The position numbers were made by a program, and so were the translations under genes. A stretch of 64,000 nt of DNA, taken from positions 76,880,001 to 76,944,000 of the forward strand of contig NC_043000.1 in NCBI RefSeq assembly GCF_006345805.1, given 5' to 3'. The stretch comes from Octopus sinensis. Its lineage: Eukaryota. The notes below the pieces were generated by a model. That model was not told the origin of the DNA, did not search any database, and was given only the letters and a program-made list of their open reading frames with translations. Within the stretch, counting starts at the first letter, position 1. Every line of letters begins with the position of its first letter. This document shows positions 1-64,000 of the stretch, piece after piece.

Positions 1-34
1 TCAATTGAATATTGTTATATTTTTGTCATTTTAG

Positions 35-119
35 GTTGTTTGTGGTCAAGACCACACATTCTTTTTGACACAGTCTGGAGAGGTATACAGCTGTGGCTTA
101 AGCTCAGATGGACAGACAG
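35..119 (+). CDS. RCC1L: RCC1-like (WBSCR16) internal exon, VVCGQDHTFFLTQSGEVYSCGLSSDGQT-G; gene continues upstream of the window
   Basis: ttag acceptor at 31-34, GT donor at 120; translation resembles human RCC1L CGQDHSLFLTDKGEVYSCGWGADGQTG as recalled; phase 0-1. Confidence 0.93.
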
Positions 120-867
120 GTAACTATACAGGATATTTACATTTATATAAATTATTTATATGATTTATGTTTTTCAGATCTATCTTTGTATATAAACACA
201 ATATATTCATAAAGTACAGATGTATGGAAGATATGATGTAGCTAAATTTAAGGTAAAGTAAATAAAAAAGATGACACATCAGGAGGTGGGAAAGAGACCT
301 GTGTACATTGTGAACCCATGATAGAAAATATCTGTGTTTTCTCCCTGTTATGTTAGCAACAGGTAAAACTTGTCTAATTTATAGTTGAGTGGTTAGCAAT
401 AGGTGGATAAACCAGATGTTTTGGCAGTCATCCAGGCTATGTAGGTCATCTGTATCTCATATTGTTCCATCCATCCACATTTGGTCATTTGTATCCCACA
501 CTCTTCTATCTACCTACTGCAAGGAATCTCTATACCATCCAATCACTATAGACCATCACTACTCTACGTCTTTATATTCTGACATACATATTCCTCAGTG
601 AATGCTGTAATCAAACATTTGATATACTCACAATTCAAACACAAAACACCACCATGGTAATTAATATCAAACACATATAGTCACCACTACCACCACCATT
701 ATTACACATATACAGTTATCATAATTTTAGTTATCAGTACCTTACAGTTACAATAAAACCCACAATTATCATCACAAATACTTTAGCTTATAACTGCTGG
801 AAGTACCACTGCTAACACTATAGACATATGTTTTAGAAATCTCTTGTCTGTTTCTGTTTGTCTTTAG

Positions 868-978
868 GTTTGGGTCATTACAAGAATGTGTCACAAGCAA
901 CACAAGTGAAAGGTGATATTGAAGGTGTCAACATCAAACAGATAGCATGTTCTGGAGATTGTGTCCTAGCTTTATCAG
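868..978 (+). CDS. RCC1L: RCC1L exon, GLGHYKNVSQATQVKGDIEGVNIKQIACSGDCVLALS
   Basis: tctttag acceptor, cag|gtaggt donor, 111 nt, phase 1-1; continues the RCC1 repeat (GLGHY...GD..GV...Q...GDC.LA.S). Confidence 0.93.
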
Positions 979-1225
979 GTAGGTGTGCCCAGTGTGGTTG
1001 TGTACTCTTATTGTTCTGGAGACTGTCCAGGTATTGTCAGGTAGGTGTGTCCAGGGTGGCTATGTACCTTATTGCTGTGGAGATTGTGTCCTAGCATTGT
1101 CAGGGTGGTGTATCCAGAGTGGCTGCATACTCTGTAGACTGCCCTAGTTTTGTCAGGTAAGTGTACTCTGGGTGGGTATGTGCCGTTATTATTCTGGAGA
1201 TTGTCCTAGCATTGTCAGGTAGACA
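948..1225 (+). repeat. Degenerate ~60-bp minisatellite (5 units) built from the RCC1L exon 3' end plus donor
   Basis: Recurrent ttctggagattgtgtcctagc(a/t)ttgtcaggtaggtgt units. Confidence 0.85.
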
Positions 1226-1477
1226 ATGCTACAATATACAGCAGCTGTATATCTCTATTATTCTAGGAAGTGTGTACTAACTTGTAATTAATAGTCTATG
1301 ATGTAAACTGGTGACTATGTAGTCTGTTTTATGACACTTAAATTATTAATTAAATGAAATATAAAGTTTATGAGTTGAAAAAAATGTGACTAAGATTGTT
1401 AAAATTACTATATAGAAACATTTTTAGTCTTGTAACTTGAACAGTTAACCTATAAATATAATTGCTTCCTGTCTTAA

Positions 1478-1691
1478 CTCTTTAGCATTTAAACCAGTTG
1501 TATCTGGCCCAAATATTCTACTTGATTTATATTCGCACAGGCCAGATCCAACCTCTCACACCTACCCTGCAATGTCATTCTAAAAACAAACAATCTCCTT
1601 AAAAATCTCAGAGCAATGAGATAATACAGTATTAATTTTATAAAATGTGACTAAGTATTACACTTGACAAAGTAATCTGAATGCTAAAGAT
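1478..1691. mobile_element. TTAA-type (piggyBac/Kolobok-like) MITE
   Basis: ttaa|ctctttagcatt ... aatgctaaagat|ttat; short TIR with a degenerate TTAA TSD. Confidence 0.6.
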
Positions 1692-1730
1692 TTATATATA
1701 TTTCTTGTTATTTCCCTTTTTTCTTTTCAG

Positions 1731-1892
1731 ATGAAGGAGATGTATTTGGCTGGGGCAACTCTGAGTACAACCAGTTAGCATTGATTACTGATCACACCCA
1801 GGTGCATACACCAAAGCATTTTAAACTATCAGCATCTTTGGGCAAAATCACCCAAGTGGCATCTGGTGGGTCAATCTGTGGGTTTCTGAATG
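1731..1892 (+). CDS. RCC1L: RCC1L exon, DEGDVFGWGNSEYNQLALITDHTQVHTPKHFKLSASLGKITQVASGGSICGFLN
   Basis: Polypyrimidine + cag acceptor, g|gtaag donor, 162 nt, phase 1-1; FGWGNSEY motif. Confidence 0.95.
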
Positions 1893-1982
1893 GTAAGAGG
1901 ACATCTTATATAATAGTGTTTGCTGATTAGTGTTAATTGGGAATGGCTTTTTATGAATCTTAATAAATTCTTTGCTTTAATT

Positions 1983-3690
1983 CAGTGTTTCTCAGCCATT
2001 TTTTAATATATGGATACTTTTGATTCTTATTTTACTTGGGTGGACCCTCCTAGCATTCATCATCATCATCATCATTTAACGTCCGCTTTCCCTGCTAGCA
2101 TGGGTTGGACGATTTTGACCGAGGGCTGGCGAACCAGTTGGCTCCACCAGGCTCCAATCTTGATTTGGCAGAGTTTCTACAGCTAGATGCCCTTCCTAAC
2201 GCCAACCACTCCGAGAGTGTAGTGGGTGCTTTTTATGTGACAACGGCACGGGGGCCAGTCAGGCGGTACTGGCAATGACCTCGCTCGAATCCTTTTACAC
2301 ATGCCCCCGGCACAGGTGCCAGTAAGGCGACTTTGGTAACGATCACGCTTGAATGGTGCCCTTTTATGTGCCACTGGCACGGAAGCCAGTTGGCTGCTCG
2401 GGCAACGATCATGCTCAGATGGTGCTATTGGCACCCTACTATCACGGGCACAAGTGCCAGTAAGGCGATGCTGGTAACGATCACGCTCGAATGGTGCCCT
2501 TTGAGTGCCACTGGCACGGAAGCTGGTTAGCTGCTCTGTCAATGATCATGCTTGTATGGTGCTCTTTGCACCCTGCTAACAGGGATGCCAGTCATCAATT
2601 TTGATTTTGATTGATTTGATTTCACTTGCCTCAAGAGGTCTTCATGAGCAGAGTTTTAGTGTCCAAAGAAGGAAAAGGTACGCATAAGTGGGCTGGTTAC
2701 GCCCCTGGCATAGGCCATGAGATTATGGTTTCATTTGGCTTGCCGGGTCTTCTCATGCACGGCATATTTCCAAAGGTCTCGGTCACTAGTCATTTCCTTG
2801 GTGAGGCCTAAAGTTTGAAGGTCGTGCTTCACCACTTCATCCCAGGTCTTTCTGGGTCTACCTCTTCCACAGGTTCCCTCAACTGCTAGGGCGTGGCACT
2901 TTTTCACACAGCTGTCCTCGTCCATTCTTGCCACATGACCATACCAGCGCAGTCGTCTCTCTTGCACACCACATCTGATGCTTCTTAGGTCCAACTTTCC
3001 TCTCAAGGTACTTACACTCTGTCGAGTATGCACACTAATATTACACATCCCATCGAATCATACTGGCTTCATTCCTTGTGAGCTTACGCATGTCCTCAGC
3101 AGTCACAGCCCATGTTTCACTGCCATGTAGCATGGCTGTTCGTACACAAGCGTCATACAGTCTATCTTTTACTCTGAGTGAGAGGCCCTTTGTCGCCAGC
3201 AGAGGTAAGAGCTCTCTGAACTTTGCCCAAGCTATTCTTATTCTAGCAGTTACACTTTCAGCGCACCCACCTCCACTATTGACTTGGTCCTCTAGGTAAC
3301 GGAAGCTATCAACTACTTCTAGTTTTTCTCCCTGGAATGTGGCGGAAGTTGGTCTCTGCGTATTTTCAGTGTTTATTGCTCCCGAGCATCTGCCACATAC
3401 AAAATCTTTCTTCCCAGTTAGCCTCCCTTTGATATTACTGCACCTCTTATGTGTCCATAGCTTACACAGGGTACATCTTATAGAGTTTCTACCTACGCCT
3501 TTTCTACAGATCGAGCAGGGCCATCTACCTGAAGGGATCATATCTTTATTGCTACATTTGCTACCAGGACTGCTAGGAATTGTATAAAAATGATTATTAA
3601 AATAATTTGCATATTGTAGAAGTATGACCAATCTATTGGAGATAAATTTTAACAACAAAATCCTATGTGGACCCCAGTTGAGAATCACTG
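1983..3690. mobile_element. hAT-type MITE split by an RTE insertion
   Basis: TIRs cagtgtttctca / tgagaatcactg; 8-bp TSD ctttaatt (1975-1982) / ctttaatc (3691-3698). Confidence 0.75.
2055..3538 (-). mobile_element. 5'-truncated RTE LINE (PHD-like finger, RT C-terminus, 3'UTR, (ATG)n tail)
   Basis: ORFs 3041-3700 and 2731-3048 are homologous to the RTE at 55340-59494; the + strand shows a catcat tail at the left end. Confidence 0.92.
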
Positions 3691-4056
3691 CTTTAATCAA
3701 TGAGTTGAATATTTCACTATGGTCAACCGCATCACTTATGCCTTCCCTTTATACTTTTTTCAGTTGTACATATATTGTTTAAGTTTTTTTTATAATTGAA
3801 GCTGTTTGTAATAAATCTATTGAATAGGATCTTTCAAACCTAACAATCATGTTAACATCCTATAATGAAACTATCTTGTCTTAAATGAGCATATCTTTAT
3901 TACTACATTTGCTACCAGGACTGCAAGAATAATAAAAGATTGTATCCTATGTACTGGAACTTGGGTAAATCACAAAGATTAATTTCTTTCCATTTATCTC
4001 TTGTATCTTATTCCATTGATCTCATATGTCTTATTCAATTATCTCTCATCCCACCC

Positions 4057-4235
4057 TCAGTTTCCTTCCTACCACCAACTTCCCATCCTCAATTTTCCTC
4101 CTACTACCAACCTTCGACCCTCAACTTCTCTCCTATCACCAACCTCCTCTTCCCAATTTCTTTCCTGCCGCCAATCTCCTCTCAGCTTATCTCACACTGC
4201 CAATCTCCTACCATCAGTTCGCTCCCGCCAGCTTA
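4057..4235. repeat. Degenerate pyrimidine-rich ~30-32 bp minisatellite
   Basis: Units of the form ctca(g/a)tt(t/c)c..cctac(c/t)accaac..c, about 6 copies. Confidence 0.6.
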
Positions 4236-5396
4236 CTCTTATTTACTACATCAGTATTGTAGTAATTTCGTATGAGATTACATTATTAAAATTGATTTAA
4301 GGACTCAGATGAACTAATGGCATGAATTAGATGATGATAAAGATCGATGTATCTACACTTTTTCCGTTATACCACAGTATGTAAAAAAAAATTTCACTCA
4401 AATTTCACATTTTCAGGAAGAAGAAGACCGAATAAAAACTAACTCAAAATGAAGGAGAGATAATTTAAGAATTTCTTAAGTTATCTGCCCTTCTCTTTGT
4501 GTTACTAACAATTATCAAGTTTTTGACTTCTCCAACTAAATATGAAATTTCAATGAATTGTGTATGCAACATGCAGTATGTCACCTTTTGTTTTAAATGA
4601 TATTGTGAGATGTTTTTGCCAAAGGAACAAGGGATTTAAATCAATTATGATTTATCTGGAAATTGAAACTGAATTACTACATTACCACATTTGTTGCTTA
4701 CTTACCTCTACTTATAACTGCTACTCTTCTAAATACTACTATTGTGTCTTTCACAGGTACTTTCCTGTACTTCACAACACACTCACTGTTCTGAGCACCC
4801 TTATTTTTTTTTCTTATCTATGACAAGTTCTTCCCTCTATTTCACAACACTCCCCCTTTAACATCTCAATGATGGTGAAACCCATAACCTATAGGGTTGT
4901 AGGAGCTCCACTGTAGTGTGTATCTTGGGCTGGTCACTGTAGTGTATCTAAAACAGATCAGTGTAGTGTAACTGTGTGTGAAGAAATACAAACTACAGAC
5001 CTATCAGCTGGTATTCTGCCATCTATCAATTTAAACAGCTGACAATCTCATAATCATTATTATAGCTTTTTTTATGACCACTACTTCTCATGTGCATTGA
5101 TTAGACAAATCTGTTTCAATGTGGTATTTCTCCAGATGTTTGGTTCTTCATTATTTTTTGTGAGGTCTCAACATTCTGAGATCAGACATCTCCCTTCACT
5201 CTTCATTTGTTTTCCTCTTCCATATCCATTAATACTCACTTCAGCCATCTGGATGAAATTTAGGCTCACTCTAAGACCTAATTAAATATTTTGTAATTAT
5301 TCAGCTTTGTACGTTTTTATCCCTGCCAGACAGGATTACAGATTTGTTTTTTAACATTAAAAAAAAATTTCTGTTATTTTCTTTTTGCACTTAAAG

Positions 5397-5570
5397 CCTC
5401 TGGTGAAGTTTTTACATGGGGTTTTGGTATATTAGGGCGAGGTCCTAAAGTCCAGTCTTCTACAGTACCTACCAAACTTCCTACTCCACTGTTTGGTGCT
5501 AATGAACTTGATCCTGCTAAGACTGTTGTTTCCCTCAAATGTGGAATTTACCATTTTGCTGCTCTTACCA
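5397..5570 (+). CDS. RCC1L: RCC1L exon, ASGEVFTWGFGILGRGPKVQSSTVPTKLPTPLFGANELDPAKTVVSLKCGIYHFAALT
   Basis: aag acceptor after a T-rich tract, a|gtaagt donor, 174 nt, phase 1-1; VF.WG.GILG.GP and CG..HFAALT motifs. Confidence 0.95.
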
Positions 5571-7559
5571 GTAAGTACAATGTTTTTCTCTGCCTCGTTT
5601 TCAAGACAACATTAACCATGTCCATCTCAGAAGTATCACAATGTCAGTGAAGGTTAAGAGTTGAACCCTTTCATCTGGACCAAACTAATAACAAAAATGT
5701 CTTTAGTGATGTCTACAGCACACATATAGTAAATAATTATAGTACTGTAGATATTGTCTATATATTAAGAAAAGAAATTTTCTCTGAGAGTTTATAAAAA
5801 TATTTTTTCTGTTTTTACTTATTTTTTTCTTTATGACTAAATGACTGTAGTAGTGGCACTAAATGTCTATGGTACAAATATATTATTCCTGTAGTATTGA
5901 TGTACTGTATATCTGTAGTACTAACATACTATGTGTCTGTAGTACAGACATATTAGATATCTATAGTACTGGTATTCTATTTGTCTATAATAGATTCTCA
6001 TTATTTAACATTACCTTTATTGACAGATGTATTGAAGAAGTTAGCTGTCTGTCTGTTTGTTAGTTGTACTGGTGTCTTTACATTGGGAGTTTAGTCTGTT
6101 TGGGCAAATTCTGTGAACTTCTATAAACCCTAACCAATTCTGCTGTTCATAGAGTAGCAACTTGACTATAGTCAACTTGCTATTGAAGCATCAAGTTTTA
6201 AGTGAGGTTTGGTAGATGGAAACTTGTGTGGAAGCCTATAAGAGGAACCATTTTTTTTGAAGGGTGGTAGACTTTACCTGTCACCTGTTTATCATGAGCC
6301 TTGGCCCTTGGGTGGAACCCACTATGTTACACAAGTATTCAGGTCAGATCTCTTGTGTGATGTAACTTCATTCTTTCTCTGACCACTCCTGAAGGTCCCA
6401 AGGAAGGTAATGGGTGCTGCTGCCTTTCATCCTTTGACTAAATCATAAAAAGAAAAAGAATACATATCTGCAAGGATATATAGACTTATGAGAATGTACT
6501 TGCAGGACTGTGCCCCACCTCCACACTGTCTGCCCCATGAAGCATATCCCCCACATTCCATCCTTTAATACTCACCACTTCTCTTTCTATGATACTACTC
6601 AGCGACTGTAATCACCTGAGAACAGAATAGAGCCATGCTACATACCTCCCCCCAACCATCAAACCACTTCCATTTCATATTATTTTCCCTGGCCACTGTT
6701 TCCACCAGTCCCCTCCTTTCTGTGTCTCCAGCCACTGTTCTCTTTCCTCTACAAAACTCCATCCTTAACATCTCTCTTATCTGCTATCACTTTCAATACC
6801 CTCACATATCTATCATATCTCTACTGAGCTGCTCCTTTATCTCTCACTCTCACCATCACTTGCTACAGTCATCTCTCCACACACTCCTCTATCACCCCTT
6901 GCTCACTCACTCTGTCTAATCCTCTGAATCACTTCACTTATATTCACCTCAATGCTGTACCTTGAGGGTGTGTCCCGGTACATCACCACCACCAACTCTC
7001 TCTCTCTGTCCCTATCTTTCTCTCTAACTCTCTTTTTCCCTTTTTTCCCAACTGGAGTTGCCCTGTGTCTCCTCAACAGCAAAACACCTATCTCTATCCC
7101 TCTATAATATTCAACCTCTCATCAACTGGCACAAAGTCACCTTCCTTACTACTCCCTTTCCCACTTGAGAGGTCTTTGTCTTGTAAGTTACTCAGTGACC
7201 CCACTGGTGTGCATTCCATATGAAAAGTACCCAGTTCTGTCTGTAAAGTGATTGGTGTTTAGAAGGGCATCCAACCATAGAGACCATGCTAAAGCAGATA
7301 ATAGATCTTGGTGCAGTTGTCTGGATTGCTAGCTCCCATCAAACTGCCCAGTGTGAACTTTACATGGTTTTACAGGTGCTTTTTTGTGACCCTGAATGTG
7401 TGCTTTTCTACATGGTACTGGAATGGGTGCTTTTACAGGGCTGCAGCATCTGCAACTTCACAGGACAAAGACTCTCGGCTGACAGAGAATGTATAGATGG
7501 CCACGATTTTACTTAGCTTAATGTGTCTTCTGAAGCGTAGCAAATTGCCAGAAGTATTG

Positions 7560-8215
7560 GTCGTTTGTAATCTCATTGAGGCCTAGCATCTGAAGATCCT
7601 TTCTCAGCACTTTGTCCTATGTCTTCCTGAATCTACCCCTTCCACATATTCTCTCCACAGTTAGAGATCAGCACTTCTTGATGCAGCTGTCCTCATCCAT
7701 ATGCACCACATGACCTTACCAGTGCTGTCTTTTCTCTTGCACACTACATCTGATGCCTCATACCCAATTTTTCCTTTACACTCTGTCATACATGCATACT
7801 AACATTACCTATCCAGCAGAGCATGCTGGTTTCATTTCTTTGAAGTCTTTGCATGACCTCAGTAGTCACAGCCCATGTTTCACTACCGTATAGCATAGCT
7901 GTTTGTACACTGGCACCATACAATCTGCCTTTCACTCTGAGAAAGTGGCCCATTGTTACCAACAAAGATAGCAGCTCTCTGTACTTTGTCCAGCCTGTTC
8001 TTATTCTAGCAACTATGCTTTTAGAGCTTCCTCCTCCATTGCTAACTTGGTCACCTTGGTAACACAAACTACTACTTCTAAGGATCCCCTGGATATTGGA
8101 GAGATTCTATTTTCTGCACATTTCTAGTATTTATTGTACCTGCACATCTTCCACGTACAAAGACTACTTTCTCTGTTAACCTCCTGTAATACCACTGCAT
8201 CTCTTATGTATGCCA
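7560..8215 (-). mobile_element. Decayed RTE RT C-terminal fragment
   Basis: ORF 7786-8067 (ARIRTGWTKYRELL...RVKGRLY...MLYGSETWAVT). Confidence 0.85.
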
Positions 8216-9128
8216 TGTTTATGATTAGAAATGTACTGCTGTGTATTAGTGAAATTTATCCTTGAAATGAGGGTGTTGGAGCTTGAAGAATCTACAGTTC
8301 AAAACTCAACCAAAAGTGCTTTATTTGAATAAAGAAGCTGCTTTGCTTACTGCAATATTAAAGAGATTGTCATATGGAAAACACTTTACTGACAACATGA
8401 TTGTAAAATCTGTTTGGTTTCTTGATCAATGTCACTTCAAAAGAGTCACTGTATAGACATCATGTAATGACTAAATCATCTCAACATAATGTTGGACTAT
8501 CACAATACTGAATGAGAATGAAAATAAAGCCAGAAGGATTTGATTCAGAATTTCTTGTTGGTAATGAATATCCTTCCTGACACCAACCCTTTGAGAAGAC
8601 TGGCTTAATTTTAAAGTATCTCACTTCTCAACCCTTTACAACTCAAACTGAGACAGTAAGCTGCTATTTTTCACCTACTTCCTTGATTTGATTGTAGTAC
8701 CTTTTTGGTATATAGGAGCTGACCATTGCACATATGACCTATGTATGAGTCATTACACTGACACAGTATTGTGTCTTATTTAAAGCTTTATTGCAGTGTT
8801 TATGTTTAGATTTGAAACTGCTATACAACAGAAAGGGTAAAGAGTAAAGACCCCCTTTGGTCATGAATGACCATGGGATTGCATCTGGAAAGTTCCTGGA
8901 AGACCAGCAGTTGTCTAAGGGGAAAAACAAGGGCTGATAGAGCTTGGCACCAGTTATGTGACAACACATTTCTACAGCTGAGTGAACTGGAGCAATGTGA
9001 AATAAAGTGTCTTTATTCCCAGTTTGACCTGGGAATCAGACTCACTACCTCATGATTGTGAGACCGATGCTCTAACCACTGAGCCATGCACCTTCATCTG
9101 AAAATGTTTTTTACTTTGTACTTTTCAG

Positions 9129-9214
9129 ACCGTGGTGACCTCTATACCTGGGGAAAAAACAAGCAAGGATACCTTGGACTTGGAGACAGAAATGATCAAT
9201 TCTTTCCACTGAGG
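9129..9214 (+). CDS. RCC1L: RCC1L exon, NRGDLYTWGKNKQGYLGLGDRNDQFFPLR
   Basis: ttttcag acceptor, agg|gtaaat donor, 86 nt, phase 1-0; WGKN..G.LG.G...DQ.FP motif. Confidence 0.95.
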
Positions 9215-9821
9215 GTAAATTTTATTTTTGTTTATTATTTCCACAAGAAAATTTGTGCTTATTGCAAAATTTTCTTCTTTTTTCTTATTTGGATGTGACG
9301 TTGTATGGTAAGTTAGCTGTCATTCTGATTTCATTGCTGTTGATCAGTTTCCAGTATTTCTCAAGTCTGTATGTACATACTAAGAATGGTTTGACTGAGG
9401 ACTAAATTTCAGGGGTGTATAGTTGTAAATGTATTTCAGTTGTAGTTCTGATGAATAATTTCTTTATTTTGGACAGTGTTCCTTCTAATCTTTGTTGTAG
9501 GTGTGCACAGAAATGTGCTTGTATGCTAATTTTGTCTTTCTTTGGAAAGTATGTACTCTTCCAATTAAGTAATCATTGTTCAAATGCCATATTGACTACC
9601 TCAGCAAAAGCACATCTTTTTAAAGTGTGTTTTAGATACATTATAATGTAATTAATTTCTTTGATTAAAAAAAATTGATCTCATCTTAAACACATTGTAG
9701 GTTAGACATGGCCTGGGCCTATACTGGCTGAAACCTATCAAAGTTGTCAAAGTTATGCATATTTTTTCCATTATGTGTTAGTTGTAAGATGTGTGTGCAT
9801 GCACATGTACACAGCTTAGAG

Positions 9822-12800
9822 CCTTGGTTCACAAACTTTTTCAAAATTTTCATCCTACGGACCCCCGCCTATTATTTTGAGGCTTTACAGACCCCCAACC
9901 CTGCCCCAAACCGAAAAAATTAGAGAAGACAAACAAAGCAAAATGACCTTGTGTAAAATAATTTTTCATGAGATAAAATTTTACTGATAAAATAAAAAAA
10001 ATTCAGTGAGAGGGGTGAACTTGTTTGGTCTGTAATATGTCCTCAATATTAGGCTGCGTTTTTTGATAATGTGACCCTTATGTCATGCGCAACATCCATT
10101 TTATTGCAAGACATTGTTTTAATTGCGAGTAAAGTTGCAAAAGCCGTCTCACATTCACACGTTATTGGAAATGGAACGATGAATTTGAAGGCCAATTTGG
10201 CAACATCTGGATAGGACTGTGCCATTTCAATCCAGAACTAACTGCAGCACATGTTATGGAAGGTGTCTTTTGCACCTCCATCATTCAGCAAGTTGATGAA
10301 CTGTTTTTGAATGATGTAATCTTCTGACAGAAGGTCAACAACAGAGATTGCAAAGGGATTGGTGATGAAATGATGAACTTCTTTGAAGTTTTGTGGGTCG
10401 GGAAGGTATCTTTGAATTTCAGTGTGAAGAATTAAGACATGCTGTTTCATTATGTTGAGGATGTCAGCATCAACTTGAAGGCCATCTTCATCAAGGAAAG
10501 TATTGAAGTTTGGAAATGGTGCAAAATTCTCACATTTCAATTTAGAATGCCACAAATGGAGCTTTATTTTAAATGCAATCATTTTTTCATGACAGTTGAC
10601 AATGGTGATATCCTTTTCTTGTAATGCTAAGTTAACAGAATTAACTGATTCAAAAATGTCGACCAAAAAGGAGAGACATATAAGGAACCGAATATTGGAG
10701 AATTGTCTGTGCAGTTCTTTTTTAGCACCACCAAGAAATTCGTGTGTGTCATTTCATAGAATGACGACTCTTTTCAGTACTCTCCCTTCGGATAACCACC
10801 TCAGTAAAAGCGTTTCAAAGAGTACAATAAAAGCATTTCAAAATTTGAGCCATTCTCCTTGCACAAGTCAGCAAAATGATGCAAGTTTAGAAAATTAGCT
10901 TTGATAAAATTTACCTCTTTGATCACATCATTCAAAACATTCTTCAAATAGTCAGGCATTATTTTAACCATTAATGCTTGGCAATGAAGTGTACAATGCA
11001 TACCAATTGCATTAGGAGACTTCTCCGTCACTATTGCCTAAAAGCCAGAGTGGCAACCAAGCATTGCTGGAGTACTGTCGGTGCACATGCCAACATGCTC
11101 CCAGTTTATGCCATGCATGTTAAAGAATTGATCCACTTTCTGGAATATATTGTTTGCAGTGGTTCGGGTGTTGAGGGGTTTTGCAAAAAAGGAATTCATC
11201 TTCCAGGCGTTTGTTATGCATGTAATGTACATAAACATAAATCTGCTACATCAGTGGTTTCATCAACTTGGAAGGTGACATAGTTAAACATTGATGTTTT
11301 TATATTTGAGATGGCCTGAGACAAAATATTATCTGACATCTCAGCGATTTGTTGACTGACTGTGTTGTTGGAAAGTGAAACATGTTTAAGCTTCTGTAGT
11401 TTGGATGTTCTGAGCACGAGTGAGATTATATCTTTGCAGCAAGGAAGAATTAACAGCTCTACAATCTTATGAGGGTTTTTTGCAGCAGCAATTTTCTTTA
11501 AAACCTCATAGGAGGCTATCAGACAAGGTGCAATGTCCTGCATACACATTCCTGTGTCATCAAGCCTGGATTTGACCAAACTGTCAGTTTGGTGTCTGAA
11601 AAATTCCTCATCTTTGTTGACTGCATTGGGATGTTTCATTTCCGAATGCCTCTTTAGCCTACTGGGCTTCAGCAAAGAAGCTGCCAATACCTCAGCACAG
11701 CACAGAACACACTGTAGTTTTTCTACTCCACCAGCAGTAAGGGCAGTGATGATTCGTCGTATCTCCTTTTCTTTGTAAAAGACATTTTACAAATAAATAT
11801 AATAACTATGTAAATGTTGCGCATAAATGCACAGAATTTTGTACTATTTCACTCTGTTACTTTTATCAGTATAAATAAAATATATATAAATAAGATATGT
11901 TTCAAAGCATGGTAAGTCCTTATTCATGCAGAAGTTACTTCGAAACTGGTTAATTGTGTTTTACTTCAATATCCTCATTTTAGTTATTAAGTTGGACTTA
12001 GGTCAAATTTTTTACCATTGTACCTACTTAAAAAAAGTTCAACTAAAAGTCACTAGGTACCAAAGTACCTAGTGACTTTTAGTTGTAGAATGAACGTCTT
12101 AATTCTGACAGTGCTACTATTGGCTTATTAGGTCCCTACTTTGCTTAATACAAACATAAAAAGTAAAATTAATAATGGACTTACGATGATAAATTTGTTA
12201 AAAATATAGGCATTCGTTAATAATGGTGGAAACAAATCGCGACCTCTCCATAAACCACTCTTGCATACTATGTCATCAATGAGCCGGTGTTACGGCTGAT
12301 GTAACAGCCCAGAATATACCCCTGTCCAGGCTATACCCCATGCTTGTGGATAAATAACACAGATGTATCTCACTTATAAAAGCTGCCTCAGAACATATAT
12401 ATAAAATTTGATATCAATTGAAGAATTAAAAGTTACATGTAAATTTCGATTTAATCATAGTAATTTAGAACTATCAAATGCAAATATTCAATGTACCAAT
12501 ATAAACCTAATGTATAGGTAGATTGGAGAAAAATTGATGACTTGTGCATGCTGTGCAGTGCACCTGTACTATGAGTCCTAGAATAGACTTGAACAAATGT
12601 GGCCATTCGTGTTGGATTCATATTGGTACGTTTTAAAGTATTTTGCATTTGATAATTCTAAATTGCTATCTTTAAATTGAAATTTACATGTAACTTTTAA
12701 TTCTTCATTGAGTGATATCAAATTTTATAAGGTACATCTGTGTTATTTGTCTGCAAGCATGGGGTATAGTCTAGGCAGAGGTATATTCTGAGCTGTTACA

Positions 12801-13088
12801 CTGCCAATTTTCAATCCTGTTTTGACTTGTTGCACCCATACTCCCGCACCAATTGATAAAGCCGAAGAGAAACTCCTACATTCAAGTACGTGTGAGTACG
12901 CCCTGTGCGCATCGAGTCAAATGCATTCTATCTGTAATGTTTTTTTAAACACATAAATTAGGGATTCTGTGTAGTGCGTGCATGTTCAATGGTTCCAGTT
13001 TTAGCTAAAACTGGAAACCCTCGAATTTTGAGCATTAAAAATCTGAAAATTGGCGATCGCTTCGCGGATCCCAGTTTAGGAACCAAAG
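9822..13088 (-). mobile_element. Full-length but decayed hAT DNA transposon (Buster/Charlie type)
   Basis: TIRs ccttggttcacaaact / agtttaggaaccaaag (13/16); perfect 8-bp TSD GCTTAGAG (9814-9821, 13089-13096) with central TA; transposase fragments on - (KPSRLKRH, LSNNTV, QVDETTD, HCTLHCQAL). Confidence 0.92.
12300..12800. mobile_element. Long-TIR non-autonomous element nested in the hAT (TGT...ACA ends)
   Basis: Arms 12300-12486 and ~12639-12800 are reverse complements; flanks ctga / ctgc. Confidence 0.75.
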
Positions 13089-13249
13089 GCTTAGAGGAAA
13101 CATTACTTCAAGTAAAATGTTCACTACATCTTCAAGAGTTATTTCCCCTAGTTTCCTTCTCACAGATTTCAGTCATACGCAGTTGTTTGACCTAGTGTAA
13201 ATAGTAGCCCTCAAATTACACAGCCTACCATCTTAAATAAATATATATA

Positions 13250-13635
13250 GGCGTCTGGTAAGAAGCTTGCTTTCCAACCACATGGTTCTGGGTTCAGTCC
13301 CACTGCGTGCAACCTTGGGCAAGTGTCTTCTGCTATAGTCTTGGGCCGACCAAAGCTTTGTGAGTAAATTTGGTAGACGGAAACTGAAAGAAGACCGTCG
13401 TGTATGTATATATGTATTTATGTGTGTGTCTCTTTGTGCCTGTGTTTGTCTCCCCCACTATCGCTTGTCAACCGATGTTGGTGTGTTTATGTCCCCGAAA
13501 CCTAGCGGTTCGGCAAAAGAGGTCGATAGAATAAGTACTAGGCTTACAAAGAATAAGTCCTTGGGTCGATTTCTTCGACTAAAGGCGATGCTCCAGCATT
13601 GCCACAGTCAAATGTTTGAAACGTGTGAAAGAGTA
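13250..13635 (+). mobile_element. SINE-like repeat pair: tRNA-like-head element (13250-13400) followed by a second short element (13440-13635)
   Basis: Related copies at ~29206, 46065, 49625-50000, 52555, 54715, 59500 and 63520; B-box-like gggttcagtccc. Confidence 0.75.
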
Positions 13636-14354
13636 AATCAAAAATACATTGTTTTTCATGTCTTCTACAACTTAACTAAGTTATTTCCCCTAGTTCCCTT
13701 CTAAAAGATTTTAGTCAGTATGCATTACTTGACCTGGTATACGTTCAAACTACATCCCATCATCTTATAAAAATGTATAGATAAAGAATACATCGTTTCA
13801 TGGAGTCTTCTATACACCATATCTAAACCCAAGATGAGGTGGTACCAGCTGGAATACTTTGGATAATAGGTCTGCTCAATATATGCTGATCTCCACCTTT
13901 TTGTCATAGTAACTATGCACTTGTTGTAAAGGGGCAGAATTAGTATATTTTCTTAGTCGTTGAAGGAGATTTGAGCTTTTGTCAAGTACCAATATCCACA
14001 CGATTCTACAATACTATCACTCCTCTTTTCAATACCATCACACATTATTGTATCATCACCTGACACTCCAATACCATCATTCCACTCCTGTGTTATCACT
14101 CCACTCTCCAGCACTGTCACTCCATTCTCCACTGGTACCACTTTTCATACAGCTGTAATTGGGAATATAGTATAATCTATATGTAAGTTAAACTGAAACA
14201 TTCAGGGTGCAATGTAGGCTATTTTCCTAACAAGTGCAGTATAATAATATTTTAGAGAGAGTATTTGAAAAGAATGACCTTCATTTCATTGGGCTGTTGT
14301 TATTTTACACTCTACTCTGGTACGTTACATTGTTTTAGAGGCAGTATTAAAATG

Positions 14355-14570
14355 TGAGGGGTGTTGAAAAGTTCCTGGCTTTGAGCAAAAGAAAATACAG
14401 GCGGATCAGTTATTTATGATTTTATTGAACATATTCTCCCCTCAGATTTATTCACTTATTGCAGTGGTCCTTCAGTTTTGCTAAGCTCTGTAAAAGAACT
14501 TAGAAGATTGGGCTTCCAACCAGGCCTTTTGCAACACTCTTAAAGCCTGGAACTTTTTAGCACCCCTTTG
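14355..14570. mobile_element. Tc1/mariner-like MITE
   Basis: TIR gaggggtgttgaaaagttcctggcttt / aaagcctggaactttttagcacccct; second copy at ~59697-59908. Confidence 0.75.
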
Positions 14571-15052
14571 TACATAATCATGTCGGTTATCTGGTACTTT
14601 ATTCTCTTGCAAAAATATACACCTGTTTTTTGTTTAAGAACAGTGACTGAATAGTAGGTTTCATGGTTCACTGATTTTACATAAATATTAAAAATAATAA
14701 ATACTCTAACAAATGGAAAAATTGCCAGTCATGCAAGTAAAGAAATTTGAATGTAAAACAACAAAGAGGCCTTTACATGTTTACTTGGTTTGTTAGAAAT
14801 AGTACCTAAATCTCCCTGAAACCATTCTTTCCTGTCTTAAAGAAAAAAGGACATGTTAGATAATGTAATCTGAATAACAGTGAAAATAGTTATGACTGGA
14901 ACACCTTGAATCATAGATTCAACTTAATTACAGTTGACTTATGGCTAAAGAACAGTAACAACAACTATTACAGTAATGTCAGATTTAAAATGTGAAAAAT
15001 AGAAACTGCATATTTTATGATTGAAGTAAAACCTTTTCTGTTTCCATTGCAG

Positions 15053-15130
15053 GTGTCGATGCCAGTGGAGGTGATTAATGTATGGTGTGGTGTTGATCAC
15101 ATGGTTGCTCACTGTCGAGCATTCTCATGA
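15053..15130 (+). CDS. RCC1L: RCC1L terminal coding exon, VSMPVEVINVWCGVDHMVAHCRAFS*
   Basis: tttccattgcag acceptor, phase 0, TGA at 15128-15130; matches the RCC1L C-terminus (V.MP.E...V.CGVDHMV). Confidence 0.95.
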   Translation: MSMPVEVINVWCGVDHMVAHCRAFS

Positions 15131-17789
15131 CCTGTCCCATGAATCTGGTTAATTACTGTATTAATGTTTATACTCTGCATATTGTAGCTGTTATTTGTTC
15201 ATTACTTTTCCCTATTTTGGTTGTCACTGATGCAATTTTGGCTCTTGATATTTGTGATCTGTAGCAGTATCCATTTAGTGTAATTCTGTCCCTTAATGTC
15301 TATGATGTCTAGCAGTGTAGTTCTGTCTACTTCTGACTAAGCTCAGTATGGAGCTAATTACTGCAAGAATATTTTAAGTTTTCATTCAATTCACTTCACA
15401 TTTTCTTTATAAATAGTTTATTTGCCATGACTGGGTTGAATAGGTTGTGGTGTGTTCAGCTTGTGACATTGTGTTAGTTAGCCATGTTGACTTTGTGTCT
15501 ATTGCATTTATGATATAACACTACTATGTGACATCCAGTAGGTTATGTAATAACTATATAACATTGTGTTACATTGATGGCCATGTAACATTGTAAACAT
15601 TGTCTTAAGGTATATTACACTGTCACACATTTTCATATATAACTGTTAAAATGTTCAAAGCTAAGTCTTTTCAGATGAACATCAGCTACATCAAAACAGC
15701 TCCTTGTTGTGATGGTAGAACAATGTTGTACATTGATGTATTTTGTTGAAGAACAAACACTACAAGATGGTGCTAACAAAACTTAAACTCATAACCTCAG
15801 GTTCCTAATGTTGCTCTTTAATCAATTATTTGTATTAATCCTGTTGTTGTATAACTACTTGTTATTTTGTCTATATTTTAGTCTGTGTACACTGCAGTGT
15901 AGTGGTATACTCTCAGTGAATAGAGTTTAGGGCCATGTTCAGTTTCTAATTGTAGCTATTTCTCTTAACGTCTTACTTTGTTTAAAACATATCACACATC
16001 TTCCCCTCCACAGCCAAGGACCTATAATGTGGATTGATAGTGAGATCGAATTTGACAAAGATCTTAATTACTATTCTGAGAAAGAATGAGATGAATTCTA
16101 GCCTGTCATAGATTCAGTCCCAAATATTCTGTTTGACCTATTATCTACTCCAGGCATTCTTTATTTGTAATTGAAATTTACCACATTAAATCAAGTGTAC
16201 TCTAATAAAACTTCATGGAAAATAAAAATTAAATATACAGAAAATTACATTTATTTCGAAAACTTAATCTATATCATATGCCATAAAGGAGCAAGAGGGG
16301 ATTAAATGTCATTAAATATATCTATGTAAATTTTATTCTATCAACAGTCCTGGTCAGTCTAAAATAAATAGTAAAATTTAATCTCATTTCATAAAAATAT
16401 AACATTAATGTTAGTTTTCAATGCTTCATTGTGGTTATCAACTTTTCTCAATCAAATTGAACATCTAACTCTCATTCACTGTGATGTTTACTTTCTGTCT
16501 CACTTTTTAAATCTGTTCACTTGCTATAAATCTTAGCAAGAAATTATGAACTAATATTTCAATGATTTAAAGAAATTTAAAACATTGAAATAAATATAAG
16601 ATGGAATAAAAAAAGATATTTTTTCACGCAAAATCCTGATTTCTAGAAAACTAAGTTCCCCATCTCTGATAGAAAGACATCCAACTTCAAAAGAACCTGT
16701 CTTAACAATTGAAGAAAATGTATAAAGTTGTTCAACCATTCAATTCTAAGCCTGTTCATAAATGTAAATATATTTAACAAAAAAATTGTTCTAAATTGAA
16801 GAAAGAAGGGAACTTTGCTAAGTTTTCTGAAAATGTATTTTAGAATAAATATAGTAATATATAAATTGTACTTTGTTTTGTTGTTTTTTACCATTGTAAA
16901 ATAATAAAATCACAGAGAATTATTAGAGAGAAACTGGTGATAGTTGTAGAAGTGATGAAAACTTTGTTACATTAAACATTATTTACCAAAGAACAAATGT
17001 GATACCAGTATCTCCATTCTATTTCTTGTTATATGATACTTTGCAATTAAAGACTTCCTGGATTTTTAGTTAGTATAAAACATTTTCTTGAAATGAAGCA
17101 CTCTTTTTTCTATATGCTCTGTTCTCCAGTATTCATAGGAATGTTGACAAATAGCCACCTGGATTCTTAATTCCCTTTCATTTACCATATAGCTATACTA
17201 TAATAATACTGTTTATTAATTAGTTTGGAGTATGTCACTGTCTAGAAATTCTTAAAAATTCTAAATTTTTTTTATCATCAAAACATGGTTTCCAAGTTTC
17301 TTTTAATATTGAAGATTTCAACTCCAGAAATAGGGGTTTTTCTAACTCTGAGATAGCATTCCCTCTTTGTCTTTTCTCTCTCATTCACGCCATGACATTA
17401 CTGTCTACAGTCATATTAATAAAAACACTTCTCCAAATTACAAGTTTAATTCAGCATCAACCAAATTATGTTGATTCCAGTATGAAAAGAAATGCACATA
17501 CTTCTCACTCTCTAATGACACTGTATGTACAGGCAGAATGAAATGTTTTCCTTGGAGCTATATTTACTGTATTATATAGCATATGTCAGAGCCTGTAGTC
17601 TTCATAGCATCACACCTAGTATATAAAGTTTCAAACCCCTGGAAAATTGTCTCACACCAAAATACTAACTTTTAATTAATGAAATATATGCTAAATTTCA
17701 TACATTAAATTAGAATTTCTACAATAACTTTGACAATATATTCAATACGCTTAAAATATGCATATATAGGAAGCTCTTATAAGTATCAT

Positions 17790-18065
17790 CAAACAAATGA
17801 ATGGGTATTACATCAAGTAGGTGAAAGATAACAACTCTTGAACATAGCTATCTATTATGGCCATATTTGAAGGAGCAGAAGTTTGGAAACTATTATGGAA
17901 AGAAGAGTAGAGGGTAGTAGATCAAAGAGCAGGCAAAGAATGCCATAGATAGACAATATTAAGAGCTGGTCGGACAATAGTGGCAAGGCAGCTAGAGAAC
18001 TCATGCTTAATTGGGAAAACTTTCATTGTGTCATCAACGCACTGCAGGAGTACAGTACATGATGA
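17790..18065 (+). mobile_element. Old RTE-clade 3' fragment
   Basis: Degenerate GHI.R...LE...M..RVEG.RS..RQR..W.DNIK.W reading. Confidence 0.55.
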
Positions 18066-20029
18066 CAGTCACTACACATATTAAGAAAACTACTGCACTT
18101 AGCATCCCTAAACAGCATGTAATCCGAACACTCGCTATTAGTCTAGTACTGAGGATCTCCACTAACAAATATACATCAACATAACAAAAACAGTATCTCA
18201 AATTTGGCCTTTCTCTTCAGGGCCAGGAAATATTTCAGACTGTCTTCAGCTATTAGCCCTCTAAAAAACAAATAGCTATAAACTATAACATCAACTGGAG
18301 GATTTTTGAAGGATTATGGCCTTATAAAAAAAGAAGTGGCTTATGCATTGTGAAGAACAGTCTGATACTAAAAACAATTGCTTCAACAACAAAACAAAGT
18401 AACTGGACATGATGTTGTGTCCAGTTATGTTAAATATGTAGGTTTCTGAGGTAGTGAGTGCATTGAATCAAAGTTTTGGGACATATCCATATCTGCTTGT
18501 GTTATCTCCCCAGCCAACAATATTACATAACCTTTACTGAAGAACAGCTTTTATTTTAACCATGTATGTGGGATACAACTTTTTAAAGTTTATTCTTTTT
18601 GTTCACTGATAATCTTTCATTGTTAATCTTTTATTTATAGTTTGGAATAATAACCTAAGTCCTTTTTCACCACACCATCAAAATAAAGCAGTTGTTTTTT
18701 TTCTTAAAGCCACATTTTTGTAGTTGGTCAAATGATGGGAACCATATTGTAAATGACCAAAACATGATTGGATTGCAAATTGTTAACTCGAAGTTACTTT
18801 CAGCAACCAGTAATTGGTTTTAGTTTTATTACAGAAGTGTTGTATCCTTGTTTTAATGTTTGGTTTGTATTTTGATATTAATAAAACTTCTATTGACAAT
18901 ATTCAAATATTTTGTGGAATTCTATATAAATGGTAGGTTTGACATTTTTCCTTCTGGTTTTGTGTATTGTACTAACTACAATGGCTCTTACTTGCTCTAA
19001 CTGCATACACACTTACTTCCCAAGGTCACTCAGTGACACCCATCATTCTCTTACCTCTAATGATTTCTATGACTCTTCACTACTCGGTCACACACTGTTA
19101 CCAACATCTATCTGTAACACATATTTTTTGTTTTTTGCTAAATCGTGTAACTGCCATCAGTTTCTCTTTTTCATCACTGTCCTATTACTCCTTCCTCTTG
19201 TTCCAATCATGTTATTTCTTCTTTATGACCTTATGTCATCTTCTGCAATACACCATTTCTTTAGTGTTAAGTGGGAAAGCACTGAGAGGACCTGTTAATC
19301 TTGCTGAAAACATGGCAATCTGGAGGCCATGATTAGATGCATCCTGTACACTCTGAAAAGTGGTCGGAATTGTAATCTTAAAGAAAAAAAAGCACATTAA
19401 CTCCTACATATACTGTGTTGCCACAGTATGCTATTGTAGCAAATTCTGATGTGAACAACCACTTTGTTGGACATATCCTGGAAGCAGGATACTTACACTT
19501 AAATCTCCATCAGTTATGCTGATTTTATCCAATGTCCTTACCAACAACAATCATGTAGCTGTCACTCTTTATATTACATGACCCTCTCTGTTACATCTCC
19601 CCTGCTCTTTCGCTCTAGCTCTCTTCTACTACTCTATCTTTCTTCTAGCACACTATTTGTATGAAGGATGATATGAATGCAATGACTGTTACCAACTCTG
19701 TCCCAGATGGCTATTCTACTCCATTTTCACCAACCATGGGTCTATTAGCCAGATGCCAACACATCTTCCCCGTTTCTTTACTTATACATCCTATCTGATG
19801 CCATGGAGACAGCATCAGTTTGTCACTGACAAACTTATCCCTATTTTCTATACCAGCCTGAAGGTCTGATGTAGTGTAGAGGACACCATTTGAGTCAACC
19901 ATTATGATCCAACAAAGCTTATTCTGATAATCTGGGCTAGCTCTCTACAAATATCTCTACCATATCAACTCTCTGGCTACCCTGTAGCCTAGTATGCCGG
20001 CAACTACTTATAAGCAAGAAATTAACATA

Positions 20030-20690
20030 AGCACAAGGCAGGAGGGGTTAGTTAATTACATTTACCCTAATATTTGGCAGGTATTTTATTAACTCCAGAA
20101 GGATGAAAGGCAAACTTGACTGTGATAGGATTTGAACTCAGAATGTCAAAGGCCAGAAGAAATGCTACAATGCTTCAATTACTGCCATTTGCCACCTCAA
20201 TAATAATAGTTTCAAATTTTGCCTCAAGGACAGCAATTTTGGGAAAGAGGAGGAGTCGATTACAGCAACCCCCAGTGTTCAACTGGTACTTATTTTATCA
20301 ATCCTTGAAAGGATGAAAGGCAAAGCTGACCGTGGCAGAATTTGAACTCAAAACGGAGCAACAGGTGAAATACTGCTAAACATTTTGTCCAGTGTGCTAA
20401 TGATTCTGCCAGCTTGCCGCCTTAATAATAATAATAGTCCTTTCTACTGAAATTTGTGGGAAGGGGGTCACTTGATTGCATTGACACCAGTGCTTGACTG
20501 GACGAAAGGCAAAGTCGGCCTGGGTGGAATTTGAGCACAGAAGGTAAAATCAGAAGATATGCTGCTAAGCATTTTGAATTACAGGTGCAACTCATTTTTA
20601 CCAGCTGAGTGGACTGGAGCAATGTGAAATAAAGTGTCAATGCACCACCAGTTTTTGAACTCATGACCTTAAGATTGTGAGCCAAATACT
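20030..20690 (+). mobile_element. Cluster of short interspersed repeats (aataataat...ggcacaaggcc...gaaaggatgaaaggcaaag family)
   Basis: Three adjacent related copies; further copies at ~21170, 44560-44880 and 45250-45470. Confidence 0.7.
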
Positions 20691-21698
20691 CTAATCACTA
20701 AAACACACATCTTCACAAGATCTTTATATTCAAACAAAAACAAATAAAAATAAAAAATAAAACCAACAAGTCTCTTGATTACGAGATTTCTTATTTTTAA
20801 AAAAAATTTTATTTTTTCCTCTTTATGTCCCCACCCCATCAATTCCAATCCCCCACTATTGTTTTTGTTATACATTTTTTTGTTGTTATGTTTTTCTTGG
20901 ATCAATTTTGTACAATTTCATACTCCTCACTTCCATTTTGTATTTGATTTTCTTATTTTTTTTTCAACCAAACCTTTCCCTCAATTTTTTCTATTTAAAA
21001 TCTTTCATCAACCACATTTTTCCCTCTTCGTTCACCCTCTTGTCCCCGTCATCTATACCATACATTCATTATTCCGGCTAAAAAAAATGTTTTTTTTTCA
21101 ATTGTTTTCTTCACTTTTTGTTATTTTTTAAGCAGATAAAATTATTTGTTTACAAAAAAGTAATAATAATAATAATTTCTAATGTAGGCACAAGGCCACA
21201 AATTTGGGGGAGGGGTTATGAGGTGTTAGTCAATTAAAATGCCCCCAGTATTGACAGGTACTTTATTTTACCAACCCCAGAAGGATGAAAGGTGAAGTTT
21301 ATCTTAGTGAGATAATAATAGTATAATAGTAATAATAATAACAATAAAAATAACAATAATAATCTTTACATTTGTCAGTTTTTTTGTTTTTTTCATTTAG
21401 TTTTGTTGTTCATATAATTGTTGTAGTTATTTCTGTAATTGTTATGCATGTGTATATGTCTGTGTATGTATGTGTTTTTTTGTACCAATGAGAAATGAGC
21501 GTGTGATCAATGAATATGTATGTATATATCTTTTACAAGTGTGTGTATGTGTGCATGCGTGCAACATGCATGTGTAAGAAATGTGTGTGTATATATGAGT
21601 TCCTTGTGCATGAATGTGTGTGTCAAATTTTATGATGGAAAAATTATATATGTATGTAGACATACATATATACACACACTTACACACATATCTCTATA

Positions 21699-21736
<38 letters not shown>

Positions 21737-21942
21737 GATATATATATATAAACAACAAAACAGCAGTAATCAGATGTAATAGTAGTAGTAGTTGTAATAG
21801 TTATAAGAGTAGTAGTAGTTAGGCTCAACACTAGGCTTCCATGGCCCCAACGGAAGGATTAAGGAACTCCCCCCAAAATACATATAAAGCCTTGGAAGTT
21901 GATGTTTGGTGGAGGGGGTGTTGGTGGTGTTCCTTTGCCGCC

Positions 21943-22106
21943 TCAAGCATAGAATTCCTTGTCAGGAGCCTTTGTATAGGAGTAGTTGCTCTTGGTTGGC
22001 TCATCCAGTGGGTAGCTGCCCTCATCCTTCTTGCGCATCCGATAGACAATGAACATTGTGAGCAGGATACAGACAAAGAGACCAACAACGGCACCAGCAA
22101 TGATGG
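21943..22106 (-). CDS. Sdc: Syndecan terminal exon (TM + cytoplasmic domain), AIIAGAVVGLFVCILLTMFIVYRMRKKDEGSYPLDEPTKSNYSYTKAPDKEFYA*
   Basis: ttgttttag acceptor, phase 1; GxxxG TM helix, C1 motif RMRKKDEGSY, C-terminal PDZ-binding EFYA, TGA stop. Confidence 0.97.
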
Positions 22107-22761
22107 CTAAAACAACAGAATAGACAATAAAGTTTATAATTTTAATCAGCAGAAATTACAAAGAAACTGAGGGTTATGAGTTTTGTGCATGGCACTTATT
22201 AAATAGGTTTCAAATTGGGAGTACGTCTTTTATAAAGACTATCTTAAAATGGTAAATATAATTATCTTGGGATTCTTCTAGAAAGAATTAGATAAAATTA
22301 GATTTTCACAAGAATAAGGCTTATTTTTCAAATAGTCTGCCAGTTAAGCAGTTCAATAAATGAATAAATAAAATAACATAAAAATAAGGTCTCTAAGGCT
22401 ACAAGTTCTAACATTAAAGAGATTCAAACTATATAATTTAACTTCTGTGACCATATTTTATGTAATATGGGGTTCATTTAATTATAAAGAATTTGTAGTG
22501 ATTTAGTAGAATAATAAACTTTCATTAATTAGGTTGGTGTTGGGAATAATTTTAACTTAAAAAGTTCTTAATTATGATGGAAGATATAAATTTAGCCTTA
22601 GCAATTAACTCAAGTTGGCCCATACTGACAACTGGTAACCAGATGATATAACATGAAATATCTAATGAGAGATGAGGAAAGAGGAAGATAATGGGAGGTG
22701 TCCTGAAAGCAAGGTTTAATTTTAGACACTAAAAGGCTTAGCTAAAGATGTTTTAACTCAC

Positions 22762-22857
22762 CTGCCATGATACCTGGTTCTTCTGTGGCACTTTCATTTG
22801 GTCTGGGTTCATGTATCAGACCATCATCATTTGGAGCTGAAGACATCTCACTTGATG
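22762..22857 (-). CDS. Sdc: Syndecan juxtamembrane exon, SSSEMSSAPNDDGLIHEPRPNESATEEPGIMA
   Basis: Long polypyrimidine + cag acceptor, cag|gtgagt donor, 96 nt, phase 1-1; EPGIMA joins in frame to AIIAGAVVG. Confidence 0.9.
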
Positions 22858-23169
22858 CTGTTGGGAGAGAAGGTGAGGAAAAAAGAAATTAAGTAGGTAA
22901 TATGTTTGGTTAATAGTGGAGGATGATAATGAGGGAGGCTGATTCATTAGTTGCCTGTGGAAAAGAAAGTAAGCTGATTGATTGACAAAACTGGGCAACT
23001 GTGAAGAGGAATGAATAGAGATATATGTATGGAATGACAGTGGATAGCTGAATAATCAGCATTTGATTGGTTTAGCTATGTAGAGACTTGAATTGAGTGA
23101 ACTATGTAGAAAAGCAACTTGATTTGGTGTTACGTATGCAGATGTTAAAACATTGCTATCATGTTGCTA

Positions 23170-23400
23170 CCTAACAGGTGGACTTGGCAACAATGGCTAG
23201 AATGAGATGTACATGGAAGTGCTTTCAGAAACTGAATGGTGTGATAAGTGCTGTAAATTATGGGAGTGAGATATGGATGTCACAAAAAGAAATGGGATAA
23301 AATGACTGGTCATGTCCTAAGGAAAGATGAAAGAGAGGAAGGGGAAGAATGAGAAAAACTTAGCTAAAGATGACTAAAGAGAAAATGAGGTTGGTGAGTG
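23170..23400 (+). mobile_element. Highly decayed RTE RT fragment
   Basis: ARMRCTWKCFQKL and YGSEIW-like readings. Confidence 0.45.
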
Positions 23401-24102
23401 CAGTGATGAAAATAGAGTAAAATGGTGAAAACTGGCATGGTCCTGCAAGTATAACCTCTGTTTTGGCATGGAAAATGGTGTTTTAACACTTGTATATAAT
23501 GTCTAGAAGGATTAGTGAAAACAATCAAATCATTTGTAGGAGCAGATCTCTTCTTTTCTGCTAGGCATGGTGGTGAATATATTACATGAATTATTAGACT
23601 TGTGTGAGATCACTCCATCGTTATATATTTCAAAGCTAATATCTAGGATAGTTGTTCCTTACAATACTATTGTAGTCGCTTTGGGTTTGCACACTCCATT
23701 GTCCTTAAGGCACAGGCAACACCATGAAGAATTGTTTGACCCGAGTATTAGTTGATTATTGACCGATAATTTATTTTATCAAGCCTGAAAGGATATAAGG
23801 CAAAGTGGACAAGATTTGAACTTAGAATTGTAAAGGTATTTCTTCTGGTTCTCTACTTATTTTGCCAATCCACCAGGGAAGATTACATAAGTGAGTGTGA
23901 GTGTGTGCATTAGTGTAAGTGTGATTGACAGCGGGAACAGGATATTTTGGGGTGATGCATACATACATGCATAGATATACATGCATGCATTTGTGTGTGT
24001 GTGTGTGTGATGTATGTATATAATGTATGTATGAGTGAGTGAGTGCCACTGTAAAAGATTTTATTGTGTGTGTGTAAGAATCTCTTATACTGCTATACTT
24101 AC

Positions 24103-24154
24103 AAGTAGAAACTGACGATATACTGATACGGGGAGTTGACAGCTTTGGTTCAAC
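24103..24154 (-). CDS. Sdc: Probable syndecan ectodomain exon, VEPKLSTPRISISSVST
   Basis: tttttcatattttaaacag acceptor, t|gtaagt donor, 52 nt, phase 0-1; bridges the phase-0 donor at 45530 to the phase-1 exon at 22857. Confidence 0.7.
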
Positions 24155-25319
24155 CTGTTTAAAATATGAAAAACATTGAAAAAATAACATCAAAATATCA
24201 AAATAATATTGTACATGTAAGAGATAATGGCAGTATCCCTGGCAATAAAACCATATTTAGAAATAAAACCCCCAAGTGTTGGCCAAAGAAAGAAGAGTAG
24301 CCATAACTAATTTTTTAGAATATCTAAGACTAATGGAAGAGAAGGAAGTTATCCTTAAACCAGAGATCTGGTCTGCATGCTTGAATCAGAGGAGGACTTC
24401 ACTAATAGCACATTAGGACCAGGTGTTGTTAAATTCAGTGATGGATTACATCTACAACAAGAATGGCACCTTTAACAGGTTTCCACACAGTTTCTATCTG
24501 GAAACTGAATTTCACCCATATGATTTTGACTTTTAGGTTATGGTACCAAGATGCTATGCAATATGATTGACCCTCAAGCTACATGGTTGAGAAAGAAACT
24601 TCTTAACCAGACAGTTGACTTTGCACTCAATTAAAGAGAGAGTGACAAAGAGAGAGAAAGAAAAAAAAAAGACCAGCTCTTTCATAATGTGTAAAGCTGT
24701 AACTATGGTGTTTATAATATTGTGTCTATACTGTGGACAAGAGATGAATTTCTAAGTGGACAAGAGATGAATTTCTACAACTCTAGGATAAGAATCTATT
24801 ACAAATAATACATTCACGAACTCTAAATTATCTAATTGGACTGATAATTTGACTGTATTTTATTTCTATAATATTGAGTCGGTGAAAGATTAGTCACTTT
24901 AGTCTGATGGATATAGAGCTAGTTCATCTTGGGTAAACATTCATGTAAAGTTATGTATTAGTGTTCACAGAATAAACAAAAGACTAAGAAAAATATATAA
25001 ATACATTTGGCAAATATCACAATGAAACATAACCCCCCACCTTCACTCCTTTAAAACTGACATTCTAACACCATATTCACCAGGCCATTTACCTTGTAGC
25101 TCATGTATTTTACAAAGGAAAATAAAAGGCATCTATTTATTACTGGATATCAATTTAAATTCCAGAGTTGCTTCTTCTAGCTTTCTTTACCAGAATTACT
25201 CATTAAACTAACAGTTCTTTCTCACTACAGGAGTCGTTTTCATTAATTAAAACTATATTGGCTCTTCATTACATTAATTATGTTAACAACAATTAATCAC
25301 TAATATACAATCTGTTCCT

Positions 25320-27680
25320 ATGAGGACCAAAACCTCACCCCATACAACTGCCATGGAGGATCCAACACCACCCAATACACTTCAGGAAAGAAGAAATCTG
25401 GAAGGCACCCAAGAACCTGTAAATTCTACCAGCAGGGCAAATGTTGGCATGGGGAGGACGGCAAAATCTGCCGGTTTGCCCACTCGACACCCTGCCAGAA
25501 CTTCAGGGGCCTTAAAGAGAAAAGCTTTACTGAGGAAACACAAGAAATGTTTCCCAGGAAAACATTCAGAAAAGAAGTGTGCTCCTCAGATGTTCAGTGC
25601 AACGCAGCAGCTAAGCAAGAGTCTTTTTTGTGCATGGCGCAAAGGATTGTCCAGCAGCTAACCTGGCTACACCAAGCACAAAGAAGGAACCTTGCCCACC
25701 ACTATGCAAGACCACCACAGTCAACAGACACGGGATGGCCTCCCCTAACGCCTACACAGCCGTCACCCCAGTACTTTTACTAAATATTGGGGGCCTGTTC
25801 CATCAAAATAAAAACAAAATTTCTTTCCTGAGAGATCTTACTGCATGCAATCAAGCCCTATGCATAGCACTTGTGGAAACTCACCTCAGTCCTGATAGAG
25901 AGGATGCAGAAGTACACGTATCAAACTATGCCATACTGCGAACAGACAGAAGGGAAAGGAGCCATGGTGGAGTTGCTGTATACATCCGGGATGACTTCAC
26001 ACCCCAGGTCTTAATGACATACTCAAATTCAGTATGTGACACTCTAATTGTATACATAAGACAACATAATATAGTCATATGCAATACATATTGCTCACCG
26101 GATGTTCCAAACCACATAGGCAAGTTTGAAGATTGCCTCACAAGAATTAAAGAAATCCTCATGAATCTGGAACACCACGTGACCATACTTATGGGTGATT
26201 TCAACTTCCCCAACATCAAATGGCCTGAATGTCTCATACTCTCAGGAATGACTCATTGCAAGCAAGCACAGGTGGAGTCCCTGCTCAACCTCACCAATGC
26301 CCTATTCATGGAGCAAGCTGTACTCAGACCAACTAGGGAATAACATTCTGGATCTATGCTTCCCGAACAATATGGACATCATTCATGATGTGAAAGTGAC
26401 ACCGACATTAGTCTCGGATCACAACATAATAGAGCTGTCTATGTTTGGACCGAAAGTAACCAGAGACATACAGCCTAAAGGTGGCACCCAAAGGCTCTCC
26501 AATCTGAACTTCCACAAAGCAGATTGGAAATCGATCCAAAAAGAGATCCTCAGAGAGGACTGGCCAAAATGTCTCTCCACACCAGACATTGACATGAATC
26601 TAGAATGTTTCATGTCTTCTGTGCAAGCCACATGCCAGAAATATGTCCCAGAGCACAAGGCCAAAACAAATAGGAGCAAGATTCCAAGAGAGAGGAAGAT
26701 CCTTGTGAGACGACGGATGAAGGTTGAAAATTGACTCAACCAACATCCCAAAAGTAGCGAAACGTCCCGCCTAAAAACAACGCTGATGGAGATTGAAAAA
26801 AGGCTGCAACAATCCTATGTGAGGGAGAAAGCAGACAAAGAAGCTTGGGTTATAAAAAACATTAAATCAGACCCAAAGGCCTTCTTTCATTACACGAAAG
26901 AAACAGCCTCAGTACACTACAAGATAAAACCCCTCCTCCAAAAGGATGGCTCCCTCACTGACAGTCCAAAAGTGTCTTTACCACCCCATTGTAACAGACA
27001 AGTGAACGAATCAGTGGACTTCTTTGCCGCCTCACCTATAACCAGCGAGGCAGTTACAATGGAATACATTGACATTAGCGAAGATGATATACTACTAGCC
27101 ATAGATGAAGTGGACACAAACTCAACTGCTGGTTCTGATGGTTTCCCAGCAATCCTCCTCAAAGTGTGTAAGCATGCCCTGGCAAAACCCCTCAAAATTC
27201 TCTTCCAGAGCTTTCTTACAAATGGCAAACTGCCAAGCAAGCTGAAGGATGGAATAATATGCCCAATACATAAAGGGGGAAGTAGAGCAGATGCCAAAAA
27301 CTATAGGCCTAGCTCTCTGACTTCACACATCAGCAAAGTCATGGAATGGATAGTCAGAGGGAAACTAATCGCATTCCTTGAGGAAAGTAACTTGCTGAGT
27401 GATACCCAGCATGGTTTTCGACCAGGTAGGAGCTGCCTGACCCAGCTCTTACATTATGACTGGGTGTTGAAGCAAATCAAATGTGGACGTAATATATCTT
27501 GATTTTGCAAAAGCTTTTGACAAGGTGGATCATGGTATGATATGCCACAAACTGCGTGACCTCAGCATAGCTGGAAAACTTGGAGTGTGTTTACGTGACT
27601 TTCTGAAAGTAGTGGTTAATGGAGCCACCTCTATGAACACACAAATAGTAAGCGGTGTTCCACAGGGCACTGTCTTGGTT
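25320..27680 (+). mobile_element. CR1/L2-group LINE relic: CCCH-finger region, APE endonuclease and N-terminal half of RT; 3'-truncated
   Basis: ORFs 25630-26343 (LNIGGL, VETHL, RTDR...GGVAVYIR, MGDFNFP), 26786-27502 (NYRP.SLTSHISKVME, QHGFRPGRSCLTQL) and 27483-27725 (YLDFAKAFDKVDH, SGVPQGTVL). Confidence 0.9.
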
Positions 27681-27689
27681 AATTGCAAC

Positions 27690-28441
27690 AGGAGAAATAG
27701 TGATCAATTTGGCTGCTATTTCTAATATTTTCGGTATGTGGTTTTGAGCAACTTGTTGCAATTAACCCTTAATTATAATTATTATAATCCTTACCAAATA
27801 TGGTCTTTTCCATACTGATAAATCTACTAGGCGAAATTTATTAATTTTATTAAATTAATTATATTCCACCCTTTTTTGCATATTGAATACAATTGCTCCC
27901 TTACAAGAAATCTACGAAACTTTGTTTTGTTGGTAATGTTTTTGTAGCTCACGTGGTAATTTTGGAGGGAGATATATTTATTCGCATGTCTGTATAAGTG
28001 TAGGAATGCTAGCTGTCTGTTAGATCGTTCAATGTCGCTGGTCGTGCTGGTGTAACGGGTGAGTTTTTCCCCTAGCATTTCTAGATTTATAGGAAATATT
28101 ATATTGACAAGGAAATGAGCCTTCGGTTCTAATCCAGAAACAATTTGTCTATAATTAATCTATAGGCTAGGATTTCGTTAATTTCTTCCTTTTTTGCCAT
28201 ATACAGGTTACAAATTCTGTTTGTTTGTGGAGACTTTTTATTAGTAGGAGAAATAGTGATCAATTTGGCTGCTATTTCTAATATTTTCGGTATGTGGTTT
28301 TGAGCAACTTGTTGCATTTAACCCTTAATTATAATTATTATAATCCTTACCAAATATGGTCTTTTCCATACCGATAAATCTACTAGGTGAAATTTATTAA
28401 TTTTATTAAATTAATTATATTCCACCCTTTTTTGCATATTG
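27690..28441 (+). mobile_element. Hammerhead-bearing repeat: 556-bp monomer plus a 196-bp partial second copy (pLTR/retrozyme-like)
   Basis: Near-identical direct repeats at 27690-27885 and 28246-28441; HHR-like fold at 28098-28155; homologous monomer at 54247-54690 (-). Confidence 0.7.
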
Positions 28442-28527
28442 TATATATATATATATAGATGTATGTACGTACATATACATGTATACATATATAGACATAT
28501 TCATATGCACACACGAACATATATATA

Positions 28528-28687
28528 ATGCAAATAAGTAACAAGGATGTGAAGGTATTAGTGCATTACAGCTATTTCAGGCAGCTCTATTTAACCAAAC
28601 AATGCAAGCATTACATGATCGATTAAATGAAGACGCCTGAAATGGCTGCAATGCACTAATACCTTCACATCCTTGTTACTTATTTGC
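28528..28687. repeat. 53-bp near-perfect inverted repeat in a (TA)n-flanked element
   Basis: gcaaataagtaacaaggatgtgaaggtattagtgcattacagctatttcaggc and its reverse complement, 2 mismatches. Confidence 0.9.
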
Positions 28688-29172
28688 TTATACTTTGAAC
28701 TGTGCACCTAATACTGGACTGACTCGGTGCCTCAACTTAAGTACCAAATTCAACTTAATCTTATATATATATATATATATAATATATATATACACACACA
28801 CACATGTATGCATGTGAATATATTAGGTATATATAAATAGATGTGTGTATATTTAAAACGGAAAAAATAGATAAAAAGTTACCAGAGTAGCAAAAAAATC
28901 ACACAAGTAAAAAGGGTGTAACTCCTTGTTTTTAAAGGTAGATACTCTGGCTTTACATGAAATATTTTGTATAATATATATAAATAAATATATGGAGTTA
29001 AACACAGGTGTTATTCAAATTCTTTCACTACCAAAACATGTTTTGAAGATATCACTGGTATTGTTCCAAAGGAATAAAATGGTGCAAAACAATGTAATCT
29101 TCTCTTAAGGGAAATGAAGAAATGAAACTCGTCAATAAGACATTTTAACAGAATATGATGGATATGTATATG

Positions 29173-29208
<36 letters not shown>

Positions 29209-29352
29209 CGCAGGCATGGCTGTGTGCTAAGAAGCTTGCGAGCCAACTACATGGTTCCAGGTTGAGTCTCTTCTACTATAGCCTTGGGCTGATCAAAGTC
29301 ATGTCAGTGAATTTGGTTAATGAAGTAAGTCCTGTATATATATATATATATA

Positions 29353-29575
29353 GGCGCAATGGCCTAGTGGTTAGGGCAGCGGACTCGCGGTCGCAGGATC
29401 GCGGTTTCGATTCTCAGACCGGGCGTTGTGTGTGTTTATTGAGCGAAAACACCTAAAAGCTCTACGAGGCTCCGGCAGGGGGTGGTGATCCCTGCTGTAC
29501 TCTTTCACCACAATGGCGGTGCCCCAGCATGGCCACAGCTCAAGAGCTGAAACTGGAAAAACAAAAACAAAACAA
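29353..29575 (+). mobile_element. tRNA-derived SINE
   Basis: A box tggcctagtgg, B box ggtttcgattc, cloverleaf-like head, non-tRNA body, A-rich tail, inserted in (TA)n. Confidence 0.8.
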
Positions 29576-29844
29576 ATATATATATATATAAATATATATA
29601 TTATGTATGTATGTGTATTTTTGTCTGTGTTTGTTCCCCACTACCATCATTTACAAACCGATGTTGATGTGTTTATGTCCCCGTAACTTAGAGTTTTAGT
29701 AGAAGATATTAATAGAATAAGCACCAAGCTTACAAAGAATAAGTTCAGGGGTTGATTTCTTCAACTAAAAGGCAGTGCTGATGCATGGCCTCACCCAAAT
29801 GATTGAAAGAAGTAACAGAGTAAAAGAGTAATGTATATGTATGT

Positions 29845-32679
29845 ATCATCATCATCATCATCATCATCATCGTTTAACCTCCGTTCTCCATGCTAGCATG
29901 GGTTGGATGGTTCGACCGGAGATCTGGGAAGCCAGAAGGCTGCACCAGGCTCCTGTCTTATCTGGCAATGTTTCTACAGCTGGATGCCCTTCCTAACGCC
30001 AACCACTCCGCGAGTGTAGTGGGTGCTTTTTACGTGCCACCCGCACAGGTGCCAGGCGAGGCTGGCAACAGCCACGGTCGGATTGGTGCATTTTACGTGC
30101 CACCGGCACGGAAGCCAGTCGGGGCGGAGCTGGCATCGGCCACGATTCGGATAGTGCTTTTTACATACCACCAGTCCAGGGGTCCTGGCATCTGCCAGGT
30201 GCCAGTCATAAAATTGGTTCAATTTCAATTTCACTTGCCCCAACATGTCTTCGCAAGCAAAGGGGGTTGGCATCGGTGCCTGTCGTCGGATGAGGTTCGA
30301 TATCGACTTCGCTTGCCTCAACAGGTCTTTGTGTCCAAGGGAGGAAAGGCATGCATAAGTGGGCTGGGCTCACTTGTCCTGCCTGGTCTTCACATGTACA
30401 GCATATTTCCAAAGGTCTTGGTCGCTGGTCATTTCCTCAGTGAGGCCTAAAGTTCGAAGGACGTGCTTCACCACCTCGTCCCAGGTTTTCCTGGGTCTAC
30501 CTCTTCCACGGGTTCCCTCAACTGCTAGGGATGGGCACTTTTTCACACACCTATCTTCATCCATTCTCGCCACATGACCATACCAGCGCAAACGTCTTTC
30601 TTGCACACCACAACTGATGCTTCTTAGGTACAACATTTCTCTCAAGGTACTAACGCTCTGTCGAGTATGTACACTGACATTACACATCCATCGGAGCATA
30701 CTGGCTTCATTCCTCGCGAGCTTACACATGTCCTCAGCAGTCACGGCCCATGTTTCACTGCCATGTAGCATGGCTGTTCGTACACATGCATCATACAGTC
30801 TGCCTTTTACTCTGAGCGAGAGGCCTTTAGTCACCAGCAGAGGTAAGAGCTCCCTAAACTTTGCCCAGGCTATTCTTATTCTAGCAGTTACACTTTCAAT
30901 GCACCCACCCCCACTACTGACTTGGTCACCTAGATAACGGAAGCTATCAACTACTTCTAGTTTTTTCCCCTGGAAAGTGACGGAAGTTGTTTTCTGCAGA
31001 TTTTCAGAGGTTAATGCTCCCGAGCATCTGCCACATTCAAAAACTATCTTCCCAGTTAGCCTACCTTTGACATTGCTGCACCTCTTATGTGTCCATAGCT
31101 TACACTGGGTACATCTTATAGAGTTTCTACCTACACCTTTTCTACAGATCGAGCAGGGCCATCTTCCTGAAGACATTTGTGGATTGTCTACCTTCCAACT
31201 TATTAGTACTTTGGTTTTAGCTAGGTTGACTCTAAGGCCCCTCGATTCTAAACCCTCCTTCCACACCTGGAACTTCTCCTCCAGTTCTGATAGTGACTCA
31301 ACAATTAGAGCAAGGTAGTCAGCATAGAGGAGCTCCCAGGGGCAACCTGTCTTGAATTCCTCCGTAATTGCCTGGAGGACTATGATAAATAGGAGGGGGC
31401 TGAGTACTGAACCCTGGTGAACCCCAACCTCTACTTTGAATTCTTCTGTGTACATGTTGCCAACCCTCACCTTACTTACGGCATCTCTGTACATGGCTTG
31501 CACAGTCCTCACCAGCCATTCATCTATCTCTAGTTTCCTCATTGACCACCAGATAAGGGATCGGGGGCCCTGTCAAAGGCTTTCTCCATGTCAACAAAAG
31601 CCAGGTACAGGGGCTTATCTTTGGCTAGGTATTTCTCCTGCAGCTGCCTTACCAGGAATATAGCATCAGTGGTACTTTTCCCTGGCATGAACCCAAACTG
31701 CATCTCATCTAAACTAACTCTCTCTCTAATTAGTTGGGCTATGACCCTCTCCGTAACCTTCATTACCTGATCCAACAGCTTGATACCTCTGTAATTATTT
31801 GTATCTAGGGCGTCACCTTTACCTTTGTAGCAGTTGACTAGTATGCTGCTACACCAGTCATTGGGTATGACTCCTTCGTGTATCACCTGGTTGTCTATAT
31901 GGGTGACTAGGTTATAGCCGACACTGCCAGATATTTTGAGCATCTCTGCAGTAATTCCTGATGGGCCTGGGGCTTTCCCTGTCTTCATGCTTCTAATTGC
32001 TTTAACTACCAAAGAATTTTCAACTCAGATGGCTGGTCCCTCTGTTGGGTTGACATTCGGCAGACTCTCTTTATCCCATTCATTTTCTTTATTCAGCAAC
32101 CTTTCATAGTGGCATCTCCAAACCTCTCTCTTTGCATCCTCATTTAGCGCAAGTGAACCATCATCCATGCGGACACATTTCTCTCCTACCACATCATGAT
32201 TCTCTCTCACACACTGTCTTGCAACACGAAATACCTCAAGTCTTTCATCCTCATGGCTCAGAACATCGGCAAATTTTTTCTTATCCGCTTCCCCTCTGGC
32301 TAAATAAACCTGTCTCCTAGCTTCCCTTCTGGCTGTCTGATACAATTCCCTGCTAACACCGTTCTTCCAGTCCTTCCAAGCCTGTCTCTTTTGTCTAATA
32401 GCCCTGTCAACCACAGTGTTCCACCACCACGTTACTCTGGGTCGAGATGGTACTTTGCTCCATCCACAGATCTAGTCAGTGGCTGTCAGCAGATTGTCCC
32501 GTAGAAATCTCCAGTTGTCTTCCACATTAAGTGAAGCTATATCCTCTTCTATTTCGTCAAAGGCTTCGAATAGTATGTCTCTAAATCTCTGTCCATTTGC
32601 AGGATCTTTAAGCTTCCAGACCCTTCTCCTCCAAGCTGGTCTTCTTCTGGGCAACCATTTAGCTCTGATCCTGAAGTCG

Positions 32680-32680
<1 letters not shown>
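29845..32680 (-). mobile_element. 5'-truncated RTE LINE (~2.8 kb; RT with YADY, PHD-like finger, 3'UTR, (ATG)n tail)
   Basis: ORFs 30370-31542, 31539-32012 and 32025-32414 are homologous to the 55340-59494 copy. Confidence 0.95.
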
Positions 32681-32742
<62 letters not shown>

Positions 32743-32797
32743 CATACAGGTGTATATACATATGTATATTTATATACATGTGTATATATATATATAT

Positions 32798-33086
32798 AAC
32801 AATTGCAGCGTGGAAGGTGTTTGTAAGCCATTTAAGAAACACACAAAAGCCATTCGATTCACTTCAACATTTAAGTTTAATTTGTCAAAAAATTTTCGTC
32901 GCTAAAATCCGCGACCTGTTCACTGACAAAAATCCGTGCTGCATCTCACGGATTTTTGTCAGTGAACAGGTCGCGGATTTTAGCGACGAAAATATTTGAC
33001 AAATTAAACTTAAATGTTGAAATGAATCGAACGGCTTTTGTGTGTTTCTTAAATGGCTTACAAACACCTTCCACGCTGCAATTGTT
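32798..33086. repeat. Near-perfect palindrome (141/140-bp arms, 8-nt loop) in a (TA)n-flanked element
   Basis: Arms 32798-32938 and 32947-33086 are reverse complements with about four differences. Confidence 0.95.
32955..33003 (+). ncRNA. Type I minimal hammerhead-ribozyme-like motif with a G3-C8 core variant (mirror copy on - at 32881-32930)
   Basis: Stem I UUUGUCA/UGACAAA, core GUGAACAG, stem II GUCGC/GCGAC, GAAA, AUAU-U cleavage region. Confidence 0.6.
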
Positions 33087-33143
33087 TTCGTTTCAGCACA
33101 CGATCTCAGATCAAATCACTTACTATGCAAGTACATCTCCGTA

Positions 33144-33182
<39 letters not shown>

Positions 33183-33189
33183 ATATACA

Positions 33190-34330
33190 CATATACACAA
33201 TAATATGTTACATTACTCGATAGTCAAGATAAAACTCTGAGTTTCAGATGCCGAATTGGAAATCCACAACACCATCTCTTCGGTTATCTGGCTATTTGAA
33301 AACGCTATGAAAAAATACCGTTATATAAATGGAAATTACTGTGTTATAACTCTGCTTGCCTGTGTACTTATACATCGCTTGCATTTTTCGTCATAAAAAT
33401 TATATAAAAATACATTAAAAATATATAAAATCTTCTTGGGACATAACATAGAAAGCATGTTCTATCTGTTTTCTTTAGGGGACCAAAAACGTAACAGAAA
33501 TTTAGTCACATGTGGGCATGATCTGAAAAGTTCTGTCCTTGTGTTTAGACATGTAGTAGGGTCTAAGCTGCTTTTCCAGATAAGCCATCTCTCCATGTTG
33601 CATAGACCGCACCTTCTGGCCAAAATCTTCCATTGTATGTTATAATCGACACTTTTATCTCTTAAAGACCAAATATAATTAGATAATTGTGTCGCTTTTC
33701 TTTTGTACCAGTGCCTAAAGCTCAAAGTGTGGTTATTGAACCTGGCCTTGAAATTACCCTCTGTAAGGCCCACGTATTTCTTCGTCGAAACAGTGTCTTT
33801 AGTGGTTACAGAGTTTACGGTAGCTTCATATATGATGGTCTTGGACATGCAAGCTCCATTTAGCGGGCACAATTCTTTATTCCTACATGAACAGCTGTTT
33901 ACTTGTTGTGTTTTTTGTATGTTATGTTTGATTATGTTTTTAAAATTGGTAGTTGAACTAAAACTAATTTTTAAATTGTGTCTATTGATGAGTTTCCTAT
34001 AAGTATGGTTAACTGGAAAATGTCTATCTATCAGTGCTAGGAAATATTTACCTATATTGAAGGCCACCTCGGGTGAGTAAGGGGGCGTAAACCAGATGAC
34101 CTTCCTATTTCTATTATTCCTTTTCCTTACTATTGGGCTAGTGATGGGTGTATATTTTATTTTTTCGCTAAAACCACTATCTTTTAAAGCCTTATTATAA
34201 ACTGGGGCAACGCTATTGAAGATGTCCTTATCAGAGGAGAGGCTAGAAATCCTCTTACTAATATTTTTAACTAAATTTTTGAATACTATAGGGGGATGGC
34301 ATGAACCTACATTAATATAACTTAGTCTAT
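33190..34330 (-). mobile_element. Penelope-like element 3' part (GIY-YIG endonuclease)
   Basis: ORF 33462-34067: CSCRNKELCPLNGAC...IIYEATV...KYVGLTEGNFKARFNNH; its downstream segment recurs at ~63940-64000. Confidence 0.9.
33227..33289 (-). ncRNA. Hammerhead-like motif in the Penelope 3' region (U4 to C change)
   Basis: Stem I AGAUAA/UUAUCU, CCGAAGA, stem II GAUG...CAUC, GAAA, stem III ACUC-A-GAGU, GUU site. Confidence 0.6.
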
Positions 34331-34443
34331 CATTGGGCTTCCTATAAGGCTTATAAATACTTATTAAGATCTAAGGAAACGTCTAAGAAATTGACATATA
34401 TATATATGTATATTTATATTTATATTTTTATGATTGTACTTTA

Positions 34444-34568
34444 TAATCTCTGACGAGACCTAGAGATATGAGTACCTCATTTTCAACTACCAATTACTTC
34501 AATACACTTGACTAATATAGGCAGAATGAGATACTTTTATCTATGGGCTGAAACAGCTGTAAATGATT
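34444..34568 (+). ncRNA. Hammerhead-like motif with a long stem II
   Basis: CUGACGA (34450-56), ~30-bp imperfect stem II, GAAA (34550-53), palindromic ACAGCUGU, GUA site; weak stem I. Confidence 0.5.
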
Positions 34569-34743
34569 TTAATAATTTATATTCATGTTTTTTAATAATT
34601 GCTTGTTTTCTTATTTTATATACATAGAATAATATGCTATATGTATGTATGTTATTATAATTATCATTTTAATAAATAAGTTAACATTTTAATGTCTTAA
34701 AGTTAATGAACCAACTATTGTGCTTCTCCATTTTCTTATTTGC

Positions 34744-34802
<59 letters not shown>

Positions 34803-35082
34803 ATATATATATATACATATATATATAAACATATATTTATATATATTTTATTTTATAATTTTATATTTTATATTGAACTCATTTATTTCTTTTGTTTATT
34901 TTTGTTTATTGCTCGCATATGACCGTTATTTGAAAGGGCCAATCAAACAAATCCATTTTTAAAGGTGTAACGTTTATACTAGTCTTGATAGAATTATATT
35001 GGTTCTATTTTAACAAAACTGTCCAACGAACGTGAAACTCTGAGTAACTACTTTTGTTGAATTTCTGCTGCTTTTAAATAAA

Positions 35083-35136
<54 letters not shown>

Positions 35137-35150
35137 TATATATGTGTATA

Positions 35151-35188
<38 letters not shown>

Positions 35189-36379
35189 CACACACACACA
35201 CACACACATGTATATATGAACAGACATTTATGTGACCGCATGTGTATTGTTGGCGATTTTCTTTCTCCATCTTCCCTTCCTTGGACTTTTCTTTTTTTCT
35301 ATATTTCTGCCGAAGAGCTCCGCTCAAAAAATTATATCCCCCTTTTTTCTTTCCTTTCCTGAGCGTCCAATAACACTATACTTGTTCCACGTCCTTGCGT
35401 TTTCTCTTTGTTCATGTTTGGATTAACTATATACACACACAAACACACATTCATACATATATTTTTACATATACATACACACTTGAACAAACACATAAAT
35501 ATATAACACATATTTATATTTAAATACACACACATTACACCACTTTCTGTAAAATCTATTATTATACACTCTCCCTGGCAACAAGCGTAGGTGTGTCAAC
35601 ATCACTATGAGATAGCCTCTAGAAGGCACTTATGTCCATACATCTGTACAGAATATATTGCTTTTTCACCCTGTATCTCCAAACAGATTGTAAAAGGTAG
35701 CTGTAGCTGTGGTAGAGCTGTAATAACTTCATCTTAGCAAACAAGACATATTCTATAGCTGCATGTGGATCTAGATCCTCACATAAACACAACATGCATA
35801 TCTAACTTGTGAGGAGCTTACTAACCATATCGGTTAGCATGTGGCTCTATGATGAACCTAATGGACTTCTTATTCAGTAACTCCAAGAAATAAAGATGTA
35901 CAATGGCTGCCGGACCAAACATAGACAATTATTTTACCAATTATAATTTCAGAAGTAGGCAACCTACTTTAAGCAAGTTTTTTTTTCTCTCTTTTCGTTG
36001 TTTATTACACTTCATGGCAAGTTAAGTTACGTTAATTTTTTGGCTCAAAAAGCAAAAAGCAAGGCCATGTAGGGGGACATGGAGTTATGTACAGGAGTGT
36101 TCATGCAAAGAGTTCAGGCCATTTCTGGTCAAGAGAGACTTTAAACCGAGCAGTCGTCGGCATCTTCACTATCTTGTCCGGCAGCACAACAATACCAATA
36201 ACCATCATGTCGGCACTTAATAAAATGGTCAAGAATTTAGCTCTGTCCGAAGTTCATAGATAGAAATGGCTTGCATAGATGACACAATAAAATTTTTAAA
36301 CTGGGGTTATTTTGAGAGCTGACGCTTACAGCAAGCTGGCTTGGCACAGCAGGAAGTTTATATTAACAAGGGTAACTCT

Positions 36380-36740
36380 TAATAATTGACAAGTTGAGTT
36401 TAACAGCCATATGGGAGATATTGACAGCTGAGGGTTTACAATAGGGGTCACATTGACAGTCAAGAATTTACAATCATATGGGTTACATTGACAGTGAAGG
36501 ATTTTCCACAATATGAATTACACTGAAAGCTGAGGGTTTACAATACAAGACACATTGATATCAGAATTTTACTGCAATATGAAGCACACTGACAGTTAAG
36601 TGTTTATTAAATATATGGGTTAAATTGATAGTTGTGGATTTACTACAACAAGGGTCACATTGAGGTTTATCATTTTGGCCACATTGGCACCAACATGAAT
36701 GACAACAATACTGGATATTTCAATACTGAAGAATTATGGC
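36380..36740. repeat. Degenerate ~35-bp minisatellite
   Basis: Recurrent cattgacag(t/c)...gg(g/a)tttacaat...gggtca units. Confidence 0.6.
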
Positions 36741-37268
36741 ACCATAGGTGAATGGATTAAAGGTATAAAGCTATAGTAATATGACACAACTGTTAAGTGG
36801 AGGTTTACACTTGTAATGTGAACTGTTAATTTATATAGATTCTGTAAGCTTGATTCAACAATTCAGGGATACAAAACAACATGGCTCCTCAACATAGCAA
36901 AAGGGTCAGCAAAATGGTAACAACAAGAACACCAGGTGTAACAGTTTAGAGAGCAATACAAAATTGACCGTCAGGTAAGTGGGTTATACCAAATATAACA
37001 TATAACCAGAGAGGTATGCATACAAACAACTAAATAAACACACATACACACATATGAATCATACAACACATATACTGTTGTGGACAAACAAACCAGTTAT
37101 TCCGGATCCTTCTGTAAGATACAATAAGCACAAAATCCCAACTACTGAATAAATAACAGCAGTTGGCTGTATAAAATACAGTAAAGACATAAAAAAAGAC
37201 AGAGGAATGTATTATATAAGTGTGTGTGTATATATGTGTGTATGTATATATATTTGCATATATACATT

Positions 37269-37312
<44 letters not shown>

Positions 37313-37352
37313 TATATACACACACAGATACATATATAAACACACAACAGAC

Positions 37353-37385
<33 letters not shown>

Positions 37386-37489
37386 TACATAAACATATGG
37401 ATACATACTGTATATACATATATACAAATAATACACTTGCGTATATGTATATATATCATGCTAGCATGGAAAGCGGACGTTAAACGATG

Positions 37490-37524
<35 letters not shown>

Positions 37525-40089
37525 ATACACACACACACATCCTACATATATATATATATATATATACATACACATACATACATACATACATACATAAAAA
37601 AAGTCATTTACAGAAAACAGAAAATAAAACAAAGAAAAAATAAAACAAACAGATGAACATCAGTGTCAACTGTTGATTCTCAAAATAGTAGAATTAATGC
37701 AACAGGTTGGTGATTTCTTTATTTCTTTATCATTTAAAATATCTGAAATGGTAATGGATCACACACATACACACAGTTGACAAGACCATTTGGAAGACTG
37801 TATAACTTATGCAATCACATTTCCTATAAGATAATATACAAGAGTTTTTTTTTTCTGAATGTTAAATAATAAGGATAAAAAGATGAAGATAAACTATAAC
37901 TGATGTACAATTTACTGTGACATTAGAAGATTTACATGAAATGGTTTAAACAAAATGTTAACAATCATTTCTTATAATTAGCTAAAGAAACAGTTGGAAT
38001 GAAAATGCTGCATAAAATGATTCAAACAATAACAATAATAATGAAATGGTGCTCGAGTTGAATGGGAAATATTTTAGATGGGTTTAACTAATGAAGAATT
38101 CTAATGAGGGAAAGGAATTTTAATGACATCATCATGATGATCATTGTAGTTGTGCAATTCATCTGTAATTGAATTTTGGTGAGGAATAATAGCAACTTGT
38201 TTTCTATACTTATAAATACCACCACTGACACTACCACTGCTGCTGCTGCTGGTAACATATTTAGCAGCAATAGTAATAGTTGTAGTAATAGTGTTTTTAT
38301 CCAACTAAGACAAATATTCACTTGTAATCTGTTTTGAGACAACTTTTAGTTTGATTTACTAGACATAACACTGAAACTTCTCTCAAATAAAATTGCATCA
38401 GACAATTTCATTGTAGGAAGATATTAGATATGTAGTCCTGAATGTTAATAAATATAAAAATGTCATCATTGTGATGTCTCTAGTCACAATGTTGATTTGA
38501 TTATAGGCAACTAGGATAAAAGTACATCTAAACTTGATATAGAGTTGTTAAGGTTAGGATTGAACTCAATTGTTTATTGTAACTGTAGAGTTTACTTACC
38601 ATGTCTCAGAGGTACAAAACTGATTTAAGACTAATGTGTCAGTATAAAACTGATTTTAGAAACAGTAACATCACTGAAGTCATGAGGAAGGCCCAGTACC
38701 TATGACATATTTTAGGGTCATCAATGAATGGTGTGAGGCAGGGAGATCGGATATCCCACTCAGAAACTTCTGACAGAGTAGCCTCCAGTAAAAGACACCT
38801 AAGGAAAGGGGGAAAGGAATGCTGAAGTGTGTGATGGATTAAGTCTACCACTCAAGAATAGAAATAGTCCCTCCAAAAAAAGATGCTACACAGTTTCCAT
38901 CTACCAAATTCCACTTACTTTCATCAATCTGTTCTTGAAGAAGATGGATTGAATCTGAAATATATTGTTTTTTCACCCTGTATCTTTAAACAGATTGAAG
39001 CAAACTTCTTAGCCACTCAGCTATGTCTACACTCCATTGTTACATAAGTACTAGCACCTAGGTTTCTCTTAGTTTTGATTAGATCTAATTCTACAGAGAA
39101 ACATGATGGCCAATATCACATCATTCACATTCATATTGTTTAGTGCTTCTTTTCTGATTAACGTTTACAGACTGAAATGATCTTTAGCAATATTTCAATT
39201 TTTCCATTTTTAATGGAAAAAATAAATGGATAGAATGCCAAAAAGTCTTTTAAGGTTATAATTTTTCAGATGATTATGCTCCATAATAAGAGATGAGAAA
39301 TATTTCAATATTTAATGTACATTACATTTTAAATTGTTTGATCTCCAATCATCAAACAAATCAATAAACAATATAGATGTAAATATTACAAAATATTTTG
39401 TCTAAAGATGAAATTGTATGAAACATAAATAATCAAGACTTTTTGTAATACCATCTTCCTGGCAATATATTTACTTCAAATTCTTCATCTTTTCTCAACC
39501 AAGCCGTTTCAGTGAAGTCACACTTGCAAATCTTTAAATTAAAAACTGTTGTTTAACCCCTGGTCAGCCATCATTGATGGACTTATGGTCACAGATGTCA
39601 CAGTGACCAGTTGACCTTGACATATACTATATCTGAGACTACTTTATGCTTATCATTCTTCTAAAGAGACATTAGTCTGGTTTGAGGAAGAGGTGGTTGC
39701 TATTTCTAGCACCAGACGGAGCAAATATTTAAAACAGAGGTTAATTAAATCAAACCTTTTACATAGCTCCCTTTCTTAAAATGAAAATCTCTACCCTGTA
39801 TATGTAAAAAAAAACCACACACACACACACACACACACCAAGAAAACACCCAGCCTTTGGTATTTTCTTTTAATATCCCATCTAGCACATGCCTCCTTTT
39901 AGATATTTGCATTTTTGTATTTCTCTCACAGCTAGGCTTTATATTATTTCAATTTATTTCACACCTCTTAATTCACAATCTAATGCACAATAATCTGTCA
40001 AAAGCAAAATTATGCAAATTAAGCTGACCACTGTGATGATCTATGCCATAATATAGCGCCTTAGTGTACATTATTTACATTTGACAGAT

Positions 40090-41492
40090 ATTTGTCCTCA
40101 TCTTGTTTGTTGTTAACACGTTTTGGCTGATATACCCTCCAGCCTTCATCAGGTGTCTTGGGGAAATTTCAAACCTGGGTTCTCATTCCTAAAGTATTTT
40201 TCGATGTTATTATTATTATTGAACTCAGAATCTTGGGGTTAGTAGCCCATGCTCTTAACTACTACGCCATATGCCCGTGGGCAACTATGGAGTGAATTTT
40301 TAGGGCTTATAAATCTAATATTTTCCTATCCTTCCTTAATACCAGTTCCTATATGCTATTCATATCTGCACTCGGCCTGAGTCTTTAAGGTTCCTCGTGC
40401 AATGCATAACTTGCTCTGTTTTGTCCCAGTGATGTATAGGCCTGAGTTCTCGAGTACTTCCCATACAATCAAGTATGGAATCTCTTTGTTTTGTAATTGC
40501 CAGATATGTCTGGCCAGTGATGTCATGTATATCCTTTCCAGGACTCTGAAGGAGGACAGATGATTGGAAATATGCTGTTTGAGAGAGTTCCCAGTGCACC
40601 CTACGTACTTCTGTAGGTGCGTGGTGTCGTTGCACCTGTTGTTGCATCTGTTGCTGTTGCTGATGGTGTTGTCGCTGCTGGAGTTAGGGCTGCTGTTGGT
40701 GCTGGTGTTGGTGCCAGTCATATTCTTGTCCCTGCACGTGTTGCCTGTGGTTGTTGCTGTTATAGTTGTTGTTGATGGAGTCGGGGCTGCTGGTGATGGT
40801 GGTGATAGTAGTGCTTTCGCTACTGCTGGTTCCACAGCTGTTGCTGTTATAGTCAGTGACAGAACTGGCGCTTCCCTCTGTGGCTGTTGGGTTCCAGCAT
40901 GTAGGGGATGTGGTCCTTAAACTCACTGGCAGCTAGAGCCTCATTATAGTGTGGGGCTGCTGTAGCGAAGGTTTCTTGGCTAGGGGAATGGCTCAAAATC
41001 CTCTTGCCGATGCCTTTTACCAGGTTCTTGAATACTATGGGTGGCCTATTGGCCACTATAATAGTAGTAGCAGAGGCAATGGATCCAGTTCCATTGCTGG
41101 CTATAATGGCAACAGTAGCAGAACCAGCAGTGGTGATAGCACTACTATCACCACCAGCACCCCTGACTCCATCAGCAACAACAGCAACACCAGTGGTAGC
41201 GACGGCAACAACAGTAGCAACATTAACAGCAACAACGACTATGCCACAGGCAACATGCACAGGGACGAGAATATGACCAGCACCAACTCCACCCCCAACG
41301 ATGCCAACACCATCAGTGGCAACAGTAGCAGCAACAGCAGCACCTAAAACAACAACAGACACAATGACAGCAGCAACAGCTGCAGCGGCAATGGCAGCAG
41401 CAACTGCAACAAGCACAACAACAGAAGCAACAGGCACAATGACATCACGCATCCACAGAAGTACATGGGGCATTTCCCCATCTATATTTTAA
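40090..41492 (-). mobile_element. Decayed Penelope-like element (RT C-terminus + GIY-YIG) with triplet-repeat expansion, inverted duplication and hammerhead remnant
   Basis: FKNLVKGIGKRILSHSPSQETFATAAPHYNEALAAS; KYVGCTGNSLKQHISNHLSSF...SLARHIWQLQ; HHR-like motif at 40114-40158. Confidence 0.8.
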
Positions 41493-42487
41493 AGATGTCT
41501 CAGGCCAGCAGTGTTTGGGGTCTGAAGATACCCGTAAGGCTAAACCCCTTATGAGTGAGAAACCCAGGGTAACCCCATAAATCAGCCTACACCACAATAA
41601 TATTAACTGTTCTACATCTTAAAATGTGCTTCTCCCTCGGATTTATGTATTTCTACAAATGATTCTACATATATATATATATATATACACACACACTTAT
41701 GGGAAAAGTTGATTAATGATAAGTAAAATGTTATGAATGGGATGTGAAACATAAATACAAACATATACATGCACACACATACATAGAGCAGCTAAAATAG
41801 GATGGTGTAATTAGGTGGGAGCCATCACAATGGGACATGTGTGTGTGTCTCTCTCTCTACAAAAGAGAGGAAAATTTAGTTAAAAGAACAGTAGGCAACT
41901 ATGAAACAAGTGTAGTACAGCTGGTATGAGGTGGAGGAGGAGGAGGTAGTGGTGGAGATGCTAAGCAGGAAGTGGGTGGTGGAAGTTGTCACACATGTGT
42001 AAGATGTTACCCTCCACACACACACACACCACCACCACCAGTTGGTTTGGGTTGGACTACAAGGATAAGATGGGCAGTAACACTACTATAGAGTGGGCAG
42101 CTTGGAACTAGGTGCACCAATCTGACCTGGAATTGGTTGTGTTTTGGGGATTTTATATGTGGTACTTCCTCTTCACCTAAAAGGGTCACCAGGGGTGGCA
42201 CCATTGCAAGCCAGGGTGTTATGTACAAGGGTATATTCTGGAACAGAACATGAGGAGAATGCATCTGTATATATGTGTATATACATATGTATGTATTTGG
42301 GTGGGTGAGTGAGTGTGTGTGTGTAAATGTCAAACAACAAGAATGAGTGCTCAACACTGCATTGGTGACTAAAATTTCTTGATTTGTGTATTAAAGATAC
42401 CATTGGTTTCATATTAAGAAAATATCTTAATATTCCAGCAATTTTTCAAGCCAATCACATGGAGGATTGATGTTCATCTCCATTTTG

Positions 42488-42538
<51 letters not shown>

Positions 42539-42579
42539 TACACATACAGATACACAAACACGCTGACTCAAACATACAG

Positions 42580-42800
42580 CAAACTAACAAGGAACTTGCA
42601 CTGCTTTTATCAAGGTTACAGAATTTCATTTGTACCTAATATCATAGGTGCATTGGAATATGTAACAACAGATTTACATAAAATCCTTGAAATGTTGGGG
42701 ATTCTCCAAAGATAAACGAAGTAAATTGACTCATATCTTCAAAATACAATTGATTAGTGGTGCTGTGAAGTTTTGTAAAGTATTCCAGAAGTTCCTTATT
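42580..42800 (+). mobile_element. RLE-type (R2/R4-like) LINE C-terminal relic
   Basis: YRISFVPNIIGALEYVT reading in ORF 42467-42715. Confidence 0.4.
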
Positions 42801-43082
42801 TGAATTTCCTGGAATAAACGTATTTGAGCAATCACATCTATACATAAAGAGTAATAAATAACATGCACATCTACTACATGAGTGCAAGTATAAACCACAT
42901 ACGTACTTATACATGCATGCACACAAACAAACACACACACACTGGGTGACTCAGACATTCATGAATCCTGAAACTGTTTTAATTCAAAGAAGTCCTGTCA
43001 TTTTGTTAGTGACTGGCTTGAATTCTGTGAAGAACTTAAATATATCTCCATTCACACACAGACAAACCAACATGTATATATA

Positions 43083-43113
<31 letters not shown>

Positions 43114-43899
43114 CATAGACATACATGTGTGAGTATATTATAAATCAGTCAGTCTGTCCATCCGTCCATCCATCCATCTATCTATACATACATACATATA
43201 TATATATATATACACACACACATAAACATAAAATATAGTAGTTGCAAGAGGCAGGTCTGAAGCAAGTAATGAAGAAAACGTGGGGATATTCATACCTCAG
43301 AAATAAATAATGTTATGAAACAAAAAGACAAAGATAAACAAGAAAAAAATGAATGAAATTGTAAAATAAAAACAAACAAAATAAAGAGGTAAAATGAGAA
43401 AACACAAGTTACAATATTACTTAGAATATGGTAAAATTACATGATTGATTGATAAATGAGAGCATGAAATAACACCAGAATAAACAATGCAGAAAGTATA
43501 ATGACAAAGAAATTGAATTAATTTATGCCTAAAAATTTATGTATCTTTATGGTAAGTATGTATATATGCCTACCTACCTAACTATATGTCGCAGTCTATC
43601 ATTCTCTCTTGCTCCATCACACTGCCCACAGTGTTTTTCGTCCAACAACCTTGCCAACAACCATCATGTAACTACCTATTGTTCCCTAACTAAATCAATC
43701 CAGCACTTATCTGATCATACACAAGCCATGGCTTCCTCCAATTCCTTTTTTGGTGACATATGAAAGATCCTTTTACTTTTTGGAAAAATGGAGACATATC
43801 ACTTCCTCCTCACAATATTTTTGTAAAAAGATTGAATGTTGGCAATGTTGTCCATTATTGTAGATACTTTTATCATCATTGCAACAAGTGCCTCTTTGA

Positions 43900-44475
43900 A
43901 GGGTCAAACTTAGGAATGAGAGTGTTTCCACTGTGCCGAATGTTACAGAGTTGACTAAACCGTTGCCCATATCAGGAACAAATGCCTTTGACTTTCCCAA
44001 AACCAATACAAGTTGTGTCGACGTGATGAGGTAGTGAAAGTGCTACATTGGAGACTATGAAAAATGGGGGCTAGAAAGAGGCAAGACTTTGTATGAGTAC
44101 AAACCACAGAAAGTGGAAAAGTTGGAAACCTGCAAAATCCTGAGGGATTTCCCAATCCAAATGGACCAGGTCTTGAGCACAACAACCAGATCAAGTGGTG
44201 GAGGACAAGGTGAACCACAGGTGCTCTATAATTTATGTTGTATGCCCCTTTGACCCATGAATATTCAAAAAGGAAGGCGTAAAAATTGACATAAACAACC
44301 CCTTTAAATATAAGATAGCTTGACTGAGGAAAATGAAGGTGACGATAATGCCAATTATTGTTGGGTTTTTGGAAAAGGAATCTAAAGCCAATGGGAATCG
44401 ATTGCTCAGTAGAACTGTTACAAAAGCTTTGCTTCCTTGACATGGCCAGAATCATCAAAGTTTTGGATAGCATTG
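43900..44475 (+). mobile_element. RLE-type (R4/NeSL-like) LINE 3' relic
   Basis: Across frames: PLCRM..TVAHI, D.V.KVLHW, CKIL.DFPIQ.DQVLEHN.PD, V.CPFD, IMPIIVG. Confidence 0.7.
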
Positions 44476-45530
44476 CTTTGTAGGCTGCAGGTAGCAAGCC
44501 TACAATGCATGCAGGACCCAGGAGTTCCAACAAAAGCTGAGTTAAAATAATAATAATCCTTTCTATTATAGGCACAAGGCATGAAATTTTGGTGGAGGGG
44601 GCTAGTCGATTTCATTGACTCCAGTACTTATTTTAATGCTGAGTGAATGGAAACAATGTTTTTTTTTTAATTAGATAATAATAATGATTTCAAAATTTGG
44701 CACAAGACCAGCAATTTCAGAGTGGGGGATAATTGAATACATTGACTCCAGCACTCATTTTACTTATTTTATTGACCCTGAAAGTATGAAAGATGAAGTC
44801 AATCTTCACATGATGGTGGATTTAATGCCACTAAACATTTTACTCAGTGTGCTAATGATTCTGCTAGCCCACTGCCTCAACAACAACAACAACAATAATA
44901 ATAATAATGATAATAATAATAAAAACAATAACAAGAGCATTCAGAGAGTGCAAACCTCCGCCAAGGCAACACCAATGTCCTTTCAAAGATTAGCCAGAGA
45001 TGATTTTTAAAATGAGAATATCTGAAATAAACCCGGCTGCTCTCACAAACAAGAATATTAAAAGTGGACCCGACCACTCTCAAAAATTAAGTAAAAACAT
45101 AGAAAAAAATAATCCAGAATCCTTGTCCTGTATTAGATTGATCCTAAAATCTAATCAGTTTGTGCCAGTCACAAGGCCAAACGTCCTTGAAAATTTCATC
45201 CGAACCCATCCAAAACAATATGTCCACCTTCACTAAGGCAGAGGTAATAATAATTCTTTTTACTATAGGTACAAAGCCTGAAATTTGGGGGAGGAGATAG
45301 TTGATTATATCAACCCCAGTAATCAGCTGGTACTTGTTTCATCGACCTCGAAAAGATGAAAGGCTAAGTTGATTTTGGTGGAATTGAACTCAGAACGTAG
45401 TGACGGGCTAATACTACTAAGCATTTCATCCAGTGTGGTAACAATCCTGCCAGCTCACCACCTTAAATAATAATAATAGTAATAATAAGAAGAATAAGAA
45501 TAATAATCAATGTTTCAGTATCTTACGTAC

Positions 45531-45643
45531 ATTTGGTTTTCTAGACAATATACCTTTCACAGTAACTGCCTTTGTTGTGGTCGTTGTGATCTTAGGAGCA
45601 ACTATTTTTCTGTTCAAAGTTGTGACTTCTGTTTTTACAACTG
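45531..45643 (-). CDS. Sdc: Probable syndecan Thr-rich ectodomain exon, AVVKTEVTTLNRKIVAPKITTTTTKAVTVKGILSRKPN
   Basis: ttttttttctttatcag acceptor (CAGCAG tandem), aat|gtacgt donor, 113 nt, phase 1-0; mucin-like composition. Confidence 0.75.
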
Positions 45644-46549
45644 CTGATAAAGAAAAAAAAGAACACAAGTAAAAACCTTTATAGTTTCACGACAAATACA
45701 AAACCAGAGATTTTCTTAAATTTTAATATATTTTTTACAGATTTTAAGAGTATTTTGTAAAGATTTTACTCCAGTTTTTAAATTATTTTGTTTGAAATTT
45801 TGGTTGGCATTGCAATCATGATACAAAAATAAAATACCTTACACCAAATCGATAATAACTGCAGTAATGCTAAAAGGTTAAGAATTTACTTTGCAATTAT
45901 GGGATCACAGGTCCAAATCTACAGTGTGGGATCTTAGGCAACTGTTATTTCTAGAGCCTCAGCTTGACCTATGTCTTGTGAATAAATAGAAGCCCATCAA
46001 ATGGATTGTAACTAATTTAAAGATCTGACTTTGTCACAGTGTTGTGTTTGGGAATTATGTTAGGCACAGGAGTGGCTGTGGTTAAAAAGTTTGCTTCCCA
46101 ACAACATGGTTCTGGGTTCAGTTTCACTGCATGGCACCTTGGGCAAGTGTTTTCTGCTATAGCTCTGGGCCAATCAAAAACTTATGCATGGATTTGGTAG
46201 ACGGAAACTGTTACAGTCTCCTTGCTTTGACATATCAAATAGATAGCTGTAAATAAGTGTCATTGTAATGGAAGTGGTGTCCATTTCCGATATTCTGTGA
46301 AAACATGCCAGGTCAAAGGGAAATATTTCCTTACAGACAATGATGATGATGATGAGGATGTAAATGTGTCTATGGTATTTCACTTATATGCAAAATCAAT
46401 GAACCTGATTTTCAGTTGACTGAACACCTGAAAATTCTGGGGTCCAGTACAGAAATAGTATGGTGGAATTCATAATGAAAATATATATTAAATCAGTAAG
46501 AATTTCTTTTAAGTATTCATTATATATGTACATTACTTCTTAGAAACCA

Positions 46550-48859
46550 AGCAGCGGCTATTCCAGCCACCAGTTGCAGATACAAATACCTCAGTGGCTG
46601 CTTTACCTGCTTCCATTTTCTACTGTTTACAAACATATCGCTTAACAATTCCTCGGCCAATTAGTGATGTTGTTGCATCTGATCATTGGCCTGCACATAC
46701 ACTATCACAGGAAGTACTTCCTGATGATTGAAGCTGCTCCAGCTACATTTTTGTGAAAATGGGTTGAAAAAATTTGTCTGTGAGTGATGTCTTGAACCAA
46801 GTGTTGTTGTCTGATGAAGAGGACATCGACAATAATGATTATGGCAATGATGTTGATTTTGAGAGTGAATCTGACAATGATTTAGACCTGGAAAGTGATA
46901 GCGATGATCTCGACAATTATGGTGCTATACAAAATGTACAGCCACTGGCAATGTGCAGTGTCTGTTGGTTGTCAGAATAGGGGGCATGTTTGTGTTCATG
47001 GCAGGAACTGCATGCATGCTCTACATGGCACTGGCAAGGTAACAGGCCCAATGTTCCACCCAGAGTAAGAGCTAATACTCCTCCAGGATGGCAGAGAGAT
47101 ACTATAGGCTTTTCAGAGTGCCAGTTTACACCAAATAATCCACCAGGGCCCAAGAACATGTCTAACACTATAAATGTAGACATCACTCCAATTAATTATT
47201 TTAGTTTATTTTGGAATGACAACTTATGGAATATTTTACTCGAGGAAACTAAGAATCAAGCTGAACATGTGCTTCAGGCAAAGCTGAATAATTTCTCAGT
47301 AAAAATTTTGCATGAGAAAAAACTTACATTGGAAGAACTGAAAGCTTTTTGTGGTGACCATGGAAATGCTGGTGTACAAGGATTGCTATGAAAAGTACTG
47401 GTGGTAAAAGGATGCCTTACTAACACTGACCCCAGGTTTTCCAGAGGTTATGAGCCGCAACAGATTTCGTGCCATTTGGTCTTTATTGCACTGTGTGAAC
47501 GAGGATGATCAGAACATTGATAGGAACGATAAACTGTACAAGACTTGTCATATATTCAATCACTTGTTTGATAAATCCAAACAACACTATGTGCCTGGCT
47601 GTGATTTATTGCTAGATGAGGGAATGATCCCTACAAAGAACAAGCTTTCATTCAAGCAGTATATAAAAGATAAGCCAATATGTTGGGGATAAAATCTTTA
47701 TTATTATGTGATTCTGAAAACAGATACATCTGCAATGCAGAAATGTATACTGGAAGGAGATGATGCAAATGAAATTGACAACCTTGGTGTCACAGGAAAC
47801 TTAGTTGTGAGGATGACAAATGAATATGCCAGACAAAACTATGCACTCTACACTGACAGATTTTACATGCCTGTACAACTTGTAGAATATCTTCTTGTCA
47901 ACAAAGATATTCGAATGTGTGGTACTACCAAGACAAATAAAAAAGAATTCCCAAGGATGTTCATAAAAAGAAATAATGAGATGGAAAAGGGGGACTCAGA
48001 ATTTTTGTTCAGCAGAAATGTGGCTGTCTTTGTTTTTGTTTGGAAAGACAAAAGACTGATTTATTTTATTAAGTCACTCTTCATATTACTCTACACCAAG
48101 AACATGTACAGCAATATGATGTAAATGAACACAGAAGGGTCTCTGTCCCTTGTCCTAAAGCAGTGAAAGAATATAATGCCCACATGAGTGGAACAGACAA
48201 GATTGACTAAATTACTCGACTTCAAAAGCGTCACTGTCATTACAAGTGGCAGAGACTCCTGATGGTAATGTTTTTTATGTGGGCTGCCTATAATATATCC
48301 ATGTTGATGGGTTTCTTCAAACCACATCACCCCGCTGGAAAGAGAGTGTACACATTTCACATCTTTCTAGATAAACTCTGCCACCAACTTGTTGGCAATA
48401 TTAGAAACAAGAACACTGACTTTGGCAGACAATGCTCAGCTGAGCAGGATGATGAAAAGAGGCTGTTAAATGAAGCACACTATGATGTGGAAAGGGCGGA
48501 AACAGCATTCAGCAACAATTGTTGCTGAGGGCAAACAGATGGATCCACCCTACCAGGCTGTAAGACTGTATACAAATGCAAATATTGTGAGAAGTTCCTC
48601 TGCATTGGAAAAACCATACAGTAACTGCTGGTTTGACTGGTACTACAAGCACCAGTATTGACGATAAAACTAAAACAAAAATACAAGTGATAAGGACAAT
48701 GATGCACTCTATTTGGCATTTTATTTCAATATGAGAGACAGAAGACACATTTTAGTGACACTGAAACAATATTTGGTGGGAAATAATTTTTTTGGCTCTT
48801 TCAGCCAGGGAACCTGGGGTGAGGGTGCCGAGGACAACGGGTATCTGGAGTTTAAAGGG
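46550..48859 (+). mobile_element. Decayed piggyBac (PGBD4-like) transposon
   Basis: Acidic N-terminus, MSRNRF, LDEGMIP, YTDRFY, MSGTDKID motifs; right end aaaggg|TTAA at 48860-63; left TIR not found, so the start is approximate. Confidence 0.85.
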
Positions 48860-49568
48860 TTAAGGAACATAAAATATCACAAGAAAAGTGTTGTTTAGCC
48901 CTGATCCCACTAGACCTATGATCAAAGTCCTTCCAGCAATGACCATCATATCTCTTTTCAGGGCTTGTGTAAACCAAACTACATTATTACTCATGTCCAT
49001 TTTTTATATGGTGGGGAAATGTGGGTTAATGGCGGTTTAGCTGCTAATAATTAAACCACAGAAATTGTTTTTTAGCATCAAGTGAGCTCTGACCAAGTGC
49101 ATCTATAATCAAAATGTTTCAGCTACAATCATCCCATCTGATTTCTTTAATGCAGATAAGGTGACATAATATAATGTATCCCCTTTCTAAGATAGTAATG
49201 AGTGGTTTGAGGGTAATTTGGTTGCTATTTCTAGTGAGTTAAGTGATACCATAAAACTTACTCCACATGTATTCATTGAGTATGAAACAAGAGAAGCTAA
49301 TTTTGGATTTCCTTATGCTAACTTAAAATACTGAATCAATTGTCTTTTAATGAAATCTGTTCTGCTTAATAACAGGATTGTAACACCAGTGTTGGTGCCA
49401 CATAAAAAGCGCCAAGTTTACTCTGTAAAACGGTTGGTATTAGAAAGGGCATCCAGCCATAAAAACAATGCCAAAATTGACAGTGGAGCTTGGCAATGTC
49501 CTCTGGCTTACCTGTTAAACTGTCCAATGCATACCAGTAAGGAAGATGGATGTTTAATGACAATGATT

Positions 49569-49624
<56 letters not shown>

Positions 49625-50700
49625 TATTCTTTTACATGTTTCAGTCATTTGGCCGTGGCCATGCTGGAGTACCACTTTGAAGTATTTTTGTTAGACAATT
49701 CAACCCCAGGATTTATTGTTTAGTAGTACTTATTCTATTGGCTTCTTTACTGAACCACTGGGTTACAGGAACATAAACACACCAACACTGGTTATCAAGC
49801 AATGATGATGGGGACAAGCACAGACACAAAGACATATATATATATACGACTGGCTTCTTTTCTGTTTCCATCTACCAAATTCACTTGCAAGGCATTGATC
49901 GGTCTGAGGCTATAGTAGAAGATACTTGCCCAAGGTGCCATGCAGTGAACCCAGAACCAAGTGGTTGGGAAGCAACCTTCTTACCATACTGCCACACCTG
50001 CACCTTATATACATACACACACACACTCTGGTTAGAGCCATTGAATTGTGGCCATAGTGGTGCACCACATTCTTGAAAGTTTTAGTCAGTCATTATTAAC
50101 TTTGGTACTTGTTTTGTCAACCTCTGTCAAATTACTAAGTTATGCAGTTGACAGAAACTTGTACACTGAATTGTAAATATAGATACAGACCCAGATACAC
50201 ACATGTATGCATGTAAGTTTATACATATATTATCATTATTTTTTAATGTCCCATTTTCCTTAATATTATGAGCCAGATGAAATTATTTGAGGCAGATTTT
50301 CTATGATCTGATGATGCTCTTTCTGTTGTCAACCCATTTCTGCTCAAGTAAGGAATATTCTTTTTTCCATTTCAGAGGAATTAGGAAGTGCAGAGATAGT
50401 ACATGATTTGTAGATGGGAAATTTCAACAAACACCATCAGTTGATGCCCAACACAAATAATGACATTACCGTTTATAGCTAAGGTGTAATTGGTAACATT
50501 CATCCCAACATATATATATGCATGCTCAAAAGCACAAACACACACACATGATGGGATAGCTTGAGTTTTTAATCAACCAAATTCCTCTACACAGCCATGG
50601 TTAGCTTGCTGCAGAAGACACTAATGCAAGATGCCACAAAGTGGGATCTTAAATCATGTGGTTGGGAAGCAAACTTCTAAACTACACAGCCATACATACA

Positions 50701-50738
<38 letters not shown>

Positions 50739-52045
50739 ATGTATAGTATATGTATATTCTTTTAGTAACCATCCAGTGTTTATCTAGATTAAAATGGAAA
50801 GCTGTTAAATTGACCAAATTATCTTATAGAAGTCAAGAAACTAACACTTTGCTTATATAAATAAGATGGTAAATGGTCTTGTATTGTTACTGAGTTAGTT
50901 TAATATTTAGTTGTATAATGGTTAAACAAACAATGGTTAGCAAGTTGGAGCAACAACTTCAATAATTCCACACAAATTATCTTTCTTACTTAAACACCTT
51001 TATTTCTCTTACCAGTTACTCCCACCCTTATATAATGTGAGGTAGCCACATACCTCCTCTACAGCAAACATCTGTTACTGTTCCTTTATCATACTTTCAC
51101 TTTTCAACACCTAATATAGGCCATCTCCCACTTAGTGAAGAGGCTTTTTGTCTCCTAAGTTATTTGCAACCTTGCTAGTGCTGGTACTATAAAAGAAGCA
51201 TCCAGTACACTCTGCAAAGTGGTTGGCATTAGGAAGAGCATTCAGTTGTAGAATCCATGCCAAAGAGATATTGGAGATTGATGCAGTTTCAGTTCATTGG
51301 ATTTTGATGAAACATCCAACCTATGTGAGCATGGATGACAAGTAATAAATGATGAATATGATGATATAAACATCATTGTTCTTTACCATTTGTGTTCATG
51401 AATTCATGATCCAGTAATGATATCATGCAGGTGTTCACTCAGCATAATAAAAATAAGAGCCAAAATCTCTCTCAAATCACACCTTCCCATCTTAGATGAA
51501 GAAAAGACAATGGTTAACAAAATTGTACATTTCCCTAAACAGAAAGGATAGTCAAGGTTGTAATATGCTTCTTTAATCAAGGACAACCAAGGACTAAATG
51601 CTACCACTGTCACTGACAACAGTCTTACATAGATTGTTAAGGTGGCACCAATGTTGTCACTGTGGTTTTGTTAGTAGTAGTGGCAGAGGTGGAGGGTGGT
51701 GGTGATTGTAATAGCAGTGGAGTGGTTGATGTTATTGCACTAGTGGTTGTCATAGTCGGTATTGTGATCATCTTTTTAACCAGCCTATCAACTCATCTGT
51801 ACATGTTGAGATAAGATCTTGGATTTTGTGTCACAAGTTAAAAAGATCTCTCTCCATGACCACTTAGCTTGCCAGACGTCGCAATCAAATGTTCCTCTAA
51901 TCACACTACAATCTTTTAATTAAAAAAAATCACATTTGTCACAACTTTGTTCTCACCTATGAGACACACCCACAAAGGATAAAAACAGAGATAGTGGGCC
52001 AGGTGGATGGGTGATAGGATATATTCAGTTCCAGAAAATGCTTAC

Positions 52046-52243
52046 CATCACAAACTGGGGTTTTTGGAAGCTGGACTTGACTTCCTTCAATCTTATTTCC
52101 AAGTTTATCAGAACACCAACATCTGCTGCCATGACACTGGACTTGTTCATATTCTCCTGACTCAGCACAATTTGGACGGAATGACCCCAGCAATCCTCTA
52201 GAATGTTTGACAAGGTTCCATACACATGGTAACAAATTAGTTC
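52046..52243 (-). CDS. Thyroglobulin type-1 domain exon, GTNLLPCVWNLVKHSRGLLGSFRPNCAESGEYEQVQCHGSRCWCSDKLGNKIEGSQVQLPKTPVCD (probably part of the syndecan)
   Basis: ttttcttttgaattacag acceptor, g|gtaagc donor, 198 nt, phase 1-1; six Cys with P.C...G.Y...QC....CWC.D..G..I.G spacing. Confidence 0.9.
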
Positions 52244-52766
52244 CTGTAATTCAAAAGAAAAGAATACAAAAAAGAAAACTTCAGACATTTGAAAAGTGAA
52301 AATATAGGAAAAATTCTGACGAAAAATTCAAAATATTTTAATAAACATTTATAAATTGCAAGCATACGTGAATGACAACGATAAAAAAAATTCATATATA
52401 TCTAGGATTCAATCTCATTGAGCAAGTGTCTTCCATTATAGCTCTGGGGCCAACCAAAGCTTTGTGGATGGATTTAGTTGATGGAAACTGAAATAAGCCT
52501 ATTGTTTATATACATAGCCACACACATACACATATATCTATGTGAGTATGTCTTTGGTTTTCTCTTCCATCACCACTTGACAACTGGTGTTGATTTGTTT
52601 ATGTCCCCAGTACTTAAGCAGTTCGGCTAGAAGCAGCCAATAGAATAATTACCAGGCTTAAAAGTAAGTACTGGGGTCAGTTTGTTCAACTAAACTCTCC
52701 AAGGTGGTGCTCAACATGGCTGCTGTTCAAAAACTAAAACATGTAAAAGATATATATTATATATAT

Positions 52767-52815
<49 letters not shown>

Positions 52816-53116
52816 TTGCAGCATTTAGAAATTTATTTTATATATATATATATATATATATATTATAGGCAATTATGCAGACAAACACATTAGACACATC
52901 AAATATATTAAAAATAATAAAAAAACATCAAATACAAAATATGTATATATGTATACATGTAAAATGAGAGAAAGCGAAAAGTAGAAACTTTCAGGTGATG
53001 AATTTTTAAGTATAAATATATAGATATATATATTAAGCTGGACCTATAAATATAATATCTATGTATTTATATTTAAAAATTCATTTGAAAGTTTCTATCT
53101 TTTGCCAAGTTTCTGT

Positions 53117-54010
53117 CTTGCATCATCACCATCACCATCACCATCATCACCACCACCATTTAATGTCCGTTTTCCATGCTGGCATGGGTTGGATGATTTG
53201 ACTGGGTACTGGCAAGCCTGCACCCAGCTCCAATCTGATCTGGCAAGGTTTCTACAGCTGGATGCCCTTCCTAATACCAACCACTCCAAGAATGTAGTAG
53301 GTACTTTTTACGTGCTACAGGCACATTCCGATGGTGCTTTTTACATGCACAAGCACAGGAGCCAGTCAGGATAGGGGTACTGGCATAACCATGTTCAGAT
53401 GGTGCTTTTTACATGCCATCGGCATGGGGAGCCAGTCAGGTGGAACTGGCATCAACCCACACATGAATGGTGCATATTGCGTGCCACCAGCACAGGAGCC
53501 AGTCAGGCAGCACTGGCATTAGCCACAACTACAATTACCATTTCGATTTTGATTTGATTGAGATTCTGATTGTGATTTTGATTTTAATGGGCATGTCAGA
53601 GAGCAATCCTGGTATCTTCCATGGTGTTCATGGGGGCCATGGAATTGGTTTCTGAAACGAAGATGGAAGTAGGCTACTGGAGTGCTGTGAAGCAAGCAAC
53701 CTATTAATCTATAACACAAACTTCAGGAAGCCAAATAGCCACCTGGTAACCTATCAATCAGGTGACTTTGCTAACCTGATTTATTTCATCCTCACCAGAT
53801 AGCTGGATGCATGGTTGCTCTTAAATACAAAAATCCTTCCTGGTGAAGAATGTAACCCCCTCCCCCCCAGCATAGTCATTAGTGACTTTAGACTCGAGGC
53901 CAGAAGGATGCCAAGAAGCAGACCAATCCAGAAAAGAAGGATTTCCCATGGTCAGAGATTTAAGGACAACCTCATTGAGAAATTTGATGAGAGGGAGGAG
54001 GCGCTACAGA
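53117..54010. mobile_element. Rearranged RTE: 3'UTR/tail on - (53117-53590) fused to an endonuclease fragment on + (53590-54010)
   Basis: catcat tail and ttttacgtgc repeat units, then a DFNGHV...G.H GG.G.G..N..G.RLLE...N reading. Confidence 0.8.
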
Positions 54011-54246
54011 CTTGTGACATTTTGTATTTGATGTGTTTAATATATTTGATATATCTGATGTATCTAATTTGTTTATCTGCATAATTGCCTCTATGCCCGC
54101 TCATCTTGATCCCTCCTATAACCTTTCTTTACCTTGTGGAATGATCCTCTCTAAAGACAAGTTTGAACCTTTTGAGCACTATTAGGTGTCTTCTGTACAG
54201 AGAATATTTGGATCACATTTGTGAACTATATATATATATATATATA

Positions 54247-54684
54247 TAATTAAGGGTTTAGCAACAAGTTGCTTCACCACATACCAAAAATTTAGAAATA
54301 ACAGTCAAAGACAGCTAATTCTTTTAACTACAAATATGACTCCACAGATAGCAATACTTGTAACTCACATAGGTAAAAAGAAGAAAAAATAATGAAATCA
54401 AACAGTCTACGATTAATTATGTATGCGTTTCGGGATTAGAATTATAAAATTCATTTCCTTCATCAGCATATTTCGAGAATTATAAATTTAAAAATGCTAA
54501 AACCCACCTTTTGCATCTTCAACCAAGCGACAGCGAAACATAACATAAGGTAATCAACATTTCTAAACTTATATAGATGAGTAATTTCATATTTTCCCTC
54601 CAAGATTACCATGGGCATCACAAGATAGTACCAGAGAAAAGAACTGCAGTTTGCTATCAGGGAGTGAAATAATCATTATATAAT

Positions 54685-54690
<6 letters not shown>
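54247..54690 (-). mobile_element. (TA)n-flanked monomer homologous to 27690-28246, carrying a hammerhead
   Basis: Shares aattaagggtt..gcaacaagttgct..accacatacc and tccctccaa.attacca with the reverse complement of the 27.7-28.4 kb repeat. Confidence 0.7.
54418..54470 (-). ncRNA. Type I minimal hammerhead ribozyme candidate with an intact core
   Basis: UAUG-CUGAUGA-A-GGAAAUGAAUU(UUAU)AAUUCUAAUCCC-GAAA-CGCA-UA-CAUA. Confidence 0.7.
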
Positions 54691-54715
<25 letters not shown>

Positions 54716-55435
54716 ATCTTTTATTTGTTTCACTCACTGGCTGTTGGGGCACCACATTAAAGTGTTGCAGTTGAATGAATCTATCCCAGTACTTATTTTT
54801 ATTTGTAAAGCCTGGTACTTACTCTATCAGTCACTTTTACAGAACCACTAAGTTACTAAAATGTAGACAAACCAATATTCATTGTCAAGGGATTTGGCGC
54901 GGGGGGGGGGGGGCGGACGGAACACAAGTACAAAGACATACACACAGATTTATACAATATCCAAGTTAAGCAATCTAAATTTAATTTCATCCCGTACCTA
55001 CCTATCTATCTGCAATTGATCTGATCTTTTAGTTAGCCCTGTTTTATCTCTATTATTATTGTTATGACTTGTGTAATTCAGCCTCACGCCTCGTGTTTTT
55101 TATATGTACATATAGTTCTATAGTTCATCTTAATTATATATCGTTGTCTCATGTCTTGTGTTAAATATATATTTAATCTTATAGCTCGCACTAATTTTAT
55201 CGATCAGCCTCACGCCTTGTAGATATAGAATAAATGTATATATAATTTATAGCTCTTTATCGCTCACGCTTCTCCCATAGATTAGGCAAAATACCTCTCT
55301 CTCAAATTTAGGTATTTATACCTACTAATAACTATTTCTCTACTAAGAAAGGAATGGCTGCCGGTCTTCGCGGTGCACCCGCCCCCCCCTCCACCGGTAC
55401 AGGAAGTCCTAAATTTTCTCATCTTTGTCACCCTT

Positions 55436-55570
55436 GTACACTTCAAAGTCTTACGCCACCCTCACCCCCTACCATAAACGGTAGTGGTCATTCATTGCAA
55501 GATACACTTCAAGTCTTACGCCACCCCCACCTCCTTCCATAAAAGGTAGTGGTCATTCATTGCAAGATAT
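55436..55570 (+). repeat. Two-copy ~65-bp tandem duplication in the RTE 5' region
   Basis: acacttcaaagtcttacgccacc...ggtagtggtcattcattgcaagata repeated. Confidence 0.85.
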
Positions 55571-58500
55571 GTTTAGTGTTGTGTACGGGGTTTGAACTTG
55601 AGTTCTATTGTTTGTCTATGAATCCTGCCAAACGCGAGTTTTCTTTTTAGGTCCATGACGCTACTAGGGCCAATACCACCCCCACCCACACCCTCAGGGT
55701 TGGCACCCTCAACGTTGGCACACTGAAAGGCAGATCTGGCGAGATCGTTGAATTGCTTGAACGGAAGTGTGTTGATATATGCTGCATTCAAGAAGTGAGG
55801 TGGAGAGGAGATTCTGCTAGGTTCCTCACAGGCAAAGGACAGAGGTACAAGATTTTCTGGGCTGGGAATACTGACGGGGTCGGGGGTGTGGGCATGCTTA
55901 TCGCCGAAAAATGGGTAGATAAGGTAATCGAGGTAGTCAGGGTATGTGACAGAATAATTAAGATTAGATTAGTGCTCCATCATAGTTTAGCAACTATTAT
56001 ATCGGCCTATGCCCCTCAGCCAGGGCTACCTGATGGACAGAAAGACTGTTTCTATGACACCCTACTGCAGACCACATCATTGACGAATGACAGGGACCTT
56101 CTCTTTGTGGCTGGTGACTTCAATGGGCATGTTGGACGATGTGCTGGGGGCTTCCATGGCGTGCATGGAGGCTATGGTTATGGTTCCCGCAACGAGGAGG
56201 GAACCAGGCTGCTGGAGTTCTGCGATGCGAATAGTCTTATGGTTTGCAACACTAACTTCAGGAAACCGACAAGCCACCTGGTCACCTACCGATCGGGCCG
56301 GCATACTAGTCAAATCGACTACATCCTTGCGAGAAAAAGGGAAAGATGGCTGCTTATAAATGCCAAAACCTTCCCAGGTGAAGAATGTACCCCTCAACAT
56401 AGACTGGTAGTTAGTGACTTTAGGATCAGGACTAAGAGGACGACTAGAAGACGACCAACATGGAGAAGAAGGGTCTGGAAGCTTAAAGACCCTGCAAATG
56501 GACAGAGATTTAGAGATATGTTACTTGAAGCCTTTGACGAAATAGAAGGGGGTATAGCTACACATGGGGTAGAAGACAACCGGACGCTTCTAAGGGACAA
56601 CTTGCTGAAAGCCACTGACCAGATCTGTGGCTGGTGCAAAGTCCCCTCAAGACCCAAATAATGTGGTGGTGGAAAAATATTGTTGACAGGGCTATTAGAC
56701 AAAAGAAACAGGCTTGGAAGGACTGGAAGAATGGTGGTAGCAGGGAAGTGTATCAGACTGCCAGAAGGGAAGCTAGGAGGCAGGTGTATTTAGCCAGAGG
56801 GGAAGCAGATAAGAAAAAAATTGCCAATGTCCTGCGCCGGGAGGATGAAAGACTTGAGGTATTTCGTGTTGCAAGACAGTGTGTGAGAGAGAATCGTGAC
56901 GTAGTAGGAGAGAAATGTGTTCGCGAGGATGACGGTTCACTTGCTCTAAATGAGGATGCAAAGAGAGAGGTTTGGAGACGCCATTATGAAAGGTTGCTGA
57001 ATAAAGAAAATGAATGGGATAAAGAGAGTCTGCCGAATGTTGACCCAACAGAGGGACCAGCTATCCGAGTTGATAGTTCCGTGGTAGCTAAGGCAATTAG
57101 AAGCATGAAGACAGGGAAAGCCCCAGGCCCATCAGGAATCACTGCAGAGATGCTCAAAATGTCTGGTAGTGTCGGCTATAGCCTAGTCACACGTATAGTT
57201 AACCAGGTGATACACGAAGGAGTCATACCCAATGACTGGTGTAGCAGCATAATAGTCAGCTGCTACAAAGGTAAAGGTGACGCCCTAGATACAAATAACT
57301 ACAGGGGTATCAAGCTGCTGGATCAGGTAATGAAGGTTACGGAGAGGATTATAGCCCAACTAATTAGAGAGAGAATTAGCTTAGATGAGATGCAGTTTGG
57401 GTTCGTGCCAGGGAGAAGTACTACTGATGCTATATTCCTGGTAAGACAGCTGCAGGAGAAATACCTAGCCAAAGATAAGCCCCTGTACCTGGCTTTTGTT
57501 GACATGGAGAAAGCCTTCGACAGGGTTCCCCGATCCCTTATCTGGTGGTCAATGAAGAAACTAGGGATAGATGAATGGTTAGTTAGAGGTGTGCGAGCCA
57601 TGTACAGAGACGCTGCTAGTAAGGTGAGGGTTGGCAACGAGAACAGTGAAGAATTCCGGGTAGAGGTTGGGGTCCACCAAGGTTCAGTCCTCAGTCCCCT
57701 CCTATTTATCATAGTCCTCCAGGCAATAACGGAGGAATTCAAGACAGGATGCCCCTGGGAGCTCCTCTATGCTGATGACCTTGCTCTAATTGCTGAGTCA
57801 CTATCAGAACTGGAGGAGAAGTTCCAGGTGTGGAAGCAAGGTCTAGAATCGAAGGGCCTCAGAATCAATCTAGCCAAAACCAAAGTCCTAATAAGTAGGA
57901 AGGTAGACAAGTCACAAACGCCTTCAGGTAGATGGCCCTGCTCGATCTGTAAAAAAGGTGTAGGTAGAAACTCTATAAGATGCACCAAGTGCAAGCTATG
58001 GACACATAAGAGATGTAGCAATGTCAAAGGAAGGCTAACTAGGAAAATAGTTTTTGTCTGTGGCAGATGCTCAGGAGCAATAAACACTGAAAATGTGCAG
58101 AGACCAACGTCTACATGTTCCAGGGAGAAAAACTAGAAGTAGTTGATAGCTTCCGCTACCTAGGTGACCAAGTCAGTAGCGGGGGTGGGTGTGCTGAAAG
58201 TGTAACTGCTAGAGTAAGAATAGCCTGGGCAAAGTTTAGAGAGCTCTTACCTCTGCTGGTGACAAAAGGCCTCTCACTCAGAGTAAAAGGCAGACTGTAT
58301 GATGCATGTGTACGTACAGCCATGCTACATGGTAGTGAAACATGGGCCGTGACTGCTGAGGACATGCGTAAGCTCGCAAGAAATGAAGCCAGTATGCTCC
58401 GATGGATGTGTAATGTCAGTGTTCATAATCGACAGAGTGTAAGTACCTTGAGAGAAAAGTTGAACCTAAGAAGCATCAGTTGTGGTGTGCAAGAGAGACA

Positions 58501-58785
58501 TCTGCGCTGGTATGGGCATGTGACGAGAATGGGTGAAGATAGTTGTGTGCAAAAGTGCCACACTCTAGCAGTTGAGGGAACCTGTGGAAGAGGTAGACCC
58601 AGGAAAACCTGGGACGAGGTAGTGAAGCACGACCTTCGAACTTTAGGTCTCACCAAGGAAATGACTAGAGACCGAGACCTATGGAAGTATGCTGTGCGTG
58701 AGAAGACCCGGCAAGACCAGTGAGAACAGTCAAAATCAAACCAAATCAACATCAGTGGAAATTGCAGCTGTGGTTAAGCGAACCA

Positions 58786-59336
58786 TCCGATCATTTGTCC
58801 GTTGCCACCCTCGCGTGGCCACCGTGCCGTTGGCACGTAAAAGCACCATCCGCTCGTGTCCGTTGCCAGCCTCGCATGGCCCCCGTGCCGTTGGCACATA
58901 AAAGCACCATCCGCTCGTGTCCGTTGCCAGCTTCGCCTGGCCCCCGTGCCGGTAGCACGTAAAAGCACCATCCGTTCGTGTCCATTGCCAGCCTCGCCTG
59001 GCCCCCGTGCCGGTAGCACGTAAAAGCACCATCCGTTCGTGTCAGTCGCCAGCCTCGCCTGGCCCCCATGCCGTTGGCACGTAAAAGCACCATCCGCTCG
59101 TGTCCGTTGCCAGCCTTGCCTGGCCCCCGTGCCGGTAGCATGTAAAAGCAGCATCCGTTCGTGTCCGTTGCCAGCCTCGCCTGGCCCCCGTGCCGGTAGC
59201 ACGTAAAAGCAGCATCCGTTCGTGTCCGTTGCCAGCCTCGCCTGGCCCCCGTGCCGGTAGCACGTAAAAGCACCATCCGTTCGTGGCCGTTTGCCAGCTA
59301 TGTCTGGTACCTGTGCAGGTGGCACGTAAAAAGCAC
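58786..59336 (+). repeat. 61-bp x 9 tandem array in the RTE 3'UTR
   Basis: Unit catccg(c/t)tcgtgtccgttgccagcctcgcctggcccccgtgccg(tt/gt)(g/a)gcacgtaaaagcac; starts at 58847, 58908 ... 59274. Confidence 0.97.
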
Positions 59337-60169
59337 CCACTACACTCACGGAGTGGTTGGCGTTAGGAAGGGCATCCAGCCGTAGAAACACTGCCAAATC
59401 TGACTAGGCCTGATGAAGCCTCCCGGCTTCACAGACCCCAGTTAAACCGTCTAACCCATGCTAGCATGGAAAATGGACGCTAAATGATGATGATACATAT
59501 ATAAATATATTTGATGGGGTTCTTTCAGTTTCTGTCTACCAAATCCACTCACATGACTTTGGTCAGCCTGAGGCTATATTAGAAGACACTTTCCCAAGGT
59601 GCCATGCAATGGGACTGAACCCAGAACCATGTGTTTGGGAAGCAAGTTCCTTACCACACAGCTACTCCTGTGCCTACATATATATACATATATATACATG
59701 GTACTGAAAAGTTCCTGTCTTTGGGTAAAAGAAAATACCGGAGGATCAGTTAATTATGATTTTATCCAACATATCTTAGATTCACACACTTATTGCAGTG
59801 GCCCTTCAGTTTTTCTAAGCCCTGTAAGAGAACTCAGAAGGTTGGACCTCCACCCAGAGCAGACCTTTTGAGATACCCTTAAAGCCAGGAACATTTCAGC
59901 ACCCTCCTCACATGTGCGCACGCGCACACACACAATGGCCTTCTTCCTGTTTCTGTCTACCAAATACACTCTCAAGGCTTTGATCAGCCTGGGGCTGTTG
60001 TAAAATACATTAGTTCAAGGTGCCACAGTAGAACTGAATTTGGAACTATTTAAATGGGAAGCCAATTTCTTACACACAAGTATGCTTACATCAATATGGA
60101 TGCATTTATTTTTTATTATTACTAATTTTAATTTTCATTATTTATGTGTTATTTTTTATTGTTTATATT

Positions 60170-60760
60170 CCTATACTACACATGCACACTCCCACACACA
60201 CCTGCATGCACGTGCACACTCACCCACATGCCTGCACACCCTTGGCTACACCTAAGCATCCACACACACTTCACCTCATCTCTCTGCTCCTCTCATGCAT
60301 GCACACACATACGTACGTCCATGCACACACATATACCTCCACACACAATGCACATACATACACTTCTACACACTCACACGCACATATATAGAGAGAGACA
60401 CACATTTTCACTCAGTCTATGCACACATGTCAATACACACACACGCCCTTCAGACAGCCTCTGACTCACTATTAACCCTTCCATCTATGCACACACACAT
60501 ACTGCACACTCACCCATTCATACGCCTGTCACTATAGCTGCTGATCTCTCAGAGTGATATCAACACACACACACACAGATCCTACTACACACACAAACAC
60601 AAAGTTAACACCACATCCACAGTCTCACATACATACACTTCCATACACTCACACATACATGTATACACACACATACACACACATTCCCCCTCCATTCACA
60701 CATACACACACCCTTCAGACTGTCTGTGATTTACTATTGACCTTTCCACCCATGCAAACA
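60170..60760. repeat. CA-rich low-complexity/microsatellite tract
   Basis: Degenerate (CA)n throughout. Confidence 0.85.
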
Positions 60761-61808
60761 CACACAAAAAGAACCGTCTGTTTGGTAGGCTTCTATAGCT
60801 TCTGTTCACAGTGGATACTTCCCTAAGGTACTGTGCAATGAGATTGAGCTTGAAACCACAGAGTTGCAGTGTATTCCTTAATCCCATAGCCATGCCCTAA
60901 AAATTATGGCTGCTTGTCATACCTATCTTTTGGTGACGTTAGATAGCCTAGTGGTTAGAGGATAATCTACTCGACAAGATTAAGAGTTAAAAACTGCAAC
61001 AGTTGGTTCAAGGACACAACTTTTTAGTCTACATGAACTCATTTCAGAGAGATCAGTAGATTATAGCAATTGGTAGTGTATAATACCAACTTTGTGTGTG
61101 TGTGTGTGTGTGTGTGTTGTGTGTGTGTGTGTGTGTGCATACATGTATATGTTTACATATATATCTATACATACTGTGTAGATAAGATACACTGTTACTG
61201 GTTTTAGTCATTGTTTCTGCAGTTATACTGAGGAAACACCAAGCATTTTATTTGATCATATTGACAGTATATATCCTGGTTTTTACAATGGGTACCTCAT
61301 ATCTCTGTGCATTATAAATCATAACTAATGGGGCTGGCACCGGATAGAGCATCTAGTCATATAACAGTGCCATAAAAATACCCAACCAAAGTCTGCCAGC
61401 ATGGAAAACTGGATGGAGAAGCATCAATGGTTTTGATTAATCCTGTAACTTGTTTTAGTGAATTGTATTTGCACAGATACGTATATATTTTCATCTTATA
61501 GACAAGTTTATGGCACTAAGGGACAGGATAGATGTAATGAAATGACTTAACCAAGAATTAAGACTATTTTGAGAACTGTGCTTTCATTGGGTACACACAT
61601 ATAGCACATACATATGCATGTATATACACATACACACATTGTGTGGTATGAAGATTTTAGAGTCATTTGACTCACAAAAGTGTATTCCCTTTTTGGAGTG
61701 AAATTCCAGGTTTCCTCAAAATCTTGGAGGAAAAGAACCCCCCAAAAAACAACAAAACCCTGAAGGAAACCATCAATAACAAAAATCTAATTAAAATTAA
61801 AAACTTAC

Positions 61809-62033
61809 CCTTTCGGCAGTCAGGTTTAGTATCTGTCAACTTGGTGCCATTAATTAGCTTCCCATCTAGAGACACACACCAACAGGCATTTATCATGCAC
61901 TGCATTTTCTTGTACTCTCCTATGCTTGTACACTGAGGGAGATACTCTTCACTACGATTTAGATTCTGTTTGTAGTGTTTCTGGCAGTGAGTCAGGGCCT
62001 TAATCATGGGTGCATCAGTAACAGTGGTGATTT
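61809..62033 (-). CDS. Thyroglobulin type-1 domain exon, ITTVTDAPMIKALTHCQKHYKQNLNRSEEYLPQCTSIGEYKKMQCMINACWCVSLDGKLINGTKLTDTKPDCRK (probably part of the syndecan)
   Basis: Long polypyrimidine + cag acceptor, g|gtaagt donor, 225 nt, phase 1-1; six Cys with YLPQC...GEY...QC....CWCV..DG motif. Confidence 0.9.
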
Positions 62034-62905
62034 CTGTGGGAAGAAATAGAAAGAAAGAACAGTTCTTTTAATGGTTTAGTGAGAGGAAGAACAGCAGCTC
62101 CTATGATTCTCTTCAAAATCTTTAAGTTTGGTGTGTGACAATTATCCTCAAACCAGAGATCTGGAAAATATGCTTCCAAAAAATGGACTTCACTAGCGGT
62201 ACACAAAAGCCAGGTGGTGGTACGAAAACTAGGAACTCATTAAGTCTACCAGTTGAGAAAAGGAACAAACATTTTGATGGATATCCACAAAGATTCTATC
62301 TACCAGATTCCCTGAAATCTGGGAATACTGTGCAATATACTGCACCTTGTATTGAGTAAATAGACCATGTTTTTAAAGCTTGTTAATTTGAATACAGTGT
62401 GTTAAAAACAGTTTTGTTCTTCACTTTATTCAAGTCAATTAATAAAGATTAAACACACTGCTTTATAAGTGTATTAATATTTACGAGAATCTCTTAAAAA
62501 AAAAATCATGTTCTTTACTTTTTTTTCTTCAACTTTCTTCCTATAAACATGTATAATATATAATTGGTACAGTATGATATATTTTTAGAATTTTAAGTGA
62601 ATTATTAGATATCAAACACATCCTGTTTAAGATGTGTATTACATTTATCTCTTAAACACAATTTAGCTCTTTACTTTTCTTAGTTTATTTTATATTTTAA
62701 GTATATAAGACTATTCCAGAAAACAAGAAACTCAAGAAAGGCACTCCTGGTCCCAAACTTGCCAGGTAATTGTTCTAGGATTGTATGTGTTTGTCTGTGT
62801 GTATCCATATGTATACACATATACAGTGCACTGACAGACATATATATATATTATATATACATAATATATATATATAATATACATATATAATAATATATAA
62901 TATAT

Positions 62906-62962
<57 letters not shown>

Positions 62963-63021
62963 ATATATATATAGGATATATATAATTATATATATATATA
63001 TATTATATATATATATAGAAC

Positions 63022-63173
63022 GTGACAGTAGGGGGTACACCACCGTTGTATAGCCTAGGAGGCATCGAACGCCTCCTGACAGCTTCGACACAAGAAAAAA
63101 AAATGTGTCGAAGCTGTGAGGAGGCGTTCGATGCCTCCTAGGGCTATACAACGGTGGTGTACCCCTGCTGCAC
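63022..63173. repeat. ~70-bp-arm inverted repeat in a (TA)n-flanked element
   Basis: Arms 63022-63092 and 63104-63173, A-rich loop. Confidence 0.9.
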
Positions 63174-63760
63174 ATTCTTGTTAGATTGACAGTATACAAC
63201 CATTCTATCGCCCCACCACCGTACAGGTCTCTACGAGAGATTTAGAAATTCAATATTTCTTATATATATATAATTCAAAATGTGACCACGTGTGTACTGT
63301 TGGCGATTTTTTCCCCCCTCCGTTTTACCTTCTCTGGATCTTTCCTTTTCCTATGATTCTGACGAAGAGCTCTGCTTGAATCGTAAAACCCTCCTTTTTC
63401 CCTTCCTTCCTGAGCGTCCAATAATACTATATTTATTCTACGTCCTCATGTTGTTGTGTTTTCATGTTTGGATTAACTTAATATATATATATATATGAAT
63501 ATATATATATATACTCTTTTACTCTTTTATTTGTGTCATTCATTTGACTGTGGCCATGCTGGAGCACCGCCTTTGGTCGAGCAAATCGACTCCAGGACTT
63601 ATTCTTTGTAAGCCTAGTACTTATTCTATCGGTCTCTTTTGCTGAACCGCTAAGTTACGGGGATGTAGAAACACCATCATCGGTTGTCAAGTGATGTTGG
63701 GGGGACAAACACAGACACACAAACATATACACACATACATACATATTCATATATACGACG

Positions 63761-63860
63761 NNNNNNNNNNNNNNNNNNNNNNNNNNNNNNNNNNNNNNNN
63801 NNNNNNNNNNNNNNNNNNNNNNNNNNNNNNNNNNNNNNNNNNNNNNNNNNNNNNNNNNNN
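63761..63860. other. Assembly gap (100 N)
   Basis: Run of n. Confidence 1.
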
Positions 63861-64000
63861 ATTATATATATTGATAATACGGTAAGATAACAAAAGAAAG
63901 AAAGATACCTCAATATTATGTAAATAGAGGAAATTTATCTATACAATAATATGTTACATTACTCGATAGTCAAGATAAAACTCTGAGTTTCAGATGCCGA

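Follow-up and report, generated by a model that had tools for sequence, protein, structure and literature searches.

A syndecan gene with two tandem thyroglobulin type-1 exons

The gene LOC115210817 of Octopus sinensis encodes a syndecan in which two tandem thyroglobulin type-1 (TY) domains lie between the glycosaminoglycan (GAG) attachment region and a Thr/Ser-rich stalk, and this TY-bearing form is the usual syndecan in those lophotrochozoan phyla that were sampled. The window, meaning the whole 64,000-nt stretch of DNA analyzed (G000:C4:76880001-76944000), holds the last six of the nine coding exons on the minus strand. Joined, these read through 281 codons, preceded by one split codon, and contain RefSeq XP_036358075.1 (LOC115210817) letter for letter at 100% identity, as read by tblastn and from the splice sites. 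Every exon is bounded by a polypyrimidine-AG acceptor and a GT donor, and the phase chain is 1-1, 1-1, 1-0, 0-1, 1-1, 1-stop. The six exons, splice sites and phases described in an earlier note on this DNA were all recovered, at positions that it had stated or implied, and its reading of ~282 aa, running from two TY domains through the stalk and transmembrane (TM) segment to RMRKKDEGSY...EFYA within a single gene, is borne out by the joined exons and by Pfam. The O. sinensis exon junctions rest on the RefSeq model, phase and splice logic and homologues.

The first exon in the window, coding exon 4 (61809..62033, minus strand, as are all that follow), is 225 nt long with phase 1-1 and encodes TY domain 1 (...CQKHY...QCMINACWCV...PDC), as indicated by splice sites and phase, a 100% tblastn match, Pfam PF00086 and AlphaFold2 (pLDDT ~95). 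Exon 5 (52046..52243; 198 nt, phase 1-1) encodes TY domain 2 (...CVWNLVKHSRGLLGSFRPNC...QCHGSRCWCS...PVC) on the same kinds of evidence (Pfam, tblastn, splice sites and phase, AlphaFold2). The Thr-rich stalk is split between exon 6 (45531..45643; phase 1-0; AVVKTEVTTLNRKIVAPKITTTTTKAVTVKGILSRKPN) and the 52-nt exon 7 (24103..24154; phase 0-1; VEPKLSTPRISISSVST), both placed by tblastn and splice reading. The acceptor of exon 6 is a tandem cag/cag (NAGNAG) site; the O. vulgaris model uses the position 3 nt downstream, giving CDVVK rather than CDAVVK. Exon 8 (22762..22857; phase 1-1; SSEMSSAPNDDGLIHEPRPNESATEEPGIMA), part of the Pfam Syndecan match, supplies the juxtamembrane region and the start of the TM helix. 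Direct reading and Pfam show that exon 9 (21943..22106; phase 1-stop) encodes the remainder of the helix (AIIAGAVVGLFVCILLTMFIVY, with the GxxxG-type AGAVVG), the C1 region RMRKKDEGSY, the V region PLDEPTKSNYSYTKAPD, the C2 end KEFYA and the stop codon.

Upstream exons complete the N-terminus

The earlier note had seen no Ser-Gly cluster in the window and had expected one upstream. Consistent with the first point, a tblastn query made of the N-terminal part of the complete O. bimaculoides protein gave no match within the window. Exon 1, encoding a putative signal peptide (MEMLLKTTLFVFGLLAVLQSQASTTVPLSQ, 91% identical to the O. bimaculoides N-terminus), was found on the same strand ~152 kb upstream (C4:77094325-77094414(-)) with a GTGAGT donor, and a small exon 2 lies ~17.5 kb upstream (C4:76961538-76961594(-)). 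The Ser-Gly exon (HDISSDGSGDSDNDEEEEEEEESSGNDESTGSGVTDQA) was located on an unplaced 6.3-kb contig (C5854:5320-5434(-)); it has AG/GT sites and ends in phase 1, which fits the start of the TY1 exon. This contig may belong in an assembly gap, a run of 100 N at 63761..63860 that lies 1.7 kb upstream of the TY1 exon; no sequence overlap was found between the contig and the flanks of the gap. Physical linkage of the Ser-Gly exon to LOC115210817 is suggested by the orthologous gene and by phase compatibility, in line with the upstream position that the earlier note had expected. Because the assembly leaves the Ser-Gly exon unplaced, XP_036358075.1 is truncated at its N-terminus.

As reconstructed, the full gene has nine coding exons, covers no less than 192 kb and codes for 369 aa. 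The protein starts with a putative signal peptide and an IDID motif, followed by an acidic segment in which lie three Ser-Gly sites (DGSGD, SSGN and GSGV), and continues with TY1, TY2, a disordered Thr/Ser-rich stalk, the TM helix and a C1-V-C2 tail with the PDZ ligand EFYA at its end. This reconstruction matches the exon make-up of O. bimaculoides isoform X4, likewise 369 aa, and across 89 homologues the acidic region keeps its DD and SG columns at 90% conservation or more.

The product is a single-copy syndecan

Pfam Syndecan (PF01034) matches the O. sinensis product with E = 2.5e-27 and 95.1 bits, against a cut-off of 25.2. The tail has the C1 sequence RMRKKDEGSY, a variable region and a C2 region ending in the PDZ ligand EFYA, and the single TM helix (AAIIAGAVVGLFVCILLTMFIVY) has the GxxxG-type motif AGAVVG. 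The ectodomain has acidic-flanked Ser-Gly sites, encoded by the exon outside the window, at which GAG attachment is predicted from sequence. In a search of 2.7 Gb, exon 9 was the only full PF01034 match genome-wide (87.3 bits), and the sole other match was a neurexin-type tail (...KEWYV). LOC115210817 is therefore the only syndecan gene found in the O. sinensis genome.

With canonical syndecans (SDC1-4, Drosophila Sdc and C. elegans SDN-1) the octopus protein shares the Pfam Syndecan match, the GxxxG-type TM segment, C1 RMRKKDEGSY, V and C2 EFYA, acidic-context Ser-Gly sites near the N-terminus and, for invertebrate genomes, the presence of a single gene. It differs in having two folded TY type-1A domains between the GAG region and the membrane, and a Thr-rich stalk in place of membrane-proximal Ser-Gly sites. 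Syndecan ectodomains are unstructured in the textbook description, which is no formal criterion; the octopus ectodomain departs from it, with two PF00086 repeats predicted at pLDDT ~95.

TY and syndecan parts are probably joined in one transcript

An arrangement that would separate the two halves has to be weighed, in which the locus makes a secreted 'equistatin-like' TY protein, ending by readthrough at the donor that follows the stalk exon (...SRKPNVRKILKH*), and a short syndecan starting near exon 7, as two transcription units or with the former as an extra soluble isoform. The 2015 O. bimaculoides annotation was split in this way, into the 143-aa 'equistatin-like' XP_014788982.1, ending VRKILKH, and the 120-aa 'syndecan-2-like' XP_014781033.1, and in the window (45507-45686) the readthrough frame is likewise open as far as VRKILKH*. 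The old 'syndecan-2-like' model, however, lacks a signal peptide, and the parts are joined in the later O. bimaculoides models X1-X4 as well as in the O. sinensis and O. vulgaris models. A 1329-nt intronless Logan contig from another octopod (run SRR3401912) joins all of the parts in an uninterrupted 368-aa homologue (64% identical). TY is also joined to syndecan in >120 homologues, many of them encoded on contigs of transcript size, and the exon phases are continuous and are conserved in Lottia and Lingula. We consider this reading highly improbable overall; two units as the sole products of the locus are very unlikely, and a minor extra soluble isoform is possible. As to the in-frame skipping of TY exons that the earlier note had considered possible, none of the four O. 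bimaculoides isoforms (X1-X4) lacks a TY domain.

TY-bearing syndecans are widespread in Lophotrochozoa

The domain-architecture search proposed in the earlier note, for PF00086 combined with PF01034, showed that the rarity it had implied does not hold. The combination occurs in >120 protein clusters from Cephalopoda, Bivalvia, Gastropoda, Polyplacophora, Annelida, Brachiopoda and Nemertea, and the UniRef name for these proteins is 'Syndecan'. Two TY domains were found in molluscs of five classes, one in annelids, a brachiopod (Lingula) and nemerteans, while the arthropod and bryozoan matches had PF01034 without TY. Some gastropod-type variants carry an extra K319L-like PKD domain or an ephrin-receptor-like domain. 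The syndecans of Lottia (LOTGIDRAFT_235646), Magallana gigas (K1PIE7), Capitella (CAPTEDRAFT_227529), Lingula ('syndecan-4') and Lineus ('syndecan-1-like') share with that of octopus the TY and Syndecan domains, the exon phases and, at the N-terminus, the IDID and acidic Ser-Gly motifs; they differ in that the non-mollusc proteins have one TY domain and in the loop between Cys3 and Cys4 of TY1, which has four residues in cephalopods and eight in most molluscs.

Gene structure is also conserved. The phases of the Lottia gene (0-0, 0-0, 0-1, 1-1, 1-1, 1-0, 0-1, 1-1, 1-stop) equal the octopus chain, and Lingula has a single 225-nt TY exon of phase 1-1. In this gene plan each TY domain is one exon of symmetric phase 1-1, as the earlier note had read for octopus, between a Ser-Gly exon that ends in phase 1 and the stalk. 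The TY2 domains from all mollusc classes form one clade (support 92/87) in a tree of 64 columns, which does not settle whether TY1 or TY2 matches the single TY of other phyla. By this tree, the second mollusc copy is orthologous across classes.

We thus reject an exon-shuffling novelty specific to octopus or cephalopods, since bivalves, gastropods, a chiton, annelids, Lingula and nemerteans share the architecture; the identical Lottia phases and the single mollusc TY2 clade also rule out such an origin. The two-TY syndecan is no octopus novelty, and the octopus gene is an orthologue of the lophotrochozoan syndecans. The textbook view of unstructured syndecan ectodomains was the sole point in favor of lineage-specific novelty.

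The earlier note had also considered that the architecture might prove widespread and already described. Widespread it is; described it is only as database annotation (XP_036358075.1), and our literature search found no publication on a TY-bearing syndecan, nor do the syndecan reviews found mention TY domains. The architecture is already in sequence databases but not in the literature found. Another invertebrate syndecan with a folded ectodomain module is that of echinoderms, a different clade, where the module is a SEA domain and a review reports no TY domain (PMC10381214).

Taken together, the protein is very probably a single-copy, canonical-type lophotrochozoan syndecan with an inserted and duplicated TY exon and a presented TY pair. 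In early Lophotrochozoa a TY exon would have entered an ancestral syndecan gene, and its tandem duplication would have followed at the base of Mollusca or before it; symmetric phase 1-1 exons are as expected for insertion and duplication. The date of acquisition is uncertain because flatworms, rotifers and phoronids lie outside the sample and one bryozoan lacks TY. As in a canonical syndecan, heparan or chondroitin sulfate chains would be carried on the distal Ser-Gly sites, the TM helices would dimerize, and the tail would couple to PDZ proteins and the cytoskeleton. In addition, a rigid, disulfide-bonded TY pair would be presented ~80 residues above the membrane.

The TY pair and its possible functions

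Pfam finds two Thyroglobulin_1 repeats (PF00086) in the O. sinensis product (E = 2.5e-27). Each has the six Cys that the earlier note had counted, with the core motifs CWCV (TY1) and CWCS (TY2) and Cys spacings of 17-10-4-1-19 and 18-10-4-1-20, features of subtype 1A. AlphaFold2 predicts both domains at pLDDT ~95, a disordered stalk (pLDDT ~50-60) and a helix at residues 215-248 (pLDDT >90). Thyroglobulin in the PDB was matched by phmmer at E = 3e-46. With Foldseek, thyroglobulin and the saxiphilin TY pair were matched at E ~1e-10 and 32-35% identity, the latter over ~140 columns as the closest two-domain match. The p41 fragment in complex with cathepsin L (1icf; TMt 0.71, rmsd 2.5 Å) and the IGFBP C-domain (2dsq; TMt 0.72, rmsd 1.9) were also matched, and EpCAM/Trop2 was weakly similar (E ~5e-3 to 1e-2). 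In the full-length orthologue Pfam detected Thyroglobulin_1, Syndecan and a sub-threshold glycophorin-like TM match only, with no follistatin-like or SPARC-type EC domains.

We know of no sequence motif diagnostic of thyropin inhibition, and many TY domains, such as those of thyroglobulin and IGFBP, are not known as inhibitors, nor is any syndecan TY domain. The octopus protein shares the TY type-1A fold with the thyropins (p41 fragment, saxiphilin pair, equistatin and tick IrThy), and its tandem arrangement is that of saxiphilin and IrThy, but thyropins are soluble or set in a transferrin fold whereas the octopus pair is tethered to a proteoglycan core. Testican/SPOCK and Drosophila Cow likewise combine GAG chains with a TY domain in a proteoglycan; testicans, in contrast, are secreted and have follistatin-like and SPARC-type EC domains, while the octopus protein is anchored in the membrane and carries a syndecan tail. 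EpCAM/Trop2 have one TY in the ectodomain of a single-pass membrane protein but lack a GAG region and a syndecan tail, and their TY sits between N and C domains as part of a compact dimer.

The earlier note had proposed possible protease-inhibitor or growth-factor-binding roles for the TY modules, which shedding would release. Protease inhibition by the TY pair is plausible, and we tentatively suggest that the pair may bind papain-family cysteine proteases in a thyropin-like manner, either on the cell surface or once the ectodomain has been shed, and that neighboring GAG chains may modulate this binding; non-inhibitory ligand binding or ectodomain self-association is the next most likely function. 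The protease-binding wedge of thyropins is formed by TY loops L1-L3, and one two-TY thyropin is modulated by GAGs (PMC10889554). Membrane-bound EpCAM is reported to inhibit cathepsin L (PMC8114703). The pair could instead be a binding or assembly module and no inhibitor, capturing a soluble ligand as does the IGFBP C-domain, self-associating in cis or trans as do EpCAM/Trop2, or serving as a rigid spacer that keeps the GAG chains away from the membrane, to which together we give a little short of an even chance. The IGFBP C-domain (2dsq) and EpCAM/Trop2 match about as well as p41 in Foldseek, and the Cys3-Cys4 loop is variable, with four residues in cephalopod TY1, eight in most mollusc TY1 and six in most single-TY proteins. 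Residues conserved across TY-syndecans, including the best-conserved non-Cys positions, approximate the general TY consensus, to which TY2 adds its N-terminal helix and, ahead of the second Cys, the GLLGxxRPxC stretch, and there is therefore no inhibitor-specific pattern. Against a binding or assembly module, no ligand is known for the pair, its closest two-domain match, saxiphilin, is counted among thyropins with demonstrated inhibitory properties (PMC10889554), and the same paper cites cathepsin-L inhibition by testican-1, a proteoglycan with a TY domain.

Returning to the thyropin-like reading, a further and rather unlikely extension is that molluscs, annelids, brachiopods and nemerteans have as their one syndecan a bifunctional protein, at once a heparan-sulfate co-receptor and a thyropin that is tethered to the membrane and regulated through the GAG chains it carries. 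Our literature search found no paper describing such a protein, and we know of no syndecan whose core protein acts as a membrane-tethered thyropin. If true, this syndecan would govern the activity of pericellular cysteine cathepsins or capture a specific ligand, and shedding of its ectodomain would free a soluble inhibitor.

Six exons in the window encode a syndecan with two TY domains

Six minus-strand segments in the window are open and flanked by polypyrimidine-AG acceptors and GT donors, and correspond to the last six of the nine coding exons of the O. sinensis syndecan gene, LOC115210817. Coding exons 4 (61809-62033(-), 225 nt, phase 1-1) and 5 (52046-52243(-), 198 nt, phase 1-1) encode the first and second thyroglobulin type-1 domains (TY1 and TY2), exons 6 (45531-45643(-), 113 nt, phase 1-0) and 7 (24103-24154(-), 52 nt, phase 0-1) the two parts of the stalk, exon 8 (22762-22857(-), 96 nt, phase 1-1) the juxtamembrane region and the start of the transmembrane helix, and exon 9 (21943-22106(-), 164 nt, phase 1-stop) the rest of that helix and the cytoplasmic tail. 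These splice sites and phases match exactly the six exons and phase chain of the earlier note. Joined, the exons give 281 codons, in which Pfam detected two Thyroglobulin_1 repeats (PF00086, E = 2.5e-27) in exons 4-5 and a Syndecan domain (PF01034, E = 2.5e-27, 95 bits against a cut-off of 25) in exons 8-9, as had been read from the sequence by eye. Each TY module has six Cys, with CWCV and CWCS motifs, and the cytoplasmic tail reads RMRKKDEGSY...KEFYA.

The stalk exon was fixed by homologue-guided mapping; blind AG...GT enumeration by Ser/Thr/Pro content gave the wrong donor. A Thr-rich ORF just downstream of TY2, 51637-51792(-), was rejected as the stalk exon, as it has no AG acceptor giving a phase-1 start; it is intronic and absent from all homologues. 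We also noted that Thr/Ala/Ser-rich intronic open frames, at 51637-51792(-) and at 40356-41488 on both strands, resemble a mucin-like stalk and occur in no homologue. These frames are low-complexity or transposon-associated and may mislead exon calling by eye. The stalk-exon acceptor, at 45641-45646(-), is a tandem cag|cag (NAGNAG) site. Its upstream AG is taken in the O. sinensis model, which reads CDAVVK, and its downstream AG in that of O. vulgaris, which reads CDVVK; isoforms of O. bimaculoides vary likewise at this acceptor (CDAV vs CDAAV).

LINE and piggyBac remnants abound in the syndecan introns. Non-LTR (LINE) fragments encoding an endonuclease/exonuclease/phosphatase domain, reverse transcriptase and a PHD-like finger lie at 25615-27725(+), 30370-32831(-) and 55651-58723(+) within the introns and at 2731-3748(-) downstream of the gene. 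The copy at 55.6-58.7 kb holds the longest open frames and is followed directly at its 3´ end by a 61-bp tandem repeat (58796-59337, 8.9 copies, 91% matches), and a related GC-rich repeat with a 137-bp period is found near a LINE fragment at 2.3-2.6 kb (2309-2578). Similar 'GAFYVPPAQ...' open frames are repeated at 29.9-30.4 kb and at 53.1-53.6 kb. Between TY2 and the stalk exon, the intron carries stop-broken remnants of a piggyBac-type transposase (46981-48124(+); Pfam DDE_Tnp_1_7, E = 4e-19 and 1e-11). On the opposite strand, ~16 kb beyond the syndecan 3´ end, an open frame with an RCC1 repeat (5297-5650(+); PF00415, E = 7e-7) is probably an exon of a convergent neighbour gene with an RCC1-like domain.

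The Ser-Gly region lies in a probable upstream exon on an unplaced contig

To find upstream exons, the entire assembly was searched, the full-length O. bimaculoides protein serving as query. On the contig of the window (C4), coding exon 1, MEMLLKTTLFVFGLLAVLQSQASTTVPLSQ, maps to 77094325-77094414(-), ~152 kb upstream of TY1, with the donor gtgagt, and coding exon 2, LNQANNEEVIDIDETHDNL, to 76961538-76961594(-), ~17.5 kb past the window end. Coding exon 3, HDISSDGSGDSDNDEEEEEEEESSGNDESTGSGVTDQA, was detected at 5320-5434(-) of C5854, an unplaced 6.3-kb contig of the same assembly; flanked by an AG acceptor and a GT donor, it ends in phase 1 and is therefore compatible with the TY1 exon, which starts in phase 1. 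Exon 3 carries three Ser-Gly sites in strongly acidic surroundings, in keeping with the expectation of the earlier note that a Ser-Gly cluster would have to lie upstream. A homology search of 62034-64000 with the homologue N-terminus did not find the Ser-Gly exon there, and blastn found no second copy of it on C4.

C5854 may plausibly belong in a 100-N assembly gap at 63761-63860, which lies 1.7 kb upstream of TY1. Blastn of this contig against the gap flanks and further upstream gave no overlap that anchors it, and its sole match was a ~590-bp repeat ending at an (ATA)n run beside the exon. The reconstructed protein has 369 aa, with the exon make-up of O. bimaculoides isoform X4, and the gene spans at least 192 kb.

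The locus is a single gene with incomplete models

The joined product contains letter for letter XP_036358075.1, recorded as 'uncharacterized protein LOC115210817 [Octopus sinensis]' and named 'Syndecan' in UniRef. A near-identical model, CAI9721392.1, exists in O. vulgaris, and the four isoforms X1-X4 of O. bimaculoides are 369-380 aa long; the 369-aa reconstruction itself has no exact match on record in the protein collection. The O. sinensis RefSeq model begins at an internal Met within the TY1 exon, and the O. vulgaris model has an unrelated N-terminus that lacks a signal peptide. These truncated and faulty N-termini probably stem from the 100-N gap and from the location of the Ser-Gly exon on an unplaced contig. 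As a practical correction, the true N-terminus is missing from the gene models of both species.

An older O. bimaculoides annotation splits the locus into an 'equistatin-like' TY protein and a separate 'syndecan-2-like' protein, the former ending VRKILKH* through read-through of the stalk-exon donor. An equivalent read-through frame is present in the intron after the stalk exon (45507-45530(-), ...SRKPNVRKILKH*), and its C-terminus, SRKPNVRKILKH, is that of the old 'equistatin-like' model XP_014788982.1. Such an ending could be a minor soluble isoform or a mere artefact of old prediction. Several observations argue against two genes, however. The exon phases are continuous across the locus, and the parts are joined in all newer models. 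A 368-aa homologue, 64% identical, is uninterrupted on a 1329-nt Logan contig from run SRR3401912, and this intronless, transcript-sized contig holds the signal peptide, Ser-Gly region, both TY domains and syndecan tail together. The same fusion is found in >120 clusters of the protein collection, many on contigs of 1-4 kb.

In the 2.7-Gb assembly, the PF01034 profile matched only exon 9 of this locus (87 bits) and C4:123384055; the latter was rejected as a second syndecan, being a neurexin-type tail (FRSRDEGSY...KEWYV). The locus is therefore the sole syndecan gene visible to the search.

Two folded TY domains are predicted above a disordered stalk

AlphaFold2, run on an 89-sequence alignment, gave a 273-aa model with pLDDT ~95 for TY1 and TY2, ~50 for the 80-residue Thr/Ser-rich stalk and a confident transmembrane helix at residues 215-248. 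Foldseek against the PDB matched thyroglobulin and the saxiphilin TY pair (E ~1e-10; 32-35% identity to saxiphilin over ~140 columns), the p41 fragment in complex with cathepsin L (1icf, TMt 0.71, rmsd 2.5 A), the IGFBP C-domain (2dsq, TMt 0.72, rmsd 1.9 A) and, more weakly, EpCAM and Trop2 (E ~5e-3 to 2e-2), with which a PDB sequence search agreed. Across 68 two-TY proteins, TY2 is better conserved than TY1 and has the consensus CVFxLVKxSxGLLGxxRPxCTxDGEFExIQCxGSxCWCVD. In TY1, the loop between Cys3 and Cys4 is 4 residues long in cephalopods, against 8 in most molluscs. The positions conserved in TY-syndecans are essentially those of the general TY consensus and are neutral, for or against, on inhibitor function.

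TY-syndecans are widespread and share phase 1-1 TY exons

The combination of PF00086 and PF01034 was found in cephalopods (Octopus, Argonauta), bivalves (Sinanodonta, Solemya, Mercenaria, Saccostrea, Magallana, Pinctada, Mizuhopecten, Mya, Dreissena and others), gastropods (Lottia, Patella, Haliotis, Lymnaea, Biomphalaria, Aplysia, Pomacea and others) and one chiton (Liolophura), as well as in annelids (Capitella, Owenia, Ridgeia, Paralvinella), the brachiopod Lingula, where it is annotated 'syndecan-4', and the nemerteans Lineus ('syndecan-1-like') and Tubulanus. All named mollusc proteins examined have two TY domains except that of Mya, for which the pattern caught one, and the annelid, brachiopod and nemertean proteins have a single TY domain. 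Among 179 retrieved proteins, the core TY pattern occurs twice in 64, once in 56 and not at all in 59. The arthropod matches and one bryozoan match contain the syndecan domain only. For echinoderm syndecans, a SEA domain is reported in some and no TY domain is reported (PMC10381214). In the 89-sequence alignment the conserved blocks run in the order IxID, acidic DD...SG, TY(s), variable stalk, PGxLAAIIGGAVVGLL, RMRKKDEGSY and EFYA. TY-syndecan is thus not an octopus novelty, and of the earlier interpretation the architecture and exon logic hold and the implied rarity does not.

Some mollusc TY-syndecans, namely P0128, P0129, P0151 (Babylonia areolata), P0140 and P0144 (Aplysia, 646 aa) among the homologous proteins retrieved, carry an extra module N-terminal to the TY pair, either a K319L-like PKD domain (E = 1.7e-14) or an ephrin-receptor-like Cys-rich domain (E = 2.2e-10); folded modules of several kinds have thus been accommodated in the ectodomain. 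In another homologue, P0064, one TY domain is followed by ~100 residues that resemble a folded domain and have no Pfam match; by eye the region is SEA-like, and a SEA assignment was dropped when Pfam found nothing there. P0058 has a long linker between its two TY domains.

Exon phases elsewhere were obtained by mapping the Lottia gigantea and Lingula anatina proteins onto their own genomic loci. Nine coding exons make up the Lottia gene, and their phases, 0-0, 0-0, 0-1, 1-1, 1-1, 1-0, 0-1, 1-1 and 1-stop, form a chain identical to that of octopus. Lingula has seven coding exons, one of which, a 225-nt phase 1-1 exon, encodes its only TY domain and immediately follows the Ser-Gly exon, whose end is in phase 1. 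Insertion of a symmetric exon, followed by tandem duplication in molluscs, would leave such a pattern. In a tree of TY domains, one clade (92/87) holds all mollusc TY2 domains; therefore the two-TY state is older than the divergence among mollusc classes. Built on 64 columns only, this tree does not separate mollusc TY1 from TY2 as the counterpart of the lone TY in annelids, brachiopods and nemerteans.

Discussion

In the usual description, a syndecan ectodomain is an unstructured carrier of glycosaminoglycan (GAG) chains. The octopus protein shows every defining syndecan feature that could be tested and departs only from this textbook ectodomain. Both TY domains are genuine type 1A, and the protein is not a testican, since Pfam finds neither the follistatin-like nor the EC domain of that protein. 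A full-text search of about 8.4 million papers and preprints returned no description of a TY-bearing syndecan, and the word 'thyroglobulin' is absent from a 2021 syndecan review and a 2006 comparative-genomics paper. Public databases have included this architecture ever since the first mollusc and annelid genomes, its domains recognised automatically; TY-syndecans are in RefSeq and UniProt, and the octopus sequence itself is already in RefSeq. TY-syndecan is catalogued yet apparently undescribed in the literature. It is not a new kind of molecule, and is moderately interesting to a syndecan specialist and not very surprising.

By analogy with established syndecan biology, the distal Ser-Gly sites would bear GAG chains, the GxxxG-type helix would mediate dimerisation, EFYA would couple to PDZ proteins and the ectodomain would possibly be shed near the membrane. 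The TY pair would form a folded binding module immediately beneath the GAG chains, separated from the membrane by ~80 disordered residues. As a tentative first guess, the pair may bind papain-family cysteine proteases in the manner of thyropins. We favour this guess because the pair most resembles that of saxiphilin, which is among the thyropins with demonstrated inhibitory properties, and because testican-1, a TY-bearing proteoglycan, is cited as a cathepsin-L inhibitor and a two-TY thyropin is modulated by GAGs (PMC10889554); the membrane-bound EpCAM is likewise reported as a cathepsin-L inhibitor (PMC8114703). About equally likely, the pair may bind ligands without inhibition, in the manner of IGFBP, or self-associate, in that of EpCAM.

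In the four sampled phyla, the only or typical syndecan has one or two folded TY domains in its core protein, encoded by conserved phase 1-1 exons. The case is a clean example of exon insertion, then tandem exon duplication, in an old single-copy gene. That the core protein may add a protease-inhibitor or ligand-binding activity beside the GAG chains is a testable idea.
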